This document shows positions 1 through 64,000 of a stretch of DNA of 64,000 bases, piece by piece (the first letter of the stretch is position 1; each line of letters begins with the position of its first letter). The notes below the pieces were generated by a model, which worked only from the letters and a program-made list of their open reading frames with translations, had not been told where the DNA came from and searched no databases. The translations under genes and the position numbers were made by a program. This DNA comes from a virus (taxonomy: Duplodnaviria > Caudoviricetes): the IMG/VR virus record IMGVR_UViG_3300025000_000055; one strand, written 5' to 3'.

Positions 1-965
1 ATATCCTCTATATATTCGATACCCTCATTACTAAATGCTATAGAATTAACATTATCTAAATAATAAAAAAATATAGAATCATAATTTTGAATAATTGTAT
101 TACTATATTTAATACTTGTAGGTAAATTCTTTTTATTTTTCTCTAAAAATCTATAAACCGATTTCTCATATTCTACTATAAAAGTTGGACTATCATCCTC
201 ATTAACTAAACAAATTGTATTATAATTATATTTTTCATTAAATAAAATATTGTTATTAATAAAATAATTTAAATACTTATCATAAAATTTACTACCAAGT
301 TCATTATTATACATAAAACAATTATATTTTTTATTAAAAAAAAATATTTTATATTTATCAGCTATATATCTATAGATTTCATTTAATTTAAGTATCTTAT
401 AGTAATCATCTTCTCGAATTAAACATTTTTCTTGTGTACCAATATTTCTTAATATACAATTATATATTTCATTTATCTGATTTTCTAAATCATTAATCAA
501 TTCACCATATGCGGCTTTTAATGTAAAAGAAATTTTATAATAATTATTACTTTTTATTGTATCATATTTAACATCTGTTACCATGAATAAATAGTTCTTA
601 TCTAGATATGATATAGTAAAGAAATCATTCGGTAAAGGTTTAAGTGTATTAGGTAAGATAATAAGTTCACTATCAAAATTAGTTGTTAAACCCTCTTCTT
701 CTTCACTTAATTCTAACATTATAGATTCTAAACCATATACAGGAAAATCATTTATCTTTTTAAACTTTAACGGAGAATTTTCTCCTAATAAATCTTCAAT
801 ATTTTCAAATCCACTATCTGTAATACTATTAATATTATCAATATTATAATATGTAACAAATGTTGGATTTTTATCTAAAAATCTAGAATATTGTGAATTC
901 ATTCTTTCTTCGTATTTAAAAATATTCTCATTAATAAAAGTTTTATCATCTATTAAATAACCCAA
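1..965 (-). CDS. Probable virion structural protein, C-terminus runs off the window
   Basis: Minus-strand frame translated by hand over its 5' part (MGYLIDDKTF...NPTFVTYYNI...KPLPNDFF) and assumed open to the window edge. TTG start follows GGAG, and a late-promoter motif lies at 993-1004. Not in the ORF track. Confidence 0.6.
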   Translation of the reverse strand, partial: MGYLIDDKTFINENIFKYEERMNSQYSRFLDKNPTFVTYYNIDNINSITDSGFENIEDLLGENSPLKFKKINDFPVYGLESIMLELSEEEEGLTTNFDSELIILPNTLKPLPNDFFTISYLDKNYLFMVTDVKYDTIKSNNYYKISFTLKAAYGELINDLENQINEIYNCILRNIGTQEKCLIREDDYYKILKLNEIYRYIADKYKIFFFNKKYNCFMYNNELGSKFYDKYLNYFINNNILFNEKYNYNTICLVNEDDSPTFIVEYEKSVYRFLEKNKKNLPTSIKYSNTIIQNYDSIFFYYLDNVNSIAFSNEGIEYIED

Positions 966-992
966 AATTAAATCATCTCCATTCATTCTAAT

Positions 993-1004
993 TATTATAA
1001 TGTT
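993..1004 (-). promoter_or_regulatory. AR9-like late promoter AACA-N6-TA
   Basis: AACA-TTATAA-TA on the minus strand, just upstream of the 965 start. Confidence 0.5.
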
Positions 1005-1027
1005 AAAATGTCTTGGAACATAGAAAA

Positions 1028-1064
1028 AAAATAAACCCATATAAAGATTTATGGGTTTATTTTT
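1028..1064. terminator. Intrinsic terminator, probably bidirectional
   Basis: AAAATAAACCCATA...TATGGGTTTATTTT hairpin with A and T flanks. Confidence 0.7.
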
Positions 1065-1069
1065 ATTTT

Positions 1070-1336
1070 TTACATATTCATAGCTTTTAGCCAACAATGG
1101 GCTGACACAAAGGCATCATCAACAGGGTGATGAACTCGCATATTTTTAAGACCAGAAAATTTAATTCTATTAGTATCTGGTTTAATACCTTTACTCATAA
1201 GAAGTGTTTCAACTTCATGTAAAGGATATGGTCCAAGGAATTTACGTGATCCTACCTCATCTTCAATGCATTTCCTAAAGAATCCTGATTCAACAGGACT
1301 ACCATAGTCTGAAATACAAATACCTGAGTCATAAAT
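1070..1336 (-). pseudogene. C-terminal fragment resembling a DEDDh 3'-5' exonuclease
   Basis: An open 88-codon frame with no canonical start ends in HHPVDDAFVSAHCWL, an ExoIII-like HxxxDDA motif. No ExoI motif is present. Confidence 0.35.
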
Positions 1337-1349
1337 AAATCACTCCAAA

Positions 1350-1634
1350 TTATTTTTTATAGGATTTTTGAATTCTTATTTTAAATGTTTCAAGCTGATT
1401 TTCAATATTCCTTTTCCTGCACTCTAACAACTTAACTTCGTCCATAGGGTCCCTCAGTATCCAATTAGGTGGACCCCAAATAAATCTTTCTTCTATATGA
1501 CACTTTCTTAATTCATCAGGAGTGAACCATGAACCCTCACGTTCCAAATAAAACCATAACCTTTTTTCATCAGCCTCTTTAAACATAGGCTCTAATGATT
1601 CTAAAATAGCATTAGTATTTGTTGAATTAAACAT
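1350..1634 (-). CDS. Hypothetical phage protein, paralog of 1681-1914
   Basis: ORF track; AGGGG RBS; early promoter motif at 1670-1682. Confidence 0.7.
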   Translation of the reverse strand: MFNSTNTNAILESLEPMFKEADEKRLWFYLEREGSWFTPDELRKCHIEERFIWGPPNWILRDPMDEVKLLECRKRNIENQLETFKIRIQKSYKK

Positions 1635-1669
1635 TTTATCACCCCTAAAATTTATTATCCATTACTTTA

Positions 1670-1682
1670 ATAATATATATTT
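1670..1682 (-). promoter_or_regulatory. Early promoter motif AAATATATATTAT
   Basis: Exact copy of the recurring intergenic 13-mer. Confidence 0.55.
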
Positions 1683-1914
1683 AATTTTTTACATAATTTT
1701 CAATTTCATTTATCTTTAATTGTATTATTTCTTTTTTTTCATATAAAGAGTTAAGAATATCGTTATGACCACGTAACTCCCATTTTGTTTTACACATAAT
1801 ATATTCAATATTGTTATAATAATCTATTATTCCATTGGGTGTGAACCAAATTTTAAAAAATTCATCATAAAGTAATAACTTTTCATTCCTAGCTTTATTA
1901 ATTAAAGATTCCAA
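1681..1914 (-). CDS. Hypothetical phage protein, paralog of 1350-1634
   Basis: Shares the ESL..A..EK....WFTP....W.LR pattern with its neighbour. Confidence 0.6.
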   Translation of the reverse strand: MESLINKARNEKLLLYDEFFKIWFTPNGIIDYYNNIEYIMCKTKWELRGHNDILNSLYEKKEIIQLKINEIENYVKN

Positions 1915-1931
1915 TGTTTTAAGATAATTAA

Positions 1932-2303
1932 TTATTTCATTTTTACTAGAAATAGAAAAAGTTCCATTCCTAGATAAATATTTGTATAATCAAACACCCC
2001 CTCATTAACTAGTTTATTCAAATAATTCAACTGAATAAGTTCTATATCTAAAGGTTTAAAATTTAAAAAATTAACATCTACGCTACCGTATTTATAAATA
2101 CGGTAGTTATATTCCATTTTACAAGCAGCTCTATAAATTCTAATTAGTTTAGTTATATCAATATTCTTTTGACATAATTCAAAATACCAGTCCATTAATA
2201 ATATTGCCTTATCATTATAAAAAGAATTAAAAAGCATGTATAAAAGACCCCCCATTATTTTTTTATAGATTATATTTCTTAATTTTATTCCAAATAAATA
2301 CAA
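1932..2303 (-). CDS. Hypothetical protein
   Basis: ORF in a co-oriented cluster; the true start is probably the internal Met after the GGGGG RBS. Confidence 0.5.
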   Translation of the reverse strand: MYLFGIKLRNIIYKKIMGGLLYMLFNSFYNDKAILLMDWYFELCQKNIDITKLIRIYRAACKMEYNYRIYKYGSVDVNFLNFKPLDIELIQLNYLNKLVNEGVFDYTNIYLGMELFLFLVKMK

Positions 2304-2478
2304 AATGTTCTAAAGCGAATTTATCAGCATATAATTCACTAACATCGAAATTATGTGCTATACGTATAGGTTCATATTTATCAAGTTCTGATAATTTAAA
2401 CATAATACATACAGTATTCTTAATTATATTATCAAAATAAAAACTAGTTAATATCTTGATTATATTTATATAATTCAT
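2263..2478 (-). CDS. Hypothetical protein
   Basis: ORF overlapping both neighbours in the co-oriented cluster. Confidence 0.4.
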   Translation of the reverse strand: MNYINIIKILTSFYFDNIIKNTVCIMFKLSELDKYEPIRIAHNFDVSELYADKFALEHFVFIWNKIKKYNL

Positions 2479-2839
2479 TTAATTGAGCAATATGCCTATA
2501 TTCATGTAATAGCAACATGAGAAAATTCGTTTCTGAATTTAATTCTAATCCAGCAGTATATTTTAAAAAATTACCAAATCTTTCATTAGTTGATTTATAG
2601 AATTCAGGATATTCTTTATAAAAGCTTTCACATTCTTCATGTCTAATATTTATTTCAGCAATAAATCTTTTTTTGTTTTTGTCTGAATAATTTTCGTTTA
2701 ATTCAACAAAAGCAAATTGGTCTAAAAGGTCTTCTGGTACGGAATTATATTCAGATTTAATTAATTGAATCTTAACTCTACCGTATTTGAATTTAAATTC
2801 TTTTTTACAAACTTGAATACAATTTTTATAGAACGACAT
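2444..2839 (-). CDS. Hypothetical protein with HEXXH metallopeptidase-like motif
   Basis: LLLHEYRHIAQ near the C-terminus. Confidence 0.55.
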   Translation of the reverse strand: MSFYKNCIQVCKKEFKFKYGRVKIQLIKSEYNSVPEDLLDQFAFVELNENYSDKNKKRFIAEINIRHEECESFYKEYPEFYKSTNERFGNFLKYTAGLELNSETNFLMLLLHEYRHIAQLNELYKYNQDIN

Positions 2840-2842
2840 ATA

Positions 2843-3073
2843 CTATTCAACCACCTTTGTAGTATCTTTTAGTATAAAAAATAGCACCCGTCCTGTGGAA
2901 TATTCAGCATAATATATTTCATTTACTTGTTCTGTAGAGTTGTTATTAATTGTATATTTAACACCATGATTACTACAACTTAGTATATTTACAGATATAT
3001 ACTCATCTTTTTTACTAAAATTTTCATTATAAAATATTTCTTTACGACACAATACGGCTTCAACTAAATCCAT
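2843..3073 (-). CDS. Hypothetical protein
   Basis: ORF track; tightly packed between neighbours. Confidence 0.5.
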   Translation of the reverse strand: MDLVEAVLCRKEIFYNENFSKKDEYISVNILSCSNHGVKYTINNNSTEQVNEIYYAEYSTGRVLFFILKDTTKVVE

Positions 3074-3113
3074 AAATCCAATTAATGGAATATATTTTTT
3101 TGTTGTATTTATC

Positions 3114-4166
3114 TTAAACTCCCCCTTTTATATACTTTAAAACATCCTTAGTCCTTTTAATCAAATTAATTTCATTCTTTTTAACACCATAATCCTTTCC
3201 CAAACTATTATAATATAGCTTTATCTTATTAACAAAAGGATTTAATTCTTCAAATAGATTTTTATAAAACCATGGTTTTTTATCTTTATCTGAAAATATA
3301 TTAATATCAACATTCCCTATTATACCCGATTGAATATAGAATTTTAATACATTAGTAAATCCACACCCGCATACTGCTGTATAAATTGTATTTTCTTTTT
3401 CTTTATCAAATATATTATAGTACAGACCTAAAATATCAAATACCCCTTCCGCTATATTGATAGTAATAGTTTTAGGTAATAATAAATCAATACTATTAGG
3501 AATTGAATAAAATTTTCTAGTATTATCTAAATTTTTATATATACTATACTTAAAATATCTTTTATACTTTCCACTTATATCTCTAAATACAATATGTTCG
3601 TTTTTAGCTGATAAAAATCCTACATAATTATTATGTAGAATACTAGCTTGTTCCTTATTAGTTGTTAAAGTTTTTATATTATTATGTCTAAGAAACTCTC
3701 CAAAATTAAATACTACTTTTAATTCAATTAATTCTTCTTCAGTTATATTAATACCAAGTCTATTTTCAATATAGTATTTCTTTTCTTTTATTAATTCTTT
3801 TAGTAATGACATTGGTATTTTAAAATCAAAGATATTATTTTTTATACCCAATTTTTTATTAATTTTTCCTATGGTTTCTTTATTATAAGATAATAACTTA
3901 CTATTAATTTGTAAATCATTAATTCTAAATGTTCTTAGTATGGATGGAGTCATAACTCCTGATATATCACATAAAAAACAATGAAAAATAATTGGTGTAT
4001 TTAATTTCAATTCAATTTTTATAAAGAAGTGAGCACTTGTGCTATTCTTTACACTATCACCACAAAAAGGACAACGAATCACTATCTGTGATTCGTTGAC
4101 ACTTTTAGATGAATGCACACTAAGTAATTTATTTCTTATTCTTAGTTTAAAAGAATAGTTATCCAT
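3114..4166 (-). CDS. DNA primase (Zn finger + TOPRIM)
   Basis: CPFCGD...CFLC zinc-binding domain, IAEGVFDIL TOPRIM motif and FSDKD acidic motif. Confidence 0.8.
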   Translation of the reverse strand: MDNYSFKLRIRNKLLSVHSSKSVNESQIVIRCPFCGDSVKNSTSAHFFIKIELKLNTPIIFHCFLCDISGVMTPSILRTFRINDLQINSKLLSYNKETIGKINKKLGIKNNIFDFKIPMSLLKELIKEKKYYIENRLGINITEEELIELKVVFNFGEFLRHNNIKTLTTNKEQASILHNNYVGFLSAKNEHIVFRDISGKYKRYFKYSIYKNLDNTRKFYSIPNSIDLLLPKTITINIAEGVFDILGLYYNIFDKEKENTIYTAVCGCGFTNVLKFYIQSGIIGNVDINIFSDKDKKPWFYKNLFEELNPFVNKIKLYYNSLGKDYGVKKNEINLIKRTKDVLKYIKGGV

Positions 4167-4180
4167 AATATCAAAACCTC

Positions 4181-5728
4181 TTATAATTGATTTAAGAAAC
4201 TTAAGAATTCATCAGATACAATATCTTGATTGATTTCAAGTTTTTCTCCAAGTTTATCAAGATGATCATAATCGACAATTGTAAATGTTGAATTTAAAAT
4301 AGTTGATAATAAATTTAGAATTAAATTTGATCTCTTAACTTCTTGAAGTGTGGAATATTTATCTTGTATTAATGATTGGTATAATGGGGTTTCTTCTAAT
4401 TTATTTAAAAATTTTGTGTTTTGAATAGTACGAGTATTTAGTCGTCCCTCAATATTTCCACTTATAATCTGAGGAAGATACAAACCACCCTGAATTTGTA
4501 ACCTTCTTTTTAATAATATAACAAGAGTTATATATTGCTTTCTTGTTAATAAATTTAAATCTCTGTAACCACCAAAATGTTTGGCATAAAAATAATGAAC
4601 TAATTGTACTTGAAACTTATTTACTTTATGAAATTTTTTATAAAAAGTAATTTCATCTTTAGTTACATCAACACCAATATTTTTCTTGATGTTTTTAATT
4701 GTACGTTTAATATTTACCTCAGATAATATTATCAATGATTCATCTATTTTATTAGAATTCATTTCAAACTTATCTAAACCACTTAATCCATCCTCACCAC
4801 TTTTATCTGCACTTAATTCAACTAAATTAACCTTATAATTTTTTTTAATAACAAAATATAATTGTTTTTCTAGTATAAAAGAATTGAAATTAACAATATT
4901 TTTATTAAAGACATATTTAAACATAGTTTCGGTTATAATATTCTTCTTCAATAAACTATTGAGATATATTAATGGATCAACACCAAATATTTCTTGTTGT
5001 TCCCACATTGGTTTATTACTAGATAAATTTTTGTTTATTTTAGCGGATACAGTTACCATTAGCTTATTATAAATATTAATACCTTTACCATATAAATCAA
5101 ATAAACCTTTATAAAAGTTATAAATATAGTCAACTTCTTTCTTAACATTATTTACATTAATATATTGAAATACTACTGGAATCATTATCTTAATAGACAT
5201 TGAAATCATCATCATTATTTTAGCATGTTCATTCGTTATCTCTAATGATTCACTATATTTCTTCTTATCACTACTTGTTAAATCTATATAGTAATTATCT
5301 TCAACCATTTTAGTAATTTTTTCTTTCATTGTTTCTGTGAATAATACACCATATAAAAACTTAATAAAGGTTTTAGGTTTCTTAATAGGGCTACTTTTAT
5401 TATCAATGAAATACTTAAGTTTAAAATATGACATTAATAATTCATTATTAATGTCATAAAATTTAATAAAATAATTCAGATAATGAATTATACCTTTTTC
5501 ATTTATAATTATACCATTTTCATTTTTTTTATTGGTATTATTAAGTTGATTCACATATGACTCTTTTTTAATAATAAAAACATTTAATGTACTTGTACTT
5601 TCCTTTTTAAAAATTTTATCAAATGGGATTATTATTAATTTCCCATCACATTTAATAATTTTATCTTCTTCTTCGGGCTCCCATTCATCCACTCTTATGA
5701 AATTTGTATCGGTAACACAATCCACCAT
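4181..5728 (-). CDS. Non-virion RNA polymerase promoter-specificity (sigma-like) subunit, AR9 gp226 / phiKZ gp68 family
   Basis: Collinear similarity to AR9 gp226 as recalled, for example IIIPFDKIF..NVFIIKKESY, MVEDNYYIDL, LSGLDKFEMN and QVQLVHYFYAKHF. It lies two genes from the chaperonin, as in AR9. Confidence 0.8.
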   Translation of the reverse strand: MVDCVTDTNFIRVDEWEPEEEDKIIKCDGKLIIIPFDKIFKKESTSTLNVFIIKKESYVNQLNNTNKKNENGIIINEKGIIHYLNYFIKFYDINNELLMSYFKLKYFIDNKSSPIKKPKTFIKFLYGVLFTETMKEKITKMVEDNYYIDLTSSDKKKYSESLEITNEHAKIMMMISMSIKIMIPVVFQYINVNNVKKEVDYIYNFYKGLFDLYGKGINIYNKLMVTVSAKINKNLSSNKPMWEQQEIFGVDPLIYLNSLLKKNIITETMFKYVFNKNIVNFNSFILEKQLYFVIKKNYKVNLVELSADKSGEDGLSGLDKFEMNSNKIDESLIILSEVNIKRTIKNIKKNIGVDVTKDEITFYKKFHKVNKFQVQLVHYFYAKHFGGYRDLNLLTRKQYITLVILLKRRLQIQGGLYLPQIISGNIEGRLNTRTIQNTKFLNKLEETPLYQSLIQDKYSTLQEVKRSNLILNLLSTILNSTFTIVDYDHLDKLGEKLEINQDIVSDEFLSFLNQL

Positions 5729-5795
5729 TATTAATATCCCACCCCCTATGACAATCTACTCCACCATGGTATGTAAAATTTTTATCTATATAGTT

Positions 5796-5808
5796 ATAAT
5801 ATATACTT
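5796..5808 (-). promoter_or_regulatory. Early promoter motif (AAGTATATATTAT variant)
   Basis: One-mismatch copy upstream of the gp226-like gene. Confidence 0.5.
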
Positions 5809-5839
5809 CATTTTATTTCTAACTTAGTTGGATGAGATA

Positions 5840-6616
5840 CTATATTTTCGGTTTTTGAATATTTGACTTTTTAGCTTTAATTTTAGATTTAGGTTGTACT
5901 TTATTAATAATAGATTTTTTTACACCTGAAATTTTTTCAACTACTTTATTCTTAATTCTACTTTCATTTTTCTTCTTTTCTAATATATTCTTCTTACGTC
6001 TAATTTCATTATTAGAATTTTTGATATCAATTTTTATTTGTTCCATACTTCTAACAGATTTAAAAAAATCAGTTTTATTTATTTTCTTAGAATGAGAATT
6101 AAGAAATGATTTTGATAAATATTTACTTCTATTTAATAATATATGAAAACCAATAAAATATATTGATTTTTCGAAACTTATAATCTCTCCCGGATTTCTA
6201 ACTATAGGATTCCCTTCAATAATTTCATCACTGAATTTCTTATTAAGAAAATCTATTAATAAACCATATTGATTAAAAGCATATGCATAGGTAAAAGTAA
6301 AATTAGGAGAATTTGAAAAGAATTTAACATAGTAATGTTCTAAAGTAACATCTCTACTAAAATCTTCTTCATCCATAGTAAATAATATAACAACATCATA
6401 TGTATTATCTCTTTCTGTTTCACTTGGTAAAATAAAGTGAAGAATATAGTCATCACCATCTCTATAAATATTAGGTTCAGATATTTTCTTCTTTTTTATT
6501 AAAGTATAGTAACGTTTATTAAGATCATCTCTAATAAGTTGTCTATTTGTAATTGCTGTACTACCTTTACCCATAGGATTATCAATAAAATCTTTTAATG
6601 TTTGAAGTATAAACAA
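5840..6616 (-). CDS. Conserved-looking hypothetical protein with a basic C-terminal tail
   Basis: 258-aa ORF with TTG start after an AAGGGGG RBS. Confidence 0.7.
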   Translation of the reverse strand: MFILQTLKDFIDNPMGKGSTAITNRQLIRDDLNKRYYTLIKKKKISEPNIYRDGDDYILHFILPSETERDNTYDVVILFTMDEEDFSRDVTLEHYYVKFFSNSPNFTFTYAYAFNQYGLLIDFLNKKFSDEIIEGNPIVRNPGEIISFEKSIYFIGFHILLNRSKYLSKSFLNSHSKKINKTDFFKSVRSMEQIKIDIKNSNNEIRRKKNILEKKKNESRIKNKVVEKISGVKKSIINKVQPKSKIKAKKSNIQKPKI

Positions 6617-6661
6617 AGGCGATACCCCCTTATTAGTAATAATTTCTAAAAATCATATCTA

Positions 6662-6688
6662 GGAATGGTTGTTAATAACAACCATTCC
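6662..6688. terminator. Intergenic hairpin / terminator
   Basis: GGAATGGTTGTT-AAT-AACAACCATTCC perfect stem. Confidence 0.6.
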
Positions 6689-6704
6689 ATAATAATTATA
6701 AATT

Positions 6705-8396
6705 TTATTGTTGTTCTCTGTTATTTATCATAATAGAAATATATTGATTACTAGATAATAATAAAGATATTATTGATGTTACAGCTTTTAATATTTCAAT
6801 ATCTGTTTGACAAGAATTAATAATGTCTTTAGAAAAATCATCATAAACTAAATTCCAACATTCTTTTCTTTTAATACATTCTTCAATTAATAAATCAATT
6901 GAAGGATTAGTTCCTTTAGATTTATTATCTAATACTTTAGAAAACACTTCAATGAAAGTTTTTCTTAATAATTTAAAGAATTTCTTCTCGACATCATTAA
7001 ATTTAATTCCATCATTTAACAATTCATCTATAACAATTGGAATAATTAAATTTCCACCAATATTATATCCATATTTAAATGCTGATTCACAGGCTTTAAC
7101 AGCATCCTCAACTAAGTCATAATTAGTGGTTTTCACTAAAGACGAATTACCACCAATATTTATTATACCCATTTTACAAGTCAATTTGGATACTCTCTGT
7201 TTTAAATCATAAATTTGAGTATTAACAATGTTTAAATTCTGATTTGTTTCTTCAACCTCTTTAAATTTAGCAACAGCATCATTCATATATACATCATAAG
7301 TATTTTGTTTAATAGAGTTAAAACCTTTAATAATAGTTGTCTTACTTCCAATTAAAATTTTATCAACTTGGCCGATATAATAGTTAATATACCCGTCATC
7401 TTCTTTTTCCAAATCATACATAGTATTTTCACTAACAAGCATTGCACCAGTTAACATACAGAAATCATTATAGAATAAGTTTTGTAGATTATTAAATAAT
7501 GAAACTCTTGTATAAACAGTTTTACTTGTTCCAGTTGATCTAAATTCTATATTTGATGTTTGTTTTATATAATTTAATAATAAACTATCATAATGGGGGG
7601 CTACAACAACAACACGTCTATTAGTTGAAATACCTAATTGAATTACTTTAGATATAACTTTATCAAAATGAATTTTTTCAATTTTATGATCAAACATGAT
7701 GATTAAAGGATTTTCAATCTCACATATACCATTATCATTTTCTGCATATATACTGTCAAGATAAGTGATATTAGCCTTATACCCCTCAATTATTTCACAT
7801 GATGTGATATCGGTTTTTGAAGGAGAAAATTCAATACTCGGATTATCAGTTTCTTTATATATTTTATGAATCATATCAGATAGGATGTTATCCCCATTAG
7901 TTGAAATCATTGCCAATTGATAAATCTCTTGATAATTATTTTCTTTAGTTATTTTGATAGAATTTTGTAATATTTTATCAGTAATCATTCTAACACAAAT
8001 TGATAAAATATCAGTAAAATCCCTCGGTCTTATCTTTTTTAATTCTTCGTCAGAATCTAAAAGTTTTAGTAGTGAGTTTGCTGCAACTAATGAAGAAGAA
8101 CTACCATCTCCAACTTTAATTACAACCTGTGCCGCTATATTAATTAATAATTGCTTGATATTATTATCAATACTATTATTGGAATTGATATTTTTTAATA
8201 TCTGCCAACCATCTTTGGTAATATGCATTTCTCCAAATTTTTCAATAATAGTATTTGAACCATACGGGCCTAGACTTTTTTGTATAGCAGAAGAAACCTT
8301 CTCAAAAATCATACGAATTCGTTGTTTAAATTCATCTTCCCCAATAATATTCCAGTCATTTTTGTTTTCAAAAGTAAGCATTTTTTTTACCTCCAA
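6705..8396 (-). CDS. GroEL-like phage chaperonin
   Basis: SLGPYGSNTII, ITKDGWQIL and KVGDGSSSS (GDGTTT-like) motifs; 563 aa. Confidence 0.92.
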   Translation of the reverse strand: MEVKKMLTFENKNDWNIIGEDEFKQRIRMIFEKVSSAIQKSLGPYGSNTIIEKFGEMHITKDGWQILKNINSNNSIDNNIKQLLINIAAQVVIKVGDGSSSSLVAANSLLKLLDSDEELKKIRPRDFTDILSICVRMITDKILQNSIKITKENNYQEIYQLAMISTNGDNILSDMIHKIYKETDNPSIEFSPSKTDITSCEIIEGYKANITYLDSIYAENDNGICEIENPLIIMFDHKIEKIHFDKVISKVIQLGISTNRRVVVVAPHYDSLLLNYIKQTSNIEFRSTGTSKTVYTRVSLFNNLQNLFYNDFCMLTGAMLVSENTMYDLEKEDDGYINYYIGQVDKILIGSKTTIIKGFNSIKQNTYDVYMNDAVAKFKEVEETNQNLNIVNTQIYDLKQRVSKLTCKMGIINIGGNSSLVKTTNYDLVEDAVKACESAFKYGYNIGGNLIIPIVIDELLNDGIKFNDVEKKFFKLLRKTFIEVFSKVLDNKSKGTNPSIDLLIEECIKRKECWNLVYDDFSKDIINSCQTDIEILKAVTSIISLLLSSNQYISIMINNREQQ

Positions 8397-8416
8397 TTAT
8401 TTTTTCTTTTAGTCTT

Positions 8417-8428
8417 TAGAAATATGTT
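8417..8428 (-). promoter_or_regulatory. AR9-like late promoter AACA-N6-TA
   Basis: AACA-TATTTC-TA directly upstream of the chaperonin. Confidence 0.55.
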
Positions 8429-8463
8429 ATTATCATAATTATTTTTTAATATTTAGGGTTACG

Positions 8464-9150
8464 TTATCTAAAATTATAAGGTGAGAATGTTGCAAATTTA
8501 AATATTCTTTCTACTAATAAATCTTCTACACTAAATCTTGGTACAAGTATATTTTCTTTATTTAAAGTAAAATTATAAGCATAATTAGCTACAATTATAT
8601 TAGTATATTCAGTTTTATTTAGTTCCATAATAATACCAATATCTATAATATTTCTAAGAATATATGTTGTAACACCTGATAATTTCTTAATAGCATTAAA
8701 TAAATTACCAGTAATATAGTTAACTTTAGTCATATCTTTAAATTGAGTTTGTATATCTATATGGACTCTCTTATCATACTTATCAGTATGGATATAAATT
8801 TTTTCAGTAAATTTTTGTTTTAACATTACTTGTATACTAGAACTTATTATAAGAGGAGTTGACATAATATACATATCACTGAATTTATAAAATATATCAT
8901 TCAATGCTTTATTATAATCAAATTCTTTTTTAGCTAAGTATTCAACTATATTAATAGTCCTACGTTGAATACAGAATTTAAGTAATTCAATCATATTTAA
9001 TTTATCTATTAAAGAAAAATTAATAAATTCATCATATACATTCCTATATGTAGTTCTCATCTGATGTAAAATAAAAGGATACGGGTTCTTAATAATTTCA
9101 TCATAACAAATAAAAAATATTTCAGGTCTTTTAACAAATTCAGTACTCAT
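8464..9150 (-). CDS. Hypothetical protein
   Basis: 228-aa ORF with an AGGA RBS. Confidence 0.7.
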   Translation of the reverse strand: MSTEFVKRPEIFFICYDEIIKNPYPFILHQMRTTYRNVYDEFINFSLIDKLNMIELLKFCIQRRTINIVEYLAKKEFDYNKALNDIFYKFSDMYIMSTPLIISSSIQVMLKQKFTEKIYIHTDKYDKRVHIDIQTQFKDMTKVNYITGNLFNAIKKLSGVTTYILRNIIDIGIIMELNKTEYTNIIVANYAYNFTLNKENILVPRFSVEDLLVERIFKFATFSPYNFR

Positions 9151-9181
9151 TTAAATCATCCTTTATTTTTAAATTATTAAA

Positions 9182-9210
9182 AGACTATAATGAAAAAATC
9201 ATTATAGTCT
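9182..9210. terminator. Intergenic hairpin / terminator
   Basis: AGACTATAATGA-AAAAA-TCATTATAGTCT. Confidence 0.6.
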
Positions 9211-9220
9211 TTTAATATTC

Positions 9221-10006
9221 TTACATAAATTCGTCGATACTGTTTATATTATCTATATTACTAATTTCGGTTGTTTCACTATTTGAAGGCGTATTGGTAT
9301 TACTACCATTAGAGAAAACATTATTTTGTCTTCCATAGGTACGACCTTCAATTCCATTTTTCTTTGCAATACCTTCAAGATATTTTATAGAAGCATCCCT
9401 ATATCCTTTATCAGCATATCTGACGGAATGTGCAACCCCATTTGATAAACAATCCCTACCACTTTTTAATAATTTCATAAAAGTAAGTAGCTCAGAATGA
9501 AGATTAGAAGTAATTTCAAATGTACCTTCTTCTTCATTATAATCATCAATCCTGTAAGACCTGTTAAATTCATAGCATATACTCATTTCAGGTTTTTTAG
9601 TTTCTTCATTTAGATTTTTATATATAGCAGCATAAGGTCTGTTACTACCAATAATTTTATTACCAGTTGCAATAACAAATAAAGAGTTTGCACCAACAGG
9701 AACTCCGATAGATTTAATTTTATTTTCTTTAAGAGCTGGAAGAAGTATTTCTACAAAATCATTAATAAGAATTGTTAGTTTTTCGACTGTGAGTGCTGTT
9801 GATACAGTTGTCTCATAATCAAATACTTTAGACTCAGTTTGTTTATTTTTATCTAAAGCTGGATTCATTTTAATAGAAACAAAATCATTCCAGAACCCAA
9901 ATGTTAAAGAAGATGGGTCAAATCCATCCTTATTTCTAAATTGAGTACCCTTAGTATTAACATTAACAACATTTTTTGAATTATTTTGTGAGTTATTAAT
10001 AAACAT
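9221..10006 (-). CDS. Hypothetical protein, possible ssDNA-binding protein
   Basis: Strong GGAGG RBS and replication context; low-complexity linker followed by an acidic-aromatic tail (NSIDEFM). The function is a guess. Confidence 0.4.
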   Translation of the reverse strand: MFINNSQNNSKNVVNVNTKGTQFRNKDGFDPSSLTFGFWNDFVSIKMNPALDKNKQTESKVFDYETTVSTALTVEKLTILINDFVEILLPALKENKIKSIGVPVGANSLFVIATGNKIIGSNRPYAAIYKNLNEETKKPEMSICYEFNRSYRIDDYNEEEGTFEITSNLHSELLTFMKLLKSGRDCLSNGVAHSVRYADKGYRDASIKYLEGIAKKNGIEGRTYGRQNNVFSNGSNTNTPSNSETTEISNIDNINSIDEFM

Positions 10007-10056
10007 ATTTTAACTACCTCCAATATTTTTTATTTATAATAAAGTTTATTGTATTT

Positions 10057-10473
10057 TTAAATACAACCTAAAATAAAATATTTAAGTTTATAATTCTTAG
10101 GATTTCTAAATATATTAATAATAAATGAACATATAGAATATTTCCTTCCCTTTCTATTTATTCTTTTAAAAGTAAAGATATCTTTATTAGAAAAATCAGG
10201 ATTTTCTCCAAAAATCAGATGTACCTCTTTTAAAAATCTTTTTGACCTTTTCTTTAATAATAAGAATTCTTTACGTGAACAACTAGAACCTAGCACACTC
10301 TTTTTTCTATTGTTCTGTGAAACAATACACTTAGCTATTTTATAAATAAAGTAAAAAGTTCTTTCTTTTAATTTATTAAATACTTCTACTAAACCATTTG
10401 AAAATTTTATTAATACATCTTTAAGATTACTTGTAATTTTATTTAATAGTTCTAAATCAATACCTAATTTCAT
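10057..10473 (-). CDS. Hypothetical basic protein
   Basis: ORF with an AAGGGGG RBS. Confidence 0.55.
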   Translation of the reverse strand: MKLGIDLELLNKITSNLKDVLIKFSNGLVEVFNKLKERTFYFIYKIAKCIVSQNNRKKSVLGSSCSRKEFLLLKKRSKRFLKEVHLIFGENPDFSNKDIFTFKRINRKGRKYSICSFIINIFRNPKNYKLKYFILGCI

Positions 10474-10506
10474 AAATTAACCCCCTTTATAATTTTAATA
10501 TATAAA

Positions 10507-12543
10507 TTATATACGTAGTATATTACTATGATATTCATCTTCAGTTGTCTTAATAGTAGCAATACCCAAACTATCTAATACTCCATGGAATGTAGATAGA
10601 TTATTATTTATAATAGTATTATAATCAATAAAAGGAATAATCCAATCTGGTATCTTAGGTATATTTCTAGGTAAACCTATAACTTTAACTCCTTTCTCTC
10701 TTATTTTCTTATCACTAGCATGATATATATTTTCAATAATTCTCTCATATATTTCGGGTTCGGATTGCTTTATTTTTTCAATAGATTCTTCATCCATATT
10801 AACCTTAATAATATCAATATGTTCAGGTAATTCTATTGTATTATCTGGATAAGCAAAATTCCATGCTAAAACAGCACGAACACCCATTTCTCTTAATGGA
10901 TCTTTATACGCTTCTAATTCCTTTACTGATTTAGGAATTAAGAATTCCTTCTCTCCAGATTGTAATGATAATCTAATCATATTTTCTAATTTTTCTAATT
11001 CTTTTAAAATATTAGATATATTGATTTCTTCAGTTGATAATAAATGCTCTTTAATAAGATTTTTAAAGAATTTTTCTGTTGCCTCTCTTGTCGATGATTT
11101 AACAAAGTCTAAGCCCTTTATATCAATTTTCTCAGGATATAACTCTTCACCCTCCCTTAGTCTAATACTAGCAATATATCTTTTCTTTTTTTGTGTTAAT
11201 ATTAGTCTTGTAAATAAAAATTCATTTTTCATATTTATTTTTGGTCTATATCTTTTAGGTATATTTACATTTTTAGTATATTTTTTTAATGTATCTGTAA
11301 CCATATTAGTTATTATATATGCTAATATATTAATAGAAATAAATTTTAATTCAGTTTTATCTTTATTTATTAATTTATCATTAACATTAATAATATCAAA
11401 TCTAATAAACTTAACCCAATCATCAACTGTTAATATAGTAGAATCAGTATCTGAACCGACTACAATTTTTCTTTTGTCATATTTAAGTCTACGAATTCTA
11501 TTATATGGTGAAAAGTTAAAGAAAACAAACTCTTTATAGTATTCCCATAAGAGTTCTAAATCTTCTTTTATATTTTTGGGTATATTGCTAGGATTTTTAA
11601 AAGTATCAGTATTTTCTATAATATATGATAACATATTTCTTATTTTTCTTAATTTTGAAAACTCAAGTATATTATTTTTATAATAAATTCTATTAATATC
11701 TTTTTGACTTAAGGTCATTAAATAATTTAAAATAACAGAATTATATTCTTCTTTATATTTAAAAAATCTTTTCTTTAAATATTTCATTAATTGTTTTAGA
11801 CTAATATTTTCTAAAAAATTATCATTAAAAATTCTTTTTTCTTTAATTACATTGGATATAAAAAATATACACTCCTCCAAATTATTAAAAGGTGCATTAT
11901 TTCCTAAGAAGGTTTCAAAAGACATTTCAGCAGTACTAATCAATGACTGTCCAACATTTGTCACAGCTGATGCTATATATATATTAAAAAAATTAGATGT
12001 TGGTGCTCCACTTGCTCCGTAAAAGCTATTTGCGTTTACTTTTTCAGAACCTTGTAATCTATCAAATGTACCATATTCATAATCATCTTTAGAATATTTT
12101 TTTAATTGACCCTTATACTCTTTTCTTAATGACATAAAATTTTCTAACATAACTGCGGCGGGGTTTAATGATTCATCTTGATTTTTAAAAAATACTCCAA
12201 ATCCAGCAATTATAGGTTTAGTTTTTTTTATCCAATCATATACTGATATTAAATCTACATTAATAGATTTATGAATATAATTATTATGAATAATAGCTTT
12301 AGGATTAATTATATTTTTATCTATTATATCATCTAAAACATTTGATATCTGTGTATCTGTTAATTCTGGATACATTCTTTTAAATATTTCTATATTATTT
12401 TCTTTCCAATCTTTTATAAATAAACTCTTATTTATTTTAGAAATTATTATCATCTCCTTTAATATAAGTTTTTGATAAAGAATTAATATTTTGTTATTGA
12501 GTTTCTTATTTTTTATTTTAATTGAAAAATGCCTATAGAACAA
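10507..12543 (-). CDS. Family B DNA polymerase, C-terminal subunit (fingers/palm/thumb; phiKZ gp50-like)
   Basis: Motif B KVNANSFYG, motif C GSDTDS, KKRY and KGLDFVKS. The real start is probably near 12453. Confidence 0.9.
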   Translation of the reverse strand: MFYRHFSIKIKNKKLNNKILILYQKLILKEMIIISKINKSLFIKDWKENNIEIFKRMYPELTDTQISNVLDDIIDKNIINPKAIIHNNYIHKSINVDLISVYDWIKKTKPIIAGFGVFFKNQDESLNPAAVMLENFMSLRKEYKGQLKKYSKDDYEYGTFDRLQGSEKVNANSFYGASGAPTSNFFNIYIASAVTNVGQSLISTAEMSFETFLGNNAPFNNLEECIFFISNVIKEKRIFNDNFLENISLKQLMKYLKKRFFKYKEEYNSVILNYLMTLSQKDINRIYYKNNILEFSKLRKIRNMLSYIIENTDTFKNPSNIPKNIKEDLELLWEYYKEFVFFNFSPYNRIRRLKYDKRKIVVGSDTDSTILTVDDWVKFIRFDIINVNDKLINKDKTELKFISINILAYIITNMVTDTLKKYTKNVNIPKRYRPKINMKNEFLFTRLILTQKKKRYIASIRLREGEELYPEKIDIKGLDFVKSSTREATEKFFKNLIKEHLLSTEEINISNILKELEKLENMIRLSLQSGEKEFLIPKSVKELEAYKDPLREMGVRAVLAWNFAYPDNTIELPEHIDIIKVNMDEESIEKIKQSEPEIYERIIENIYHASDKKIREKGVKVIGLPRNIPKIPDWIIPFIDYNTIINNNLSTFHGVLDSLGIATIKTTEDEYHSNILRI
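12484..12495 (-). promoter_or_regulatory. AR9-like late promoter AACA-N6-TA
   Basis: AACA-AAATAT-TA about 30 nt upstream of the RBS of the polymerase C-subunit. Confidence 0.5.
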
Positions 12544-12550
12544 TTAATTA
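12539..12550 (+). promoter_or_regulatory. AR9-like late promoter AACA-N6-TA
   Basis: AACA-ATTAAT-TA upstream of 12561. Confidence 0.55.
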
Positions 12551-12560
12551 AAAAAATGCA

Positions 12561-13034
12561 TTGAAAGGTTGTGTTATTGTGATATTTAATAAAAGTGGAA
12601 AAACAGATACTTCTACTGAAGATTTAAGTCCAGAATCATTATCTTTAATTATTGAGTCTATGATGAAAGATGAGTTAAGTAAAGAAGAATTGGAAGCTTT
12701 CTTAGAAAACTCATCTGAAGTTAATTCGGCTATGGGTGATGACATATTACTTGAAAGAACTATTGTCAGAATGGATAAATATGCAAAATTGAATAGGGCT
12801 CAAAAAATAGCAGTATTTACTATTGCTAAAGAAAAGAAAAACCCTAAATTTAAAAAATTATTAACTATTTGGAGAATTGAAAGATTCCTAGAAAATGAAC
12901 TTATGAAACAATACGGTAATGAAGGTATGCGTCGTGCTAAAGCTAGTTACAATAAAGCACGAACCTCAACTTCTAAGATCGTTAAAACTGTTGCTAATAA
13001 GGTTCATAGTCAGTTTAACAGTGGAATTAAATAA
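12561..13034 (+). CDS. Probable small virion/head protein
   Basis: Late promoter; acidic N-terminus ending in an ILLE putative protease site, followed by a basic C-terminus. Confidence 0.55.
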   Translation: MKGCVIVIFNKSGKTDTSTEDLSPESLSLIIESMMKDELSKEELEAFLENSSEVNSAMGDDILLERTIVRMDKYAKLNRAQKIAVFTIAKEKKNPKFKKLLTIWRIERFLENELMKQYGNEGMRRAKASYNKARTSTSKIVKTVANKVHSQFNSGIK

Positions 13035-13038
13035 TTTA

Positions 13039-13072
13039 AATAATACTAGATGTATATACATCTAGTATTATT
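13039..13072 (+). terminator. Intrinsic terminator
   Basis: AATAATACTAGATGTA-TA-TACATCTAGTATTATT followed by Ts. Confidence 0.7.
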
Positions 13073-13092
13073 TTTCTATGTTCCATCGGTTA

Positions 13093-13105
13093 AAATATAT
13101 ATTAT
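13093..13105 (+). promoter_or_regulatory. Early promoter motif AAATATATATTAT
   Basis: Exact copy upstream of the RNAP beta'-C gene; a late motif (AACA-AATGAA-TA) follows at 13118-13129. Confidence 0.55.
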
Positions 13106-13159
13106 TAATAAGTAAAAAACAAATGAATAACTTATAATAAAGGAGAGGAATGATGTTAA

Positions 13160-16100
13160 TTGGAGAATAACATAAAAGAAATTATCGATCTATTAAGTAA
13201 TAAGGTTTTTGTTATTTCTGATATAATGGAAAGTAAAGAAACCTTTAATGACATATTAGAAACTGTTTATGACTATTTAAAACAAGGTTTCGAAATCAAA
13301 GAATTGAGAACATGTCCAACCTATTTTAAGTTTAAAGAAGAGGGTGAAATCCATGTATTACAATTAAGACATTTTCTTACCAATTTAATGTTTTGGGAAC
13401 CATTAATGAGATTTGATTATTCTGATAAGATAGATGAGACATATATTGTTGATTGTACTAAAATGTCAAGTAAACTAATTAAGAATTATATTGATAATAA
13501 GATAGTTATACCTTATAAAAGAATAATTCCTAATAAGAAAATGAACAAAGTTATTCATGATATGATTTATAATCTATCTAGAATTTCAAGAGATTTTAAT
13601 ATCATATTAGGTTTATCCATGAATCTTGAAACATTTATTGATGTTGCCAAAAGGAACCCAAGATTTAATGAAATTATTAGAACCCAATTGGATGAAGATA
13701 TGCAACCAACTGAAATTGAAGCATATTTAGATAAATTAATGTATGAACAAATGGATATTTTAAAAAATGACGAGGAGGGAAATTTATTAAAACCAATACT
13801 TAAATCAGGTGCTGGTATAAAAAGTAAACAATTGGCGGAGTTTTCAATTTCTTCAGGGTTAAATATTAGCCCCGTATATAGGCGACTATGTGCGTAAACC
13901 TCTTTAATTGCTGGAAAATCTCTCAAACTCTACTATTCTACCAAAAAAATATTAATAAAAGATGGTGTTAATATTGAAATTAGTTAGTGTTGATTACTAT
14001 AAAAAAGAAAGGCAATATACTATTACCTTTTTTAAGAATAAAAATGGATATAAAACAAGAACTAAAAGATTCACTTATTCTGAAAATACCCATGGTCCTT
14101 TTACTAAATTTCTTGCTATGTATACAGCAAAAACAGGTAAGAGATTATACCACTGGTTTGTTACCGATGGTATATATACCTCAGTTTTTATATATAATAA
14201 AACTTATGGTATTAAACGTATGCTAATAGACAATGAATTTATAGATATTGTAAGAAATCATAAAATTAATATAGTAAAAAATAAAACGGGTCAAGATATT
14301 TTTTATGCAATAATAAAAATGAATGGTAGAAATATTCATGTACATCGTCTTATTATGGGTTTAGGAAAATATAATAATGATCCAGTAGATCATATTTTTC
14401 ATGATTCTTTAGACAATAGGAGATTAAATCTACGTATTTGTACACCTAGTATTAATAATAGAAATTCAAGATTACGTGTTGATAATAAAAGTGGTATACA
14501 AGGAGTTTATTTTAGTAAGCATAGAAAAACATATATTGCAGAAGTAAGGGATTTAAATGGTAAAAAAATTAGAAAACACTTTAAAATAAAGCATAATGGT
14601 AGAGAGAAAGCCATTGAATTAGCAAAACAATGGCGTGATGAAATGGTAGAAGAATATTATGAGAGAAAATCAGCAGCGAAGCCTGAATTTCAGGAACGTT
14701 CAACGACTATCAAAAGCATGTTTATTATTAATATAAAAATATAATAAACATAAGCGAGTAGAGTAGGGCTAGAAGCTAATGCTAGTTCGAAACGGGAGGC
14801 ATCTCTATGAGATGATGATATAGTCTATTATCCTAGAGTAATTTAGGGAAGTTCATAAGAGAACTGTATAGGCGTTGCGTCCTATATGAATTAAAAGTAA
14901 AACCGACTCTTAGTGGTAACACTATACCTATACCAATTAATACAAATTATATAGTTGGTGGACTGAGAAATATATCTAATTATTATATTGATTCCCTAAA
15001 CTATATTGGGGCTTCATACAGTGATGTATGTTGAATAACTTCTTTAATTGTCGGGGAAGCTCTTAGAGCTTTTTATTATATAATAAAAAGATTGAGTAAT
15101 CCGCAGCTAAGATTCCTATTAGTTATAGGAATAAAGTTCAACGACTATCCCCCATTGGCTTTGAAATAAGCAATAGGAGTAGGGCTCAAGTGAGTGGGTG
15201 AGAATCCCTTAAATCGAAATAGGAAGCATCTCTATGAGATGAAGATATAGTCTGGTATCCTAATGAAAGTTAGGGAAGTTCATAAGAGAACTGCATAGAT
15301 TAACGACCTATGTGAACTTACGAGGTGGAAGAAAGTCTTTAATTATGAGCAAACTTGAAATGGGTAAATTGAGTTGCCCATGCTTCTTTAATTGTCGGGA
15401 AATCTCTTAGAGCCTAAAACTACCAAATCATAGTAGTGATATTATGGTGGCTTAGTCTAATCAACTAAGGTATGGTAACAAGGTTTTAGGATTGAGTAAT
15501 CCGCAGCTAAGTTATTTTGTTATGTGTGATATTTTTATATAATTAAAAAAATCTAAAAAAGGAGGTGATATAATATGGGAAAAGAAATATGGAATAAAAT
15601 TATTATTGATGATGAAAATACTAAATATAGTATTAGTTCTTATGGAAATATAAGAAATGATATTACAGGATTAATTTTAAAACCATTTAAAAATCATGAT
15701 GACTATCTTGTTATTACATTATACCATAAAGGTAAAAAATATCTTAGAAGAATTAATATTTTAGTGGCTAAAGCTTTTATACCTAATCCTTTAAATAAAC
15801 CTACAGTTAATCATAAAGATGGTATTAAAACTAATAATTATGTTTATAATTTAGAATGGGCTACTTATTCTGAACAAAACATTCATGCATTTAAAATGGG
15901 TTTAATGAAACCAAAAGTTGGAGAACAATCTCATTATAATAAATATCCAGAGACTACAATTCATAAAATATGCAAATTATTAGAAGATGGATATGACCGT
16001 AAGCAAGTATCTGAAAAATTAAATGTACCAAAATCTCTAATAAAACATATTATAGGTGGTGGATCATGGAAACATGTTTCTTCACTATATATAATAGATC

Positions 16101-17713
16101 GTGAAAAGACTAAAACCAAAATATTAACTGGTTCTAAATCATATTATAGTAAATATTCTGAAGAAACTATTCGTGAAATTTGTTATCTATTACAGAAAGG
16201 TAAAAGTAGGAAATATATTAAAAATAAGCTTAATTTACTTAATACGAGGATAATAATAAATATCCAAGAAGGTACAACATGGAAACACATTTCTTCCCAA
16301 TATGTAATAATTTATGTCCCACATCATATCATACACAACAAAATAAAAAGTTCAACGACTATCAAAAACTTATTCACCATTAAAATAAATATTGGTGAAT
16401 AAAGTGAGTAGAGTAGGGCCTAAGTAGGTGGGTGAAATTCCCTTAAATCGAAATAGGAAGCCACCCAAGAGGGTGAAGATATAGTCTGGTACCCTAGTGA
16501 AAACTAGGGAAGTTCATAAAAAGAACTGCGTAGAGTAACGATTTACGTGAACACCAGGAACTCGGGTCATTTTTCGCGTATGGTCATGCTGCTAGTTTCA
16601 AGTATTAATTTATCAAAAACTGTTGAATCATGTAATAGTGTACATCCAATAAAAATTGAATTATCTTCTAAAGAACATTTGATAAGAATGAGAGGTCGAT
16701 ATTATAGAACTATGTATTCTAGAAATTATCAATTGTTAAAAGGAGATGAATATAATTTAATAAATAAAACTATTTTTATTAAATCACCTGCTACATGTGC
16801 ATGTAAAGATGGTATATGTAAAATGTGTTATGGTGACTTATCATATATAAATAAAGATATTACAATAGGTGCATTTGCTGGTACAAAAATTACAGAACCA
16901 GTATCGCAAAATATTTTATCATCTAAACACTTATTAACAACTAAATCACAAAAAATAGAATTCAATGAAGAATTTTATAAGTTTTTTAATATAAGTGGTA
17001 ATGAAATAATTATCAATGCAAGTGAAGAAAATGATGATTTAGATGATTTTAGTTTACTTATAATTAAATCTAATATTAAAACAATTGCTGATTATGATGA
17101 TAATGATATGGAATTTAATGAATATATAAATCTATTTCATGTATATAATAAGAAAACTGGTGAAATGATTGAAATAAAAGAAACTGGGGAAAAAGATTTA
17201 TATATATCACCTGAATTAAGAAAATTATTTAAGAAGAAAAGTAAGAAAGAAGTTTATGAAATTGATTTTAAAACACTTGATGATGACAATAGAATATTTG
17301 TTATTGAAGTAATTAATAATGAGTTAACTAGACCATTATATGATATTATTCGTTTAATCGATAGAGTTGATTATAGAATTATACATTGGGACTGTGTAAC
17401 AATTGACCAAATGTGTCAAAAGATGTTGGATCTATTAATAGAATCAGAGATTAATTCTGATTCTGTTCATGGTGAATTAATTTTAACACCATTGTTAAGG
17501 GATAAAGAAAATATATTAGAAAGACCTAAATTTAATAGATATTTTAATGATGATAGATACCAAATTCTAACAGTTAAAGCTGCTTTAGAAAAACATCCTT
17601 CAGTATTAGTCGGTTTATCATTCCAAGCACTTGATAGACAATTAACAAATCCATTAACATTTAGAAAGAAAGAAAGCTCATTTATTGATCCTTTCTTTAA
17701 AGAAAGACCATAG
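13160..17713 (+). CDS. Non-virion RNA polymerase beta' C-terminal subunit (AR9 gp154-like), spliced from four exons, 665 aa
   Basis: Exons 13160-13859, 14898-14997, 15323-15365 and 16559-17713 join in frame. The product reads SGAGIKSKQ..SGLKPTLSGNTIPIPINTN..YYIDSLGGRKSLIMSKLEMGNSGHFSRM (bridge helix) and has a CAC..ICKMCYG zinc site. Confidence 0.9.
13860..14897 (+). ncRNA. Group I intron 1 of RNAP beta'-C, carrying an endonuclease ORF
   Basis: P1 GGGU|UAAAUAUUAGCCC with a U.G pair; Q AAUCAGCAGC, R GUUCAACGACUA and S GAUAUAGUCU; terminal G at 14897 restores the frame. Confidence 0.88.
13962..14744 (+). CDS. Intron-encoded HNH/AP2 homing endonuclease
   Basis: VHRLIMG..VDHIFHDSLDNRRLNLR (HNH) followed by NKSGIQGVYF..YIAEV (AP2-like). 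Confidence 0.85.
   Translation: MVLILKLVSVDYYKKERQYTITFFKNKNGYKTRTKRFTYSENTHGPFTKFLAMYTAKTGKRLYHWFVTDGIYTSVFIYNKTYGIKRMLIDNEFIDIVRNHKINIVKNKTGQDIFYAIIKMNGRNIHVHRLIMGLGKYNNDPVDHIFHDSLDNRRLNLRICTPSINNRNSRLRVDNKSGIQGVYFSKHRKTYIAEVRDLNGKKIRKHFKIKHNGREKAIELAKQWRDEMVEEYYERKSAAKPEFQERSTTIKSMFIINIKI
14898..14997 (+). CDS. RNAP beta'-C exon 2 (100 nt)
   Basis: Encodes LKPTLSGNTIPIPINTNYIVGGLRNISNYYIDS; missed by the ORF track. Confidence 0.85.
14998..15322 (+). ncRNA. Group I intron 2 of RNAP beta'-C, ORF-less, 325 nt
   Basis: P1 CCCU|...GGGG; core elements AAUCCGCAGC, GUUCAACGACUA and AAGAUAUAGUCU; terminal G at 15322. Confidence 0.88.
15323..15365 (+). CDS. RNAP beta'-C exon 3 (43-nt microexon)
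   Basis: Encodes (L)GGRKSLIMSKLEMG, equivalent to bacterial GARKGLADTALKTA. Confidence 0.85.
15366..16558 (+). ncRNA. Group I intron 3 of RNAP beta'-C, endonuclease ORF in P6
   Basis: P1 UGGGU|...GCCCA; Q, R and S elements present; terminal G at 16558 is followed by AAC TCG GGT (NSG). Confidence 0.88.
15575..16402 (+). CDS. Intron-encoded HNH homing endonuclease (NUMOD4-like N-terminus, two C-terminal repeats)
   Basis: YSISSYGNIRN; VNHKDGIKTNNYVYNLEW; duplicated GxxSxYxKYxExTIxxICxLL..W.HxS units; AAGGAGGTG RBS. Confidence 0.88.
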   Translation: MGKEIWNKIIIDDENTKYSISSYGNIRNDITGLILKPFKNHDDYLVITLYHKGKKYLRRINILVAKAFIPNPLNKPTVNHKDGIKTNNYVYNLEWATYSEQNIHAFKMGLMKPKVGEQSHYNKYPETTIHKICKLLEDGYDRKQVSEKLNVPKSLIKHIIGGGSWKHVSSLYIIDREKTKTKILTGSKSYYSKYSEETIREICYLLQKGKSRKYIKNKLNLLNTRIIINIQEGTTWKHISSQYVIIYVPHHIIHNKIKSSTTIKNLFTIKINIGE

Positions 17714-17878
17714 AATTATTATATTAAAAATGTGGTGATAATATGAATAAAAAAGAATTAATACAAACTGAACAAATATCAGAGCTTTTTAATGTATAAC
17801 CTTCATCTAAAACCCAAATATTATTATTTCATACAGGGGAACCTTTGAGAATGTATATAATAAAATAAAATTTTATTT

Positions 17879-18508
17879 ATGAGAAGGAGTTGTTTTTTAA
17901 TGAAAGGGGATTTTATAAAAGTAAAAGTTGATGAGTACTTAGATATTGAGTATAAAAATACCGATTTAAATGGTAATGAAATTATACCTGATTGTTTCAA
18001 TGTCTTATCTTCAGACACAGTTATTACTACTATTAATTTCCAGGATATAATTGATACGGGGGAAGTTAGAGCTAATATCAATGAATTAGCTTTATTGAAA
18101 ATAGTTGAAATACGTTTAAAAGAAATTCAAAAAAAATCAATTAATTATAATATTGAAGATAAAATTATTACTATATGTATTGAAACAGCAATAAATATTA
18201 TACATGATGTAAAAAAAGTTACAGAATATCCCCCTAAAAACTCAATGAAACAGCGTTTAATAGAATGCTATGAGGATGCTGTTAGAAATAAAATAAAATA
18301 TATTGGGTATGTTATTACTTTAACTACTAATAATATGGATATAGAGTGTAAGATTTCTACAGTAGAAAAGTTTCAGACTAATATACAATATTTAAATAGT
18401 TTTAATAAGGATTTAGTTAAAATGGGTAATAAACATCTTAAAATAACAACATTTTGTTCCGGAAATTCATTTAGTGAAATAGAAGAAAAAATAAATAAAT
18501 TTAAATAA
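17879..18508 (+). CDS. Hypothetical protein with a degenerate Tad1-like N-terminal domain
   Basis: TTINFQ..NINELALLKIVEIRLKEIQ resembles Tad1 TIKFQ..[19 protein letters not shown] (recalled). The real start is likely ATG at 17900. Confidence 0.5.
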   Translation: MRRSCFLMKGDFIKVKVDEYLDIEYKNTDLNGNEIIPDCFNVLSSDTVITTINFQDIIDTGEVRANINELALLKIVEIRLKEIQKKSINYNIEDKIITICIETAINIIHDVKKVTEYPPKNSMKQRLIECYEDAVRNKIKYIGYVITLTTNNMDIECKISTVEKFQTNIQYLNSFNKDLVKMGNKHLKITTFCSGNSFSEIEEKINKFK

Positions 18509-18510
18509 GG

Positions 18511-18963
18511 ATGAATATATTAATGAATGGTTCTATTAAAAAAGAAACTTTTACTTTAAAATTAGCAAGAGAAATTGGAAAACCTGATAAAAATAATGTA
18601 CTTATTAGTGAAGAAATTTGGATTAATTCTTTAAACGGATATATTAAAGAATTAATAGAAAAAAATAGTTTTTTCATTACTTTAGGTAAAGAAGAACCAT
18701 TTCATGTTGATTTGTTAAAAGCTGTTGCTAGAATAAAAGAAATAAATGATAAATATGCTGTTATTGAATTAATTAAAAATTCTAATAGTATTAAGAATTT
18801 AATTGAAACTATTGGAATTGATAATTTGAGGTTAAATTTTAACACTTATTTTAAATATGAAGAAAAAAGTAATTTAAAAGTTGTAACTGAACTTAAATTA
18901 GGAACTTTTTATATAGATTATATGAATGGTGGTCCAAGCCAAAAAATAAGAGGAGATGTATAA
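18511..18963 (+). CDS. Hypothetical protein
   Basis: 150-aa ORF translationally coupled to both neighbours. Confidence 0.65.
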   Translation: MNILMNGSIKKETFTLKLAREIGKPDKNNVLISEEIWINSLNGYIKELIEKNSFFITLGKEEPFHVDLLKAVARIKEINDKYAVIELIKNSNSIKNLIETIGIDNLRLNFNTYFKYEEKSNLKVVTELKLGTFYIDYMNGGPSQKIRGDV

Positions 18964-19951
18964 TATGAAAAAACCACATCTTTCTGTACAATATAAAAAA
19001 GATTTAGGTTGTGTTTTACCAAATAAATTTGATATTATATCAAAAGTTGGTAATTATGATGATGTAAAAGTTATTAATACTATTAAATTTCAGGAAGGTT
19101 CTGTTGAGGAATTTGGAATTAATGGTGTTACTGAAGAGAGTTTATTATCTGTATTAATGATAAGATTTGAAGAACTTCAAAAAAGTCCTCTTTCTTGTGA
19201 AAAATATCAATTATCATTAGAATTAGTAAATACATTATTACAATTATTAACAAAAACAGATGAAAATTATCTAGTTCAAAATAATATAAGTAAAACAATT
19301 CTAAATCTTTTACTTGAAAAAAGAAAAGAAATTAAAGAAGAAATATTAACTAGAAAAATAACTCCAAAACAGAGACTACTTAATCTTATTGATGATGCTA
19401 TTAAATTAAATAAAAAACTTATTTCTATTTGTTATAGTTATAAGGAAGATAGTTCTTCTATTAAATCTAATAATAATACTAAATATATAGTAAATCATAC
19501 TACTAGAGTTTATGATATGATAGAATTTATATTAACTTCTTTTAATGATGAATTAAAGAATAAAATAAATTTTAACGAAAAAATAATTAGTTTTTGTTAC
19601 AGTGAACCTCAGTATTCAAAACATATTGAAGAATTACTGTTATCTAATCTATATAAAGTTGATAAAATACCTAAAAATTGTTTACTTAGTTGTATGAATG
19701 AAGTATTCAATAATGGATTTAAAAATAAATGTTTTGATTATTTAAAAAGAGATGAAAAAGGTTTGATACATCATATTAGAATTATGGGTGAAAAAGTTTA
19801 TCTAAGAGAATTAGAATATATTACCCTTTGCTATGATGATGAATTGAATAATATCTTTTTTAAAGATATTATGATTTTTGGTTTTTATTCAAATCAATAC
19901 AGTAATTTTAATGACGTTATAGAAATAATGAAAAAAAGTAGATTTTATTAA
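18956..19951 (+). CDS. Hypothetical protein with a Tad1-like N-terminal domain and an unknown C-terminal domain
   Basis: NTIKFQEGSVEEFGINGVTEESLLSVLMIRFEELQKSPLSC matches the recalled Tad1 core pattern. Confidence 0.6.
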   Translation: MYNMKKPHLSVQYKKDLGCVLPNKFDIISKVGNYDDVKVINTIKFQEGSVEEFGINGVTEESLLSVLMIRFEELQKSPLSCEKYQLSLELVNTLLQLLTKTDENYLVQNNISKTILNLLLEKRKEIKEEILTRKITPKQRLLNLIDDAIKLNKKLISICYSYKEDSSSIKSNNNTKYIVNHTTRVYDMIEFILTSFNDELKNKINFNEKIISFCYSEPQYSKHIEELLLSNLYKVDKIPKNCLLSCMNEVFNNGFKNKCFDYLKRDEKGLIHHIRIMGEKVYLRELEYITLCYDDELNNIFFKDIMIFGFYSNQYSNFNDVIEIMKKSRFY

Positions 19952-20032
19952 AATAATTATGTATTAATAAGTCATAGTTTATAGTATGTAAGTTATAATA
20001 TAAACTATGACTTATTTTTTTATAAAGAATTT

Positions 20033-20045
20033 AAATATATATTAT
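20033..20045 (+). promoter_or_regulatory. Early promoter motif AAATATATATTAT
   Basis: Exact copy upstream of the ORF 20100 / DEAH helicase unit. Confidence 0.55.
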
Positions 20046-20099
20046 AATAGTAGATTTAATTTTATAATAAATTATTTAAATTCTGAGGGGGAATATAAA

Positions 20100-20360
20100 A
20101 TGGCAGGTAGAGGAACAGTAAGGGCTTTAATGAATTTAGTAAGTGATTTTTGTGAAGTTCATGAAGAAAAGTATAGGGTTGTTAAATTAAAAGAAAGAAT
20201 TAAATTTACTCGAAATATTAGAGGCGGTTCTTTGGATGATTTAAAAAATGGGGTATTATATTTATTTGAAAAAAGTCATTCTGGTGATTGTCTTTGTCTA
20301 TTAAATGATAGCCATTTAGTAATCGTTGATAGAAGAGATATTTTAGATATAATTTGTTAA
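20100..20360 (+). CDS. Small hypothetical protein
   Basis: The GAGGGGG RBS before ATG 20100 indicates that the track start at 20007 is over-extended. Confidence 0.6.
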   Translation: MAGRGTVRALMNLVSDFCEVHEEKYRVVKLKERIKFTRNIRGGSLDDLKNGVLYLFEKSHSGDCLCLLNDSHLVIVDRRDILDIIC

Positions 20361-22345
20361 ATTTTATTGGGGGAGATGGGATAATGTATAAATTTAAAGA
20401 ATTAAATTTACCGATTCATAATTATAAAGATGAAATTTTATCAGCAATTAAAGAAAACCCTGTTGTAATTATTACTGCTGAAACAGGTGCAGGTAAATCA
20501 ACTCAAGTTCCTAAGTTCCTTATGGAAGAGGGATATAGAGTAGTTATAACTCAGCCTCGAAAAATTAGTTGTACAACCTTAGCGTTAAGGGTGAGTGAAG
20601 AAATTGGTTGTCAAATTGGTACAAGAGTTGGGTATCGTACAGCATACGAGAGAAAATGTAATAATGATACTGAAATATTATTTTGTACAGACGGACTTCA
20701 ACTTGTTCGTGAAATAAACAACAGTGTTAAAACAGACGTACTTATAATAGATGAAGTTCATGAATGGAATATAAATATTGAAACTCTAGTTGCATGGACT
20801 CATAAACAAATAGAAGAGGGTTGGTCGATAAAAGTTGTACTAATGAGTGCAACTCTTGAATCAGATGAACTAGCAACATTTTATGGTAATAATACTCCTA
20901 TTATAAAAGTACCAGGAAGACTTTTTAATGTTGTAACTCGGGAAGATTCACACTACAGATTAATTTATAATATTGAAAATCTTATTAAAGAAGGTCGTAA
21001 TGTTCTTGTGTTTTTACCAGGTAAAAAAGAAATTGATGAAACTTGTGATGAATTAAAACATTTCGATGCTGTTATTTTACCTCTTCATGCTGAACTTGAT
21101 TTAATTGAACAAGAAAAATGTTTTTTATCTTATGAACAACCTAAGGTTGTGGTTGCTACAAATGTTGCTCAAACTTCTATAACCATTCCAGATATTGATG
21201 CAGTTGTTGATTCTGGTATAGAAAGAAGAGTTGAGTTAGTTGACAATATAGAGGGGTTATATTTAAAAGATATTAGTCAGGCTGATTGTTTACAACGTAA
21301 AGGTAGAGCTGGGAGAGTTAAAGAAGGTATTTATATACTTTGCTCAGATACATCATTTGAAGAACGCCCAGTTTTTTCAACATCTGAAATAAATAGAACA
21401 AGATTAGATCAATTAGTATTACGTCTTGCTGTTGTTGGTATTGATGTAACAAAATTAGAATTCTTTCATCAGCCAGATATAGAAGTTCTTCTTGAAGCTA
21501 AAAGAAGTCTTCATGTTTTAGGTGCTATGTCATCGGATGATAAAGTAACTGATATTGGTAAACTTATGGCAAAACTACCAGTATCAGTTTATACTGCAAG
21601 AATGATTGTTGAAGCAAATAAACTTGGGGTTGTTGACGATGTGATAACTATTGCATCAATATTAGAAACAAATAGAGGTACTATTCGGGATAGAAATAAT
21701 AAATGGATATTTTATACATCAGAACGTGAAAGTGATTTGCTTGTAGAACTTGATTTATGGAATTTAGCACAAGGTAAATTAGCAAAAGAACTACCTGAAT
21801 TTGGTATATTCAAAAAGTCTTTTTATAATGCAAGAGAAATTCGTAATAAGTTGTATAAATCATTAAATGGTTTAGTAACATTTGGTTCTAATGGAGAAAG
21901 AGAATCTATCAAACAATCATGTATTGCAGGTATGATAGACCATTTATACATTAATAATCTTGGTTTATATATAAATAGTAATAGTATTGTTCCAAGATTA
22001 TTGTCAAAAGACAGTGTTGTTAAAGATAGTAGTAAATTAATTGTAGGATTACCTAAAGATATTCAATTTACTGATAGGTGGGGATATAGACGTACTATAA
22101 ATTTAGTTTCAATGATTACAAAAGTTAATACAGAGCAATTATTCAAAGCCGCACCACAACTTGTTCAAGTTGAAGAAGGTATTAAACCTTATTATAATTT
22201 TGAACAAGATTCATGTTATTCAACAAAAAAAATTTTGTTTAAAGATCAATTAATTAAAGAAGAGGATGTTGCAAGCCCAGAACATGAAAAAGCAAATGAA
22301 TTATTTATTGATTGGCTTGCTACTGTTAACAATATTATTATATAA
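20354..22345 (+). CDS. DEAH-box RNA helicase, HrpA/HrpB family
   Basis: AETGAGKSTQ, TQPRK, DEVH, SAT, ATNVAQTSITIPDI, VVDSG and QRKGRAGR motifs, plus an HA2-like region. Confidence 0.9.
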   Translation: MLNFIGGDGIMYKFKELNLPIHNYKDEILSAIKENPVVIITAETGAGKSTQVPKFLMEEGYRVVITQPRKISCTTLALRVSEEIGCQIGTRVGYRTAYERKCNNDTEILFCTDGLQLVREINNSVKTDVLIIDEVHEWNINIETLVAWTHKQIEEGWSIKVVLMSATLESDELATFYGNNTPIIKVPGRLFNVVTREDSHYRLIYNIENLIKEGRNVLVFLPGKKEIDETCDELKHFDAVILPLHAELDLIEQEKCFLSYEQPKVVVATNVAQTSITIPDIDAVVDSGIERRVELVDNIEGLYLKDISQADCLQRKGRAGRVKEGIYILCSDTSFEERPVFSTSEINRTRLDQLVLRLAVVGIDVTKLEFFHQPDIEVLLEAKRSLHVLGAMSSDDKVTDIGKLMAKLPVSVYTARMIVEANKLGVVDDVITIASILETNRGTIRDRNNKWIFYTSERESDLLVELDLWNLAQGKLAKELPEFGIFKKSFYNAREIRNKLYKSLNGLVTFGSNGERESIKQSCIAGMIDHLYINNLGLYINSNSIVPRLLSKDSVVKDSSKLIVGLPKDIQFTDRWGYRRTINLVSMITKVNTEQLFKAAPQLVQVEEGIKPYYNFEQDSCYSTKKILFKDQLIKEEDVASPEHEKANELFIDWLATVNNIII

Positions 22346-22354
22346 AACTAAAGG

Positions 22355-23380
22355 ATGTGTAATATCATGGATATACTTTCTATAATAGAATCAAATCGTA
22401 AAATACAGAAAGAAGCCAATATATTTAATATTCAAGCTGGGGAAGAAGTATTTCATATAATGACTAATTCTGAATGGAAAAGTCATTTAAAAAATATATT
22501 AAATGGTGCTAGGAATGTATCAGAAATTAAAGACTTAAATATACTTAAGATTCCACAACTAGATTCTGAGATGATAAAAATCATCTCAGAATATAATCCT
22601 AATACTATTACCATTGATGATCAAGTTTTAAATATAGAGTATAGTAAAACATGTGATAGGTTCTATGTTCTAACTAATGTTGATGAAGAATTTGCACGAA
22701 AAACTTCTTTAGAAAATATAAAACTTCCTGGAGGACGTATTGTTGAAATATGTTGCAATGGTTTATCATCTAATAATTTTATAGATTTAGTAAAAAAACT
22801 TGAGGACGAAAGAATACAAAGACGTTGGTCACAAGTTTCTAGTATGCATGAAAAATGGACATCTAATTTAAGTACAGTTCTAGAATGGATACCAAAAGTT
22901 TCAACTAAAGTTGAAATTACACGTGATGAAAATGGTGAATCAATTGTTGGTTTTCTATCATTGAAACATGAACATAATGGTTGGACATTATTTATTACAA
23001 ATAATGAACAAAAACTAACAGAAGAAATTCAAGAGGTTATTGAACAAATATTATACAAATATATTGAAAAAAGCTTTATGATTCCTAAAGAAGAACCTTG
23101 GTATAAAGATAATGGAGGAGTGTTCTTTACAAACTGGGTGTTAACCGAATTGGGTGAACAATTACAAGATAAGTATAATACAATTATATGTACTAATGAC
23201 TATAATAAAAATTTATCTATTAATAATGTAATATATAAAATTAATGAAATTAAACAAATTTCTATCTCTATTAAAAATGAGATTGAATTTGGTGTAAATG
23301 GTAATAAAATAGAGGATTTAAAATCTTCTGTAGAATTATTGAGAGACTCTTTTAATGCAAATAAATGTTACAAAAAGTAA
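22355..23380 (+). CDS. Hypothetical protein, probably the detached C-terminal part of the helicase
   Basis: Same reading frame as the helicase, separated by TAA AAC TAA AGG. NPNTITIDDQVLNIEY and IKLPGGRIVEI resemble HrpB C-terminal motifs. Confidence 0.5.
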   Translation: MCNIMDILSIIESNRKIQKEANIFNIQAGEEVFHIMTNSEWKSHLKNILNGARNVSEIKDLNILKIPQLDSEMIKIISEYNPNTITIDDQVLNIEYSKTCDRFYVLTNVDEEFARKTSLENIKLPGGRIVEICCNGLSSNNFIDLVKKLEDERIQRRWSQVSSMHEKWTSNLSTVLEWIPKVSTKVEITRDENGESIVGFLSLKHEHNGWTLFITNNEQKLTEEIQEVIEQILYKYIEKSFMIPKEEPWYKDNGGVFFTNWVLTELGEQLQDKYNTIICTNDYNKNLSINNVIYKINEIKQISISIKNEIEFGVNGNKIEDLKSSVELLRDSFNANKCYKK

Positions 23381-23469
23381 CTTTATCTTTTAGATGGATA
23401 TTAATTTAATCAATGTATATAGTTATATATCCATCTAAATATAAAGTTATTCATATAAATAATTTAAAA

Positions 23470-23497
23470 TATATAAAATATTAAAAAGGAGTTGTTC
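23470..23497 (+). repeat. 28-bp direct repeat, copy 1 (contains the RBS)
   Basis: TATATAAAATATTAAAAAGGAGTTGTTC, identical to 23939-23966. Confidence 0.85.
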
Positions 23498-23501
23498 TAT
23501 A

Positions 23502-23936
23502 ATGTTATCTCATCAGGTTGTATCAGTTTTTATTATCAACGACAAAAATGAAATTTTATTAATTAATCATAAGAAACTTAATGCTTGGCTTCCTCCAGGT
23601 GGTCATGTAGAGCATGAAAAAAATGAATTAATTCATCATGCTGCAATTAGAGAAGTGCTGGAAGAGACGGGTATCCACTTTAAATTTATAAGTGGAGGAA
23701 AAGGTAATATGGATAAAATATTGGGACCATTACCTTTACCTTCATTTATTCAACTAAAAGATTTAGGAGATCATTATCACGAAGATTTTATTTATGTTGG
23801 GTTGTTTGTTTCAAATGATATCCCTAAAGAAGATACAGAGATGAGATGGTTTAATAAAGAAAGTATTAATTCAATTAATACTTTTGAAAATGTTAGAAGA
23901 CACTTACAAATAATTTGTAATAGATACTTTATTTAA
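23502..23936 (+). CDS. NUDIX hydrolase
   Basis: PGGHVE..ELIHHAAIREVLEETG Nudix box. Confidence 0.9.
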   Translation: MLSHQVVSVFIINDKNEILLINHKKLNAWLPPGGHVEHEKNELIHHAAIREVLEETGIHFKFISGGKGNMDKILGPLPLPSFIQLKDLGDHYHEDFIYVGLFVSNDIPKEDTEMRWFNKESINSINTFENVRRHLQIICNRYFI

Positions 23937-23938
23937 TG

Positions 23939-23966
23939 TATATAAAATATTAAAAAGGAGTTGTTC
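23939..23966 (+). repeat. 28-bp direct repeat, copy 2
   Basis: Identical to 23470-23497; not followed by a substantial ORF. Confidence 0.85.
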
Positions 23967-24085
23967 CTTTAATTCGTATGATTATATTATTCAATTATAT
24001 ATTATAAAATTATAATAAGGTATAGTGCAACCAAAATATACAATTATTATATCTTATTAAAAAATAAAAAGGGGGGTTTTTAAGT

Positions 24086-24847
24086 ATGAAAAAGAAATTA
24101 TTAGTAAATATCATTGTTATTGTTTGGATGTTATCTATTTGTGGTAGTGTTTTTGCAAATCAACAAATAGGTATTAAAATCGATCTTATCACTAGAGATT
24201 TTACCACAACACCACTTGTAATGGAAAACGGAACTGTATTAGTTCCTGTTAAACCCGTCGCTAGTGCATTTAGAGGAACTGTTAAGGGGACTGTTAATAC
24301 TTGTTATGTTTATATAAACCATGGTAACAAATGTGTTGTCTTAAATCCTACTAACATAGGAGAATATTATTTACAAGAAGGTGAATATGTAAAAAAGAAT
24401 GATAGACCAATTGAAGGAAAAGTAATAAATGAAAATTTGTATGTTCCTGTGAGAGACTTTGTTGAATCTCTTGATGGTAGAGTTTTATGGGATAGTTCTA
24501 AAAATACTGTAATGATATATACTGATTCTGCTGACATGAATTATTATTTAAGTAAACAAAAATTAGAACCATCTGTAAATATATCAACAAATATGCATTC
24601 CAATAATTCAAATAGTAATTTACCATTAGATAAGAATGGTAATGAAATTCAAATTGGTGACTTGGTATCATCTGGTGCTTTTTATGGAAAAGTTCAAGAA
24701 ATAAAAGGAAATAGAGTATTGGTTTACTGGGATAGTAAATCAATATTTGTTAAGGATGAGGATGTTGATTTTTGGTCAATGCTTGCAGGAGTTAGGTATA
24801 AATCTAGTAATTGGATAGATTCGGATAAATTATTAATCGAAAGATAA
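24086..24847 (+). CDS. Secreted protein with a copper-amine-oxidase-like N-terminal (stalk) domain
   Basis: Signal peptide MKKKLLVNIIVIVWMLSICGSVFA; VLVPVKPVASAF and LYVPVRDFVESLDGRVLWD repeats. Confidence 0.8.
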   Translation: MKKKLLVNIIVIVWMLSICGSVFANQQIGIKIDLITRDFTTTPLVMENGTVLVPVKPVASAFRGTVKGTVNTCYVYINHGNKCVVLNPTNIGEYYLQEGEYVKKNDRPIEGKVINENLYVPVRDFVESLDGRVLWDSSKNTVMIYTDSADMNYYLSKQKLEPSVNISTNMHSNNSNSNLPLDKNGNEIQIGDLVSSGAFYGKVQEIKGNRVLVYWDSKSIFVKDEDVDFWSMLAGVRYKSSNWIDSDKLLIER

Positions 24848-24856
24848 ATTTTTAAT

Positions 24857-24892
24857 AATAAAAGAACTTTTAATTAAGTTCTTTTATTTTTT
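24857..24892 (+). terminator. Intrinsic terminator; same stem as 26304-26340
   Basis: AATAAAAGAACTT...AAGTTCTTTTATT plus a T tract. Confidence 0.7.
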
Positions 24893-24912
24893 TAGGTATT
24901 ATTATGTATTTT

Positions 24913-24925
24913 AAATATATATTAT
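24913..24925 (+). promoter_or_regulatory. Early promoter motif AAATATATATTAT
   Basis: Exact copy immediately after the terminator. Confidence 0.55.
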
Positions 24926-25012
24926 TTCATTGAATAAAATATTATTCCCACAATAAGGGGAAATAAATATACTTATTGTATATATCTAAGAAGATATATT
25001 TATAGGAGGTAA

Positions 25013-25090
25013 ATGAATTTTATTTCTTCATTTTTAATCTCGTTAATTTGTTTCTATGTTCCATATATGTTTTTTAAAATTATATTTTAA
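25013..25090 (+). CDS. 25-aa hydrophobic peptide
   Basis: AGGAGGT RBS; MNFISSFLISLICFYVPYMFFKIIF; below the ORF-track cutoff. Confidence 0.45.
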   Translation: MNFISSFLISLICFYVPYMFFKIIF

Positions 25091-25102
25091 GGGGGACTAA
25101 AA

Positions 25103-25543
25103 ATGAGTTCTATGTCTACTCATCAATATGTAATTATAACTTTACCCAGTTCTATATATGATGCAGATAGAGAAATAGCTGCATCATCATTAAAGAATTA
25201 TGTTTATCAATTTTGCCAAAAGTATTTTATAACTCCGGCTAAATTTCCTGTAGACTTTCACAGTACTTATAATAAATGTCCAGAATATTATTGCGATGGT
25301 AGCAATTCGTTTGAGCTCATTGATTCGAATTATGAAGGGGAATGGTTAATTTCTAAAAAAGAAAAAGTGAAATTAGCCGTAGCTATTGAAACAAATCTAC
25401 CATGTGAGAATATAGTTAAACTGTATGAACTGAACCTTATTCAAGGATTCTCAGTTCATGTGTTTGGTTCTATCTTCCTCCATAATAATATAACAGGTTT
25501 AGTAACAAAGTTGTTTAAAATAATTAATGAAAAAAAACATTAA
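25103..25543 (+). CDS. Hypothetical protein
   Basis: AAGGGGG RBS; 146 aa. Confidence 0.65.
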   Translation: MSSMSTHQYVIITLPSSIYDADREIAASSLKNYVYQFCQKYFITPAKFPVDFHSTYNKCPEYYCDGSNSFELIDSNYEGEWLISKKEKVKLAVAIETNLPCENIVKLYELNLIQGFSVHVFGSIFLHNNITGLVTKLFKIINEKKH

Positions 25544-25581
25544 ATCTAACGTTTTTAAAAAATCTTATTGTATTATAATAT

Positions 25582-25636
25582 GTTCTTTCCATGTATCCAA
25601 CATCAATAAATGAGATGTTGGATACATGGAAAGAAC
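25582..25636. repeat. Perfect 23-bp inverted repeat with a 9-nt loop
   Basis: GTTCTTTCCATGTATCCAACATC / GATGTTGGATACATGGAAAGAAC. Confidence 0.85.
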
Positions 25637-25715
25637 TATAACGCTTGCAAGGGTGAAAATACTTGCACCGTCATTGTAATTAAAAAATATTACTTTGACG
25701 TAAAAAGGAGGAAAT

Positions 25716-26252
25716 ATGAATAATAATAGTTTTAAATATTTAACTGAGCAAGAAAAAAAAGCAATACTTCTTGGAGTTATTGCTAAAAGAACTAATGGTA
25801 AGTTAAACAATGAACAATTGAAACATATTGTTCGAGATATTCCAATAGATGTACAGTATTCCATTAAAGTGTTTAGTGATGCTAAAGAATTTGGTAAAGT
25901 GATAACTTTACCTGATTATGAAATGAAACATTCATGGGCAGGGGGAACGAAATGTACTGCTGAAACTAATATTTTATTAGTGTCTGGTATAAAATTTGGT
26001 AGAAATAAACATTATAAATATCTCGATAATGGAACTTTAACTAGTGAAGATAAATGGAACTCTTTACCAGATTTCAATGTAAAAGAAATTCATGCTGTTA
26101 GTGTCAGTATTCATTCTTTTAGTGATTATAATAATGAATACTATGACAATACTGATAATTTTATATATATTTATATACCTTCTGACAAACCTTTTGTTGT
26201 GTCAGAAGAAATACAGTATATTTTTGATAATTTCAATATTTGTTTCAGTTGA
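25716..26252 (+). CDS. Hypothetical protein
   Basis: AAGGAGG RBS; 178 aa. Confidence 0.7.
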   Translation: MNNNSFKYLTEQEKKAILLGVIAKRTNGKLNNEQLKHIVRDIPIDVQYSIKVFSDAKEFGKVITLPDYEMKHSWAGGTKCTAETNILLVSGIKFGRNKHYKYLDNGTLTSEDKWNSLPDFNVKEIHAVSVSIHSFSDYNNEYYDNTDNFIYIYIPSDKPFVVSEEIQYIFDNFNICFS

Positions 26253-26303
26253 TTGTATGGAGATGTCTATTTCTAAATTAAAATAATAAATTAGATTTAT
26301 ACT

Positions 26304-26340
26304 AATAAAAGAACTTTTAAATAAAGTTCTTTTATTTTTT
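26304..26340 (+). terminator. Intrinsic terminator
   Basis: AATAAAAGAACTTT..AAAGTTCTTTTATT plus Ts. Confidence 0.7.
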
Positions 26341-26360
26341 TATATTAGGAGGTTTATTTT

Positions 26361-27800
26361 ATGAATGTTATTAAAGCTAAACATACTTCAATTATTATAC
26401 CTAATTATAATTTAGGTGATAATATACAATTGGAACATTCACTATCAGTTTGGAATGATAGTTATTATAGATATGATAATAAAGGTTTTTTTTATAATAA
26501 AGAAACTAAAGAATTATTATTACCAAGAGGTTTGGATTTAAGTTATTTAGAAAAAACTTTTAATTTAAATATAGATATTGATTTTAAACCTGATCCATAT
26601 GAATTAGTTTCGTATAGATTAAAAGTAGAACCTAGAAATGATATCCAGAGAAAATCTATTTGTTATTTAATCGGAGAAGATGATTTTTCATATACTAAAA
26701 AATATTCTCAGTTAGCTTTAAATTTACAGACAGGTGAAGGTAAGAGTTTTTGTATTATAGCATCACTTTCATTTATGAGAACTAAAGCCATTATATTTAC
26801 ACATGTTAACGCATTAAAAAAACAATGGATAAAAGAAATTAAAAAGTTTACTGATGTAACAGATTCGTTTATATGTAATATAATTAGCGGTAATGTTATA
26901 AAAAATATATTAAAAACTGATAAATTACCTTATAAGATTTATCTTGTTAATCATAGAACTATTAATAATTTTGGTGAGAAACATGGTTGGGAGAAAATAA
27001 CTGAATTATTTCAAAAGATTAAAGTTGGTGTTAAGGTTTATGATGAAGCACATTTTGAATTTGATAATATAATAAAAACTGATTTACACACTAACACTAA
27101 AAAGACTATTTATTTAACAGCTAATTTTGAAAGATCAAATTTTAAAGAAAATAAATTATTCAATTTATGTTTTAAAAATATTGCTAAATATGGAACTGAA
27201 ACAAGACATGAAAGAAGAAAACATATTGTATATTTAGGTTTATTATTCAATAGTAAACCCGATATAGTTAATCAAGCATCTATAAAAAAACGACATGGAT
27301 TTGATAAAAATACTTATATTGATTATCAAATAAAAAAGGGAAAGATATTTGATGTATTAACATATATAATAAATTATTTTCATGATAAAGAAGGTAAGAT
27401 GATAATATTGTCTTCTAAAATAGAATCTACTGAAATAATATCAGATTATTTAAAAAAAGAGTTTCCTGAAAAAACTATAGGTGTTTTTAATTCCACTATA
27501 AGTGAAATTGATAAAGTTAAAGCATTAGAATGTGATATAATAAGTTCAACTCCTAAGAGTTTAGGAACTGGTTTAGATATACCTAATTTAAGATTTATTA
27601 TTATGACAGAACCATATAGTTCATCCATAACAGCTAATCAAACATCTGGAAGATTAAGAGAATTATCTTCAGATTTATATTGTTTTTATATTGAGTTAAT
27701 TGATACTGGTTTTAATAAAGTTTATAACATGTATAAATCTAGAATGAAAATATTTAAACAAAAGTGTGTTAAATTGGTTCAATTAAAATACACTGAATAA
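26361..27800 (+). CDS. Superfamily 2 DNA helicase (UvsW / phiKZ gp75-like)
   Basis: LQTGEGKS, VYDEAH, LTAN, SLGTGLDIPNL and QTSGRLR motifs. Confidence 0.85.
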   Translation: MNVIKAKHTSIIIPNYNLGDNIQLEHSLSVWNDSYYRYDNKGFFYNKETKELLLPRGLDLSYLEKTFNLNIDIDFKPDPYELVSYRLKVEPRNDIQRKSICYLIGEDDFSYTKKYSQLALNLQTGEGKSFCIIASLSFMRTKAIIFTHVNALKKQWIKEIKKFTDVTDSFICNIISGNVIKNILKTDKLPYKIYLVNHRTINNFGEKHGWEKITELFQKIKVGVKVYDEAHFEFDNIIKTDLHTNTKKTIYLTANFERSNFKENKLFNLCFKNIAKYGTETRHERRKHIVYLGLLFNSKPDIVNQASIKKRHGFDKNTYIDYQIKKGKIFDVLTYIINYFHDKEGKMIILSSKIESTEIISDYLKKEFPEKTIGVFNSTISEIDKVKALECDIISSTPKSLGTGLDIPNLRFIIMTEPYSSSITANQTSGRLRELSSDLYCFYIELIDTGFNKVYNMYKSRMKIFKQKCVKLVQLKYTE

Positions 27801-27859
27801 AATTAATAATAGATATATATTATTTATTAGAAATAAAAAATAATAAGGGGGTTTTATTT

Positions 27860-28435
27860 ATGAAACAATTTATTGTAACTTGCGGAATAATACCACAAAC
27901 AGGTGAATGTAAATTTGGAGAAAAATGTTCACCTAAAATGTGTCCTGCATTTGTACACAATTTATCAGATAAACAAAAAATTGTTGAGATTATTAAACAT
28001 CATGTTAGTCATATTACTTATAATGACGATGAATATAATATTGAACATCGTTTTGTTGGTAAAGCTGAAAATGGTAAATATTTTTACTTATGGGGAAAAA
28101 AATATATTGATAAAGGTTTAATACCTATTATAAATATTGAAAATGAAGATAGTGGTATTATGTATTTTAATAATATTGAAAATGCTATTGAAGTATTTAA
28201 TATTATTGAATTTTCAGAAAAAGGTCTTTTAGATAAAATAAAATTATCTTCCGGTATATATAAGTCTGTAGTAATAAACCAGGATTTATATTACTTAAAT
28301 ACAGAAGATGATGAAATAAGGGTATTAAGAAATAAAAATATGCACTCTTTACTTTGTTATAATATTAAAAAATTATATTATGAAAGTTATTTAATTTTAT
28401 TTATAAAACTTAAATATAATGGTATATTAGTATAA
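27860..28435 (+). CDS. Hypothetical protein with a Cys-rich N-terminus
   Basis: CG..GECK..KC..MCP; early motif variant at 27811-27823; AAGGGGG RBS. Confidence 0.65.
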   Translation: MKQFIVTCGIIPQTGECKFGEKCSPKMCPAFVHNLSDKQKIVEIIKHHVSHITYNDDEYNIEHRFVGKAENGKYFYLWGKKYIDKGLIPIINIENEDSGIMYFNNIENAIEVFNIIEFSEKGLLDKIKLSSGIYKSVVINQDLYYLNTEDDEIRVLRNKNMHSLLCYNIKKLYYESYLILFIKLKYNGILV

Positions 28436-28567
28436 CTTTATTTTTAATAATAAATGTAGATAGTTTTATCTCTACATTTATTATTATTTTTTTAGTATTC
28501 TTAACATATTATTTTATATATTATAATTACATATATAGAAAAAATTTAATAATAGTGGGGTGGAATA

Positions 28568-28834
28568 ATGAGAGCAATAATAGAAACAAAGAAAGACTTA
28601 AATGAAAATGAATATATCCATTTTTCATCATTAACTAAAAATAATTCAGAAGATTGGTCAGCTCTAACTAATAGTAATAGATTACTTACTATTACAGTAA
28701 TTGAGGGGAAAGAAATGATGGTTACTGTAAAGGAACCAAAAGAAGTACTATTTAAAATAATATTCAGAGGATGTGTAAATAGGATAAATCTTGTTAGAAA
28801 TTTATTACAACTCCATGGATATAAGTTTGTTTGA
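28568..28834 (+). CDS. Hypothetical protein
   Basis: GGGGTGG RBS; ends at a convergent terminator. Confidence 0.6.
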   Translation: MRAIIETKKDLNENEYIHFSSLTKNNSEDWSALTNSNRLLTITVIEGKEMMVTVKEPKEVLFKIIFRGCVNRINLVRNLLQLHGYKFV

Positions 28835-28840
28835 TAATAA

Positions 28841-28879
28841 AATAAGTACAGTGAAAAAATCACTGTACTTATTTTTTTT
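28841..28879. terminator. Bidirectional terminator between convergent genes
   Basis: AATAAGTACAGTGA-AAAAA-TCACTGTACTTATT. Confidence 0.75.
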
Positions 28880-28880
28880 G

Positions 28881-29606
28881 TTAAATAATAAATATTGGAC
28901 TCTGTTCTAAATGACTTACATCCCTATATTTCTCAATCATTTCTTTTCTATCAGATTCACTGTTAGACCAATCATCTATTTTTAGTTGAATTGTTCCATA
29001 AGCTGTTTGAATTTCATTATAATGCTTTAATGTATTATATAAAAATCTTTTAACATCAATTAATGCTAATTCATAAAAACTTTCCCATTGTGTTGATGGT
29101 ATTGTGGCTAAATTTGGTGCATGAGCTAATCCAACCTCAACATCAATTTCTCCATACATTGTTGCATAATTATATAATACTAATATATTAGGTTCTTGAA
29201 ATTTAAATGTCATAGGTGGAGCTGCAAGTGACATCAAATCAGCACTAGCTTGACCCATCATCAGTGATTCATATGTTGATATTTCACCATCAAATATTGG
29301 AGATGTGTATCCATTAGAAAAAGATTTATTTTTAGGATTAACATTTTTTATCATTATAATTTTCTTATCACCAAATAAATCTGGTATTACATATGACGAT
29401 TCACTATAGTTTGAATTTAAACATGTTAAAGTTCGTATATCTAAATTCATTTTTAATGTATAAGGAAAGAACACACTATATGTTGTTAAAGTCTTTAATT
29501 TAATAACATTAAATAAAGTGTCATCAGGTTTTTCAAATGGAAGTGATAATCCATATATACCTAAATCCATTTTAATAGAAGTTAATAAATCACTAACATT
29601 CATCAT
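28881..29606 (-). CDS. Probable virion structural protein (head/neck)
   Basis: Co-transcribed with the prohead protease; 241 aa. Confidence 0.55.
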   Translation of the reverse strand: MMNVSDLLTSIKMDLGIYGLSLPFEKPDDTLFNVIKLKTLTTYSVFFPYTLKMNLDIRTLTCLNSNYSESSYVIPDLFGDKKIIMIKNVNPKNKSFSNGYTSPIFDGEISTYESLMMGQASADLMSLAAPPMTFKFQEPNILVLYNYATMYGEIDVEVGLAHAPNLATIPSTQWESFYELALIDVKRFLYNTLKHYNEIQTAYGTIQLKIDDWSNSESDRKEMIEKYRDVSHLEQSPIFII

Positions 29607-29634
29607 TTTTTATCACCACTTATTTTTTTATTTT

Positions 29635-30465
29635 TTATATCCTTGACATATAATGGGTAATATCTCTTTTTATTTTATCCTCAATTCTAACAATAAAAGT
29701 TGAACCATTTTCTTTTAAAATAGCATTTTTAAAATCAGATGTAACTTCCATACTTTCAGTTACAATTTCATAGATATTAGAAACTAATTTAATATTCTTC
29801 GATTCAGTTTTAATAAAATCAGCAATTTGAGATTCTTGAACTACTGTTAATACATTTTCTTGAAGACTGTTTCCACTAAGTTCAATATTTCTATTAATCT
29901 TTTTAATTGGTATGGAATCATCCCTATATGCTTTATCATGACTGGGTAAAATAACCCAATCATATGTAACAACATGCCCTCTACTATTGATTAAACCACC
30001 GGTAGCAGTTTTAACAACTTTAGCTAATGCTCTTAAACTAAAAGCAGGTTCCATTCCTTGTAATATAGATTTAGTCATATCTTTACCAAAATGATCATTA
30101 TCTAATGTTTGAATAGTCCCTCTTAATAAATTACCAGTTAAATTATATGTTAATATTTTATGGGATATTAATTTAGGATCAATGACTAATATACGTTTAG
30201 GATCATCTGATGTTGGATGTCCAGCTTCTCCACACCAAGAATTTTTTAATCTTAATTCATTTATATGAGGTGCACCTAATGATTCCATCATTGGTTTATC
30301 AATATATGTTCTACCATTTCTATTTCTTATATTAAATTCTTGTAATATTGTATCAAATTGTAAATAAAATAAATTATCTCTATTAATTCTTTGAATATTA
30401 GTTGGCTTACTTGGGTCCGAAACACACTCTCTTATGAGATAAGCAACAACTTCTTGTTTTTGCAT
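29635..30465 (-). CDS. Prohead core protease (phiKZ gp175 / T4 gp21 family)
   Basis: NRNGRTY, GEAGHP, PAFSLRA and YDWVILPSH motifs. Confidence 0.88.
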   Translation of the reverse strand: MQKQEVVAYLIRECVSDPSKPTNIQRINRDNLFYLQFDTILQEFNIRNRNGRTYIDKPMMESLGAPHINELRLKNSWCGEAGHPTSDDPKRILVIDPKLISHKILTYNLTGNLLRGTIQTLDNDHFGKDMTKSILQGMEPAFSLRALAKVVKTATGGLINSRGHVVTYDWVILPSHDKAYRDDSIPIKKINRNIELSGNSLQENVLTVVQESQIADFIKTESKNIKLVSNIYEIVTESMEVTSDFKNAILKENGSTFIVRIEDKIKRDITHYMSRI

Positions 30466-30503
30466 TTTTTATATCAACTCCTTCTAATTTTTATAAGTAT
30501 TTT

Positions 30504-30515
30504 TAAATTATTGTT
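30504..30515 (-). promoter_or_regulatory. AR9-like late promoter AACA-N6-TA
   Basis: AACA-ATAATT-TA upstream of the protease. Confidence 0.55.
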
Positions 30516-30563
30516 TTGGTTGTTCAGATAATTCTTACAAATAAAGTCTTTATTTGTAACACA

Positions 30564-30575
30564 AACAAATAGTTA
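30564..30575 (+). promoter_or_regulatory. AR9-like late promoter AACA-N6-TA
   Basis: AACA-AATAGT-TA upstream of the head operon, divergent from the 30504 motif. Confidence 0.55.
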
Positions 30576-30601
30576 AATGAAAATTGTAAATTTTAAGAGG
30601 G

Positions 30602-32161
30602 GTGAAGCTCATGAATATAAACATAAATAGAGTTTTATCTAATGTGAAAGTTAATGTTATTAAAAAAGAATTTGATTATTTAAAAGAAAATTACTCGACT
30701 ATTAATTCTATTAATTACTTACAATTTGTACGTTCCCAACCAATTGATATTATATTTGAAAATTCTCAATATGTATTTTCAGAATTAAGAGAAGGATATA
30801 AATTATATAATAGAATTTTAAAATCTTTTGATTTATCATTAGAGCAATTACAAGTTCAACAAAATAAATTAAAAGAATATATTAGTAGGTGTAAAAATAA
30901 TGAATATGATAATAAAAGTCATATTTACTTATTGAATGAATGTGTGAAATTTATAGAATCAGAAATTAAATATAAAAATAGTTTTAAGTATTTAAAAGAA
31001 TCAATGATTTATGATATTCATTTTAATTATCTTCAACCAGTATTAGAAGATAATATTAGTAATATTATGGATGAAATTATATTAAATATAAATCACAATC
31101 CTACTCTTATAAATGAATATCAGGTACTTATTCATCATATAGAAAAAGAATCCGTTTTAGTAATTGGAAAAAATTTTCCTTTAATTTTAGCTAAAAATAC
31201 TGCTCTTATTCTAGCTATGGGTGGAATTATAGCAGGAACACTTCTTATCTTAGTTTTATCAGTACCCCTATTATTAGTGAATTCAATTATAGAAAAAAAA
31301 ATAGATAACACATTTATTGAATCATATAAATATTGTATACGAAAAGAAATATCAAGATTAAAAATAGTTAAAGAAGAAGATGAAAATAGAAAAAAAACTA
31401 TTGATAAGTATATTGAACAATTAGAATTAGCATATAATAAATTAGATGAATCTAAAGATAACAATACAGCCGTTAAAGAAAATTCAATAACAACTATAAC
31501 TGAGGATGAAAATGATTTAACGACAACTATATTAACTCAATTTATCAACACTTTAATATTTGATGAAGAAGAAGATAATGAAACTGAAGATATGCAATTC
31601 ACATTAGAAAATTTTAATATATTAATTAGAAATATAAGAAAATTACAAAATATAAAAGAAATGAATTGTTTACAAGAAGGCACTATAGATAATGTTGGCA
31701 GAAAAGTTGTTCATGCTGTACGATCTACTGCTAATAATATAGGTTCAGGTAGTTCCAGTATTAAAAAATCTGTTAATCATGTTGTAGATGCTTTTAATGA
31801 TACTATTGATAAGTATAAAAAGATGGAAGTAAATGAAAGACGTAATAGAATTATTGAAGGTGGTTCTTCATTTACTTTAATGAAAATAATTAAATATGGT
31901 ATTGCTGTAGGTTTAGTTTGGGCGGTTTCACCTGCTTTGGCTGCTATAGGTTTATTAACATCAGTTGCTCTTAATGTTCATGCTGATATTAAAGAAAGAA
32001 AAAAAATTCTTAATGATTTAGAAGATGAATTAAAAATAGTTGATGCTAAAATAGAAGATTCTAGAAATGATGACCAAAAAGAAAAGAAATACCAATTAAT
32101 GAGAATAAAAAGTAAACTAGAAAAAGATATTGCTAGAATTAAATATAGATTAGATGATTAG
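30602..32161 (+). CDS. Probable internal head protein
   Basis: Late operon before the capsid gene; several L/V-x-E sites and hydrophobic Ala/Gly/Val segments typical of ejected inner-head proteins. Confidence 0.55.
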   Translation: MKLMNININRVLSNVKVNVIKKEFDYLKENYSTINSINYLQFVRSQPIDIIFENSQYVFSELREGYKLYNRILKSFDLSLEQLQVQQNKLKEYISRCKNNEYDNKSHIYLLNECVKFIESEIKYKNSFKYLKESMIYDIHFNYLQPVLEDNISNIMDEIILNINHNPTLINEYQVLIHHIEKESVLVIGKNFPLILAKNTALILAMGGIIAGTLLILVLSVPLLLVNSIIEKKIDNTFIESYKYCIRKEISRLKIVKEEDENRKKTIDKYIEQLELAYNKLDESKDNNTAVKENSITTITEDENDLTTTILTQFINTLIFDEEEDNETEDMQFTLENFNILIRNIRKLQNIKEMNCLQEGTIDNVGRKVVHAVRSTANNIGSGSSSIKKSVNHVVDAFNDTIDKYKKMEVNERRNRIIEGGSSFTLMKIIKYGIAVGLVWAVSPALAAIGLLTSVALNVHADIKERKKILNDLEDELKIVDAKIEDSRNDDQKEKKYQLMRIKSKLEKDIARIKYRLDD

Positions 32162-32888
32162 GAGGTTTATCTATATGGATTTTTTTGATATATTAAAAGA
32201 AGCCAAGAATCCTAAATCTGCAAAACCATCAAATAAAAAGAATATTAAAATTGAGGATGACTCTTTAGATAAAACTACTGATTATTCCAGTGATGTTGAT
32301 AATAATAAAAAAGATACTTCTACAAATGATAATATAAATAAAAATGATGAAACGACAGATTATACACTAACAGATGACGATAGTGAAGACACTGATTATA
32401 CGTCAGAAGATGTACAAAAAGAACCTATTGATACACCTGATGATGACAACCCAGATGATACTTCAGATGACACCACTGATTATACAGATGAAAACACAAA
32501 TTCAGATGAAGATGGTACTGAAGATAACTCTGATTTAACTGATGAAAATTCAGATGTTAATATTACTGATAAAGAAAAAAATAAGAGTCTATTAAAAGAT
32601 TATTTGGACCTTTATTATTTAACAAAAAATACTGTAGTTAAGTTATCAAATTTAGATAAGAGTGATATAATATTAAATAAAGTTTCAACACAAGTTATTT
32701 CCAATTTAAATATAATTCAAAAACAATTATTTAATTTCATCATATATAAGTTTTCAAAAAATAATTATATAAATAATCTATATCAATACAATTATTTTAT
32801 TGAAGCTTTTAGAATTAATATTGAAATGATAAAAAAAATAAGCTTTTTTGTGACCAATAAACAAAACAAATATATAAAAAATCAATGA
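32154..32888 (+). CDS. Acidic low-complexity head protein, possibly scaffold/core
   Basis: Asp/Thr-rich repeats (TTDY). Directly precedes the major capsid gene, and the likely start MDFFDILKE follows GGAGG. Confidence 0.55.
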   Translation: MIRRFIYMDFFDILKEAKNPKSAKPSNKKNIKIEDDSLDKTTDYSSDVDNNKKDTSTNDNINKNDETTDYTLTDDDSEDTDYTSEDVQKEPIDTPDDDNPDDTSDDTTDYTDENTNSDEDGTEDNSDLTDENSDVNITDKEKNKSLLKDYLDLYYLTKNTVVKLSNLDKSDIILNKVSTQVISNLNIIQKQLFNFIIYKFSKNNYINNLYQYNYFIEAFRINIEMIKKISFFVTNKQNKYIKNQ

Positions 32889-34612
32889 GAGGAAGTGCCA
32901 AAGACATGTATGATTACTTAGATGAAAATCAAAACCCGACGAGGGTAATTGGCTCGTTTACTGTCGATAGAAATAGTGATTTCAAAGAGAGTTTTAAATC
33001 TCTTGTAGAAAATTTTAAAGGCCATTATAACATTGACCCAGTTGATAATTTATTACAAATTCTAAAAGTGGATACCTTAAGAGAAGATTATAAAGAACAG
33101 CTGCTTGGTGATGTTGATATGGGGCACATTGATGATCCGTATTATTCAACGCATCCTCAAAAGTTAAGTCAATTGTTTGAAAACTCCTCCTTAGAACTCA
33201 TCAAGGAATCTATGGATATCGGAAGCCTGTCTCCGATTGTTGGTATTTCATTACCGGTTCTTAAAAAGAATTATTTGGAGTGTCATTCTAAAGATATTGT
33301 TATGACAGAAATTCCGACAAAACCAATTATCAAAATTGCTTTTGAAAGAAAATTTTTAAAAGATAAAGCTGGTACTAAATACTATATTCCAGAAATTTTT
33401 TATGATGGTTCATATGCAGCTGTAGAGGCAAAAACACAAGGTCTGCCTATTGTTAATACTTGGTTTCCAGCAGATGAAGGGGTAGTTTTACCTTTCCAAG
33501 ATCTACCTATTATGCGTTTATCTGGTGGTACCATGGAAACAAGAGATAGTTTAGCATATGATTTTTGCATTGAGGCGGTCAAAATGACAGTCGATGGTGC
33601 GGATAAAATTATTTCAGGTTTGAATATTCAAGCGGATTTTGGGTCCAATAATACTTTTTCATATCGTATTAAAACTGAAAATGCCGCCGGTACAGCAGTA
33701 GAAGATATTATTACAGGTCAAGTTGATCCGTATTATGGTACGGTATCTGTTGCTTGTACTAGTGGTAAAATTACAAAGGTTAGATTCGGTGGACATTTAA
33801 GTAATGAAAACAACACTGAAACTGTCGAACTGGATAAAGAAAGAGTCACCAAAGAGTGGAAAATTCCTGATGGGAAAAGAATCAACACTGGATTAACAAT
33901 TGAAAAAATTAAAGATAACAGGGCTTTATTTAATACAAACATTACAGCTGATATCATTACCGACATGAGCACAGTATTAACCCATTTTGAAGATAGTGGT
34001 ATTTTGCAATTCCTGGATACAAGTTTCACCACATGGAAAGATAAAAAGGACCTGCCTTTTGGTTATACTGGCGGTTTTGTTGAAACTTCTAGCTTTAATT
34101 GTCTTCCCACTTCCAGTGTTCATATTCCAATTTCACAATGGATTAACAGTGAATTAAAGTTCTATATAACTCGTCTTATTGACGAACTAAAAACAAAATT
34201 AAAAATTACCGATATGATGTTTGTTATTTATGGTAATCCAAGTAATATCACTTTAATCCAGGATGAGGTTAAATGGGTTATTGATGAAGATACGAAAATT
34301 GGTGGTATTCAATTGGAGTATAAGTTTGGTGTACTTACTGGAAATAAGAGTAGAGTCCATGTTGTAAGTTCATTGAAAGTTCCTAGAGAAAAAGGTTTAC
34401 GTATTGTTGCTTATCCTTTGACTCAAGAAACTATTACATTCAAACATTACAAATACAGTTTGAACATTGAAAACGTTTACAGAAATCCAAATACTCCTTT
34501 AATCCCCAACATTATGGGAACATCCAGATATTTAACCACTGAAGTTTTACCAGTTCAAGGTGGATTGACTTTGAAAAATAATGACTTTGGTATTACTAAA
34601 TACACTTCTTAA
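32885..34612 (+). CDS. Major capsid protein
   Basis: 575 aa; propeptide ending in ELIKE|S; highly expressed codon style; followed by a terminator; located in the head operon. Confidence 0.8.
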   Translation: MRGSAKDMYDYLDENQNPTRVIGSFTVDRNSDFKESFKSLVENFKGHYNIDPVDNLLQILKVDTLREDYKEQLLGDVDMGHIDDPYYSTHPQKLSQLFENSSLELIKESMDIGSLSPIVGISLPVLKKNYLECHSKDIVMTEIPTKPIIKIAFERKFLKDKAGTKYYIPEIFYDGSYAAVEAKTQGLPIVNTWFPADEGVVLPFQDLPIMRLSGGTMETRDSLAYDFCIEAVKMTVDGADKIISGLNIQADFGSNNTFSYRIKTENAAGTAVEDIITGQVDPYYGTVSVACTSGKITKVRFGGHLSNENNTETVELDKERVTKEWKIPDGKRINTGLTIEKIKDNRALFNTNITADIITDMSTVLTHFEDSGILQFLDTSFTTWKDKKDLPFGYTGGFVETSSFNCLPTSSVHIPISQWINSELKFYITRLIDELKTKLKITDMMFVIYGNPSNITLIQDEVKWVIDEDTKIGGIQLEYKFGVLTGNKSRVHVVSSLKVPREKGLRIVAYPLTQETITFKHYKYSLNIENVYRNPNTPLIPNIMGTSRYLTTEVLPVQGGLTLKNNDFGITKYTS

Positions 34613-34627
34613 TAAAATAAAAATACA

Positions 34628-34660
34628 TAAAGATTATAGGTTAATAACCTATAATCTTTA
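34628..34660 (+). terminator. Intrinsic terminator after the capsid gene
   Basis: TAAAGATTATAGGTT-AAT-AACCTATAATCTTTA. Confidence 0.7.
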
Positions 34661-34675
34661 TTATTTATTTCAAAG

Positions 34676-34687
34676 AACACTTTAGTA
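34676..34687 (+). promoter_or_regulatory. AR9-like late promoter AACA-N6-TA
   Basis: AACA-CTTTAG-TA upstream of 34717. Confidence 0.55.
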
Positions 34688-34716
34688 ATATAAACAATTG
34701 AGAGGTGAATATTTAA

Positions 34717-35955
34717 ATGGCGGATACTATATTAACAATAATTGAAAACTCTTTTAAAGAAATAAAAGAAAAAAGAAATATTTTGTCTAATCTAAATATA
34801 ATTGAACGTAATATCAATAGACTATTTAATTTAAATTTTAAAGTTAGTATTGTAGAAAATGATACAAATGAATTTTTTGGTATGAGTATTTATCCATCAT
34901 CAAATCTTATCGATGATATTATTATTGCAACTTTTAAAAGAGATGTTAGAACACAACTCGATGGTATTATTAAAATGTGGTCATTTGAAAAAAATTGGTT
35001 TTTAGAAATAGATAGTATATTATTATACGATAAAAATTTAAATGCTAATCCGTCTGAAATTACAGCTGTATTATTACATGAGGTTGGTCATGTTATTCAT
35101 TCTAATGAAGCCCCTCAAAGATTTGTTAGATTAATAAAATACTCTTTATTTAATATTAATTTTCATATTAGAGAATTATGTAAAAATGATACAATAAGAA
35201 AATTATTTTCATTAGCATTAATTGAATCATGTACAACTAAAAACTTTAATATGATACAAGCTAATACAGAAGTTATTGCTGATAGACATGTTATAAAATT
35301 TGGTTATGCTGATTCTTTAAATAATTTTATTGATAAATTAATTGCATCTCAAGGTAATAATTTAGTTGAAAGAACAGAAAAAGAAAAGGATATAGATGTT
35401 AAAATTATTATTAAGTGGACAATAGATAATATAAGTGAATTAGAATTTAGAAAGAGTAAATTAAAAATAGCGATTCAATCTCAAATGTTAGATACTCCGA
35501 GTATGTATATTAAATCACATCTTAAGAAAATAGTTAGTATTTTCTTTGGAGAAGAAGGTGCTGATAGTTATAAACAGATTCTATCCGAACAATATTTTGT
35601 TGAAATGTGTAATTTAAGTAAAACAAAGATTATTAAAGAATTTTTTGATAGATTTGGTAAAATTAAAAAGATTCAACAAAGTGATATTGATATTCTCTTT
35701 ATTGAATTTGATAAGATGGAAAATAATAATGACAAAATTTATCTCATTGAATTAATTCATGATAAATTAGATAATATTAATGCGGCTTTAGAATGTATTG
35801 TTAACAATGAAAAAGATAGAGTTCAACAAAGTGAATCAACTCTTAAAGGTTTTAAAGCCCAATTAGAAAAGTTAAGATTACAAACATTAAGTATCCATCT
35901 TAAAGAAAAACAATATGGGTTATTTATTAAATATCCAAAAGGGTATGAAGGATAA
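34717..35955 (+). CDS. Probable virion protein with HEXXH motif
   Basis: AVLLHEVGH; late promoter. Confidence 0.6.
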   Translation: MADTILTIIENSFKEIKEKRNILSNLNIIERNINRLFNLNFKVSIVENDTNEFFGMSIYPSSNLIDDIIIATFKRDVRTQLDGIIKMWSFEKNWFLEIDSILLYDKNLNANPSEITAVLLHEVGHVIHSNEAPQRFVRLIKYSLFNINFHIRELCKNDTIRKLFSLALIESCTTKNFNMIQANTEVIADRHVIKFGYADSLNNFIDKLIASQGNNLVERTEKEKDIDVKIIIKWTIDNISELEFRKSKLKIAIQSQMLDTPSMYIKSHLKKIVSIFFGEEGADSYKQILSEQYFVEMCNLSKTKIIKEFFDRFGKIKKIQQSDIDILFIEFDKMENNNDKIYLIELIHDKLDNINAALECIVNNEKDRVQQSESTLKGFKAQLEKLRLQTLSIHLKEKQYGLFIKYPKGYEG

Positions 35956-36004
35956 AAACAAAATATTAAAATAAATTATATAAGTTTTTTATTTTTACAA
36001 GGAG

Positions 36005-36517
36005 GTGTACAATAGTTTCATGAATATAATTAGTCAAATTCAACATAGAAGAGATACAACAGCTAATTGGGTATTACATAACCCTATATTAGCTGAAGGT
36101 GAATTAGGTATCGAGTTTTATGATAATAATATTATAAAAATTAAAATAGGTAATGGTATTAATACATGGAATGAATTAACTTATTTGAGTAATCCTGAAA
36201 CAGTTATAAGTAATTCAAATGCTAGTGGTGTAGTAGACTTGGATGTGTCTATTGCCAATATTTTTGAAATAATTTTATCGGGCACAACAACATTTACATT
36301 TAGTAATCCTGCTGTTTCAGGTAAAAATACTTCACTAACAATATTTATTCAACAAGGAGTAGTTGCACAAACGATAACATGGCCAGCTTCAGTTGTTTGG
36401 TTAGGTGATATAGCACCTGATTTAAGTACAATTAATCAAACTTATATCGTACAATTTAATACTATTAATGGCGGTATTCGTTGGTATGGAACTTTAACAG
36501 GGAAGGTAACAACATAA
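36005..36517 (+). CDS. Tail-fibre-associated protein (Mtd N-terminal / hyaluronidase-like domain)
   Basis: IQHRRDTTANW..NPILAEGELGIE..KIKIGNG..WNELTY followed by a short beta-rich domain. Confidence 0.7.
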   Translation: MYNSFMNIISQIQHRRDTTANWVLHNPILAEGELGIEFYDNNIIKIKIGNGINTWNELTYLSNPETVISNSNASGVVDLDVSIANIFEIILSGTTTFTFSNPAVSGKNTSLTIFIQQGVVAQTITWPASVVWLGDIAPDLSTINQTYIVQFNTINGGIRWYGTLTGKVTT

Positions 36518-36888
36518 TGTTTGGATTTAAATTGTTCAAATAATGAGTAAATCACATTAATTTATTTTTAGAAGTTAGTGATATAACTGATTTTATCTGT
36601 AGAATTTTATTATCCTTTGGTGGATATTTCTACTATAACTAAGATTGAGTTAAAACTTTATTATGTTTCTGCTCAATCTACGGTTTCTAATATATAATGT
36701 CAAACATTAATACTCACTAGAGATGAGTAGATATAAAATTAGGTAATGTAACTCGGAATATTTATAAGACAAAATTCATCTGGAATATTCCGAGTAAAAA
36801 TATATAAGTGAATGAATTGGTTAAATCTAATTAATTAAAAGGGGTACCTATTTACTTACATTTTTTTGTGGTGAGTAATCAATGAAAC

Positions 36889-36900
36889 AACAATTAAATA
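36889..36900 (+). promoter_or_regulatory. AR9-like late promoter AACA-N6-TA
   Basis: AACA-ATTAAA-TA, the same 12-mer as before the tail sheath. Confidence 0.6.
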
Positions 36901-36924
36901 AATATAAAAGGAAGGTGATACTAT

Positions 36925-37422
36925 TTGTTAATGTTTGGGTTACCAAAGAAGGTTTTTCATTTGGATACTAATATGAATATGGCTATAAAACAAATTCCTT
37001 ATTCAATATTACCATCAGGTATTATTATACCTCAGAAACATAGTAGTGATGGAACACTAGAAACTAATAGTAAACTAACTGGTAGTGATGTTGGTGAAGA
37101 ATTCACATTTCAAGACGCTGTAATCGTCACAGGTGAAGGTGAACACCTGACTCTTTCTGGACAGGATAAAGTAATTGTAAGTATTCCCACTGGAACGTCA
37201 ACAAGTAGAAATATAGTATTTAAAGCTACTTCATTAGGAGTTACTGCTTATATGCTTGGGGCAAAAGTAGAATCCTCAGGAAGTATCACGCTTGCCGTTA
37301 GCACTACCAATCAAAATGAAGTTTGGGAAGTTACTGGATTATCCGGTTACGATGACTTTTTCTGTGAAGTAACCGCAGTAGCTGGTGGTAATGTCACCGT
37401 TAAAGGAAGGTTGGTGGCGTAA
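36925..37422 (+). CDS. Hypothetical protein, probably tail-associated and horizontally acquired
   Basis: Beta-rich, visibly higher G+C than the flanks, coupled to the SGNH gene. Confidence 0.65.
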   Translation: MLMFGLPKKVFHLDTNMNMAIKQIPYSILPSGIIIPQKHSSDGTLETNSKLTGSDVGEEFTFQDAVIVTGEGEHLTLSGQDKVIVSIPTGTSTSRNIVFKATSLGVTAYMLGAKVESSGSITLAVSTTNQNEVWEVTGLSGYDDFFCEVTAVAGGNVTVKGRLVA

Positions 37423-38646
37423 ATGGATAAAAAATTATTAGCACTTGCACAGAAAAATTCTTTTGACATATTAAATAAAACTAATAAATCTGATGTTTTT
37501 GAATATGTAACATCTATTTCCAATAAATCATCTACCAGTAGTTTAGATGTTAACTACAGATTTACATTTGACGGTAATGGTTTGGGATTATCTGGAATTG
37601 ACCAGATGAGGCCTGTTTTTGAATTGTTAACTATCGACCCAAATGCGGTAAGTTATAAGATATTAATGTATCTTTCGAATAGTCCCACAGCAATAACAGG
37701 TGGTGTAAATTATTCTATATCAAATATCAATATGCGATATGGTATTTGGCAGAAATATGATGATTTGCGAGATTATTATGTTTCCACTTATCGTTATATA
37801 CATCTGCTCGTAAGAGTTAATACCACTGTATCACAATTAACAAAATATTTTTTGAAAAATATAAAGTTTTATATAGGTTCTTCGAAAGCACCTCTTGTTT
37901 CTCAATCTCTTTATAACCAATACATATCATCTACAGAGAGTACGAATTATCAAGTATTTGAATCGTTAAGGAATAGCCCGTGGATAGGTAAAAAAATTGT
38001 GACTTTCGGAGATTCAATAACTTGGTATGATGGGAACCTTTTTGGTGCTGGACACATTGAAGCAGGTCAGACAGCGGTTGGGTATCAGAGTTATATGAGG
38101 GAAGAATTGAAATGTACTGTGATAAACGAAGGTATGAGTGCAAGAAATATCACCGAGATGTGGGACGAAAAGATTAATGCTTATGATTTTACAAATATTG
38201 ATGCTGTTACAATTACAAGTGGTGCTAATGATCATAGGGAAAATATCTCTGTAGGGGCAATAGATGTAATGGGAGCGACATTTAATACAACAACTTTTTA
38301 CGGTGCTTTGCAAGCGACTATAGAGAGAATTATATCACAAAGTCCCTTAACAAAAATTTACCTTATTACACCAATTCGTGGATATTTTAATGAAGAAGGA
38401 ACCGGCAATGTCCCTAATCCAAATGCAATGCCTGAAATTAGTAGAGATTTTCCAGATGCAATTAAGGCTGTTGGGAAATTATATGGCATACCAGTATGTG
38501 ACTGGTATGATAGTTGTGGAGTTAATGACTTAAATATTCTAAATTATTTGGGTGATACTTCTACCCCTCCGTATTATTTACATCCTAAAAATGTTCTATA
38601 TAAACGTATGGCTAATATTCTTGTTCCGTTTTTAAAAAATAATTAG
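37423..38646 (+). CDS. SGNH/GDSL-family hydrolase (esterase)
   Basis: FGDSIT (block I), GMSA (II), GANDH (III) and YLHP (V). Confidence 0.88.
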   Translation: MDKKLLALAQKNSFDILNKTNKSDVFEYVTSISNKSSTSSLDVNYRFTFDGNGLGLSGIDQMRPVFELLTIDPNAVSYKILMYLSNSPTAITGGVNYSISNINMRYGIWQKYDDLRDYYVSTYRYIHLLVRVNTTVSQLTKYFLKNIKFYIGSSKAPLVSQSLYNQYISSTESTNYQVFESLRNSPWIGKKIVTFGDSITWYDGNLFGAGHIEAGQTAVGYQSYMREELKCTVINEGMSARNITEMWDEKINAYDFTNIDAVTITSGANDHRENISVGAIDVMGATFNTTTFYGALQATIERIISQSPLTKIYLITPIRGYFNEEGTGNVPNPNAMPEISRDFPDAIKAVGKLYGIPVCDWYDSCGVNDLNILNYLGDTSTPPYYLHPKNVLYKRMANILVPFLKNN

Positions 38647-38741
38647 AGATTATCTAACTAACGAAGGTGCAACAATATATATTCGTGGTGGGTGGTATAA
38701 TGGTGAAGAAACATTTGAAGGTACGGGACAGAAATTATCAT

Positions 38742-38761
38742 ACTAACGAAAATGCGTTAGT
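38742..38761. repeat. Inverted repeat resembling a tyrosine-recombinase site
   Basis: ACTAACG-AAAATG-CGTTAGT, 7-bp arms and a 6-bp spacer, upstream of the recombinase. Confidence 0.5.
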
Positions 38762-38841
38762 TGATTAAAAAATATATAAAATCAACATTTTCCTATTGCA
38801 TTAACCATAATTTTATGTTATGATTAATAAAAATATAGGAG

Positions 38842-39695
38842 GTGTTGATTTTGTTATTATCTCAGACATGGAAACTTTATGAATCAGATAAAAAACTCCT
38901 AGGTTATTCAATTCATACTTTAAAAGCATATAATATACAAATTAATCTATTAATTAAACATTTTGGTGATATAGATATTAGTCTTATTGAATATATTAAT
39001 TTAAAAGAATATTTAATTACATTAACACATCTTAAACCAGCTAGTGTTGGACATAGAATAAGATTTATTCACTCATTATTTCGTTATTTACATGAAGAGG
39101 GTTTTATTGAAAAGAATATTAGTTCAAAATTAAAAGAACTAAAACAAGGTATAAGAATACCTAAAGCTTTTAATGATGAAGAAATTGAGTTATATTACAT
39201 GATAGCTGTAATACTTTATTAGAAAAAGCTTTAACTGAATTTTTCTTTAGTACTGGATGCCGTATAGGAGAAGTTTTTCAGTTAAATAAATCTAATATAA
39301 ATTGGGATACACGTTCTGCTTTAGTTATTGGAAAAGGTAATAAACAAAGGGAAGTTTATTTCACAGTTAAATGTAAGATATGGTTAGAAAAATATATAAA
39401 AAGTCGTAATGATAGTCATGAAGCATTATTTGTCACTGTTAGAAATCCAATTAGGCGTATGTCAATTGCTAGAATAAGGGAAATAATTAAATTGATTGGT
39501 ACTAATTCTGAAGTTGAAACTAATATTTATCCTCATCGCTGGAGACACAGTGCTGCAACCGTTTTAATTAACAACGGTGCACCAATTGAAGTTATCATGA
39601 GTAATTTAGGCCATGCTAGACCTAGTACAACCATGATATATGCTCAACTTAGTGGTGAGAAACGCAGACAAGAATACAATAAATATTTTAGATAA
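38842..39695 (+). pseudogene. XerC/D-like tyrosine recombinase with a 2-nt frameshift
   Basis: SAM-like N-terminal domain in 38842-39222. Removing TA at 39193-39194 gives one frame with TGCRIGE, GKGNKQR, HRWRH, LGH and MIY intact. Confidence 0.85.
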
Positions 39696-39697
39696 CT

Positions 39698-39735
39698 ATT
39701 AAAACTTACCTTTATAATAGAAGGTAAGTTTTAAT
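39698..39735 (+). terminator. Hairpin / terminator closing the recombinase block
   Basis: ATTAAAACTTACCTT...AAGGTAAGTTTTAAT. Confidence 0.65.
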
Positions 39736-39742
39736 ATATTTT

Positions 39743-39754
39743 AACATTTCAATA
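39743..39754 (+). promoter_or_regulatory. AR9-like late promoter AACA-N6-TA
   Basis: AACA-TTTCAA-TA upstream of the terminase. Confidence 0.55.
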
Positions 39755-39785
39755 AATCATTAATATTTATAACAGGGGGTTTTAT

Positions 39786-42700
39786 ATGAAAAAACCATAT
39801 ATTTATGATTTGGAAACTAAGAACTTATCTTTCTTACAAACAGCTAAAGATCTACATGTACTTGGTATTAAAAATAATGTATTTTTTTTAAAATTGTATG
39901 ATAAATCTTTAAAGAAAGTTGATCCTCATTCACCATTTTTAACAGATGACCAAATTATAAAAATTATTAATGAATGTATGATTAATCCCTGGTATTTTTT
40001 AAGAGAGGTTGCAAGAATTGCAGATCAAGGCGGGAGGGGTCTTCCATATCAACTTCATAGGGCTAATCTAGCTTCCACATATTGTTATTTAAATGGTATA
40101 GATCATTATGTAGTAATACCAAGACAAAAAGGTAAAACTCAAAGTGAATTAGCTATAATAAATTGGTCATTTCTATTAGGTACAACTAATTCAGAATTTA
40201 TGTTTTTAAGTCTAAGTCAAGCTGGTGCTAATGAAAATCTTGATAGATTGAAAAAACAAAAAGATTTATTACCACATTATTTACAATTTAAAATGATTTT
40301 TTCAGATGATGGTAAAATTATTAAAGAAACTGATAATGTTAAAACTTTAGCTAATGCTATTAATGGTAATAAAATAATAACTAAACCATCTGCTAAATCA
40401 ATAGAAGCCGCCGAGAAGATCGGTAGGGGTTATTTTTAGCTCCCTCATACAGTAATGTATGTTGAATAACTTCTTTAATTGTCGGGGAAGCTCTTAGAGC
40501 CTAAGACTACTAAATTATATTAGTAATAATATAATGGCTTGGACTAATCAACCAAGGTATAGTAATAAGGTTTTAGGATTGAGTAATCCGCAGCTAAGAT
40601 TTTATTAAATGGGTAACAATTTTATAAAAAAATGTATAAAGGTGTTGATAATAAAATGTTTGTCGTAATACCAGTTGAAAGGAAAAAATTTAAACCATTG
40701 ACATTCCCAGAAGTTCAAGAAGGTAGATATATAATCAGTAATTATGGTGATATTATTGATTTAAAAACAGGATTAGAAAAAAAATTAAATATTAATAAGA
40801 AAAAATAATTATATTAGTGCAAAAATTAAAATGGATAATAATAAAACTAAATCAATAGCTGTTCATAGATTAGTAGCTTATGAATTTTGTGATAATTATA
40901 ATGTTAATGATAAAAATAGTCTTAAAAGTTTTAATTATTATGAAAATCTTGAATGGGTTACTTATTCTGAGAATAATAAACATCGTTTTGAGCATGGGAA
41001 TGGAAGTAGTGCTAAACCACCAATACTTAGGGGTGAGAATAATCCTCACAACGTTTACTCTACAGAATTTATAAAGGAAATTTGTTTTTTATTAACTAAA
41101 AGATATACTGTTAAAGAAATACTAGATTATTTTGAATGTATAGAAAATAGGAAAAAAATAATTTCTTTAATTCATGATATACGATGTAGAAGAACATGGG
41201 GACATATTTCTAGAAATTATGATTTTGAAACCCATTTAACAAAATAAAGTTCAACGACTATCCCATTGGTACTGAAATGGTACAATAGGAGTAGGGCTCA
41301 AGTGAGTGGGTGAAATTCCCTTAAATCGAAATAGGAAACTCCATTATACTGATTATATAATGGATGAAGATATAGTCTAGTATCCTAATGAAAGTTAGGG
41401 AAGTTCATAAGAGAACTGCATAGATTAACGACCTATGTGAATATATCGAGTACACAACCTGTGCATTTATACGACGAAGTTGAGTTTACATCCTATATTA
41501 AAACTATCATTGAGGCAGCGGCAATGGCGTTTAAAACAGCTTCTAAAAATGCAAAAAGAAATAATGCCCCTTATTGCCGTTCGTTCCTGAGCACACCTGG
41601 AGATCTCGATACTAAAGCTGGACAAGAATGTATGGATATAATTAGTAAGACATATAGATGGACTGAAAAATTTTATGATATGAATATAGATGATGTTAAA
41701 GAAATTATAATAAATAATTCAGAAAATAGAATAGTTTATATTGAATACGATTATAAACAATTAGGAGAAGGTGAAGAATGGTTTAATGAATCTTGTGCAG
41801 TAATAGGTAATAATCCATTAAAAATTAAGAGAGAATTATTATTACAAAGAATGAGAGGTTCTTCTAATTCTCCATTTGAACCAGAAGATTTAGAACTTAT
41901 TAGAGAAAAACAAGGTAAAATAATTGAAGAAATATTTATTAATAAATTATTTAGATTGGACATATATAAACCTTTAGTAAGAGATAGAATTTATTTTATA
42001 TGTGTTGACGTTTCAAAAGGTTATGGTCAAGATAATTCAGCTGTAGTAATATTAGATCCATATGAACTCAAGCCCGTTGCAGAATTTGAATCACCGTATA
42101 TAGGTGTAACTCAATTAAAGAATTTTTTATATACACTTGTTAAGAAATATTTACCTAGAAGTATTTTATGTATTGAAAGAAATGAGAATGGTGAATCTAT
42201 ATTAGATGGGTTAAGATATACTGATATAATGCATAATTTATATTTTGATAAAGATAAAGACCCTATTGCTTCACAATTAGATGATAGAATGGATAGTCAA
42301 GGATTTTTAAAACAAGAAGCTTTGAAACGTAAATTATATGGTGTATGGACTGGAACTAAATCAAGACAAGTAATGTTTAGTTTATTGGAAACACATATCG
42401 CAGAATATAAAGATAATTTTATTTGTGCAAATATTATTAATGATTTATTTAAATTAGTCATGAAAAAGAATGGTAAGATTGAAGCTGAAAGTGGATTCCA
42501 TGATGATTCTATTATGGCATATTTAATAGGATTATATGTTTATTATCATGGTAATAATCTACATTATTTTGGTTTTGTTAAAGGTGAATTACCTGATGAA
42601 AAAACCCGAAATAAAGGATTATCGACATATGATGAAATAATGGAAGAAATGCCTGATGAAGAAAAACGATTTTTTGATGAGAGTTTTGGTTCTAAGACTA

Positions 42701-42867
42701 TAGATGATTATCAAAATCATGTAATAGAAGAACTAAAAAGAGTTCAAAGAGAACAAACTAATATGACTAATGCAAGTGGGATGTTTAAACCAACAACCTA
42801 TGCTGAACAATATGAAGATAATGAAATTGAAATACCATTAGACTTCTTTGATGAATTAAATAGTTAG
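39786..42867 (+). CDS. Terminase large subunit, spliced from two exons, 687 aa
   Basis: Exons 39786-40430 and 41449-42867. Walker A PRQKGKT; the junction KIGRG|STQPVHLYDE restores Walker B; nuclease motifs CVDVSKG and HDDSIMA. Confidence 0.92.
40431..41448 (+). ncRNA. Group I intron of the terminase, degenerate endonuclease in P6
   Basis: P1 GGGGU|...GCUCC; Q, R and S elements; terminal G at 41448. Confidence 0.88.
40633..41247 (+). pseudogene. Decayed HNH homing endonuclease
   Basis: The NUMOD4-like part (RYIISNYGDIID) stops in an A run near 40808. The HNH part continues in another frame, with VNDKNSLKSFN replacing VNHKDGxKxNN. Confidence 0.75.
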
Positions 42868-42872
42868 TTATA

Positions 42873-42910
42873 AAATAATATAATGTATATTAATATACAT
42901 TATATTATTT
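42873..42910. terminator. Palindromic hairpin after the terminase
   Basis: AAATAATATAATGTATATT/AATATACATTATATTATTT. Confidence 0.55.
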
Positions 42911-42925
42911 TTTTACTATTATACT

Positions 42926-42937
42926 AACAATGTTTTA
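42926..42937 (+). promoter_or_regulatory. AR9-like late promoter AACA-N6-TA
   Basis: AACA-ATGTTT-TA upstream of 42958. Confidence 0.55.
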
Positions 42938-42957
42938 ATTATGAATAAAAAAGGAGA

Positions 42958-43740
42958 GTGAAAAAGTTGCTATTTGATGATGAAGAATATATGAGAACTA
43001 GTGATTTAGATATAGAATTACTATTAGCAGAATTACCGTTTAATTTAACAAGAGAAAATATAATTGAACAAATAAATGACCCAATTTCAATTCAAGTTAA
43101 TTATATAACTACGTTATTGGATAAATGTGATATTGTTAAAAATCAATTTGTTGATAACTCTGAAGTTATTAAAGAAATTGATACAAATTTGCGTTCAATA
43201 TTCGAACTTATTTTAAGAGAAATGAATGAAAAATTTAGATTGGGTGTAAGTGTAAATGAAAGTGATGATGATATTATTAAATTGGGTGAAGCCTTATACA
43301 CATATTTAATTTTAAGATATAAAAAAAATGTTAGTCGATTTATATATAGATACATTTTAAAAAATAAAAAAGAGTTTATTGAAAAATTTGATACAACTAA
43401 GAAAAAAGATATTACATCATTGGCATTAAAGAAACAATTTAAAAATAAAGATGATATAATTCTAATCACATCATTACCTAAAATTATAAAACATATTATG
43501 GGTCTTGATATAGAACCAATAGATTTTTTAGATATTATTTCAAAAGGTGAACACTATGAGGCTTCTATTATTAAGGAAGCTATTTTATCAGGACAGATTA
43601 TAGGTAATTTTATACCAAGATATTTTTATTTAATGATTGACGAATATGAACATGTTATGGATGAGATTCAAACAGATATAAAATTAAAGTTAATAAATAA
43701 AATAAAAAGTAATGAAGGGAAGAGGATGAAAAATGAATAA
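42958..43740 (+). CDS. Hypothetical late protein
   Basis: 260-aa ORF with an AAGGAG RBS. Confidence 0.7.
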   Translation: MKKLLFDDEEYMRTSDLDIELLLAELPFNLTRENIIEQINDPISIQVNYITTLLDKCDIVKNQFVDNSEVIKEIDTNLRSIFELILREMNEKFRLGVSVNESDDDIIKLGEALYTYLILRYKKNVSRFIYRYILKNKKEFIEKFDTTKKKDITSLALKKQFKNKDDIILITSLPKIIKHIMGLDIEPIDFLDIISKGEHYEASIIKEAILSGQIIGNFIPRYFYLMIDEYEHVMDEIQTDIKLKLINKIKSNEGKRMKNE

Positions 43741-44704
43741 TCCAGTACAAAAAATTAATCAATTAGAATGTGGTGTTGATGATATTATGTTTACTAAGAA
43801 TAATGAATTTGGTAATGACGGTAAAATTTTAAAAATGTTAAGAATAAAATCTAAATTAGAAGAAGTTACTAATATGAAAAATAAAATTAATGAGCAGCAA
43901 AATAAATTTATTGATAATGAAGATGTGATAAATATTTTAGATGAGCGTACTAAAAATATAACTGTCTTTGGAATAAAAAGATTAACAAATAAACAAATAG
44001 AAGAAATTTATACTATTAATAATGAAAAAGTTGAATTGCTTATTGAAACTGATAGTGAAGAAAGAAAGATTAGTTTCATGAGGGACTTTTTAATATTCAA
44101 AAAAGAAAGTTCTGTCGCATTAAAACAAATAGATGATTCTATGGAAAAATTAGAAAAAGAGTTAAAAGAAAATGAAAAGCAACTTAATAAGATTATTGAA
44201 GAATGCGGTGATATTAACTCACTTATTAAAAATCGTCTTATTAATAATATTAATAATTCAGCTAATGAAAATATTAAAAAACGTAACACTGAAATTCTTA
44301 AAAATTTTAATGATGCATTGACATTAAATATAATTTTTGAACACTATAGAAACCAAAATATTTTAAATACTTTGCATGATTATAAAATGAGATCCGAAGC
44401 TATATATAAAAATTATGTTAAAACTTGTAAACAACTAGGTATTAAATCAGATATAACTGTTTTTGATGGTTTAGAAAAATTCTTACCTGAAAAATATCAT
44501 ACTTATCCCAATTTATTCTTATTTTCAATTATTAAGTATTTTGCTTATAAGAAGAACAATTGTGATAAACATATTGAAGGTATTTTCTTATCTCAATTCC
44601 TAGTAAATGTACAAAATCTTTTCTGTGACAAATTTAAAGATAAAGGAGAAAAACAAATATTTATTGAAGCTATTATGAAAGTACTAGATTTATTTTATTC
44701 ATAA
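43733..44704 (+). CDS. Hypothetical late protein (coiled-coil)
   Basis: 323-aa ORF overlapping the upstream stop. Confidence 0.7.
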   Translation: MNNPVQKINQLECGVDDIMFTKNNEFGNDGKILKMLRIKSKLEEVTNMKNKINEQQNKFIDNEDVINILDERTKNITVFGIKRLTNKQIEEIYTINNEKVELLIETDSEERKISFMRDFLIFKKESSVALKQIDDSMEKLEKELKENEKQLNKIIEECGDINSLIKNRLINNINNSANENIKKRNTEILKNFNDALTLNIIFEHYRNQNILNTLHDYKMRSEAIYKNYVKTCKQLGIKSDITVFDGLEKFLPEKYHTYPNLFLFSIIKYFAYKKNNCDKHIEGIFLSQFLVNVQNLFCDKFKDKGEKQIFIEAIMKVLDLFYS

Positions 44705-44705
44705 A

Positions 44706-44717
44706 AACATTAGGATA
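44706..44717 (+). promoter_or_regulatory. AR9-like late promoter AACA-N6-TA
   Basis: AACA-TTAGGA-TA upstream of 44783. Confidence 0.5.
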
Positions 44718-44782
44718 AGGTTGTGAATTTTAAATTCACTTCCTTATCCTAATTTTATTTTTTAAAGGTAGGTGTAAATAAA

Positions 44783-45517
44783 TTGATTGAAAATTTTTTA
44801 AGTGATAATGGTACAGACATAATATTTAATGGGGAACAATTAGAAGCTTACATACCAGAATTTTATTTTAAAAATAATAAATTAGGTGAGCAATTAGGTT
44901 CATCTTTAAAAGTTTTTGGTTTATTCAACATTAGAATGATTAATAAAGGTAAACCGTCTAAACTTGAGACTTTTATTCTACCATCAATGATTATGGTGTT
45001 CCCTTCAACAATTGAATATAAGAAATTAAAATTAATAGATGAACAGGAAGAAGAAGAATGTTATATGGTATTAAATTTCTTTAAAGGTGGAAAGATTACA
45101 CCTAATAGTGTTTCACAAGATGCAACTAATGTGGAATTATTTTTAGATCTTATATGTGGTGGGAAATTACCAGAAACTATTCCTTATAACCAAATAATTC
45201 AAATATGGCAAAAGAATTTAAATCTGAATAATATTAATTTGAACGTAACATCAACTGTATTAGAAGTTATTGTAAGCGAAATTTATCGTAATAAAAAAAA
45301 ACCAGAAGAAACATTTGCTAAATTATGGGGAAGAAATCCTAATATATCGCAATATGAATATAAACGAGCGAATATTAGAGAAATTTGTGCTAGAAATTCT
45401 ACTTTTGCTGCATTAACATATGAGGATATGGATGCTATGATAACATCTTCTCTTAACATTAGGAACTATAATAGGGAAGAAACTGAATCTCCTATAGAAA
45501 AAATAATAAAGATGTAA
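44783..45517 (+). CDS. Probable virion RNA polymerase beta' C-terminal fragment subunit
   Basis: VLEVIVSEIYR and NIREICARNSTFAALTYEDMDAMITSSL resemble beta' HIEVIVRQM and [26 protein letters not shown]. Confidence 0.6.
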   Translation: MIENFLSDNGTDIIFNGEQLEAYIPEFYFKNNKLGEQLGSSLKVFGLFNIRMINKGKPSKLETFILPSMIMVFPSTIEYKKLKLIDEQEEEECYMVLNFFKGGKITPNSVSQDATNVELFLDLICGGKLPETIPYNQIIQIWQKNLNLNNINLNVTSTVLEVIVSEIYRNKKKPEETFAKLWGRNPNISQYEYKRANIREICARNSTFAALTYEDMDAMITSSLNIRNYNREETESPIEKIIKM

Positions 45518-45528
45518 TAATCAATGAG

Positions 45529-45540
45529 AACAATTAAATA
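45529..45540 (+). promoter_or_regulatory. AR9-like late promoter AACA-N6-TA
   Basis: AACA-ATTAAA-TA upstream of the sheath gene. Confidence 0.6.
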
Positions 45541-45558
45541 AAAAAATTCACAAGGAGG

Positions 45559-47409
45559 TTGAATACATTGCCTGCAATCGGACAAATCATTCCTAAATAT
45601 ACACATCCTCATTCCGAAACATATATAAATGATAATACTATATTTGAGGAAATAGTTTCCGAACCAGAAAGTGGTGTGCGTTTTATTAACGTATTCACCT
45701 CGTCCAAAGGACGAGATGGTGTTGTTTTAAAAAAAACAAAACACACTGATTTTATTGAAGAATATGGTAATCCAAATTATAAACTATTTGCTCAACCCGG
45801 TTATATGCCATATGCAGCATTAAAAACGTTTCAGGCTGAATGTCATTGCATGAGAGTGATGCCGGATGATGCATCTTATTCTAATGCTATAATTATAGCT
45901 AAGATTAAAGTTGATACGACTGTGGTTGGTAGTCCTAAATTACTTATTAGACACCAATCTGTATTTCTTACAAACTTTACAGATAAGACTGAATTTTCAG
46001 TTAATGTTGAGTTATTAAAAGATACTGACCCGGATGAAGATGGATGGTTAACATTTCCTTTATTCGGTGCATATGTGTTGGGTAGAGGTATTTATGGTGA
46101 CACAACAAGACTAAGACTGAGTGCATCACCACAAGCTGATTTAGAAAATGGATATAAAAATTATCGTTTTGAGGTTCTTGATAGTGAAGGTGGATTAACA
46201 CGTAAAGAACTTTTTACTGGTAGTTTATATACTGATGCTATTATTAGTTCAAATACTCTTTATATTGAGGAATTAATCAATGACTCTGACGGTAGTACTA
46301 AAATTGGTTTTTATGTATCTGAAAATTCTCTTAATGAAATTCTTACTATTTATAATGAACAAGTTGCAGATGAAGATGCTCAATTAACATTACAAACATT
46401 TGATATTATTACAGCTCGTAGTATGATAGCCACTACTTTAACTGATATTGTGATTTCAAATACTGCCAGCGATGTTTCTTTAGATAGAGTTGAGGGTATT
46501 TTATTTTCTGGTGGAAACGATGGTTCCTTTTCAGTTAGTGGTGATGCTGGTGTAAGAGAAACGGCTATTGATACTGCTTACATCAAAGCATTCACGGAAG
46601 ATAAAGTTCTTTTAAGTAAGAGAAGAACTCCGGCAGATTTAATTCTTGATGCAGGTTATTCTGATGATGTTAAACGTGCTCTTATCAGTTTTATTACTAA
46701 TAGATATGATGCATATGGTTTTATTGATGGTGGTATACTTGAAACACCATCTGATGCTATCACATGGGCTGAATCTATGACATCTTTAGCAGATAGAGTA
46801 TTTTCTAAAGAATGTAACCATTACTATATAAAAGATCCATTTTCTGGTAAATCTATACCTATGACGATAACATATTTCTATGCCGGACAGTTACCACTTC
46901 ACTTTAAAACTAATGGAAACAACACTCCATTTCAAGGTGAAACATATGCTAAACTTACTGGCTTTGTTAAGAATTCTTTGAAACCAATTATTGATGCTGA
47001 CGATAATGATATTAAAGAAACGCTTTATAATCTTAGAGTAAATTATTTTGAGTGTATTGCAGAAAATACATTTATAAGGGGGGTTCAAGGCACATCGCAA
47101 AATGTTTGGTCTGATTTATCAGAAGAACACAACATGCATGTGCTATTGGAACTAAAAAGAAAAGTTGAGGCGTTAGTCGCATCAAAATCATATAATTTTG
47201 CTGAAAAAGAAGACAGGATTGAATTTACAGAAACAGCTGAACGTATTTTTGGACCATATCGTGGGAAAAAAGTAAGAGAAATTTCAGTGTATTTTGATAT
47301 GAGTCCATTTGAAGAAGAAAGAAGTATTTTACATTGTTACATGGAGATTATATATAAGACAATAGCTAAGCGGGGCATTATTGAAATTGATATTAATAAA
47401 CGTGTTTAA
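45559..47409 (+). CDS. Tail sheath protein
   Basis: 616 aa; C-terminal LSEEHNMHVL..IIEIDIN sheath-like pattern; precedes a tube-sized gene. Confidence 0.8.
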   Translation: MNTLPAIGQIIPKYTHPHSETYINDNTIFEEIVSEPESGVRFINVFTSSKGRDGVVLKKTKHTDFIEEYGNPNYKLFAQPGYMPYAALKTFQAECHCMRVMPDDASYSNAIIIAKIKVDTTVVGSPKLLIRHQSVFLTNFTDKTEFSVNVELLKDTDPDEDGWLTFPLFGAYVLGRGIYGDTTRLRLSASPQADLENGYKNYRFEVLDSEGGLTRKELFTGSLYTDAIISSNTLYIEELINDSDGSTKIGFYVSENSLNEILTIYNEQVADEDAQLTLQTFDIITARSMIATTLTDIVISNTASDVSLDRVEGILFSGGNDGSFSVSGDAGVRETAIDTAYIKAFTEDKVLLSKRRTPADLILDAGYSDDVKRALISFITNRYDAYGFIDGGILETPSDAITWAESMTSLADRVFSKECNHYYIKDPFSGKSIPMTITYFYAGQLPLHFKTNGNNTPFQGETYAKLTGFVKNSLKPIIDADDNDIKETLYNLRVNYFECIAENTFIRGVQGTSQNVWSDLSEEHNMHVLLELKRKVEALVASKSYNFAEKEDRIEFTETAERIFGPYRGKKVREISVYFDMSPFEEERSILHCYMEIIYKTIAKRGIIEIDINKRV

Positions 47410-47443
47410 AAAATAATAAAAAATAACAAGGGAGTGATTATAT

Positions 47444-48265
47444 ATGGCCGATGTTAGTACTCTTCAATCCAATATTAAAAGCAATACTAAAGATATGACC
47501 CTATATTCCCTATTTTTAGGTGGATTAAATGTAACTTCTAAAGCATTAGCGCAGTACGATCCATTAAAAACTGGTTATGCTAGAATATTTTTTACAAAAA
47601 TGCCACCTTTTATGAAAACTATTGTACCTGAAAAAACGAAACAATTTAAACATTTACTCGAATATGGTTTTGTTGGGGTTGATGGTCTGCAAAACATTAC
47701 TTTAGAATTTGAACAAGTTGGTGGTGGATATGCCGGTAGACAATTCGAAATTCCAACAGTAGCTAAAGATGAAACTAACAGTCTTACTGTTAAAGTTTAT
47801 GAAATGGCAGGTTCACCTGTTCGAGATTATGTTGATATGTGGATTTCAGGTATTTCAGATCCATATACTGGCCTTGGTCATTATCACGGAGCATTAGATA
47901 TAGCTAATGCAGGTCTATCATATTCTCAAGTAAACCATTCAGCGGAAGCATTTTATGTTGAAACTGATCCAACTGGTCGTAGTACTGGTATTGAGTATGC
48001 TTGCCTTTTAACCAATTTGGTTCCTAAAGTTGTAAAACTTGATCATTTTAATTACGAGGCCGGTAATCATCCAATTGTTCAAACAGATATTGAATTTACT
48101 GCAACTAAATATCAATCACCACAGATTAATGATATTGCGGTAGCATTAATTGCTAAATATAAAATTCTTAGAGATTACCTTAAATTTGATTCTCAGTATA
48201 CCACTACTGATATTGACAATATGACAGTACCAAATATTAGTGATTGGGGTTCTTCTGCAACTTAA
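47444..48265 (+). CDS. Tail tube protein
   Basis: 273 aa directly after the sheath, as in phiKZ gp29-gp30. Confidence 0.72.
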   Translation: MADVSTLQSNIKSNTKDMTLYSLFLGGLNVTSKALAQYDPLKTGYARIFFTKMPPFMKTIVPEKTKQFKHLLEYGFVGVDGLQNITLEFEQVGGGYAGRQFEIPTVAKDETNSLTVKVYEMAGSPVRDYVDMWISGISDPYTGLGHYHGALDIANAGLSYSQVNHSAEAFYVETDPTGRSTGIEYACLLTNLVPKVVKLDHFNYEAGNHPIVQTDIEFTATKYQSPQINDIAVALIAKYKILRDYLKFDSQYTTTDIDNMTVPNISDWGSSAT

Positions 48266-48272
48266 AAATAAA

Positions 48273-48306
48273 TATGTCTATACTGATTAATTTCAGTATA
48301 GACATA
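48273..48306. terminator. Bidirectional terminator between convergent genes
   Basis: TATGTCTATACTGA-TTAATT-TCAGTATAGACATA. Confidence 0.75.
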
Positions 48307-48309
48307 AAT

Positions 48310-50936
48310 TTATTGTTCAGTTGAACTATCATCAGGATTTTCTGTTAAAATTTTCTGATATTCTAATTTAGCATCTTCTACAGCTGTATCAAACATCCTC
48401 CAAGGTAACATTGGTAAAATTTCTCTAGTTGCCTTATTCATAATTAAATCTTTAATTTTATTATCCTTATCTGTTGGAGAAGCATTTTCTCCCGATACTA
48501 TTTTAAGCATAAATGCTAGCAATTGATCTGCATTTGAAATTAAATCACTCATATTCATAGTATTTAGTGCTTTAGGTAAATTTAAACTATATACAAATGT
48601 TTCAATTATTTCTTTAGGTATTTCTGTACCAGAAAATTTCATTATTTTTTTATAGAATTCAGTTATATTAGGGTTAAAATCAAGTTGATCACTTACAACT
48701 CTCCCTGTAAATTTGGCATTAGCCATGACAAGAGTCTTTGCATACGGTATATTCACATAGGTCGTTAATCTATGCAGTTCTCTTATGAACTTCCCTAACT
48801 TTCATTAGGATACTAGACTATATCTTCATCTTTTATTAAGTTAATTAATCCTAATAAAAGAGCTCTCCATTTCGATTTAAGGGATTTTCACCCACCTACT
48901 TAGGCCCTACTCCTATTGATCATTTCAGATCCAAAGGGATAGTCGTTGAACTTTATTCCTTATTATATAAGGAATCTTAGCTGCGGATCACCTAATCTTA
49001 AACATTATTACCTTACTCAGGTTAATTACTCCTGACCACTATATCATTGCTAATATAGTTTGGTAGTTTAAGATTTAAAGACTTCCCCGACAATTAAAAG
49101 AGAATTGGTATTATAGATCACTCTATAACCTGACTAATAATTATCAGCTTCATTGATATAATTCATTATTACAGATGGGACACCAGTACCATTAATGTAA
49201 GATGTTTTTAACATCTCCATTAAATCAGTATTTAATTGTATATCCTGACCTGCCAATATATCAAACTCTATTCCTTTTTCACCAGTTCTACCTACAGGTA
49301 CAAAAACACCTTTAGCATGACCAATTTTAGATACCATTGTATTATAATTTAATAAATCCATAAAATTTATATCTCTTTCTTTAAGAGTTCTAGCTACATC
49401 TTGTAATTTATTAATAATATTTGTATCTATACCAGAATTTTTAATATAATTAATTCTAGTATCGTTAGATTTACTAATAATAGAAACCATCTTAAATATT
49501 AAAAGAGCTAAATATAATTTAGCATAAAATAATGACTTCATTAGTATACTAGTTCCTTCACCATCTTCATTTTCATTAACAGTGAATTCAGTTATATAAT
49601 CAACTGGTATAAATTGAAATTTTATTTTCTTTTTATATAGTTCATTATAAGATAAGCAATTGAATATTAATTCTTTAAATTTAATATTTTCTTCTAAGTA
49701 TTTTTTATTAAATGATTTAACGATTTTTTCAGTTAGTTTAGTTAAAAACATATTTTCAAGTTCGGGTGTATTAAGATTAACAGTATTAATTCGTATTGTA
49801 TTAATAAATGGGGATTTACTAATAGGTGAAGCTTCATGTATATAATAGTATCCTATAACATGATCCATTATTTTAACAGGTATGATCTTTTTAGGACTAA
49901 TTAATTTAATAAAACAATCCGTTATATTATCAAAATTATTAGTCTTATCTTTTTCTGTAGATATAGTTGCATCATTAAAAAATGTTGAAAATGAATTAGT
50001 TTTATTTTTAGATTTATTACTATTTTTAATAGCATCTTCAACATCTTTTTTAAATTTTTCATCAGTAATAAGTTCCGATACATCAACACCTTCTAGTATA
50101 GGTATATGTACAATATCATTTTCGACTTCAATATCTTTAACTAAATCTTTTATTTCTTTTTTTAATATTGAGGAAACCGATTTAATTTGCCCGTCATCTT
50201 TTAATTCTCTTATAAAATTATCATCAATATTTTCAGTTATAGAAATTGTTTTTAATTCTCTTACCTTTTTATCATAGAAATTTTCAAATAATTTTGAATA
50301 AGGTACAGTGTAAACATAATATTTACCGTATTGAAGAGTTTTCGGTATAATATGATTTTTCAATTTACTTGATAATTTAAATTTAGTCTCTAAATTTTCT
50401 ATTAATGATATATAACTCTGTTTATCTTCTTCACTACAATTAGAACTTTTAAATTGTAAATTTCTTGATATAGATTGAGTAACATCATCAGCTGTTACTA
50501 TCGCATCTCTAGTTGCATTAACAGCTTCTTCTAGCTCAAATAGATGACTACAAATTAAATCAAGGTCTTCATACAAAAGATTTTGATTTCTATATCTTTC
50601 ATTAAAAAATTGAAATACAGCATTGTCTTCTGATGAAAATATATCTTCAATTTTTTTTATATTTGAAAATTGTTGACTCTCATAATCATTAAATAGTTTT
50701 ACTAGAAAAGTTGATATGTCATCTCCACCAAAATCAGTTAATTTTTTTATCTCCTGAAAAATAACATCATCAACCTGATCTGATAATTTTTTAATTTCTT
50801 TCTCTCTTTTAGTATCACTTGCATTAGTATTAAAAGAAATTTTATCCAATACATCATTAAATAAAGCATTTAATTTTATCAACGGTCTTTCTATTTTTTT
50901 AACAATTACTCTTTTAGTTTGTTTCTCAGCACTCAT
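48310..50936 (-). CDS. Portal protein, spliced from two exons, 742 aa
   Basis: Exons 50936-49143 and 48744-48310; junction GVPSVIMNYINEAD|YAKTLVMANAKF; YGKYYVY and DILAGQ portal-like motifs. Confidence 0.8.
48745..49142 (-). ncRNA. Group I intron of the portal gene, ORF-less, 398 nt
   Basis: P1 CUGAU|...GUCAG; Q, R and S elements on the minus strand; terminal G at 48745. Confidence 0.88.
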
Positions 50937-50994
50937 TTATATTATTCACTTCCTTCGGTATTTTTTATTTAAAAAATACTAGAATAATAATATT

Positions 50995-51642
50995 CTAGTA
51001 TTTAATACACATGTATCTGTGAAATAAATTAAAGTATTCGGTTTCAAAAATTATTAAACTTTCAAATAAATTACTATTATTTATATCTTTAAAACTAATA
51101 CTGATATTATTACTTTTTTTCAATAACGGTATTAGTTTATTTGCTAATCTTACTTTATAATCATTCATTGAAAAAGTAACAATATTTTTAGCATTTAGCT
51201 TTTCTATTATATCATATGATATTATCTTTTTATCAATATTATCAAAATCATTTATTTTATTTATAGCTAATTTATACAGATCATATAATTCTTTTGTTAT
51301 AGACTTAATATTAATTATTCTACCTATTTGAAAGCTATTTTCATCTTTATCATCTGTTAAAAATAAAGTATTATTTAAATAATTTATATGTTTTATACTC
51401 TTTTTATTCTTACTAATAACTTTAAATACATCATTGGAACTTATACAAAATATTTGATCATTTTCAATATTAAATATAGGTGTAAATACTTTACCAAAAT
51501 GTTCTCCATAACTCAAATGTTTGTTATCGATAGTGAATATTATAGTACCATCAGAAAATAAAAGATATTCTGTAGATAATTTTTTAGCCAATTGATTAAA
51601 ATCATTTAATTTTTTTACTTCAAATTTATACATATATTTCAT
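50995..51642 (-). CDS. Hypothetical protein downstream of the DNA polymerase N-subunit
   Basis: 215-aa ORF with an AAGGA RBS. Confidence 0.65.
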   Translation of the reverse strand: MKYMYKFEVKKLNDFNQLAKKLSTEYLLFSDGTIIFTIDNKHLSYGEHFGKVFTPIFNIENDQIFCISSNDVFKVISKNKKSIKHINYLNNTLFLTDDKDENSFQIGRIINIKSITKELYDLYKLAINKINDFDNIDKKIISYDIIEKLNAKNIVTFSMNDYKVRLANKLIPLLKKSNNISISFKDINNSNLFESLIIFETEYFNLFHRYMCIKY

Positions 51643-51645
51643 CCT

Positions 51646-54117
51646 TTACACTATAATTTTATTAACATAATAATTATTAACATCATTAATATCAATAATT
51701 AGTTTCTTGTTCTTTTTAATATTTAACTTTTCTTTTATAACAGAATCTATTTCTTCTAATTTGGGAAGATTAAAAAAATCATGACCTAAACTATTTAAAT
51801 CACCTATTAACATATTATCTATAAAGATTTTACCTATATCTTCTTTTTTATCTTTATCATCAATATCTTCAATATAATTTGGCAATTCCTTATTATTTTC
51901 TATAATTAATTTACCGATCATGGAATTAGGTTCAATATTAAAACAAATAATAATACTTGGATACATACTGGAAAACGTAATATTCACATAGATCGTTATT
52001 CTATGCAGTTCTCTTATGAACTTCCTTAGCTTTCACTAAGATACTAGACTATATCTTCATCCATTATATAATCGGTATAATGGAGCCTCCTATTTCGATT
52101 TAAGGGATTTTCACCCACCTACTTAGGCCCTACTCCTAATGACCATTTCAGATCCAAAGGGATAGTCGTTGAACTTTATTCCTATAACTAGGAATCTTAG
52201 CTGCGGATTACTCAATCTTTTTATTATAAATAAAAAGCTCTAAGAGCTTCCCCGACAATTAAAGAAGTTATTCAACATACATTACTATATGAGGGAACAA
52301 ATTCATCCATATCAATAACATTGTCAAATATAAATTGACTTTTTTTACCTAAAATTTCAATACCAACATGAGAATTTAATAATGGGTTGGCAACTAAAGC
52401 TCCTGCAAATTTTTCATCTTCATCATCTTCGTTATTCTTGATTGTTTCTACACCATACTGAATATTAATGTTATTAGCTATTATTAACCCTTGCTTATAA
52501 AATTCTATATATGCACGATTTTTTAAAAACGTTAAGTTCACATAGATCATTAGTCTATGCAGTTCTCTTATGAACTTCCCTAAGCTTTCCTTAGGATACC
52601 AGACTATATCATCATCTCATAGAGATGCTTCCTATTTCGATTTAAGGGATTCTCACCCACCTACTTAGGCCCTACTCCTAATGACCATTTCAGATCCAAA
52701 GGGATAGTCGTTGAACTTTATTCCTATAACTAGGAATCTTAGCTGCGGATTACTCAATCTTTTTATTATAAATAAAAAGCTCTAAGAGCTTCCCCGACAA
52801 TTAAAGAAGTTTACAATACATATTACTATGTAAAGGGTCTAATTATTAAACCGTTTGTCTAAATACTTTTTTATAAGTTGTAGCATTAGTATATGAACGT
52901 TGATATACATTATCAATATCATTAACTTTTCTTTCAATACCTAATTGAAGTAAGACGTCTTTAATATTATACATAACAAATTTTTTATAATTTCTATATG
53001 GTAAAGTTTTAATATTACCATCTTCACTATAATCTAATTTAGTATCACTAATTTCTTTTTCTGCAACATAAGTAAGAGCATTAGAACGTAATTCCGAAGC
53101 TCCTTTTCTTAAAGCACTGTATACTATCATTTGATCTAAAAAAACTGTATAAGATGATATTTTAAAATAATCACCTTTATTTGCTACTTTAAAATTTCTC
53201 ATATCTTTTACAAACATTAATTCTTTTATATTAAAATCAGGATGACACATTATTTCTTTTGGATCTAAATTTAACTCTTTCATACGAGCTATTAAATATG
53301 GGACATCAAATCCGATATTCCAAATCATTAAGAAATCACGTTTAAGAGTATTTATTAATTTAAATGTATCTATCAACATTTCACTTTCATCTTCATACAT
53401 ATAAATATTATATTTTAATACCCCATATGATTCATCAAATACTTTATGAAGCTCTTCTACAAAATTATCTATATCTTTTTTAAACTTTTCTATTTGAGGA
53501 TTATTTTCATTTTCTAAAAGAAAAGTAAAACATGTGTTACTAGTTTCATCAATTAAAGTAATTGCATTAACTGGACATTCACCATCTTTAGGAAATCCAA
53601 TTACTTCTATTGAATCAACTTCAATATCAAGATATGTCTTAGTTATAGGTTTAGGTTTATCATTATGATAATTTAATAACCATTGTATTCTATACCAATT
53701 TTCAATATTATAATCTGAACCAAATACATATCTATATTTATGCAAATTATTAATAGCATACCTATTTCTAGTTTCCAACTTTTGTTTAATATAAGTTAAA
53801 TATTCTTCACCTGCTTGTTTAGCTATATAAAAAGGTAAATCTTTATATTTAGTTCGGTGACACTCAGTTTCACTTAAAGGACTAAATGATTTATTATGTT
53901 GAAAATTTCTAAATTCTTCTTTTGTAAAATAAATATCCATCTCAGGTTCATCTATAGTTAATATGTGTTTTTCACCAGTATTTAAATCTTTATAAATAAT
54001 ATCGAGACTATCTTTATACTTTCTTTCTTTATTAGGAAAATGGTAAATTGTTTCTAAAAACATTATGTTATCACTTTTCATCTTTCCAAGAAACTTCATT
54101 CTATAAATCACCACCAA
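51646..54117 (-). CDS. Family B DNA polymerase, N-terminal subunit (3'-5' exonuclease + motif A; phiKZ gp82-like), spliced from three exons, about 607 aa
   Basis: Exons 54117-52849, 52529-52305 and 51975-51646. ExoI LDIEVD, ExoII WNIGFD, ExoIII YNIKD; the junction IDMD|FSSMYPSII rebuilds motif A. Confidence 0.88.
51976..52304 (-). ncRNA. Group I intron 2 of DNA polymerase, ORF-less, 329 nt
   Basis: P1 GGAU|...GUUC; core almost identical to the neighbouring intron; terminal G at 51976. Confidence 0.88.
52530..52848 (-). ncRNA. Group I intron 1 of DNA polymerase, ORF-less, 319 nt
   Basis: P1 GGUU|UAAUAAUUAGACC; terminal G at 52530; junction FRQTV|FLKNRAY is in frame. Confidence 0.88.
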
Positions 54118-54135
54118 TTGAAATATTTTTTTATT

Positions 54136-54147
54136 TAAAAATTTGTT
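54136..54147 (-). promoter_or_regulatory. AR9-like late promoter AACA-N6-TA
   Basis: AACA-AATTTT-TA upstream of the polymerase N-subunit. Confidence 0.5.
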
Positions 54148-54205
54148 ATTAGAATAATTGAAAACTATATCAAAGCCTATTTATACTATATGAAATAATT
54201 AACAA

Positions 54206-54217
54206 AACACAATAATA
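54206..54217 (+). promoter_or_regulatory. AR9-like late promoter AACA-N6-TA
   Basis: AACA-CAATAA-TA upstream of 54232. Confidence 0.55.
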
Positions 54218-54231
54218 AAGGGGGTAATAAT

Positions 54232-55341
54232 ATGAATGATAAAAAATTATTTAATGTAAATATTAACTTACCAATAAAAGATAGTGAATTACTAGAAGGA
54301 ATTCGTTCTTTAACCACATCAATACAACAAAAGAATGAAAAAAATAATTCATTTACTTTATCTTCAATAAATAATACTAAGAAAGAGAAGAAGAAAAAAA
54401 AGAATAAATTACATGATATAGAATTAATGGATGGTGGAGAAATAAAAAATATATCAGATAATGAATCTAATGAAAGAAATGAAGAAACTAATTTAATAGA
54501 TTTAGATGAATTACTTAGGGATGACGACGATGATGATATAGGAAATATAATTATTAGTGAACAAGGGAGAAATTATAAGAAATTAAAAGAAAAGGAAGAT
54601 TATAAGAAAGAATTTGCTGAAGAATTGACTCTATTATATAAATTATTAGATGAAACTAATGTATTTGGTAAAGAATTAGAAAAAAAATATAAAAGTTTAG
54701 ATGGGACTAAAGTTAGAGGTATTAATAAATTCGTTTTTGATTTAGGCTTATTAGTATTAAACTCTAAACAAAGTAAATTAAATATATTAAAAGAAATTTC
54801 ATCAGTGAAAAAATCTATTATTGATCTTAAAATTAAAGCTGATGGTAAAAAGGATGCTATCCAAAATACTTTATCATCAGAACATTTAGCCTCAGCTTAT
54901 CTTAAAAATGTTGTTAATTTTGGACGTTCTGATTTTATAAAAGAATTGAATAATAAAGATACTTATAGTGGAATAGTAGAATCAATAAATTCAGATGATA
55001 ATCATATAGAAGGTTATAATGAAAATGAATTTAAAACTTATAATGATTATATTGCTTCTAGATTAGAAAATGAAAATAATCCTTTTAGAAGTAGTGATGG
55101 TAGTAAATATATTGAATATGAAAATTTAGAAGTAAAACTTCATATAAAAAAATGTGTTGATACTGGGGAATGGGAATTCATTGCATTAGATAAGGATAAA
55201 CAACAAATATTTGATTATCCAGTACCAACTAAAAGAGATGTAGGTAAGATGAAATTTAGTCCTGATGGGTCATATGCAACTGATTCAAGAGGAAGGAGTT
55301 ATAGAGTAACAGAGTATTTTTCTAATATGAATGAAGATTAA
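54232..55341 (+). CDS. Hypothetical protein with alternating basic and acidic tracts
   Basis: 369-aa ORF with an AAGGGGG RBS. Confidence 0.75.
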   Translation: MNDKKLFNVNINLPIKDSELLEGIRSLTTSIQQKNEKNNSFTLSSINNTKKEKKKKKNKLHDIELMDGGEIKNISDNESNERNEETNLIDLDELLRDDDDDDIGNIIISEQGRNYKKLKEKEDYKKEFAEELTLLYKLLDETNVFGKELEKKYKSLDGTKVRGINKFVFDLGLLVLNSKQSKLNILKEISSVKKSIIDLKIKADGKKDAIQNTLSSEHLASAYLKNVVNFGRSDFIKELNNKDTYSGIVESINSDDNHIEGYNENEFKTYNDYIASRLENENNPFRSSDGSKYIEYENLEVKLHIKKCVDTGEWEFIALDKDKQQIFDYPVPTKRDVGKMKFSPDGSYATDSRGRSYRVTEYFSNMNED

Positions 55342-55344
55342 AAA

Positions 55345-55386
55345 AATAAGATAACTGTGATGACTTATCATCACAGTTATCTTATT
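55345..55386. terminator. Bidirectional terminator
   Basis: AATAAGATAACTGTGATGA-CTTA-TCATCACAGTTATCTTATT. Confidence 0.75.
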
Positions 55387-55408
55387 TACTTATATAATAA
55401 ATAAACTT

Positions 55409-56305
55409 TTATTTATTCATTTTTTCTAATAAATCAAGTAGGTGATTTTCACATAAAACTTGTTCACAATTATCACCACCATTATTATAGAAAACTTCTA
55501 CGAATGCATTATTATCACAAAATGAATCATTATTACAAACCCAACATTTTGGATTACTTTCATTAACCTTCAGAATTTTACTTAATAATAAAAATTTATT
55601 AGTATTAGGTACCATTATTCTAATAGGCCAATTAGCAGTTGGTTCTTTTTTTATATATTTTATTATGCATTTATTACATAAATCCCAACATTTTTTAGTC
55701 GTTGACATTACACTTTTTATTGGTTGTAAACAACAAGATCTACAAACAACAGTAGATTTATTAGTTTCAATAGATTTAGGATTATTCTCAATAAAAGCTT
55801 CTAATAATTGACCGGAATTTTCTCGTATATAATTATTTACATTAAAATATATATCTTCAATAAAACCATTATCAAGACTCCTAAAACCAGTCCTTATTGG
55901 ATAGACATTGGAGGTATTATCACCTTTTTTAATAAAAGTAAATTTCCACCCAAATGTGAGAATAAATAAATTTAACCAATCAAATAAACCGAGTTTAATA
56001 AATTGGTCCCAATATTTACATGAATCTTTATCCATATCTAAACTTCTTTTATCATATATAAAACTTATTTTTAATTTAGTATATTCTTGATTTAAAAATC
56101 TAGTAACTTTCTCATAACCTTTAGTGTTACTTTCTTCACTAAATCCCCTGTATTTAACTCTCTGTGGATATACTTTTGTTATCTTTTTGTCATCATTAAC
56201 ATTAACAACAATAGCCCAACCAAATACATGAAGATTCATATTAGTATACCAAAGTAATCCACTATCTCTAAATTCCTGCCAAGCATTTTGAACTTGTTTA
56301 TCCAT
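55409..56305 (-). CDS. Hypothetical protein with two tandem W..F...G..W.N...FGW domains and Cys-rich C-terminal motifs
   Basis: Internal repeat visible in the translation; CRSCC..CWDLCNKC and CWVC..C..C..H clusters. Confidence 0.7.
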   Translation of the reverse strand: MDKQVQNAWQEFRDSGLLWYTNMNLHVFGWAIVVNVNDDKKITKVYPQRVKYRGFSEESNTKGYEKVTRFLNQEYTKLKISFIYDKRSLDMDKDSCKYWDQFIKLGLFDWLNLFILTFGWKFTFIKKGDNTSNVYPIRTGFRSLDNGFIEDIYFNVNNYIRENSGQLLEAFIENNPKSIETNKSTVVCRSCCLQPIKSVMSTTKKCWDLCNKCIIKYIKKEPTANWPIRIMVPNTNKFLLLSKILKVNESNPKCWVCNNDSFCDNNAFVEVFYNNGGDNCEQVLCENHLLDLLEKMNK

Positions 56306-56320
56306 TATTAATAACCCCCC

Positions 56321-56914
56321 TTATTTATAATAAATATTAAGTTTTACATTTTTTGGATTAACTGGGTAATTATATAATAATTTTAATGAAGTTAACCAAT
56401 TATTCATTTTCTTTTCGTTAATTTCATTGATAATATCCCTAAGATTATCATCAATAAAATAGTAATTAAGTCCATATGTCTTAATTCTAATTGGTATAAA
56501 CAAAATATTATCTTTATTATAATAAATAAGTTCCCAACCAAAAGTTTTTAATATTGTATTAATATAATTTAGAGTTCCATCAAAAATAAAACTATACCAA
56601 TAGTCCTTATCATCTAATTTTGACTTTTTCTTGGTTACGAAAACTTCAAATAAATTTTTATTCCATTTATATTTTAATTCATAATTAAAAATATTTTTAT
56701 TTACTATTTGTAACATATTATTTTCTATGAATTCATCCCAAAGAGTATTAATTGTTAGATTATCATATTTTGTTTTTTCATAAACTTTACATACATATTC
56801 TGGTGATTTAAATTCATTAAACTTTTTTATTATGGAGTTATACCATAATTTATTATATTTTTTAAGTGACTTAATTTCACATGTTTCTGTTCGTTTATAA
56901 AATTGTAGTCCCAT
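56321..56914 (-). CDS. Hypothetical protein with a further copy of the FGW domain
   Basis: YWYSFIFDGTLNYINTILKTFGWELI..IPIRIKTYGL. Confidence 0.65.
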   Translation of the reverse strand: MGLQFYKRTETCEIKSLKKYNKLWYNSIIKKFNEFKSPEYVCKVYEKTKYDNLTINTLWDEFIENNMLQIVNKNIFNYELKYKWNKNLFEVFVTKKKSKLDDKDYWYSFIFDGTLNYINTILKTFGWELIYYNKDNILFIPIRIKTYGLNYYFIDDNLRDIINEINEKKMNNWLTSLKLLYNYPVNPKNVKLNIYYK

Positions 56915-56934
56915 AATAAATCACACCCCTCCCA

Positions 56935-57348
56935 TTATTCCAAAGTCTTTAAAAAATCAATTAATTCATTAGTATATTCACCTCTTGTATAAATCATTAA
57001 TTGACCAGTTTCATCATTTCTAAGCCAAATATATCCTTTTTTACCTATTATTCTAGATAATGTATCATAATATTCTTGACATTTATTAAGCATTTCAATC
57101 TGTACATCTTTCATATTATTCATTTTCTCATTTACATTAAGATTTGGTTCGTGGAAGTATAAAGTATCATTTTCTCTACAATACCCACATATACACCCCC
57201 ATGGTTTTTCTGTTAAATTTATTATTGACGATTTATATTTTATAGGTAAATGTAAATTAGGTCCTATTCCACCATAACAAATATTATCAATATCTTGTTT
57301 ATGAACTAAAACGGTGTTTTCATTTGTTGAAACCAATTCATAATTCAT
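56935..57348 (-). CDS. Hypothetical protein with a KPWGCICGYCRE motif
   Basis: ORF track; GAAGG RBS. Confidence 0.65.
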   Translation of the reverse strand: MNYELVSTNENTVLVHKQDIDNICYGGIGPNLHLPIKYKSSIINLTEKPWGCICGYCRENDTLYFHEPNLNVNEKMNNMKDVQIEMLNKCQEYYDTLSRIIGKKGYIWLRNDETGQLMIYTRGEYTNELIDFLKTLE

Positions 57349-57352
57349 GTTT

Positions 57353-57744
57353 TTACCTTCTTTTATAATTTATTTTTATATCATCAGTTATTTTTCCAAG
57401 ATAATTTCCTAACTCTTCAACACTCATATTTGAAATAGATATTTTATCTAATTCATCTTGTATTATTTTTATTACTTGAGAGAGATTAAAACCTTCATGA
57501 AAATATAAAGTATCATTTTCTCTACAATACCCACATATACACCCCATGGTTTTTCCGTTAGAAATATGGGGAATGAAGTAGATTTATTATTATTATTTAT
57601 TCCTATTAATAAATCTTCATCTTTTTTAGATAGTAAATCAGTATTCTTAACTTTAAATTTTATTAATTGTTCATTAATATCTGTCGATTTCTTTTCAATC
57701 TCAACTGCATAAATTTGATTTTCTGGTATTTTAAAATAATTCAT
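57353..57744 (-). pseudogene. Frameshifted paralog of 56935-57348
   Basis: Track ORFs 57472-57744 and 57353-57547 fuse if one G is added to the G4 run (about 57542-57545); the paralog has G5. Confidence 0.7.
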
Positions 57745-57782
57745 AATAAAACAAACCTCCTTTATATTTTTTATCTACTTCT

Positions 57783-57795
57783 ATAATATATATTT
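57783..57795 (-). promoter_or_regulatory. Early promoter motif AAATATATATTAT
   Basis: Exact copy upstream of 57744. Confidence 0.55.
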
Positions 57796-58133
57796 ATTTT
57801 TATTTAGAGAAATAACCACCGCATTTTATACATTTATAAATATTTATATTACCATAACTTTTATGTTCTTTTTTAATGATATTATGAATTTACGAAATTT
57901 TGAACATTCACACTGATTAAAATTTTTCAGTAATTGTAATTCTTTTTTATAGAATTTTAAACGGTCTTCTTCTCTCATAATCAGATCAATTCCTGAATCT
58001 GTTATATGACACCAAGGATAACTAGATATTCTATAGTGAGCATTTAATGAACCCCCTGAGTTATTTTAAGTTTATTATCAAATATACTAATAATTTTATT
58101 CAGTTAATAAAACCCCCTATCACTAAAATTTTA

Positions 58134-60794
58134 TTATTTAAAAATTATGTTTTTATTCTTATAATTATCTAATTCAACATCAGATGTTAATATTAAATCA
58201 ACTGGATAACTATCAAACATGTTATTATGTGTTATCATGAATATTTGTTTAGCATTTATAGTATCAAGTTGTTTCTCCAATATATTAAGAAACATAATTC
58301 TATTTTTTTGATCTAAAGTAGCATCAATTTCATCTAATAACATAATATTATATTTCTTTATAGATTGCTCAATTAAAGCAAAAGATAAAGCTACTGAAAC
58401 AAAACTTCTTTCACCCTGAGATGTATATATAATATCATTAATTCTCATACTATTTTTAATATAAGGAATCTTAAATTCCTTTTCATTAATTTCAAAATCA
58501 TCTATTTCTAATTCACCCTTATAAACTATATCTAATAGATTATTAACAATCAATTTAGTATTCTTTAAATATAATTGAATGAATAATAAAGGTATACCTT
58601 TATTAGATGATAACGATTCTTTAATTATTGAAATTTCATCAAATTGTTCCTCAAGAATATTTCTTTCTTTATTTAATGATTTAAATTCTCTTAATTTAAA
58701 CTTAGTATTGTTGATTTCATCTTCTATCTTTTTTATCTGTTTATCATATTCAATTATCTCTCTTTTATAAGCATTTATCTTATTAAAATAAACTTCAGTT
58801 TCTTGAAGTTTATTTCTTTTATCTGTAACATATTTATTAATATCAGTATATCTATTTTCTAATATTACTAATCCAGTATTTAATCTATCATAAGATATAA
58901 ATAATTCCTTACTTATATTATATCTTTCAATATTATTATTCAATTGAATATTTCTATCTTTTAAATTATTTATTTGATTATCTAATAAAAAAATTTCTTC
59001 ATTAATCTTATTTATTTCTTCTTGTAAAACTTTTAATGATTTAGAATTCTTTTCTATAAATATCATTTCTCTTTTAATTTCTTTAATTTTATCATTAATA
59101 GATAAATATTCTTCATAGTCTTCTAATACACTAATATATTCAGTAATTTTCTCTTCATTATAAAATGTAACATACTCTTTAATACAATTAAGAAGATTGT
59201 TAATATTAAAAAATTCTTCTGGTAATTTATCTAATAAATCTTTATTAGTTTTAATTAATAAATAAATATAATTCATATTCTTACCAACAGCATCCATAGC
59301 TAGATAATACTCTCTTCTAGTTTCAAGTTTAATATTTTCTTGATTAATTTTTTCTATAGGTGTTTCTGTCTTAGATGAATATCTATTATAAAAATTGATA
59401 TAAGAACATTCTTTATTTTTACAACCAGGAACTTTAAACATAATAAATAATCCCTTATTAGTTAAACCATTTTCATTAAGACTTATGAGTTTAATATTAT
59501 TTTTAGTCATTTTATCATCAATTCTAAGAATATTTTCTTTAACTATAACATCTAAATTACTTTTATTTATTATATAATTAATTACTTCAATTACAGCATT
59601 AGAGTTAAAAGTATATATATTAGAAATAATATTATTAATTTCTTGCATTAGTCTTAAAGCTCTTAATAATTCTTCTTTAGTACATTTAGGTTTAAAACCT
59701 TTAAATATTTTTTCATATTTAATTTGTTTATTATTTAACTCTATATAAAAATCATTTAACTTAATATATTCAACTTCAGATATAAGATATTTTAATTCAT
59801 TATTAAAGTCTTCTCTTTTTAAATAAAGTTTATCCAATTGAGTAATATAAAAACTAATCATATTTTTATTAGATTCAACTTCATTATTAGATTTAGATAT
59901 TTTATTATCTAAATCTTTTATATTATCAGAAATATCTCCTATTATAATAAGATTAATTTTATTCTTTTTCTTTTGAATAGATTGAATTTCACTATATATA
60001 TCTTTTAATAAATTAATATGATAATTTAAATCATCATTAAATAAATCTATAGAATCTGGTATTATAGATTCTATTATAGTATTATATTTCCATACTAACC
60101 CTATATTATTCTCTCTACGTTCCTTTAACTTATTTAGTTCTAATTCTAACTTATTTATTTCATCCTTTAAATCACTAATGTCAATAACTCTTAGTTTATC
60201 TATTTTATCAACAACTGACTTTAACATAATTCTTAATATTTTACTATCTTCATTTATCTTCTTAAAGAATTGAGAATATATATCAATATCAGATAATAAC
60301 TCTGATGTAAATCCTTTTCTTTCAGTTGCTTTCATATCAATAAAATTAGTTACATTAGAACCTAATCTAATTAACTTTAAGAAATCTAATTCTAATAAAA
60401 ACTCCATTAAAATATATTCTTTAAATGAATTAATATTACCGTTAGGATTTAATTCAATACCATTTTTAGAAATAAAACTTTTAACACTAATTCCATTTTT
60501 AGAATTAATATAGTGGTGTTTAATTATATATAAAATATTATCATCTTCTATATGAATTTCTTTATAACCATTTTCACCTTCTATTATTAAATTACTATTA
60601 TTTCTAACATCCATATTACCAGGATATGGAAAAGGATGTAAATGACTTATTAAAGAGGTTTTACCTGAACCATTATTACCAACTAAAAGAATAACTCTAT
60701 TTTTTGATTTAGATAAATCAATTTCAATAGTCTTTCTTTTCATAGCAGAATAAATACTAGCCATATTTTTTAAACATAAATAAACTATTCTCAT
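58134..60794 (-). CDS. SbcC/Rad50-like SMC ATPase
   Basis: GNNGSGKT Walker A, long coiled coils, SQGER signature and LLDEID Walker B. Confidence 0.9.
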   Translation of the reverse strand: MRIVYLCLKNMASIYSAMKRKTIEIDLSKSKNRVILLVGNNGSGKTSLISHLHPFPYPGNMDVRNNSNLIIEGENGYKEIHIEDDNILYIIKHHYINSKNGISVKSFISKNGIELNPNGNINSFKEYILMEFLLELDFLKLIRLGSNVTNFIDMKATERKGFTSELLSDIDIYSQFFKKINEDSKILRIMLKSVVDKIDKLRVIDISDLKDEINKLELELNKLKERRENNIGLVWKYNTIIESIIPDSIDLFNDDLNYHINLLKDIYSEIQSIQKKKNKINLIIIGDISDNIKDLDNKISKSNNEVESNKNMISFYITQLDKLYLKREDFNNELKYLISEVEYIKLNDFYIELNNKQIKYEKIFKGFKPKCTKEELLRALRLMQEINNIISNIYTFNSNAVIEVINYIINKSNLDVIVKENILRIDDKMTKNNIKLISLNENGLTNKGLFIMFKVPGCKNKECSYINFYNRYSSKTETPIEKINQENIKLETRREYYLAMDAVGKNMNYIYLLIKTNKDLLDKLPEEFFNINNLLNCIKEYVTFYNEEKITEYISVLEDYEEYLSINDKIKEIKREMIFIEKNSKSLKVLQEEINKINEEIFLLDNQINNLKDRNIQLNNNIERYNISKELFISYDRLNTGLVILENRYTDINKYVTDKRNKLQETEVYFNKINAYKREIIEYDKQIKKIEDEINNTKFKLREFKSLNKERNILEEQFDEISIIKESLSSNKGIPLLFIQLYLKNTKLIVNNLLDIVYKGELEIDDFEINEKEFKIPYIKNSMRINDIIYTSQGERSFVSVALSFALIEQSIKKYNIMLLDEIDATLDQKNRIMFLNILEKQLDTINAKQIFMITHNNMFDSYPVDLILTSDVELDNYKNKNIIFK

Positions 60795-60843
60795 AAGTTC
60801 ACCTCCAAAAAGATAAAAAAATAATAAACTAATAAAATTAGTC

Positions 60844-60855
60844 TATTATTTTGTT
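60844..60855 (-). promoter_or_regulatory. AR9-like late promoter AACA-N6-TA
   Basis: AACA-AAATAA-TA upstream of the SbcC-like gene. Confidence 0.5.
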
Positions 60856-60868
60856 AATTTAGTAATAA

Positions 60869-61843
60869 TTATTTAATTCTTTTTACTCCAGATTCTATAA
60901 ATATACCTGTTATTATATTATTAGGTTTTTCTTTTGCTTTAATATATCCGTATTCTTTCTTTTCAGAAATTTTATGATTAAGTCCAGCATAAATACCATA
61001 ATCATTTCCAGATTTAATAATACCTTTAGAATCTATAAATCCACCAGATTTAATAAAATTCTGTGCTATGATATTACCAAATGAAATTATATTTTGTTCG
61101 GTAACAATACTTTCTTCAGCTTCAATAAAATCATTAGCTTTTATAAAACATTGCGAATAAATACCCCCTTCAGTAGTTCTAATAAAACCAGTAGATAAAA
61201 TTGCTCCCTTTATAGTTCTAATTCCTTCATCTGCTTCAATATTATTACACATAATATCATAATTTACATCTATATCTAATTCAGATTTTATATTCTTTTT
61301 AGAAAAAAGAGTGCCTCCACATTTAATATCAATAGATTCAATATTACCAAATGAAATTATATTATTGCTAACATTGAGTTCATCAAGACACATAATATTA
61401 CCTAAAGCAAATACTGTCCCTTTACAAATAATTTTTTCTGCAATAATATTTCCAGTAACAAAAATATTTTTAGATACATTAATTTCATCAATAACATTTA
61501 AATTCCCATTAACAAAAATATTATTATCAGTTATTAAATTTTGTAGTTTATTATTTCCATTATTATTAGTAATAACATCTTTAAAATCATACATAAGTTT
61601 TATAAAACAATCTAATGGATCTATTAATTGATGTTCTTCTTTAAATAAAATATTAAATATATCAGAAAGTTGACCACCTTCAGGAAATCTATCCATAAAC
61701 CATGAAAGAAAATTATTATATATTTGAACATGTTGTAAAACACCAAATATTTCATTTTCTTTATTAAATCGTATTTTTATAAAATATTTAAGAAAATCAT
61801 CATACTCAGTTTTTTCTTTTAACATATCAATTGTAATTTTCAT
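60869..61843 (-). CDS. Beta-helix repeat protein (bactofilin/FapA-like repeats)
   Basis: Many N-I-x-x-x-G-N-I repeats of 6 and about 17 residues across roughly aa 105-300. Confidence 0.65.
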   Translation of the reverse strand: MKITIDMLKEKTEYDDFLKYFIKIRFNKENEIFGVLQHVQIYNNFLSWFMDRFPEGGQLSDIFNILFKEEHQLIDPLDCFIKLMYDFKDVITNNNGNNKLQNLITDNNIFVNGNLNVIDEINVSKNIFVTGNIIAEKIICKGTVFALGNIMCLDELNVSNNIISFGNIESIDIKCGGTLFSKKNIKSELDIDVNYDIMCNNIEADEGIRTIKGAILSTGFIRTTEGGIYSQCFIKANDFIEAEESIVTEQNIISFGNIIAQNFIKSGGFIDSKGIIKSGNDYGIYAGLNHKISEKKEYGYIKAKEKPNNIITGIFIESGVKRIK

Positions 61844-61869
61844 TTTAATTTAAAACCCCCATATATAAA

Positions 61870-62190
61870 TTATTCAATTGGAATCAAAATTATGGCAGGT
61901 ATACCTCTAGGTTTATCGGGACATAAATCTTTTTCAGAGAATCCTTGCGCTATTAATTTATCAGATAATTTCCTGATATAAGTTTGACCTGCACGTTTAT
62001 TATGAGGATGTGCTAAATAGACACATTTCTTTATTTTCCCTAATGGTTTTTTATCACCAGTACCATCAGAATCTTTCTGTAATACAATGATGTCATTATC
62101 ATTATACGGTTTCAATAATTTAATTAAATCTTTTTTTCTTATATACATTAAAAAGAATCCCTCCATAAATTTATTTTTTATATATGTCAA
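61870..62190 (-). CDS. Hypothetical protein
   Basis: ORF; the true start is likely the internal MYIRKK after GGAGGG. Confidence 0.6.
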   Translation of the reverse strand: MTYIKNKFMEGFFLMYIRKKDLIKLLKPYNDNDIIVLQKDSDGTGDKKPLGKIKKCVYLAHPHNKRAGQTYIRKLSDKLIAQGFSEKDLCPDKPRGIPAIILIPIE

Positions 62191-62464
62191 ATTTATTAAT
62201 CAAATCTCTTGCAATTTTATTAACTGTAGGAGAATTAATTCTATTACAATTAAATTCAATGTTATATTCATCGGCAATTGGTTTTTCTGTAATATAATAA
62301 TATCTACAAATTTCATAAATAGGACACACTTTATATATTTTATTCTTATAAAAATAAACTATTAATTCTTTTTTACAACGTGGACAATATATAGAATTAT
62401 TTGGAATTCTTGCACTTGGTTTATCATTTTTAATAATACTGAATAAATTTATAAATCGTCCCAC
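62171..62464 (-). CDS. Small zinc-ribbon protein
   Basis: CPRC..CP.YEIC motif. Confidence 0.55.
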   Translation of the reverse strand: MGRFINLFSIIKNDKPSARIPNNSIYCPRCKKELIVYFYKNKIYKVCPIYEICRYYYITEKPIADEYNIEFNCNRINSPTVNKIARDLINKFDIYKK

Positions 62465-62483
62465 CTTATCTTAAATATGTTAT

Positions 62484-62636
62484 TTATATTTTAATATCAA
62501 TAGTTAAACCACCACTACTATTTCCAGGTGATTTTTTATCTTTTTTCTTACCTTTTTTTTCTACTTTCTTTTGAAACTTTTCTAACATACTAAATACATC
62601 ATCAATACAAAAATTATCAATGTCTATTTTAGCCAT
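62484..62636 (-). CDS. 50-aa hypothetical protein
   Basis: AAAGGAG RBS; MAKIDIDNFCIDDVFSMLEKFQKK...LTIDIKI; early motif at 62669-62681; below the ORF-track cutoff. Confidence 0.55.
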   Translation of the reverse strand: MAKIDIDNFCIDDVFSMLEKFQKKVEKKGKKKDKKSPGNSSGGLTIDIKI

Positions 62637-62668
62637 ATAAAACACTCCTTTTTTATTTTATTTAAATA

Positions 62669-62681
62669 ATAATATATATTT
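62669..62681 (-). promoter_or_regulatory. Early promoter motif AAATATATATTAT
   Basis: Exact copy in the intergenic region. Confidence 0.55.
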
Positions 62682-62711
62682 ATATATGATTTTGTTGTTG
62701 AAATAATAAAA

Positions 62712-62743
62712 AATAAATCTAAGAAATCATTCTTAGATTTATT
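62712..62743 (-). terminator. Intrinsic terminator
   Basis: AATAAATCTAAGAA-ATCA-TTCTTAGATTTATT. Confidence 0.65.
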
Positions 62744-62750
62744 AAATTAA

Positions 62751-63245
62751 TTATTTGTTATTTAAAATCCGTAGTAGATATAAAATCACATTAGCAGTAA
62801 GTTCAGGATCTTCAATATTGAATTCAGTAAATAATTCTACTGTTTGCATAGGATTTTTAAAATAGAAATATTCTAAGAATTTAATAGCTTTCTTAGTAAA
62901 TTCCTCATCATTTAATTTAGTTACATTTTTCCAATTACAAATAATGTTTTCAGCATTACGTTCAAATTGAAGGAGAACATCGTTCTCGTCTTCTATTTCA
63001 AAATTAATATATGTTTTTGAAGTTAAAAAAGCTACAAATCTAGCGAATGAAATAATTTTAATATTTTTAATTCCAGGATATTTTGTAATTAAATAATAAA
63101 TTGCATTGTTAAAAACATCACCATATTTTTTATAATTAGTAACAGTAACATTAAAATACCCCTTACTTTTTATTAGATCTATTATTTTACTTTCATCATC
63201 AGGATTATTGAAATATTTTAAAACAATTTGTTTATTTAATATCAT
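62751..63245 (-). CDS. Hypothetical protein
   Basis: GAGGGG RBS; 164 aa. Confidence 0.65.
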   Translation of the reverse strand: MILNKQIVLKYFNNPDDESKIIDLIKSKGYFNVTVTNYKKYGDVFNNAIYYLITKYPGIKNIKIISFARFVAFLTSKTYINFEIEDENDVLLQFERNAENIICNWKNVTKLNDEEFTKKAIKFLEYFYFKNPMQTVELFTEFNIEDPELTANVILYLLRILNNK

Positions 63246-63267
63246 TATAAAAACCCCTCTTTTTATT

Positions 63268-63606
63268 TTAAAATAATTTTAATTTCTTTAATAAATTTTC
63301 AACATCACATACTATATCCTGTTTCAATTTATTAAAAGCACTGTTACGACCTAGGTTATACATATGTAATAATTCGGCTATAACTTTGAGTTTATTTAAA
63401 TGGTTTTCACTATTTAAATTTTTAATAGATGTTTCTAAACTTAAAAATAATTCTTCATATTCTGGATTATTTTTAGCTGTTATTTCAATAAAAATATCCT
63501 TATTTAATTTCCAAATAGCCCCATCTAAGTCATATTCATAAGGAATATAAACATATAAGTATTCGTCAATCCCATCAATTTCTTTATACAATATTAATTC
63601 GTCCAT
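63268..63606 (-). CDS. Hypothetical protein
   Basis: AGGGGG RBS; early motif variant at 63667-63679. Confidence 0.65.
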   Translation of the reverse strand: MDELILYKEIDGIDEYLYVYIPYEYDLDGAIWKLNKDIFIEITAKNNPEYEELFLSLETSIKNLNSENHLNKLKVIAELLHMYNLGRNSAFNKLKQDIVCDVENLLKKLKLF

Positions 63607-63787
63607 ACTTTAACCCCCTATACTTTTATCTAATAACATTAATAAATTCCCTTTCTTCTTTATTTAATGATATATATTTATAATTAAACTTATTTATTAT
63701 AAAAAAATAGGGTGGATAAAATTAATCCACCCAAAAAAGTATTTTATTTTAAAACATGTTCTCTAATTTTTTTGTTATAAATAACTT

Positions 63788-64000
63788 TTATCCCCTCATT
63801 CCCCATGATTTTTCTGATTTTTGGAATAGTCCATTTCCAAAAATCCTTATCAGCATTGGTTAACCAAGCGTTGGTATCTTTTTCTTTCTTATATTCATTT
63901 AGAAGTTTTCCTATTATTGACATAGGAAAACTTCTTCCCTCTACTGCACAAATTGATCTATAACCACTACCAATAAATGGAGTTGTTTCACCCCAACTAC
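63788..64000 (-). CDS. 3' end of a gene entering from outside the window
   Basis: Open frame ...SWGETTPFIGSGYRSIC...SWGMRG stop, followed by the hairpin at 63710-63732. Confidence 0.5.

Follow-up and report, generated by a model that had tools for sequence, protein, structure and literature searches.

The window, a stretch of 64,000 nt (64 kb), derives from an uncultured, AR9-like jumbo phage from groundwater with a GC content of about 25%, and the sequencing runs containing the phage are groundwater DNA. Four of its genes are interrupted. The C-terminal half of the non-virion RNA polymerase (nvRNAP) beta' subunit (13160..17713, plus strand, start codon uncertain; PHROG RNAP beta subunit, 3.9e-40) consists of four exons (13160-13859, 14898-14997, 15323-15365 and 16559-17713), which when joined give an open frame of 666 aa, colinear with the uninterrupted AR9 g154 over all three junctions. 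The terminase large subunit gene (TerL, 39786..42867, plus strand) has two exons (39786-40430 and 41449-42867) that join into an open frame of 688 aa (PHROG terminase large subunit, 3.9e-55) and matches AR9-like TerL in tblastn. The portal vertex protein gene (48310..50936, minus strand; exons 50936-49143 and 48744-48310) yields an open frame of 743 aa, colinear with the uninterrupted AR9 portal g128. The N-terminal part of the family B DNA polymerase (PolB; exonuclease and motif A; 51646..54117, minus strand) comprises three exons (54117-52849, 52529-52305 and 51975-51646), which give an open frame of 608 aa matching Pfam DNA_pol_B_exo1 and PHROG DNA polymerase and aligning colinearly with AR9 g132 over the two junctions; here, as in AR9, the catalytic part is encoded by a gene of its own. 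The initial annotation had proposed seven introns in these genes, here called I1 to I7, and a repeat search, a covariance model and intron-less alleles or homologues confirm their coordinates to the nucleotide.

Three of them lie in the beta' gene. The most divergent copy is I1 (13860..14897, plus strand, 1038 nt; 146.4 bits on the family model R1), which ends in the terminal G and whose P1 pairs GGGU with GCCC. Its joined flanks align without gaps to an intron-less allele of the relative G001 (17378-17463), and copy 2 of G001 carries a same-site copy that is 93% identical. The P5 region holds an ORF for a 260-aa homing endonuclease of HNH-AP2 type (13962..14744, plus strand; PHROG HNH endonuclease, 4e-26; Pfam AP2, 33.2 bits against a cut-off of 33.3), the 3' end of which overlaps the ribozyme core (J6/7-P7-P7.1, core motif starting at 14698) by about 47 nt. 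I2 (14998..15322, plus strand, 325 nt, ORF-less; RF00028 84.5 bits, R1 218 bits) sits directly before the bridge helix, with CCCU paired to GGGG in P1; its site is empty in copy 2 of G001 and occupied by a 1173-nt, endonuclease-bearing intron in copy 1. I3 (15366..16558, plus strand, 1193 nt; R1 183.9 bits) begins 43 nt past I2, has no P2 hairpin and pairs AUGGGU with GCCCAU; neither G001 copy has an intron at this site, nor do same-sample contigs (joint 15364>16580). Its P6 loop contains a 275-aa NUMOD4-HNH homing endonuclease ORF (15575..16402, plus strand; Pfam NUMOD4, 36.8 bits with a cut-off of 23.4; PHROG HNH endonuclease, 2.7e-43; Pfam HNH_3, 21.8 bits, below the cut-off of 24.8), whose 3' end extends some 53 nt into the core.

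In terL, I4 (40431..41448, plus strand, 1018 nt; R1 208 bits, RF00028 31 bits on the 3' part) lies directly before Walker B and pairs GGGGU with GCUCC in P1. It carries a decayed NUMOD4-HNH endonuclease gene (40632..41247, plus strand), found by ORF scan and blastp to the endonucleases of I3, A_I7 and B_I5, of which a 58-aa N-terminal fragment (40632-40808) and a 138-aa C-terminal fragment (40831-41247; PHROG HNH, 7e-14) lie in different frames; the endonuclease genes of I1 and I3 are intact. ORF-less introns occupy the I4 site in G001, in a further relative, G003, and in same-sample contigs. The portal intron I5 (48745..49142, minus strand, 398 nt, ORF-less; RF00028 67.3 bits, R1 208 bits) has a long P5 extension and pairs CUGAU with GUCAG; at its site G001 has an intron of 386 nt and G003 one of 1175 nt with a homing endonuclease, and all three form a 100/100 clade. 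In PolB, I6 (51976..52304, minus strand, 329 nt, ORF-less; RF00028 67.9 bits, R1 211.6 bits) falls inside motif A. It is exactly missing in G001, where 51424 directly adjoins 51425 and the flanks, once joined, match at 93%, as well as in same-sample contigs, and G003 has a 789-nt intron at this site. I7 (52530..52848, minus strand, 319 nt, ORF-less; RF00028 81.1 bits, R1 220 bits) pairs GGUU with GACC; at its site G001 has an endonuclease-bearing intron of 1107 nt and G003 one of 328 nt. In the four ORF-less copies (I2, I5, I6 and I7), stop-free stretches reach 44 codons at most.

The repeat search recovered seven copies, direct and inverted, at 80-100% identity over 40-185 nt. The covariance-model search that had been proposed as a check, run with a model covering the 3' half from J6/7 as far as the terminal G, gave exactly seven matches of 146-220 bits in the 64-kb window, and no further match above noise in the rest of it. 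All four ORF-less copies exceed the RF00028 gathering score of 50 bits (67-85 bits); I1 and I3 give no direct RF00028 match and I4 is below the threshold, and these three are counted as family members on the strength of their 146-208 bits on the family model. It should be noted that RF00028 matches arise only with short stretches as query, whole-window scans giving none owing to speed filters. In all seven the 5' exon ends in a U that forms a U.G pair with the guide, the pairing comprises 4-6 bp and the last intron nucleotide is G, while P7 (GACUAU/AUAGUC) and GAUAUAGUC (P7 and J8/7 core) are invariant. Among 74 family members, compensatory changes are seen in 33 of the 44 pairs of the 3' half, and the share of paired cells is 95.1%, slid controls giving 34-44%. 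P2 and P4-P6 covary as well (a compensatory change in P4 of I1 is seen by inspection), and in the Rfam alignment an insert of about 70 nt between P7 and P3' forms two hairpins in which 8 of 8 pairs covary. At the level of sequence, all seven elements are confirmed as group I introns of one family, which by its predicted fold is of the phage IA type with P7.1/P7.2; the IA2 assignment we infer from the likeness to introns of AR9 and of the phage K type. The view that a single ribozyme family occupies unrelated essential genes (nvRNAP beta', TerL, portal and PolB) is borne out. Each intron had also been given its own P1 guide acting through a U.G pair: the U.G pair is present in all seven, but the guides are not all different, a GCCC core with a GGGU target being common to I1, I3 and I4.

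Concerning the splice junctions, exon joining restores the frame, as predicted, giving four open spliced frames. It rebuilds the beta' bridge helix (LGGRKSLIMSKLEMG/NSGHF, the slash marking the junction) and PolB motif A (DMD/FSSMYPS), and TerL reads GRG/STQPVHLYDEVE after joining. Intron-less alleles of I1, I2, I3 and I6 are present in G001 and same-sample contigs, and uninterrupted homologues cover the sites in AR9 (I1-I3, I5, I6 and I7) and in the TerL of other phages (I4), those of L005, L008, L009 and L012 aligning across GRG/STQP. Precise excision thus restores, at the DNA level, the host frame in the same register as in the intron-less alleles. The elements might instead be a dispersed repeat between separately translated fragments of split genes, given that RNAP and PolB of jumbo phages are naturally encoded in several genes (PMC7598289). 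Such an arrangement is exceedingly improbable in view of Rfam group I matches far over threshold, exon pieces of 43 nt and 100 nt without start codons, breaks that fall within the bridge helix as well as within PolB motif A, and exact intron-less alleles in close relatives. Excision from the mRNA would proceed by guanosine-initiated two-step transesterification, and the beta', TerL, portal and PolB proteins would be made only after splicing; the dependence of their expression on splicing, as suggested in the initial annotation, is therefore expected to hold for all four genes.

Five of the seven sites (I2, I4, I5, I6 and I7) are also occupied in close relatives, and the same-site introns of G001 and G003 have conserved guides and tails. 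For I3 the relatives examined show no intron at the same site, and this copy may have been gained recently. Comparison of informative columns gives 174 site-grouping, 30 genome-grouping and 5 cross for the window versus G003, and 138, 33 and 10, respectively, versus G001. In the pairwise comparisons of I2, I6 and I7, site and genome counts lie near each other (9 versus 10; 10 versus 5), and here recent copying between sites cannot be told apart from conversion. In the ML tree of intron interiors the I5 clade alone is resolved, so that the orthology of I2, I6 and I7 rests on the column counts and the site-specific ends. The initial annotation had named, as the pattern that would speak against it, a phylogeny with each intron closer to same-site introns of other phages than to its genomic neighbours; the site-grouping columns go far towards that pattern. 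Endonucleases of different sites are only 29-42% identical. As an argument for RNA-based mobility the ORF-less state is not supported: relatives carry NUMOD4-HNH endonuclease genes at the same sites as the ORF-less copies, so that ORF loss is the simpler reading.

The majority of site-grouping columns, the 100/100 clade of I5 orthologues and the ancient divergence of the endonucleases would all suit seven independent site-specific homing elements, inherited vertically or horizontally, whose likeness reflects ancestry and ribozyme constraint with no exchange among them. We nevertheless hold this to be rather improbable, since the genome-grouping pattern exceeds the cross pattern 4-6 times (63 to 15) and the copies are mosaic: a recombination test gives p<0.0005 (PHI-type statistic 0.379 versus 0.604 +/- 0.019), a value that is optimistic in that columns within one conversion tract or helix are not independent. 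The longest shared runs, in polymorphic columns, are 69 for I6-I7, 63 for I2-I6 and 53 for I2-I7, all between different sites and all within the window genome, and variants of P2, P5, P6, P7.2 and P8 assort independently of site. The P7.2 variant CCUAAGUAGG, for example, is found in I3, I5, I6 and I7 of the window and is absent from their same-site counterparts. The tracts shared between sites end before the guide and the 3' tail. This mosaic pattern points to concerted evolution by gene conversion between copies, and the likeness of the copies would be owed mainly to mutual recombination and not to recent jumping.

Ectopic colonisation must have occurred at some point, as the complete relative G001 (250 kb) has 18 family sites in at least 11 genes and AR9 terL has four family introns at positions other than those of the window. 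The claimed spread to new sites accordingly stands for the history of the family, and is not supported for recent events within this genome, with five of seven sites shared with relatives and site-grouping columns outnumbering genome-grouping ones in both comparisons. Guides are reused at unrelated sites (GGGU/GCCC at five and CCCU/GGGG at three of about 18), at odds with the idea that the family reached new sites by changing its guide. GGGU makes up just 0.32% of NNNT words. Such recurrence of guide and target would also result if selection favoured a stable P1, or if conversion were tolerated only where two sites have a target in common.

Several of these observations would fit active transposition within the genome by reverse splicing or another RNA-guided route, with the guide re-matched and the present copies as recent offspring: long identical tracts join different-site copies of one genome, occupancy is polymorphic (I3 and I6 being missing in close relatives), guide and target classes recur, some different-site pairs of G001 are identical in P1 loop, guide and P2, and GGGU and CCCU targets are strongly over-represented. 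We judge the scenario unlikely. Occupied sites in relatives come with site-specific guides and tails and site-grouping columns dominate; identity ends at guide and tail, as conversion under selection predicts; DNA homing suffices for presence and absence, endonucleases being found in same-site relatives; and the target bias could reflect selection for a stable, G/C-rich P1 in DNA of 25% GC. Reverse splicing, named in the initial annotation as one route, is not supported: no RVT_1 reverse transcriptase was found in complete G001, with controls positive (a host enzyme might still serve), the route is regarded as unproven, and direct evidence for it is lacking for any group I intron (PMC3984707). 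The premise that endonucleases move introns between same-site alleles only is too strict, as ectopic cleavage followed by illegitimate repair has been discussed as a route (PMC3984707).

The reading we consider probable is that of functional IA introns of one family, subject to site-specific homing and to gene conversion of their interiors, with colonisation mostly of older date. The family would be found throughout an uncultured, AT-rich clade of AR9-like jumbo phages, and at the population level its members would act as site-specific homing elements. Guide and 3' tail are particular to each site, and so, at those sites that have one, is the diverged endonuclease of NUMOD4-HNH or HNH-AP2 type. 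Co-occurring strains differ, at the DNA level, in which sites are occupied and in endonuclease content, a variation that would fit a cycle of gain, decay and loss. To judge from the mosaic tracts, near-identity within the genome would arise mostly through gene conversion of paralogous intron interiors during recombination-rich replication, P1 and the 3' end being held site-specific by selection for splicing. New sites would have been colonised on many occasions as the family evolved, with a bias to GGGU/CCCU targets matching reused guides, and mostly before the split from the sequenced relatives; reverse splicing, ectopic endonuclease cleavage and illegitimate recombination are all possible routes. 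Whether the family still colonises new sites in the phage clade by a guide-directed, reverse-splicing-like route is a more speculative matter, conceivable but doubtful. Behind this suggestion are the recurrence of the GCCC and GGGG guide classes at eight unrelated GGGU/CCCU sites, the identical P1 loop, guide and P2 in some different-site pairs, and the absence of I3 and I6 from co-occurring strains. If true, ectopic group I intron transposition could be caught as it happens in a natural system, namely this population of groundwater phages.

For annotation, the consequence is that without intron removal four core genes here, together with roughly a dozen in relatives, are wrongly annotated as fragments, and standard Rfam scans of long sequence overlook every copy. 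Co-occurring strains that vary at about 20 sites, with copies that recombine, also offer compact material for addressing two open questions, namely how group I introns get to new sites and how dispersed ribozymes evolve in concert with site-specific guides retained.

Multi-intron AR9-like, MarsHill-like, Jug and crAss-like phages have been published before, and AR9-like and other large phages are already documented as having many related introns in their genes for RNAP, DNA polymerase and TerL. The Bacillus jumbo phage AR9/PBS1 and the Staphylococcus MarsHill-like jumbo phages belong to the same lineage as the window phage, with 27-34% amino acid identity in beta', TerL exon 2, portal and PolB and about 41% in TerL exon 1, and AR9 has PolB and RNAPs split in the same way. 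In AR9- and MarsHill-like phages RNAP subunits, DNA polymerase and TerL are disrupted by introns with variable exon boundaries (bioRxiv 10.1101/2020.12.14.422802). The four AR9 terL introns match the window family model at 65-86 bits, and in the DNA database search MarsHill and PALS_2 match best (77%). However, AR9 sites differ, its terL intron 1 lying 6 nt upstream of I4, and the AR9 beta' C-terminal half, portal and PolB N-terminal part are uninterrupted, unlike those of the window phage. The window copies are also much more alike (about 90%) than the introns of AR9- and MarsHill-like phages, and the clade has more copies per genome (18 sites in one relative).

The phage K lysK intron has an IA-type core matching at about 75-79% over 120-160 nt. 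In Staphylococcus phages Twort/K and Bacillus phages SPO1/SP82/Bastille, whose introns come with HNH nicking endonucleases (I-HmuI, I-BasI, I-TwoI, I-KsaI), a NUMOD4-HNH endonuclease appears, as here, to lie in a peripheral loop, and Twort orf142 reportedly has several introns in one gene with very short exons between them. Twort/K and SPO1-type phages have a handful of introns each, whereas the window family has about 20 sites and its copies exchange sequence. Jug phages have a mean of 18.5 introns per genome, and metatranscriptome reads confirm 37 of 76; dozens of introns split essential genes of Jug and crAss-like phages, including terL and DNA polymerase, as in the window, but these phages are of another lineage with other hosts and their introns are mostly about 206 nt (PMC12880540). 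Finally, rDNA introns of fungi and protists include related introns at different sites with 4-6 nt of guide-target complementarity, as here, which is the classical circumstantial argument for reverse splicing (PMC3984707); unlike in rDNA, the targets in the window are protein-coding phage genes, and conversion also explains the similarity of the copies.

Repeat analysis recovered all seven introns where the initial annotation had placed them: I1 (13860-14897), I2 (14998-15322) and I3 (15366-16558) in the nvRNAP beta' gene, I4 (40431-41448) in terL, I5 (48745-49142) in the portal gene, and I6 (51976-52304) and I7 (52530-52848) in PolB. They also form one family, as had been claimed, since a covariance model built from the 3' halves of the seven copies (model R1, alignment A1) matches exactly these seven places with 146-220 bits, and no others over the 64-kb window. 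The check by an Infernal search of the whole genome gave a divided answer: the four ORF-less copies score 67-85 bits against Rfam RF00028 (gathering score 50) when stretches of 400-1000 nt are searched, but no group I intron is reported from the whole window, at the gathering threshold or at E<=10, nor from a 2.8-kb stretch, so that default settings would fail. These misses are a filter effect and do not mean absence; hence, group I introns in AT-rich phage DNA can entirely escape Rfam scans of long sequences. The Rfam alignment displays P1 to P9 with an insert of ca. 70 nt, P7.1/P7.2, between P7 and P3', as in the IA introns of phages. Of the cells in 74 family members, taken from the window and from related contigs, 95.1% are paired (34-44% in slid controls), with compensatory changes in 33 of 44 pairs. 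Each of the seven introns ends in G, and the last U of each 5' exon pairs with the G that starts a guide of 4-6 bp. I3 has no P2 hairpin (15366-15400), P3 following directly after the guide GCCCAU.

The window has a GC content of ca. 25%, and the sequencing runs containing it are groundwater metagenomes, with no RNA run among them. No close relative was found among the deposited phage genomes searched, its proteins being ca. 27-41% identical to those of AR9/PBS1-like jumbo phages. A close relative is the IMG/VR contig G001 (249,853 bp, ca. 85% nucleotide identity), on which the full-genome intron census was taken. Its ends (1-20.8 kb and 228.3-249.8 kb; L078-L090) are redundant, non-identical, and differ in introns, the first copy having I2 without I1 and the second I1 without I2. 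Two strains have probably been merged in this contig across a terminal redundancy. Two further features of the window are a perfect hairpin of 24 bp and a 9-nt loop (25581-25637), which lies at the 3' end of an ORF (25103-25543) and is probably a terminator, a miRNA call on it being spurious, and an AT-rich block ending in AAAAAGGAGTTGTTC and repeated at 23455-23539 and 23924-24008 upstream of two adjacent genes; the block may combine a shared promoter and ribosome-binding site.

Joining the exons as initially annotated does restore four open frames. The C-terminal half of nvRNAP beta' becomes 666 aa after removal of I1 to I3, with a 43-nt exon between I2 and I3 inside the bridge helix; the terminase large subunit 688 aa, I4 preceding the Walker B stretch, VHLYDE, by two residues; the portal 743 aa (I5); and the N-terminal part of PolB 608 aa (I7 and I6), I6 lying inside motif A, between DMD and FSSMYPS. 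All seven junctions are validated at the DNA level by uninterrupted DNA. I6 is exactly absent from G001, I3 is absent from both of its end copies, and these copies respectively lack I1 and I2; among contigs of the same groundwater samples there are joints without I6 and joints without I3, as well as I4 variants that lack the endonuclease insert. AR9 genes g154, g128 and g132 are uninterrupted and colinear across the junctions of I1-I3, I5, I6 and I7, and across the I4 junction the TerL gene is uninterrupted in four more distant relatives. The reading of the gene fragments as split genes was rejected. Contigs mapped to the window carry DNA-level variants only, and the peaks of their pile-up depth over intron cores were not taken as copy numbers.

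Concerning coding capacity, I1 contains an HNH-AP2 and I3 a NUMOD4-HNH endonuclease ORF, I4 a frame-broken NUMOD4-HNH gene, and I2, I5, I6 and I7 are ORF-less as described, their stop-free stretches not exceeding 44 codons. In I1 and I3 the 3' end of the endonuclease ORF extends ca. 47-53 nt into the ribozyme core (14698-14744 and 16350-16402), where the bases of J6/7, P7 and P7.1 are both protein-coding and part of the catalytic RNA structure. Endonucleases from different sites are homologous, yet only 29-42% identical, which argues for long residence at separate sites. At the sites of I2, I5 and I7 a relative has an endonuclease-bearing intron; at the I6 site a third relative, G003, has a larger intron (789 nt), in which no endonuclease ORF of at least 45 codons was found. 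Given the endonuclease-bearing counterparts, ORF loss is the simpler account of the ORF-less introns.

The family extends far beyond the window. In G001, R1 matches 19 places, or 18 distinct sites after merging of the redundant ends; a 95-kb fragment from a near-identical phage has 11 matches, and G003 has five. Additional sites in G001 lie in several RNAP beta/beta' genes, adjoining the RYGNKGV and NADFDGD motifs, in a UvsX-like recombinase gene (two introns), in the PolB catalytic gene and in others. In the window the PolB catalytic gene is separate and uninterrupted (10507-12543, minus strand, 678 aa, as AR9 g152); its orthologue in G001 copy 2 carries a family intron of ca. 345 nt (G001 242529-242873), and the window, at 11112/11114, shows this eighth site in its intron-less form. 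Many further jumbo-phage contigs of IMG/VR contain family copies, in some cases six or seven per 3 kb; in two of them (L026 1003-3827 and L042 1184-3457) six or seven matches fall within 2.3-3 kb at a spacing of ca. 300-360 nt, and tandem short introns appear to divide the genes there into numerous micro-exons. The annotation of AR9 terL (94802-98003) joins five pieces; the four introns, clustered around Walker B, score 65-86 bits with R1, which places them in the same broad family. Intron 1 of AR9 terL was rejected as an occupant of the I4 site, lying 6 nt upstream of it. A sheep-derived 'Lachnospiraceae' MAG scaffold (CAJOGN010000001.1, 258,041 bp) also contains an exact copy of the family's 26-nt P9.1 motif, and is probably the genome of a jumbo phage that was binned as bacterial.

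The initial interpretation, namely that one intron family spreads within the genome by changing its guide, is only partly supported. For I1, I2, I4, I5, I6 and I7, relatives have introns at the same site, with the site's guide and last ca. 8 nt in common. A maximum likelihood tree of intron interiors was uninformative, nine of 12 branches being unsupported, hence quartet column counts and recombination tests were used. In quartets of two sites and two genomes, informative columns group by site, by genome or crosswise in 174, 30 and 5 cases for the window against G003, and in 138, 33 and 10 for the window against G001. The prevalence of site grouping means that the orthology signal dominates, and the window copies are mostly not recent offspring of each other. 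This comes close to the outcome that the initial annotation had named as contrary to its proposal, each intron being closer to same-site introns of other phages than to its genomic neighbours.

Genome-grouping columns are 4-6 times as frequent as cross columns, and the two patterns are expected to be equal if both are homoplasy. With 0.379 against 0.604 +/- 0.019, and none of 2000 permutations as low, a PHI-type test speaks against a single history and rejects it. The longest identical runs of polymorphic columns all link different sites of the window genome, being 69 (I6-I7), 63 (I2-I6), 53 (I2-I7) and 29 (I4-I5), and variants of P2, the P5 extension, P6, P7.2 and P8 assort independently of site. 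A compensated P7.2 variant, for example, is common to window I3, I5, I6 and I7 and occurs in none of their same-site counterparts, and P8 of window I7 equals that of window I1 and I2 and differs from that of I7 in G001 and G003. Identity between copies starts directly after the guide and stops before the 3' tail. Such mosaic likeness is the pattern expected if dispersed copies exchanged sequence by gene conversion while selection preserved the site-specific intron ends, and conversion among copies would also explain the poorly supported tree. In some Logan contigs of the source samples I4 (40504-41448) adjoins I5 (48745-49016) or I7 (52763) on opposite strands; these joints may be assembly-graph crossings via the repeated core or real inversions by dispersed introns.

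Ectopic colonisation must have occurred in the family's history, because the clade has ca. 20 sites and the introns of AR9 terL lie at other positions. A guide-directed route would agree with the reuse of the GGGU target and GCCC guide by I1, I3, I4 and two more G001 sites, and of the CCCU target and GGGG guide by I2 and two more sites, GGGT and CCCT each making up only ca. 0.3% of NNNT words, as well as with the identity of P1 loop, guide and P2 in some different-site pairs. Selection in AT-rich DNA for a P1 that is stable would be expected to produce the same bias, as would conversion tolerated only between sites sharing a target, and an RVT_1 reverse transcriptase, sought in the complete relative G001, was not found there. 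According to the review literature, the reverse-splicing pathway has no direct evidence, and relaxed endonuclease specificity with illegitimate repair is a listed alternative (PMC3984707).

Multi-intron genomes as such are already known. In AR9 and MarsHill-like phages, RNAP, DNA polymerase and TerL genes are disrupted by introns with varying exon boundaries (bioRxiv 10.1101/2020.12.14.422802); a Jug phage genome contains on average 18.5 group I introns, some of them confirmed by metatranscriptomes, and similar fragmentation is described for crAss-like phages (PMC12880540). Introns of Bastillevirinae have recently been surveyed (PMC11878797), and intron endonucleases matter in jumbo-phage competition (PMC11620839). 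Against these precedents, worth recording here are a single family at ca. 20 sites with strong within-genome homogenisation, and co-occurring strains that are polymorphic for intron occupancy.

Follow-up and report, generated by a model that had tools for sequence, protein, structure and literature searches.

Three related group I introns around the bridge-helix region of a jumbo-phage RNA polymerase beta'-C gene

Among the closest described systems is orf142 of phage Twort, a gene with three group I introns and exon skipping (Landthaler and Shub 1999, as cited in PMC11878797 and PMC3073962). Genes of the Bastillevirinae hold up to three introns each (PMC11878797, PMC3073962). Jumbo phage PhiPA3 has an HNH intron, the gp210 intron, in the gene for the beta subunit of its virion RNA polymerase (RNAP) (Birkholz et al. 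2024, PMC11620839), polr2a of Bodo saltans virus (BsV) contains three related introns (PMC5871332), and in AR9 the HNH gene g190 lies inside an intron of the late gene g189 (PMC5312081).

We analysed the beta'-C gene in a 64,000-nucleotide stretch of viral DNA (the window; IMG/VR record IMGVR_UViG_3300025000_000055). It comes from groundwater and belongs to an AR9/PBS1-like jumbo phage that is AT-rich and uncultured. Three introns, I1, I2 and I3, fall within 143 coding nt of this gene, around the F-loop and the bridge helix. Very probably, these are three paralogous selfish homing introns that piled up in an AR9-like beta'-C gene, with no regulatory device involved.

As described in the citing papers, orf142 resembles the window gene in having three similar IA-type introns in tandem in one gene of an intron-rich phage genome, and in both genes small internal exons could be skipped because the ribozymes resemble each other. 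However, orf142 encodes the tail tube protein rather than an RNAP subunit, and in the window HNH ORFs are present in two of the introns, the small exons between the introns measure 100 and 43 nt, and all skipped forms are out of frame. Splicing and skipping were seen experimentally in Twort, while for the window gene they are predicted from sequence. PhiPA3 shares with the window an I-HmuI-like nicking HNH enzyme in a group I intron of a jumbo-phage multisubunit RNAP gene; in both, the insertion point is an invariant catalytic-centre motif, and a related co-infecting phage has an empty site there (PMC11620839). PhiPA3, a chimallivirus, has one intron, in virion RNAP beta, whereas the window has three, in an AR9-like non-virion RNAP beta'-C, and the competitive effect demonstrated for PhiPA3 (PMC11620839) is only proposed for the window phage. 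In BsV too, as seen in polr2a and polr2b, the gene for the largest RNAP subunit (the beta' homologue) was invaded by several related group I introns, with a 'parental' copy that has an endonuclease and ORF-less 'offspring' copies in one gene; BsV, however, is a giant virus of eukaryotes, its RNAP genes contain inteins as well, and the insertion sites and intron subgroup differ (PMC5871332). IA2-type phage introns in essential genes such as those for DNA polymerase and terminase are likewise reported for AR9/PBS1 and the Bastillevirinae (PMC5312081, PMC11878797). The beta'-C gene is nevertheless uninterrupted in all sequenced relatives that were compared, among them AR9, PBS1, BpSp and Staphylococcus jumbo phage S6, and the bridge-helix sites are occupied only in the groundwater clade. 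A partial tblastn match in S6 was considered as a possible intron and rejected, the S6 gene being one contiguous CDS.

Gene identity and exon junctions

The split gene is an orthologue of AR9 g154, which encodes beta'-C (the C-terminal half of beta') of the non-virion RNAP. The joined CDS of 1998 nt encodes 665 aa and has a single, terminal stop. In a MAFFT alignment with AR9 gp154 and BpSp gp219 the product aligns over its full length with a gap at none of the three junctions. The beta'-C genes of AR9, PBS1 and BpSp match exon 4 over 98-99% of the exon length (tblastn), and the orthologue from L005, a sister phage contig, matches PDB 7S00_D (AR9 gp154) with an E-value of 2e-40. The first-pass annotation had named the gene as a gp154-type beta'-C, and these three results bear it out. 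The end-to-end homology with gp154 takes in the bridge helix and the trigger loop. Mapping onto E. coli beta' places the region at 751-818, with exon 3 in the bridge helix as had been claimed (Table 1).

Table 1. Features of the beta'-C locus, in window coordinates
Feature	Position	Strand	Description
AR9-type early-promoter-like motif	13097..13107	+	about 55 nt upstream of TTG start; putative function
exon 1	13160..13859	+	TTG start like AR9 g154; 3' end is the U of GGGU, in the P1 U.G pair
intron I1	13860..14897	+	1038 nt; group I; P1-P9, P7.1, P7.2; terminal G 14897
I1 ORF	13962..14744	+	260 aa; HNH + AP2-domain endonuclease; P5 loop
exon 2	14898..14997	+	100 nt; F-loop region to bridge-helix start, about E. 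coli beta' 748-776
intron I2	14998..15322	+	325 nt; group I; without ORF; terminal G 15322
exon 3	15323..15365	+	43 nt; (L)GGRKSLIMSKLEMG, equivalent to E. coli beta' G778-A791, N-terminal half of bridge helix
intron I3	15366..16558	+	1193 nt; group I; without P2, with P5abc-like extension; terminal G 16558
I3 ORF	15575..16402	+	275 aa; I-HmuI-like HNH; NUMOD4, HNH, two HTH-like repeats; P6 loop
exon 4	16559..17713	+	C-terminal half of bridge helix (NSGHFSRM..), trigger-loop region, C-terminus

The neighbourhood is also of AR9 type, with a divergent DNA polymerase gene, a small virion protein gene and an early-promoter motif. The core of this motif, ATATATTATTA, matches the annotated early promoter before AR9 g154 at every base, is kept in L005 and in a second sister contig, L003, and is found in exact form at just 4 places in the 64-kb window; it probably acts as a promoter here. 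By orthology, the product would assemble into the five-subunit late-gene enzyme.

The exon and intron boundaries could be checked against natural intron-less alleles. The sequence at junction J1 in L003, at J2 in L005 and at J3 in both equals the predicted ligation base for base; specifically, exon 3 runs straight into exon 4 in L003, and into both exon 2 and exon 4 in L005. The junction peptides are ..SSG-L-KPT.., ..YYIDS-L-GGRK.. and ..LEMG-NSGH... Alternative splice sites 8-9 nt upstream, suggested for both ends of I2 and I3 by analogy with 'UG' ends at P9.2, would also be in frame, and were rejected because the intron-less alleles and gp154 fit the junctions of the first-pass annotation. 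Its coordinates are thus exact, on the evidence of these alleles and of a gp154 alignment that is gap-free and continuous across every junction. Reading on from the upstream exon, in-frame stops occur at 13895-13897 in I1, 15032-15034 in I2 and 15408-15410 in I3. The 665-aa frame exists only after all three excisions, in agreement with the claim that the full-length product needs three precise splices.

Intron architecture, relatives and endonucleases

I1, I2 and I3 each have the full architecture of an IA2-like group I intron and are predicted to be self-splicing. All helices from P1 to P9.2 (P2 excepted in I3) were located, fully paired, in the helix table, and each intron has the P7.1/P7.2 of subgroup IA, the P3-P8 core, the P3/P7 pseudoknot and the P4-P6 domain. 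In each, a U.G pair of P1 marks the 5' splice site, with GGGU-UAA opposite UUAGCCC in I1 and CCCU-AA opposite UUGGGG in I2 (hyphen, splice site). In I3, P1 (AUGGGU/GCCCAU, 6 bp) and P10 (GAGUU/AACUC, 5 bp) show a guide that fits both flanking exons. The P1 guide of each intron lies within about 20 nt of its own 5' splice site, and all three introns end in G. Excision of the introns restores a continuous conserved frame, in the register of the intron-less alleles at all three sites.

Covariation is in agreement with these structures. RNAalifold on ten 3' halves recovered P7, P7.2, P9, P9.1 and P9.2 with compensatory changes in 7 pairs; across the 10 copies such changes fall in P7.2, P9 and P9.2, and P7 (GACUAU/AUAGUC) is invariant. 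By inspection, P2, P3, P4, P5, P7.1 and P8 also show compensatory changes when I1, I2 and I3 are compared with other copies in the window. The minimum free energy (MFE) fold of I2 recovers P1, P2, P4-P6, P8, P9.1 and P9.2, with a z-score of only -1.77, which is weak as stand-alone evidence. In a search of the 3-kb region with the Rfam model Intron_gpI (RF00028; gathering score 50), I2 scored 38.7 bits (E 1e-7) and the 3' half of I3 scored 32.5 bits (E 8e-6), both significant by E-value yet short of that gathering score; I1 gave no match in this search because its ORF splits the core. The whole-window Rfam search returned no match at the gathering threshold or at E<=0.01.

Members of the I1-I3 family number exactly seven in the window and occupy four genes, the other hosts being the terminase, portal-like and DNA polymerase genes. 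This distribution fits indiscriminate colonisation of conserved genes. The P3-P6 body of I2 is 96% identical to that of the window's two DNA-polymerase introns. Between I2 and I3 the P3 and P7 strands are identical and the 3' halves almost so.

Such repetition raises the concern that the assembler stitched introns into the gene at their repeated cores and that no molecule has all three. The core is indeed a high-copy repeat, with a depth of 600-1300 over 15093-15414 compared with about 15-90 elsewhere, and short-read contigs end at intron cores. In addition, a related IMG/VR contig has two divergent copies of the locus, one at each end, which suggests strain mixing in assembly. Despite these signs, we consider an artefact extremely improbable. 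The pairing of each guide is specific to the exons that flank its intron, the exons join into a perfect reading frame, independently assembled contigs carry I1 and I2 at the same sites, and window-type contigs with 0 differences span the border of exon 1 and I1 and both endonuclease ORFs.

The endonucleases of I1 and I3 belong to two different HNH families, and both ORFs are intact. The I1 protein matches PHROG 99 (HNH endonuclease, E 4e-26) and Pfam AP2 (E 6e-8), with a weak HNH_3 match and no significant match in PDB; the 3' end of its ORF overlaps P5', P4', P6 and P7 and extends into P7.1. The I3 ORF is preceded by a strong Shine-Dalgarno sequence and overlaps P6', P7 and P7.1 at its 3' end. 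Its product matches PHROG 59 (E 3e-43), Pfam NUMOD4 (E 5e-9, above the Pfam cut-off) and, over residues 17-114, I-HmuI (PDB 1U3E, E 4e-5), and is 36% identical to the ORF product of the I2 of L003. The exact AR9-type early-promoter motif is absent inside the introns, before either ORF.

Sister alleles and the alternatives to selfish homing

The sister contigs differ from the window in their intron content. In L003 the I1 and I3 sites are empty and the I2 site is occupied by an intron with an HNH ORF; in L005 the I2 and I3 sites are empty and a same-site I1 is present. Coding sequence is about 88% identical at the nucleotide level across the three alleles, all with intact ORFs of 665-668 aa. 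The window's own groundwater sample contains DNA contigs without I1 and contigs without I3, beside window-type contigs. I3 occupies its site only in the window's own assembly. A scan of metagenome contigs recovered only the IMG/VR contig again. Since the one-intron sister genes are intact and empty I1 and I3 alleles exist in the same sample, the introns are, by this comparison of alleles, dispensable as well as mobile homing elements. Selfish homing elements are recognised by just this combination of HNH ORFs with sites that are occupied in some genomes and empty in others. The population pattern is consistent with homing, presumably driven by the I1 and I3 enzymes as they nick vacant sites in co-infecting relatives.

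The first-pass annotation had proposed that splicing order gates late expression. In such a reading the introns, through the order or efficiency of their removal, would time or throttle the late polymerase, and frameshifted skipped products would be its off state. The frameshifts themselves were predicted correctly: computed skipping of exon 2, exon 3 or both leads to a premature stop at residue 233, 278 or 233, so that every skipped form is truncated at 233 or 278 aa. I2 and I3 are so alike, in the P3 and P7 strands and in the 3' halves, that one can conceive of hybrid ribozymes and of exon skipping between them. In Twort orf142, exons are skipped where similar group I introns lie in tandem (PMC11878797, PMC3073962), and skipping affects 47% of SIOphi polymerase transcripts (PMC11878797, PMC3073962). 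We nevertheless find the gate unsupported and judge it very unlikely. With a local P1 guide and a complete core of its own, each intron can be removed whether or not the others have been. The gene is intact in sisters that have one intron instead of three, and the same sample contains intron-less sites, so there is no conserved requirement for the introns. The same intron family is also found in the terminase, portal-like and DNA polymerase genes.

A different possibility is that the HNH enzymes damage the RNAP gene of co-infecting sisters with empty sites and so give the carrier an advantage, as PhiPA3 gp210 does against PhiKZ. Complementary intron sets co-occur in one groundwater sample, intact HNH ORFs of different families are present in I1 and I3 with a third in the I2 of L003, the target is an essential enzyme, and there are precedents in PhiPA3 (PMC11620839) and in a proposal for BsV (PMC5871332). 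However, the same observations are compatible with plain selfish homing and hard to tell apart from it. Moreover, there is no clear pattern of co-conversion or escape mutation: a 50-nt-bin identity scan of the three spliced alleles gave no convincing co-conversion tract around the insertion sites, and the flanks of J2 and J3 show only a few synonymous differences. We therefore hold interference to be rather unlikely as the explanation of the cluster. A stacked version is equally doubtful, in which strains of one aquifer, with complementary endonuclease introns at three sites in a 143-nt stretch at the RNAP active centre, cut each other's empty sites in mixed infections; if it were true, a reciprocal arms race would pile introns into the bridge-helix region and maintain the polymorphism.

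Proposed origin and significance

As the most probable account, we propose that three paralogous mobile introns of IA2-like type colonised the beta'-C gene near the F-loop and bridge helix. In each, P1 would form between the last 4-6 nt of the upstream exon and an internal guide, and the pair at the cleavage site would be a U.G wobble. Splicing would follow the standard group I mechanism: an external guanosine would attack at the U.G site, the terminal G of the intron would dock, and the freed exon end would then attack the 3' splice site. All three excisions would be required for the 665-aa subunit, and ribosomes on unspliced RNA would be halted by the in-frame stop 12-15 codons into each intron. 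I2 appears to have lost an endonuclease gene that is still present in the intron at this site in a sister phage, and the body of I2 probably went through exchange with the ORF-less DNA-polymerase introns. On this account the cluster would be an accumulation of selfish elements at highly conserved, indispensable DNA.

The anatomy of the locus is a dense case of ordinary selfish homing introns, and no new mechanism or control device is seen. It shows, at base resolution, group I introns packed into the best-conserved region of an essential enzyme, down to a 43-nt bridge-helix exon, and it carries a warning for annotation, as such beta'-C genes get called as four fragments with 'hypothetical' ORFs. 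The empty-site alleles of the sister genomes and of the same sample are ready substrates for work on homing, endonuclease specificity and exon skipping by look-alike ribozymes, and the groundwater phages would provide a second jumbo-phage lineage for interference of the PhiPA3 kind.

Exon structure and empty-site alleles of the beta'-C gene

The window is very AT-rich (G+C approximately 24%), and between 13160 and 17713 it contains four open frames on one strand with three inserts between them. Joined, the four exons form a frame of 1,998 nt with a single terminal stop, encoding 665 aa; the internal exon sizes given by the first-pass annotation, 100 and 43 nt, agree with these coordinates. In tblastn searches of sequenced phages with exons 1 and 4, the only matches were beta'-C genes, 27-35% identical, of AR9, PBS1, BpSp, and Staphylococcus and Yersinia jumbo phages. 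The AR9 record labels this gene g154, 'non-virion RNAP subunit, beta' C-terminus', and its neighbours there, as in the window, are a divergently oriented DNA polymerase gene and a gene for a small virion protein. Because the matches of the two exons are separated by 156 nt in AR9, its gene is uninterrupted; beta'-C is one contiguous CDS in all of the genes inspected (AR9, BpSp and S6), and the remaining full-length matches are single pieces.

The core ATATATTATTA lies approximately 55 nt upstream of the TTG start, which is itself conserved. It matches exactly the early promoter annotated before AR9 g154 and is kept in L003 and L005, two copies of the locus from sister phages. By analogy with AR9, the virion RNAP would transcribe beta'-C as an early gene. 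The promoter-like motif is preceded by a terminator-like hairpin, a perfect inverted repeat with a T run behind it, which lies directly downstream of the small upstream gene and is conserved in both sister copies with compensatory loop changes.

The joined product aligns continuously with gp154-like subunits, as had been anticipated: MAFFT placed no gaps at any of the three junctions against AR9 gp154 and BpSp gp219. With a slash marking the junction, G/L-KP lies opposite G-S-KP at site 1, DS/L-GGRK opposite NA-L-GARK at site 2, and MG/NSGH opposite VR-NSGY at site 3. Judged from sequence, natural alleles with empty sites are stronger proof of the junctions than this protein alignment. IMG/VR record UViG_3300025000_000053 (249,853 nt) holds two divergent copies of the locus, L003 and L005, each approximately 88% identical to the window in coding sequence; L004 is identical to L003. 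In L003, exons 1 and 2 are continuous, as are exons 3 and 4, and only site 2 has an intron; in L005, the site-1 intron is present and exons 2, 3 and 4 are contiguous. The uninterrupted sequences are the predicted ligations, base for base, and the frames of all three alleles are intact (665-668 aa). The two copies lie near both ends of the record, span the whole DNA polymerase/beta'-C locus and differ in their intron sets; the record is probably a circularly permuted genome put together from two strains.

We also mapped contigs from the groundwater DNA runs of the window's sample to the intron region. They contained the joints 13851>14898 and 15364>16580, the letters between which are L003-type empty sites, at a depth of approximately 9-29 versus approximately 13-34 for window-type contigs. 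Thus, a single sample contains both occupied and empty sites. An additional joint, 14891>16586, fits an allele without I2 and I3.

With the L005 orthologue of exons 2-4 as query, the AR9 nvRNAP structure was matched (7S00 chain D, E 2e-40), and so was bacterial beta', at residues 751-818 in E. coli numbering. I2 interrupts the codon aligned with H777, and the I3 site is flanked by the counterparts of A791 and N792, so that exon 3 corresponds to G778-A791, which we take from bacterial RNAP, where this is established, to be the N-terminal half of the bridge helix. The earlier placement of exon 3 in the bridge helix therefore holds. I1 lies at approximately L746-A748, at the base of the F-loop.

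Ribozyme anatomy and the intron family

In the 3-kb region, the Rfam group I model matched the full length of I2 with 38.7 bits (E 1e-7) and the 3' half of I3 with 32.5 bits (E 8e-6); neither score reaches the gathering score of 50 bits, and I1, the core of which is split by an ORF, was not detected. We located the canonical helices in each intron and checked their pairing by script. P1 (with U.G at the cleavage site), P3 to P6, P7, P7.1, P7.2, P8, P9, P9.1 and P9.2 are found in I1, I2 and I3, I3 has no P2, and all located helices are fully paired. P7 is an invariant GACUAU/AUAGUC, forming a pseudoknot that crosses P3, while P7.1 and P7.2 are marks of subgroup IA. The last nucleotide of each intron is G, and the start of exon 4 pairs with I3 in a 5-bp P10 (GAGUU/AACUC).

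By inspection, many helices keep their pairing between copies through changes on both strands: P4 is UGCUGG/UCAGCA in I1 versus UG-CGGG/UCCGCA in I2 and I3, and P8 varies between CAUCUC/GAGAUG and CACCC/GGGUG. RNAalifold, applied to ten intron 3' halves, returned P7, P7.2, P9, P9.1 and P9.2, with compensatory changes at seven pairs, and the MFE fold of I2 recovers P1, P2, P4-P6, P8, P9.1 and P9.2. In the frame of the upstream exon, each intron has a stop 12-15 codons in, the usual phage arrangement, which keeps ribosomes out of the ribozyme core.

In 10 of 10 copies in the RNAalifold alignment, a GUUC just 5' of P7 pairs with a conserved GAAC/GAAU after P9.2 (columns 1-4 with 225-228), the first pair being G-C or G-U; this is a possible long-range contact that would position the 8-10-nt tail before the terminal G. 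Separately, exon 3 has an AACUU 9 nt before its end that could pair with the P10 part of the I3 guide (GAGUU) and imitate a P1 that has a U.G pair. Use of this cryptic site in combination with the G at 16549 would give an in-frame alternative product (..SKL-NTR-NSG..).

Motif and nhmmer scans found exactly seven copies of the intron family in the 64-kb window, three of them in beta'-C. In its P3-P6 body, the window's I2 is 96% identical to the two ORF-less DNA polymerase introns, and its guide and P2 resemble the L003 I2 (73% identical), which has another P5 extension and an ORF. Given a body like one set of introns and a guide like another, ribozyme bodies seem to have been swapped between sites while the site-specific guides stayed in place. 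L005 has an ORF-less family intron inside its DNA polymerase catalytic-subunit gene (between ..VDIKG and LDFVKSS..), a site that is empty in the window and L003. In IMG/VR, the P7/P7' motif pair occurs widely (at least 95 stretches), and, among the matches listed, some contigs hold three or four copies within 2-3 kb. Three metagenomic phage contigs (L080, L070 and L013) have three or four introns with these P7/P7' motifs inside one gene, some just 170-260 nt apart, so beta'-C is not the only gene in which very small exons separate tandem introns.

Coordinates of the beta'-C gene, its introns and related features
Feature	Sequence	Coordinates	Strand	Remark
Exon 1	window	13160-13859	+	joined-frame translation
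Exon 2	window	14898-14997	+	joined-frame translation
Exon 3	window	15323-15365	+	joined-frame translation
Exon 4	window	16559-17713	+	joined-frame translation
I1	window	13860-14897		stop 13895-13897
I2	window	14998-15322		stop 15032-15034
I3	window	15366-16558		stop 15408-15410
Terminator-like hairpin	window	13038-13074		
GUUC-GAAC/GAAU contact (example)	window	15136-15139 with 15314-15317		
Exon 3 AACUU region	window	15350-15381		
I2 body	window	15039-15135		compared with 52717-52812 (-) and 52175-52270 (-)
DNA polymerase catalytic-subunit gene	window	10507-12543		
Terminase large subunit intron	window	40431-41448 (approximate)	+	HNH ORF
Portal-like gene intron	window	48745-49142 (approximate)	-	
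N-terminal DNA polymerase introns	window	51976-52304, 52530-52848 (approximate)	-	ORF-less
DNA polymerase catalytic-subunit intron	L005	~1789-2048	-	ORF-less
L003	UViG_3300025000_000053	12738-25898		
L005	UViG_3300025000_000053	240801-249853		
Multi-intron terminase gene	L080	6800-9100		P7/P7' motifs
Multi-intron topoisomerase-like gene	L070	7200-8900		P7/P7' motifs
Multi-intron gene	L013	4700-8750		P7/P7' motifs; flanked by GIY-YIG ORFs

Endonucleases, homing and splicing order

I1 carries, in its P5 loop, an ORF for a 260-aa HNH + AP2 endonuclease. The ORF of I3 (275 aa), in the P6 loop behind a strong Shine-Dalgarno sequence, matches NUMOD4, PHROG 59 and I-HmuI, a nicking homing endonuclease of solved structure (1U3E, E 4e-5). 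The two enzymes are unrelated to each other. The window's I2 has no ORF, and the same-site intron of L003 carries one that is 36% identical to the I3 enzyme.

The three introns fit the classical description of selfish homing elements that occupy conserved sites in indispensable genes, because their cores are complete, each with its own local guide; because the endonuclease ORFs belong to two families; because all three sites are polymorphic for presence and absence, both among phages approximately 88% identical and within one sample; and because the same family sits in several other essential genes. The co-occurrence of complementary alleles is also compatible with a possible role of the intron endonucleases in interference, as in PhiPA3 (PMC11620839), a role likewise proposed for BsV (PMC5871332).

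The first-pass annotation had proposed instead that splicing order may gate late expression. Its frame arithmetic is right, with truncation at 233 aa if exon 2 is skipped, 278 aa if exon 3 is skipped and 233 aa if both are; unspliced RNA would encode a 245-aa product. The P3 and P7 strands of I2 are identical to those of I3, which makes hybrid folding, and exon skipping of the kind described for Twort or SIOphi (PMC11878797, PMC3073962), plausible. There is no sign, however, that splicing order serves the phage as a gate: no intron needs another for its guide, and the sister phages manage with one intron.

For these selfish introns, several elements are already published: jumbo-phage RNAP genes with HNH-bearing introns (PhiPA3), an RNAP largest-subunit gene with three related introns (BsV polr2a), and phage genes that have three introns and undergo exon skipping (Twort, Bastillevirinae). 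New are the gene invaded, nvRNAP beta'-C, and its insertion sites at the F-loop and bridge helix; the packing of three introns into 143 coding nt around a 43-nt exon; and the availability of every empty-site allele.

Follow-up and report, generated by a model that had tools for sequence, protein, structure and literature searches.

The sponges Tad1, Tad2, and Acb2 are regarded as small proteins that stand alone, and anti-defence genes are now routinely annotated by homology with them. The Tad1 protein CbTad1 contacts its ligand gcADPR through 11 residues: F82, R109, and N92 at the adenine; R57, R109, R113, and G120 at the diphosphate; F87 at the ribose; and H29, G55, R78, and N122 at the ribose-ribose linkage (Leavitt et al., 10.1101/2022.05.03.490397). 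Its C-terminal residues 116-122 form a lid that closes over the ligand (10.1101/2022.05.03.490397). The paired substitutions F82A/N92A and R109A/R113A abolish binding of both gcADPR and 2',3'-cGAMP, and residues R90 and T97 serve in cyclic trinucleotide binding and hexamer cohesion (Li et al., 10.1101/2023.11.15.567273).

Sponges vary in what they do and in how they are built. About one quarter of tested sponge homologs inhibited none of seven systems (PMC12393519). In phage phiKZ, gp184 has two roles, as that phage's Tad1 and as a minor capsid protein of the inner vertex: the capsid holds its N-terminus wedged in place, the head protease frees the C-terminus, and the sponge is injected with the DNA (PMC11297242; 10.1101/2025.11.23.690004).

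Described here is a phage gene that encodes a Tad1-like domain followed by an unrelated second part, hereafter the Tad1-fusion gene. The original prediction, made from the DNA letters, had proposed a Tad1-like fold joined to an unknown domain, and had offered two readings: a sponge of altered specificity, or an oligomerisation or sensing module driving a new effector.

The gene and its setting

The gene lies in a 64,000-nucleotide stretch of viral DNA (the window) with a G+C content of about 25%. Identical or related contigs, from 51 to 250 kb, originate from groundwater metagenomes. Just upstream of the gene and its two companions is a split multisubunit RNA polymerase gene with an intron-borne HNH endonuclease (phrog_3015, E 4e-40; phrog_59), and just downstream is a DEAH/HA2 helicase gene. 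These two genes and the late motif AACA-N6-TA are sequence marks of an uncultivated AR9-like jumbo phage. Three genes stand in tight head-to-tail order from 17900 to 19951, with the Tad1-fusion gene last:

17849..17861, plus strand: candidate promoter of the three-gene unit, GAATGTATATAAT, a weak match (10 of 13 positions) to the AR9 early consensus AAATATATATTAT
17900..18508, plus strand: upstream Tad1-like paralog, 202 aa from ATG 17900, with ribosome-binding site GAAGGAG at 17883-17889
18511..18963, plus strand: middle gene, 150 aa, squeezed between the two Tad1-like genes
18950..18955, plus strand: Shine-Dalgarno sequence GAGGAG
18965..19951, plus strand: Tad1-fusion gene, 328 aa from ATG 18965; the mechanical open reading frame, 18956-19951, gives 331 aa
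19966..20023, plus strand: strong intrinsic terminator, an AT-rich hairpin of 22 pairs (-22 kcal/mol, z -6.4) followed by seven U

The open reading frame 18956-19951 is present, as is the peptide quoted in the original prediction, which corresponds to aa 42-81. Translation most likely starts at ATG 18965, judging from the ribosome-binding sequence, because GAGGAG touches ATG 18956 but sits 9 nt before ATG 18965. The public gene call likewise begins at 18965 (328 aa). Residue numbers below follow the 331-aa reading.

The middle gene is conserved in all three sister lineages and has no assigned family. Its candidacy as a prohead protease was rejected: the assignment came from a language-model score of 0.92 only, and BLASTP against the window's own prohead protease gave no match.

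Exact copies of the AR9 early consensus core stand ahead of neighbouring units, at 20037, 23997, 24917, and 27815. The AR9-type late motif AACA-N6-TA precedes many genes between 30.6 and 47 kb, and stands before no gene within 16.5-28 kb. Since the late motif is missing from this interval and exact early motifs precede the neighbouring units, the Tad1-fusion gene is likely to be early or middle in timing. A scan for sigma-70 promoters performed no better than on shuffled sequence (30 found against 28.5 expected), and it overlooked the terminator at 19966..20023 owing to its loop-size rule.

The Tad1-family domain

Sequence comparison and structure prediction together identify the N-terminal part of the Tad1-fusion protein as a true Tad1-family domain:

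18977..19282, plus strand: Tad1-family domain, aa 8-109, a beta-sheet and two long helices

The Tad1-like fold proposed for aa 1-110 is thus borne out by four lines of evidence: phrog_2428, solved Tad1 chains, a family HMM, and an AlphaFold model. Among the PHROGs, phrog_2428 matches aa 21-100 (E 8.3e-14). A phmmer search of all PDB chains finds CmTad1 (8kbb, E 1e-7), CbTad1 (7uav, E 1.3e-3; 8kbe-h, about 1e-3), and phiKZ gp184 (8y6v_I, E 7e-4). The Tad1 sequence given in the original prediction agrees with the CbTad1 chain in the HMMER output.

Exhaustive phmmer searching of 1.84 billion representatives returned 109 further proteins at E<=1e-3, all aligned to aa 7-114 only. Most are 110-140 aa long, many carry N-terminal extensions of 50-170 aa, and several of the phage homologs bear a structural-protein annotation. 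An HMM built from these 109 homologs, with the query's own cluster excluded, recovers the Tad1-fusion reading frame at E 1.8e-23 and finds no second convincing Tad1 copy in the window. Pfam and NCBIfam give no match for the whole protein or for either half; the Pfam hairpin model PF24729 misses the protein, and canonical homologs too reach that model only below threshold.

The AlphaFold model, computed from a 108-row alignment, has pLDDT 76-96 over aa 1-100. Searched with Foldseek against the PDB, its best 20 matches are all Tad1 chains (19 at E<=1e-3, probability 1.0; TM by target 0.51-0.61), and the next match has E 0.4. VIA-align places Tad1 in all of its top 8 entries, with Z 6.3-6.8 over 107-108 residues and rmsd 4.2-5.0, against a helical background of about 5. 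Profile and structure searches therefore both match Tad1 within aa 1-110.

The signatures FQxG, GxNG, R70, Q75, and C81 are retained, and every fold-building residue agrees with the family: F45, Q46, G48, E52, G54, N56, G57, E61, L63, R70, Q75, and C81. In Tad1, FQxG and GxNG are pocket-lining loops; their strict conservation here would be expected if some ligand were still bound.

The ligand pocket

CbTad1 residues were mapped through the HMMER alignment, in which the chain index plus 1 equals the published numbering and all six named residues fit, and through a MAFFT alignment of 112 sequences. The counterparts in the Tad1-fusion protein are:

F82 of CbTad1: L74
F87: L79
N92: Y84
R109: T101
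R113: Y105
R90: E82
T97: E89
H29 (the family His column): probably N23
R57: counterpart absent
G120 and N122 of the lid: absent
G55: G48, kept
R78: R70, kept
Family lid R-G-V-E-G-T: Q-N-N-I-S-K, extending as a helix into the linker

Only two of the 11 gcADPR contacts are kept (G48 and R70); nine differ, including all four validated by mutation. These four positions are well conserved in the family, at 87% (F), 96% (N), 98% (R), and 94% (R) of the homologs. All four residues are present in 92 of the 109 homologs, three in 15, and two in 2; the Tad1-fusion cluster has none. Where the family reads C-x-E-N ... R-T-x-x-R-x-x-R-G-V-E-G-T, this protein reads C-E-K-Y ... T-D-E-N-Y-L-V-Q-N-N-I-S-K. Moreover, the lysine that follows the FQxG loop in the family is a glutamate, E51. 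The cyclic-trinucleotide positions R90 and T97 vary across the family, so their replacement is weaker evidence.

The original prediction had noted that the distal ligand-binding segment appeared replaced. The alignments go further in the same direction: none of the four validated residues is present, and the lid is missing. Read from these alignments, the nucleotide-signal pocket appears dismantled, and binding of a ligand there is doubtful.

The predicted dimer

Co-folding of two copies of aa 1-150 scores 0.77, whereas the highest-scoring of three controls has 0.00. Among proteins of solved structure, 20 of 30 pairs attain this mark, as does 1 of 23 single chains. Since solved Tad1 dimers exist, the score may reflect the model's memory of them more than the behaviour of this protein. 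The runs have at least 66% of contacts in common, with partner pLDDT of at least 67. As in Tad1, the sheet and the two long helices supply the predicted contacts. According to these models, the Tad1-like domain may form a head-to-tail homodimer.

The C-terminal linker and repeats

The remainder of the protein had been taken for a single domain of about 230 aa. It resolves instead into a helical linker and two tandem repeats of about 95 aa:

19283..19354, plus strand: helical linker, aa 110-133, pLDDT about 70-79, near-identical among sister phages
19355..19660, plus strand: repeat 1, an alpha/beta unit of about 95 aa, aa 134-235, with motifs PK..LL, FNDEL, and I..FCYS
19661..19948, plus strand: repeat 2, an alpha/beta unit of about 95 aa, aa 236-331, with a weak phrog_3915 match at aa 286-314

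Each repeat is laid out as a PK-led helix, a hairpin, a helix ending in F-N-D-E-L, a strand with I-x-x-F-C/Y-S, and a final helix. The full-length AlphaFold model is poor past aa 150. A model of the repeat unit from nine sequences (pLDDT 71.6, pTM 0.61) has the order alpha-beta-beta-alpha-beta-alpha. The invariant columns of the nine aligned repeats are K, L, I, F, and I; no residue pattern suggestive of catalysis appears in these nine sequences, and the repeats match no enzyme or effector family.

The paralog aligns to positions 4-85 of the 86 in the phrog_3915 profile (E 1.4e-5), and the Tad1-fusion protein to positions 48-76 only (E 6e-4 to 8e-3); the link between the repeats and phrog_3915 rests on the paralog alignment together with predicted-structure matches. 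These include the Bacillus phage CP-51 protein A0A068EMW0 in BFVD (E 3.8e-4, TM 0.59), AFDB clusters (E 1.3e-3 to 1.3e-2), and an Atlas cluster of 88-aa proteins (TM 0.73). Against solved structures, the best Foldseek match of the repeat model has E 0.17, and the best matches of a wide VIA-align search, at Z 4.9, are unrelated folds.

Searches of a 5.8-billion-protein collection with the full-length protein, the paralog, and a nine-sequence repeat profile recovered for the C-terminal part only its own small cluster, as did searches of the 1.84 billion representatives and tblastn of 50,697 phage records. ESM Atlas features and a low-confidence Atlas model gave no usable lead for aa 140-331.

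Two identifications of the repeat unit were considered and set aside. The first, a GIY-YIG nuclease, came from weak rows (E 0.08-0.3, TM 0.3-0.47) and a Y-I-G-Y string; that superfamily carries catalytic Tyr, Tyr, Arg, Glu, and Asn on a beta-beta-alpha-beta-alpha core, and as the nine aligned repeats have no invariant Tyr, Arg, or Glu, it was rejected. The second, a Tad2-like unit, came from one Atlas row at TM 0.51; the 242-aa proteins of that cluster far exceed the Tad2 domain, so the match may fall outside it, and no Tad2 structure is among the PDB matches listed for the repeat model.

A conserved head and a diverged tail

Comparison with a sister phage (L001) divides the gene in two. Over codons 1-147, identity is 95% in DNA and 93% in protein, with 10 amino-acid changes; over codons 148-328 it is 58% and 35%, respectively. 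The surrounding DNA is 80-89% identical, and the neighbouring proteins 60-95%. Set against these flanks, the Tad1-fusion gene is a mosaic: its head is unusually conserved and its tail unusually diverged. By analogy, this would be the pattern of proteins in which a fixed anchor carries a specificity part that is swapped or evolves fast. The protein is known from two alleles only, and the term fast-evolving, applied to the C-terminus, is based on those two. Recent recombination, and not selection, could explain why the N-terminal part is so highly conserved at the nucleotide level. The reading frame is intact in three lineages, at 328-345 aa, and one relative carries an in-frame 30-aa tandem duplication within the beta-sheet.

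The upstream paralog consists of a degenerate Tad1-like N-terminus, helices, and one alpha/beta unit, and is colinear with aa 8-214 of the Tad1-fusion protein (BLASTP E 9e-5). Comparison of the two alignments by hhalign matches the unit at E 0.0012 with a probability of only 19%, the alignments being shallow. The GxNG loop of the paralog is gone, and its Tad1-like part scores only E 0.027 against the family profile. Among sister lineages, a frameshift removes the Tad1-like part in one, and the gene is missing in another. Given the lost loop, the weak profile score, and the frameshift, the Tad1-like part seems dispensable in the paralog, and the linker and unit are retained.

Functional models

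The leading model is that of a Tad1-derived dimer scaffold that presents variable binding domains. It is held tentatively, at somewhat less than an even chance. The Tad1-derived part would keep its fold and the predicted head-to-tail dimer without the nucleotide-signal pocket, and would most likely have no role beyond that of a stable scaffold, dimeric or of higher order. Each particle would then display at least four C-terminal units for binding to a variable macromolecular target in the conflict between phage and host, and the protein would act by direct binding rather than by sequestering gcADPR or cyclic oligonucleotides. The analysis itself shows the homology, the predicted fold, the lost pocket residues, the repeats, the mosaic divergence, and the layout of the three-gene unit. 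We infer four elements of this model: the dimer scaffold role, protein binding by the repeats, the early or middle timing, and the role in host conflict.

The two readings offered originally fare differently against these results. The oligomerisation module fits better, through the co-folding contrast with controls (0.77 against 0.00, possibly model memory), whereas the altered-specificity sponge is weakened by the changes at nine of 11 contacts. As for the new effector, the repeats have no conserved catalytic-looking residues and match no enzyme or effector family. If the scaffold model is true, a viral sponge fold has been put to a second use, that of oligomerising other domains that evolve fast, and the protein offers a first handle on a widespread family of phage proteins of about 90 aa without a known role.

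The protein may still be a sponge, with its pocket rebuilt for a different immune signal and the repeats adding a second activity or target. The tyrosines and leucines that replace arginines and an asparagine would bind a messenger that is less phosphate-rich, or uncharged; the two aromatic replacements, Y84 and Y105, could stack on a base. Wide specificity shifts are documented within sponge families (PMC12393519). Here the pocket-lining FQxG and GxNG loops and R70 are strictly family-like, no segment of the neighbourhood is better conserved than the N-terminal domain, and the models predict that the pocket-forming dimer persists. However, nine of 11 contacts have changed at once, with all three phosphate-binding arginines lost; a glutamate, E51, stands for the family lysine; and the lid has become a helix that continues into the linker. 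Other detectable homologs never fall below two of the four pocket residues. The paralog also argues against a rebuilt pocket: its GxNG loop is lost and its Tad1-like part is frameshifted away in one sister lineage, which suggests that the function of the paralog family does not lie in the Tad1-like part. Because the pocket-lining loops are so well kept, a rebuilt pocket retains some probability, but it is unlikely. If true, it could lead to a new immune signal, just as Tad1 led to gcADPR.

A related proposal is distinctly unlikely: the Tad1-derived dimer would have been rebuilt as a receptor for a host signal or metabolite that is not phosphate-rich, and coupled to the C-terminal repeats. Such a protein would be a sponge turned sensor, or an anti-defence protein with two functions, and would be of a kind so far undescribed.

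Could the protein instead be packaged in the virion, like phiKZ gp184 with the order of its parts reversed? The match of gp184 to the Tad1-like domain (8y6v_I, E 7e-4) is consistent with this, as are the structural annotations on several phage homologs and the 50-170-aa N-terminal extensions on many. Yet the architecture is opposite, with the Tad1-like domain first and the extension after it; the late promoter motif, present on the structural block, is absent here; and the gene is flanked by an RNA polymerase subunit and helicases, not by head genes. There would, moreover, be no purpose in packaging a sponge that lacks a pocket. A packaged protein is therefore very improbable.

Most improbable of all is a decaying remnant of a sponge gene without present function. 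In its favour are the loss of the pocket, the degeneration of the paralog, which is broken in one lineage, and the in-frame 30-aa tandem duplication of one relative. Against it, three lineages preserve an intact frame of 328-345 aa, protein identity over the N-terminal 147 aa is 93%, and a good ribosome site, the terminator, and the structural core residues of the family are all retained.

Comparison with known systems

The closest relatives of the N-terminal domain are the Tad1 sponges: SBSphiJ7 Tad1; CbTad1 (7UAV, 7UAW, 8KBE-H); and CmTad1 (8KBB-D). The domain has homologous sequence and the same predicted fold, a four-stranded sheet with two long helices. Common to both are FQxG, GxNG, E61, R70, Q75, and C81 and a phage origin; for the Tad1-fusion protein, a head-to-tail dimer is predicted. 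Unlike these sponges, the Tad1-fusion protein lacks F82, F87, N92, R109, R113, and the RGVEGT lid, and has glutamate at both cyclic-trinucleotide positions. In addition, the sponges stand alone at 110-140 aa, whereas here the domain is N-terminal in a protein of 328 aa.

A clear Tad1 match in profile, fold, and predicted dimer can thus lack the binding pocket. Because the match comes without the pocket, homology alone would mis-annotate the Tad1-fusion protein as an anti-Thoeris sponge; the pocket needs to be checked before such proteins are called sponges.

Multi-part Tad1 proteins are already known, in gp184 and in tandem Tad1-Tad1 homologs, and so are shifts in sponge specificity. Like the Tad1-fusion protein, gp184 is a jumbo-phage protein that joins a Tad1-family domain to an unrelated second part. 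In gp184, however, the Tad1 domain is C-terminal and keeps C-E-E-N in the aligned stretch, the other part is anchored in the capsid, and the gene belongs to the virion set. The tandem homologs P0009, P0021, and P0025 are likewise multi-domain, and their N-terminal Tad1 copy is more degenerate than the other copy. Their second domain is itself Tad1, and in P0021 and P0025 at least, the C-terminal copy has a fairly complete pocket motif. In the Tad1-fusion protein, by contrast, the partner has a different fold, and an intact Tad1 copy is absent from both the protein and the window. The combination seen here, with none of the four validated residues, two of 11 contacts, and an N-terminal Tad1 domain before a different, repeated domain, occurs nowhere else in the searched collections, nor in the literature examined.

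The C-terminal unit has its own counterparts. With phrog_3915 and with proteins of about 85-97 aa from Bacillota phages and prophages, it has in common the predicted order alpha-beta-beta-alpha-beta-alpha. Proteins of the phrog_3915 type are standalone single domains, whereas here the unit is duplicated in tandem behind a Tad1-like domain.

Promoter motifs

Sequence motifs of two AR9 promoter classes occur in the window. ATATATTAT, the core sequence of the consensus for AR9 early promoters, is present on both strands:

13097, 20037, 23997, 24917, 27815, 28516 (+): ATATATTAT
1678, 1804, 2917, 5804, 6144, 11626, 57791, 62677 (-): ATATATTAT

The plus-strand copies checked (13097, 20037, 23997, 24917, and 27815) each lie immediately 5' of a same-strand gene. 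The full 13-mer, AAATATATATTAT, spans 20033-20045 and precedes a unit comprising a small gene and a DEAH helicase. The AR9-type late motif, AACA-N6-TA, is found 20-60 nt 5' of many genes in the structural block (30602-47409, plus strand), and also precedes several minus-strand genes of the window; it is upstream of no gene between 16.5 and 28 kb. Separately, an 18-codon ORF, MNKKELIQTEQISELFNV (17744-17800, plus strand), lies in the intergenic gap that separates the three-gene unit from the RNA polymerase gene.

The three-gene unit and its homologs

In a contig from a related phage (L005:6001-7125; IMGVR_UViG_3300025010_000040), a stretch of 30 residues within the Tad1-like β-sheet of the main-gene homolog is repeated exactly, in tandem and in frame, giving a length of 374 aa versus 344. 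This duplication may be genuine or an assembly artefact.

Between the two Tad1-like genes sits the middle gene:

18511-18963 (+): middle gene, 150 aa

Its product shares 62-74% identity across all three sister lineages. By language-model features, the closest clusters carry the prohead-protease families Peptidase S77/S80, YonD_N, and DUF2213 (score 0.92); sequence-level support for such a relationship was sought and none was found. The prohead-protease likeness is a lead only.

The upstream paralog (17900-18508, plus strand) is divided in one sister lineage (L006:4891-5477) by a frameshift: the head has 37 aa, and the 158-aa body begins within the former Tad1-like domain. Residues 55-169 of the window's paralog match positions 88-192 of the 307-position Pfam profile DUF7235 at a sub-threshold E value of 0.0012, which could reflect a larger family with a comparable linker-plus-unit layout.

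Follow-up and report, generated by a model that had tools for sequence, protein, structure and literature searches.

Group I introns are usually viewed as units that move by homing or by reverse splicing. In phage T4, recombination between those in td, nrdB and sunY/nrdD was reportedly described by Hall, Liu and Shub in 1989 (Nature 340:574), and Bryk and Belfort are said to have published on 'Spontaneous shuffling of domains between introns of phage T4' a year later, in 1990. Three related IA2 introns, with exon skipping, were reportedly found by Landthaler and Shub in 1999 in orf142 of Staphylococcus phage Twort, and we are aware of no account of mosaic modules or of concerted evolution for that gene. 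The omega intron of yeast mitochondrial 21S rRNA, together with its HEG, is chimeric, gives a significant PHI result and has had gene conversion invoked for it (Wu & Hao 2014, PMC4059233), and the presence or absence of the HEG is uncoupled from that of the intron (PMC4059233). The Jug phages have 18.5 group I introns per genome (PMC12880540).

The stretch of DNA considered here, referred to as the window, is 64,000 nucleotides long and comes from an AR9/PBS1-like jumbo phage of groundwater with 25% GC. The nearest cultured relatives of this phage, the Bacillus phages AR9 and PBS1 (Takahashivirus), are at about 30–33% amino acid identity, and resemble it in that their family B polymerase is split, in having the multisubunit RNAP beta' and in the succession polymerase, intervening ORF, portal. 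The intervening ORF of AR9 specifies a DnaQ-like exonuclease whereas that of the window has no family match, and neither g132 nor g154 of AR9 has an interruption at any of the five positions occupied by introns in the window's polymerase and beta' genes. A megablast search with the polymerase locus gave short partial matches in the Staphylococcus phages PALS_2, MarsHill and RQ1 (1–8% of the query, 76–87% identity).

Introns of the window and their predicted splicing

Seven paralogous group I introns of IA type lie within the window, and a complete sister genome has about 18 copies. Those of the window, with the short exon between the last two, are as follows.

13860–14897, plus strand: beta' intron 1 (A), a divergent family member whose splicing is colinear with AR9 g154
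14998–15322, plus strand: beta' intron 2 (B), 325 nt, short P5, Rfam 84.5 bits
15366–16558, plus strand: beta' intron 3 (C), long P5, no P2
40431–41448, plus strand: terminase large subunit intron (D), long P5, both exons matching TerL PHROGs
48745–49142, minus strand: portal gene intron (E), 398 nt, long P5, no ORF, Rfam 67.3 bits
51976–52304, minus strand: polymerase intron 2 (F), 329 nt, no ORF, short P5, P8 = CCATTATACCGATTATATAATGG
52305–52529, minus strand: polymerase exon 2, 225 nt or 75 codons, separating the two polymerase introns
52530–52848, minus strand: polymerase intron 1 (G), 319 nt, no ORF, short P5, P8 = CATCTCTATGAGATG

Intact HNH nucleases are encoded by two of them, A having an HNH/AP2 endonuclease ORF at 13962–14744 within its P5 domain and C an HNH (NUMOD4) endonuclease ORF at 15575–16402 in P6; the HNH ORF in P6 of the terminase intron is broken (40632–40808 and 40831–41247). 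When scored singly against RF00028, whose gathering score is 50 bits, G (81.1 bits) and F (67.9 bits) match the full-length model, as do B and E, these four being the ones so scored. Larger stretches, whether the whole window (in gathering or E-value mode) or 3 kb, gave no Rfam match, because of the filters, and the introns are found only when the scanned stretch is 0.4–1.9 kb. Standard Rfam scans of AT-rich phage contigs can thus miss every intron.

Are these introns of a kind that could splice? In all seven, P1 has a U.G wobble where the 5' exon meets the intron, and the intron closes with an omega G at its 3' splice site; the 5' exon U before each intron pairs with a G in that intron's own guide; for polymerase intron 1 the U.G pair of P1 comes after ...ACGGTT and the last nucleotide is G. 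The product of splicing in silico is a family B polymerase of 607 aa that is colinear with AR9 g132 over both junctions, including motif A, which intron 2 splits and which after splicing (...VIDMD/FSSMYPSII, the slash marking the junction) aligns gap-free to AR9 ...CIDFDLSSLYPSII. Polymerase and beta' together are colinear with g132 and g154 over five junctions, that of beta' intron 2 reading ...YYIDSL/GGRKSLI in its alignment to AR9. For TerL and portal, whose two putative junctions were judged by reading frame, excision restores the frame, and the portal exon aligns to the AR9 portal protein. Compensatory changes occur in 11 of the 36 consensus pairs of the 3' half, every P8 variant folds as a hairpin (20/20), and in the structure that RNAalifold predicts from 22 copies there are hairpins separating P7 from P3', where P7.1 and P7.2 are expected, with four pairs compensatory. 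From these extra helices the subgroup is predicted to be IA (IA2-like, the phage type), and on sequence features the seven appear to be functional paralogous ribozymes of that type.

The block common to the polymerase introns, and the P8 and P5 modules

The first-pass annotation had noticed that the two polymerase introns are identical over about 140 nt while differing at P1 and P8. The identity is in fact longer, 159 nt (52111–52269 = 52653–52811), and extends to 182 nt with one mismatch (52110 T versus 52652 C), and it is not only P1 and P8 but also P2 and P9 that differ.

52088–52269, minus strand: near-identical block of intron 2, from J2/3-P3 via P4, P5, P6, P7, P7.1 and P7.2 to P3'
52630–52811, minus strand: matching block of intron 1 (family D1, 99%)

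Outside the block, 47 of 151 aligned columns (P1, P2, P8, P9) differ, and the contrast between 1/182 and 47/151 is sharp (permutation P<1e-5; Fisher 2e-17). Inside it, F and G alone lack one nucleotide of L5, and they have a P6 hairpin of their own. As the exons of the window are only 87–90% identical to those of sister phages (89–90% at the nucleotide level for polymerase exon 2), a block at 99.5% is much younger than the split between the strains. Might purifying or convergent selection on the ribozyme, with no exchange at all, have preserved the block? P3, P4 and P7, the core helices, are indeed invariant in all copies, but the block also contains the L5 indel, P6, P7.1 and P7.2, which are variable among other copies and orthologues; convergent selection as the cause of the block is ruled out by comparison with the orthologues, and selection in either form is hardly credible as an account of it.

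The P8 hairpins of the two introns occur at other sites as well.

52613–52627, minus strand: P8 hairpin of intron 1, with the same sequence as P8 in the first two beta' introns
52061–52083, minus strand: P8 hairpin of intron 2, the same in the terminase intron and in the orthologous site-2 intron of sister phage S2

The P8 of polymerase intron 1 reads CATCTC... and that of intron 2 CCATTATACC..., and sister phages have a different P8 at the intron 1 site. In the window CATCTCTATGAGATG occurs exactly three times (14800, 15227 and, on the minus strand, 52613) and CCATTATACNGATTATATAATGG exactly twice (41341 and, on the minus strand, 52061), with 0 expected by chance in each case. A long P5 of 94–96 nt is found in beta' intron 3, the terminase intron and the portal intron, and a short one of 39–40 nt, 98–100% alike, in beta' intron 2 and both polymerase introns. 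The P8-loop sharing and the division between long and short P5 had been recorded earlier, and both were accurate, with the addition that beta' intron 1 has its endonuclease gene in P5.

Probable exchange between sites and the alternatives to it

Alignment and recombination tests had been proposed for the seven introns, with a single congruent tree as the outcome that would count against shuffling; the four-gamete, PHI and AU tests all speak against that outcome. The four-gamete test is violated in 24 of 28 module pairs, an example being P7.2 x/y against P8 a/b in B, D, G and F. Stem covariation, rate heterogeneity and the testing of each partition's own ML tree may all make PHI and AU results look stronger than they are, and it is with this in mind that their values should be read: PHI gives P=0.0005 on the window's six copies and <=0.0005 on 22 copies, and in AU each third of the intron rejects the ML trees of the other thirds (delta-lnL 112–332, p-AU <=2e-5, 6/6 cross-tests). 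At the 100-nt scale PHI on the window's own six copies is not significant (P=0.14–0.24), which fits very short tracts.

Sister phages serve as the control. Set against their orthologues, the introns sort with their insertion site at P1, at P8 and at the 3' end, and with their genome in the central block, so that over part of its length a copy resembles its paralogue more than its orthologue while its flanks group by locus. In the quartet of polymerase introns from the window and S2, 20 informative sites give the insertion-site grouping, all of them lying either in P1 or in the part from P8 onwards, six group by genome (the L5 indel, four in P7.2 and one in P9.2) and none gives the third topology, the first two classes being spatially separated. 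The P7.1 hairpin of the window's intron 2 is as in the site-1 orthologues, and its own S2 orthologue differs. In S2 itself, the two polymerase introns have P2 to P5 in common (about 105 nt, 3 differences) and differ in P6, P7.1 and P8; these sequences suggest that S2 homogenised another tract, P2–P5, of the same intron pair as an independent event. This contrast between orthologues and paralogues, like the sequence pattern and its statistics, is a direct observation.

Adjacency of the polymerase introns, and the colonisation by the family of many sites with re-matched guide sequences, would be in keeping with one of the pair being a fresh copy, arrived by reverse splicing or ectopic homing and since diverged in P1, P2, P8 and P9. 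Yet intron 2 has the P1, P8, P9.2 and 3' tail of the S2 site-2 orthologue and is therefore older than the 10–12% exon divergence, while its central block is 99.5% identical to that of intron 1; further, the two introns differ by entire hairpins, not by point mutations, and other copies have the alternative hairpins as well. The comparison with orthologues thus rules out recent transposition as the source of the block, and we regard it as a very improbable account of the pair.

Could all of the exchange have been allelic, strains recombining at the same locus or homing replacing whole introns, with no copying between sites of one genome? Intron presence or absence and the P6 cargo do vary between strains at the same site, intron-plus and intron-minus alleles are present in one sample (the intron-less site-2 allele, identical to sister S1, is in the same samples at similar depth), and many modules are common across genomes too. 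Against this, identical modules at different sites must once have crossed between sites, and the private derived states of F and G are in no other copy. The longest exact runs are also within genomes, at 168 and 159 nt for paralogues of the same genome compared with an orthologue maximum of 96 nt, as is the excess of sharing of the variable modules P2, P6, P7.1 and P8 (<=1 difference; 21/349 same-genome as against 10/798 cross-genome pairs). Of 39 module comparisons, the orthologue is the single closest copy in only 8 and joint closest in 5 more. Allelic exchange as the whole explanation is accordingly quite improbable, though part of the shuffling may be exchange between co-infecting strains and not between copies in one genome.

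A further concern is the assembler, which with about 20 copies in each of several strains may take wrong paths through the repeat graph, and so generate false mosaics and a falsely identical block. All the genomes compared are metagenome assemblies, summed contig depth is 250–780 in introns and about 30 in exons, unitigs end at intron edges, and the reads of the 2014 runs may be shorter than the identical stretch of 159 nt. The public runs are represented by k=31 contigs, because of which the 159-nt repeat is not bridged, and a search of IMG/VR viral and JGI metagenome contigs for the pattern of the window's intron 2 found no match. Two sister assemblies (G001 and G003) identical over tens of kb differ in a patch of about 60 nt (P7.2–P8) of one intron, which could be fresh conversion or the assembler's choice of path. 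But the conserved linkers between variable modules are mostly 22–33 nt, and adjacent modules are therefore linked in single reads; the order exon 1–intron–exon 2–intron–exon 3 yields an intact polymerase; and a P8 base private to F is at single-copy depth, about 30, in run X1. Moreover, the independent assemblies of two samples agree 100% at the S1 and S2 polymerase loci and at most other intron loci, the sister loci so reproduced display the same kind of mosaic, and collapse merges only sequences that are already near-identical. An artefact of assembly is on balance an unlikely source of the mosaics.

The best reading, and one that we consider probable, is that gene conversion has recurred by way of the conserved ribozyme core. 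Opportunity for it would come from the intron-less site-2 allele that coexists in the samples and from the two introns with intact HNH nucleases. The shuffling of modules among dispersed copies by gene conversion, which the first-pass annotation had put forward, is well supported by the incongruent modules, PHI, AU, the sister orthologues and the two independent tracts. Each copy would be tied to its own exon by its private P1 guide and 3' tail. The catalytic core (P3, P4, P6', P7 and J8/7) is nearly invariant in DNA, and its stretches of 20–35 nt could provide the homology for non-reciprocal homologous recombination, partners being paralogues of one genome and alleles of co-infecting strains. 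Given such core homology, the variable peripheral hairpins would act as exchangeable cassettes: P2, the P5 extension, the P6 loop or cargo, P7.1, P7.2, P8 and P9. A recent tract of at least 160–182 nt would have been copied between the polymerase introns, 542 bp apart, sparing the site-specific P1, P2, P8, P9 and 3' tail; with two or three orthologues to go by, the direction was probably from intron 1 to intron 2. We infer the recombination mechanism and this direction, and likewise any initiating role of intron HNH nucleases or of replication-coupled recombination. A Pfam search of the sister genome for RecA (PF00154), a weak test as the gene may be split or divergent, found no match.

It had also been suggested that such repeats could drive genome rearrangement, and for this there was no support. 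The window is colinear with sister S1 over 64 kb, and in the k=31 contigs of the public runs no register-keeping (542-bp) deletion joint was found, nor any trustworthy deletion or inversion joint with intron breakpoints. Two joints, 52174 to 52560 and 52616 to 52790, have sides of 20–21 nt and are out of homologous register, and so are treated as cross-matches to other copies. Only by analogy with the T4 experiments would rearrangement of this sort be plausible.

Significance and comparison with known systems

With sister genomes as controls, the pieces of a ribozyme are seen to move independently and repeatedly between sites, and much faster than strains diverge. For intron-rich viruses, phylogenies from whole-intron alignments will mislead, and the family is a natural data set on which combinations of helices an IA ribozyme tolerates. 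A web of recombination substrates links essential genes of jumbo phages. Going further, and here we are tentative and would not ourselves bet on it, the ribozyme core may be a universal recombination linker, with about 20 introns across the phage evolving together as a network, cassettes of peripheral helices and of loop cargo (endonuclease or other genes) circulating among unrelated essential genes, and selection keeping the P1, P2, P8 and P9 of neighbours different so as to avoid exon skipping and lethal direct-repeat deletions.

How does this compare with what was outlined at the start? Twort, too, reportedly has several related introns of IA2 type lying close together in a single essential phage gene. 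The Jug phages are alike in being huge and having around twenty group I introns in terL, polymerase and other essential genes, but there the introns were counted and their splicing validated, exchange among them being outside that study (PMC12880540). With omega the likeness is that natural group I introns are chimeric lengthwise, with PHI significant and gene conversion the explanation; the difference is that omega concerns alleles at one site after horizontal transfer, whereas the window involves in addition different insertion sites in one viral genome. T4 is the case in which dispersed related group I introns of one phage recombine via short conserved core to give chimeric introns, and it is this recombination in core sequence that is the mechanism proposed for the introns of the window. 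However, the T4 events were reportedly selected in the laboratory, involved three introns and were deletions or exon shuffling, while the window bears a natural footprint among about 7–18 copies that is non-reciprocal, has left flanks and gene order intact, and comes with orthologue controls.

Limits, folding and cargo of the introns

Proteins of the window, whose G+C is 25%, have ~30–33% identity to those of the Bacillus jumbo phages AR9 and PBS1, with which it has a local gene order in common, the split family B polymerase being followed by an ORF and then by the portal gene. The window's ORF between polymerase and portal has no family match, and at that position AR9 has a DnaQ-like exonuclease. 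The public runs containing the sequence are groundwater metagenomes from a single study. Rfam cmscan of the whole window, and of a 3-kb stretch, detected none of the seven group I introns (on such long stretches the speed filters appear to fail with DNA of 25% GC). With 0.4–1.9 kb scanned, full-length matches to RF00028 (threshold 50 bits) scored 81.1 bits for polymerase intron 1, 67.9 for polymerase intron 2, 84.5 for beta′ intron 2 and 67.3 for the portal intron, and the core motifs GTTCAACGACTAT, GATATAGTCT and GAAGTTCATAA have exactly seven occurrences. Splice sites were set 5′ after the U of the P1 U.G pair and 3′ after the terminal G, and checked by in-silico splicing:

54117-52849, minus strand: polymerase exon 1
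52848-52530, minus strand: polymerase intron 1
52529-52305, minus strand: polymerase exon 2
52304-51976, minus strand: polymerase intron 2
51975-51646, minus strand: polymerase exon 3 (in-silico spliced product of the three exons, 607 aa)
13860-14897, plus strand: beta′ intron 1
14998-15322, plus strand: beta′ intron 2
15366-16558, plus strand: beta′ intron 3 (in-silico spliced beta′ product colinear with AR9 g154)
40431-41448, plus strand: terminase intron (removal restores the open frame; both halves match TerL PHROGs)
49142-48745, minus strand: portal intron (removal restores the open frame)

The spliced polymerase aligns gap-free with AR9 g132 at both junctions, intron 2 interrupting motif A between ...VIDMD and FSSMYPSII. 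Judged from sequence, the seven introns are real and have these limits, and with the limits checked the span of the finding, 51976-52848, begins with the final base of polymerase intron 2 and ends with the opening base of polymerase intron 1. The beta′ exons between its three introns are very short, 100 nt (14898-14997) and 43 nt (15323-15365); the latter (GGRKSLIMSKLEMG, then NSGHFSR...) corresponds to the start of the bridge helix of bacterial beta′. Polymerase exon 2 (52305-52529), flanked by introns with identical cores, is 225 nt, and as this is a multiple of three, a predicted splice from the intron 1 5′ site to the intron 2 3′ site would keep frame.

For the 3′ half, RNAalifold recovered P7, P7.1, P7.2, P9, P9.1 and P9.2, with 11 of the 36 pairs varying on both sides; hairpins are formed by each of the 20 P8 variants and by nearly all P2 variants, most of the latter with GNRA-type four-base loops, and P9 terminates in GAAA. 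The folding model indicates structural selection on the intron RNAs. Such loops dock into P8 and P5 in other group I introns; if those of P2 and P9 do so here, tertiary-contact compatibility would filter module swaps.

Beta′ introns 1 and 3 each have an intact HNH nuclease ORF. That of intron 1 (HNH/AP2, 13962-14744) is in the P5 domain, not P6, and extends through P4′, P6 and P7 into P7.1; that of intron 3, in P6, likewise extends through P7 into P7.1. The HNH gene of the terminase intron (40632-41247) is broken into ORFs of 58 and 138 aa, and the orthologues of this intron in the IMG/VR sister phages S1 and S2 have no insert whatever. P6 cargo is also unlike between orthologues at the portal, both polymerase and beta′ intron-2 sites.

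The block common to the polymerase introns

The first-pass annotation had the two polymerase introns identical over about 140 nt and unlike at P1 and P8. The identity is in fact 159 nt (52111-52269 and 52653-52811), or 182 nt with one difference; outside these, 47 of 151 aligned columns differ, and they are in P2, P9 and P9.2 as well as in P1 and P8. When the differing positions were shuffled 100,000 times, no identical run as long arose. Within the block, L5 has a deletion of one base and P6 forms a hairpin, neither of which occurs in any other copy, and the block also spans the P7.1 and P7.2 hairpins, which vary among the other introns; by its contents, the block is not merely invariant core. 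The distribution of P8 hairpins is as originally described, with CATCTCTATGAGATG in beta′ introns 1 and 2 and polymerase intron 1, and CCATTATACNGATTATATAATGG in the terminase intron and polymerase intron 2 (chance expectation none in either case), and so is that of P5, long in beta′ intron 3, terminase and portal, and short in beta′ intron 2 and both polymerase introns.

What do orthologues reveal? Polymerase exon 1 protein is 92% identical to that of the window in S1, a 249,853-bp contig colinear with the window, and 88% in S2; at the DNA level the polymerase exons of the sisters are 87–90% identical to those of the window.

Introns at the two polymerase insertion sites
Window: site 1, intron with short P5, no ORF; site 2, intron with short P5, no ORF
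S1: site 1, intron with long P5 and 746-nt P6 insert; site 2, no intron
S2: site 1, intron with short P5, no ORF; site 2, intron with 484-nt P6 insert
Relatives at 63% and 45% identity, and AR9: no intron at either site

Site-by-site comparison of both polymerase introns of the window with both of S2 gave 20 informative sites that group by insertion site, confined to P1 and to the part between P8 and the 3′ end, and six that group by genome (the L5 indel, four sites in P7.2 and one in P9.2), with none for the third topology. As window intron 2 has the P7.1 hairpin of site-1 orthologues, the S2 site-2 orthologue having another, the tract in the window phage was probably copied with intron 1 as donor and intron 2 as recipient. 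The S2 introns have their own common stretch, ~105 nt from P2 to P5 with three differences, and differ in P6, P7.1 and P8; here the pair has been homogenised a second time, independently of the window. P8 of window intron 1 has been exchanged also: at site 1 S1 and S2 have a related P8 in common, the window the beta′-intron type.

Could the mosaic and its identical block be products of metagenome assembly? All the phage sequences from the window and its sisters are metagenome contigs and, the run data being k=31 contigs, a 159-nt repeat cannot be bridged; moreover, a ~60-nt patch (P7.2, P3′, P8) of a single intron differs between two S1 contigs that are otherwise identical. Such an origin is improbable. 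Speaking for the assemblies, two samples gave identical contigs for the polymerase loci of S1 and S2 and for most other intron loci, conserved linkers are shorter than reads, and a private P8 base of intron 2 is at single-copy depth in one run. The patch, at 83,044-83,105 of contig G001 as compared with L107, that strain's contig from the other sample (100% identical over most loci), includes an 8-nt gap in P7.2; it reflects either a conversion that took place very recently or a path that the assembler chose.

Reticulation across the family

Typing of eight modules in 28 copies (seven from the window, 17 from S1 and four from S2) revealed all four combinations of two states in 24 of the 28 module pairs. 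In the window, P7.2 (x or y) and P8 (a or b) combine as x/a in beta′ intron 2, x/b in the terminase intron, y/a in polymerase intron 1 and y/b in polymerase intron 2. PHI, in our own implementation, gave P=0.0005 at the 50-nt scale for the window's six alignable copies and P<=0.0005 at 50 and 100 nt for 22 copies; for the six alone it was not significant at 100 nt, which fits very short tracts. Maximum likelihood trees of P2-P6, P7-P3′ and P8-P9.2 were each rejected by the data of the other partitions (delta-lnL 112–332, p-AU <=2e-5), so the helices do not give one congruent tree. PHI can be inflated by stem covariation, and AU by testing a partition's own best tree; the module-level test is free of these weaknesses, involving as it does whole-hairpin states unlikely to originate twice. 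With incongruence in all three tests along the introns, the whole family is reticulate.

Of all exact runs that one copy has in common with another, the top two in length each join copies of a single genome: the S1 polymerase intron matches a copy 34 kb distant over 168 nt, and the window polymerase pair matches over 159 nt; for orthologue pairs the longest is 96 nt. In the four modules that vary most, 21 of 349 paralogue pairs from one genome are near-identical (<=1 difference), versus 10 of 798 pairs from different genomes. The y variant of P7.2 is in four window introns, three of which have S1/S2 orthologues, there with x, and a window module was nearest to its own orthologue in just 8 of 39 comparisons, with 5 ties. 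The sequences thus point to exchange within genomes as well as between strains, and the proposal that gene conversion shuffles modules among dispersed copies is well supported by module incongruence, orthologue contrast and the within-genome excess. A site-2 allele lacking the intron (joint 51967->52305; junction TTTTCTGC, that of S1) is in contigs of both groundwater samples at depths of 26 and 11, versus ~30 and 12 for the exons; therefore intron-plus and intron-minus strains coexist, and co-infection is plausible.

Ends 1-21,000 and 228,000-249,853 of the ‘100% complete’ S1 contig IMGVR_UViG_3300025000_000053 are diverged duplicates of 82–89% identity, which looks like a wrap-around assembly switching strain. 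Of the beta′ versions at its ends, one has an intron at the intron-2 site only and the other at the intron-1 site only.

Recombination and known systems

The introns are mosaic and evolve in concert, with tract edges in or beside the conserved core and with flanks and gene order intact. Non-reciprocal homologous recombination, for which 20–35-nt invariant core segments would provide the homology, probably produced this, and the breaks may come from intron-encoded HNH nucleases or replication-coupled recombination. A RecA profile search of S1 gave no match and no recombinase was found. The further suggestion that such repeats could drive genome rearrangement found no support: window and S1 are colinear, and the k=31 contigs of the groundwater runs showed no deletion or inversion joint that keeps register. 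Intron-driven rearrangement is plausible by analogy with T4 crosses only.

The P7...J8/7 motif pair of this family is in >93 IMG/VR contigs among the matches listed, several of them with 2–4 copies within a few kb, and related intron pieces are in the Staphylococcus jumbo phages PALS_2 and MarsHill. Recombination among T4 group I introns was reportedly studied by Bryk and Belfort in 1990. Jumbo phages with ~18 group I introns per genome have been published (PMC12880540), mosaics of the yeast mitochondrial omega intron come from allelic gene conversion (PMC4059233), and in T4 Hall, Liu and Shub (1989) showed that related group I introns within a phage genome recombine. Given these earlier systems, the present case is not a new kind of system; it is a new natural example of a known process, and an unusually well-controlled one.
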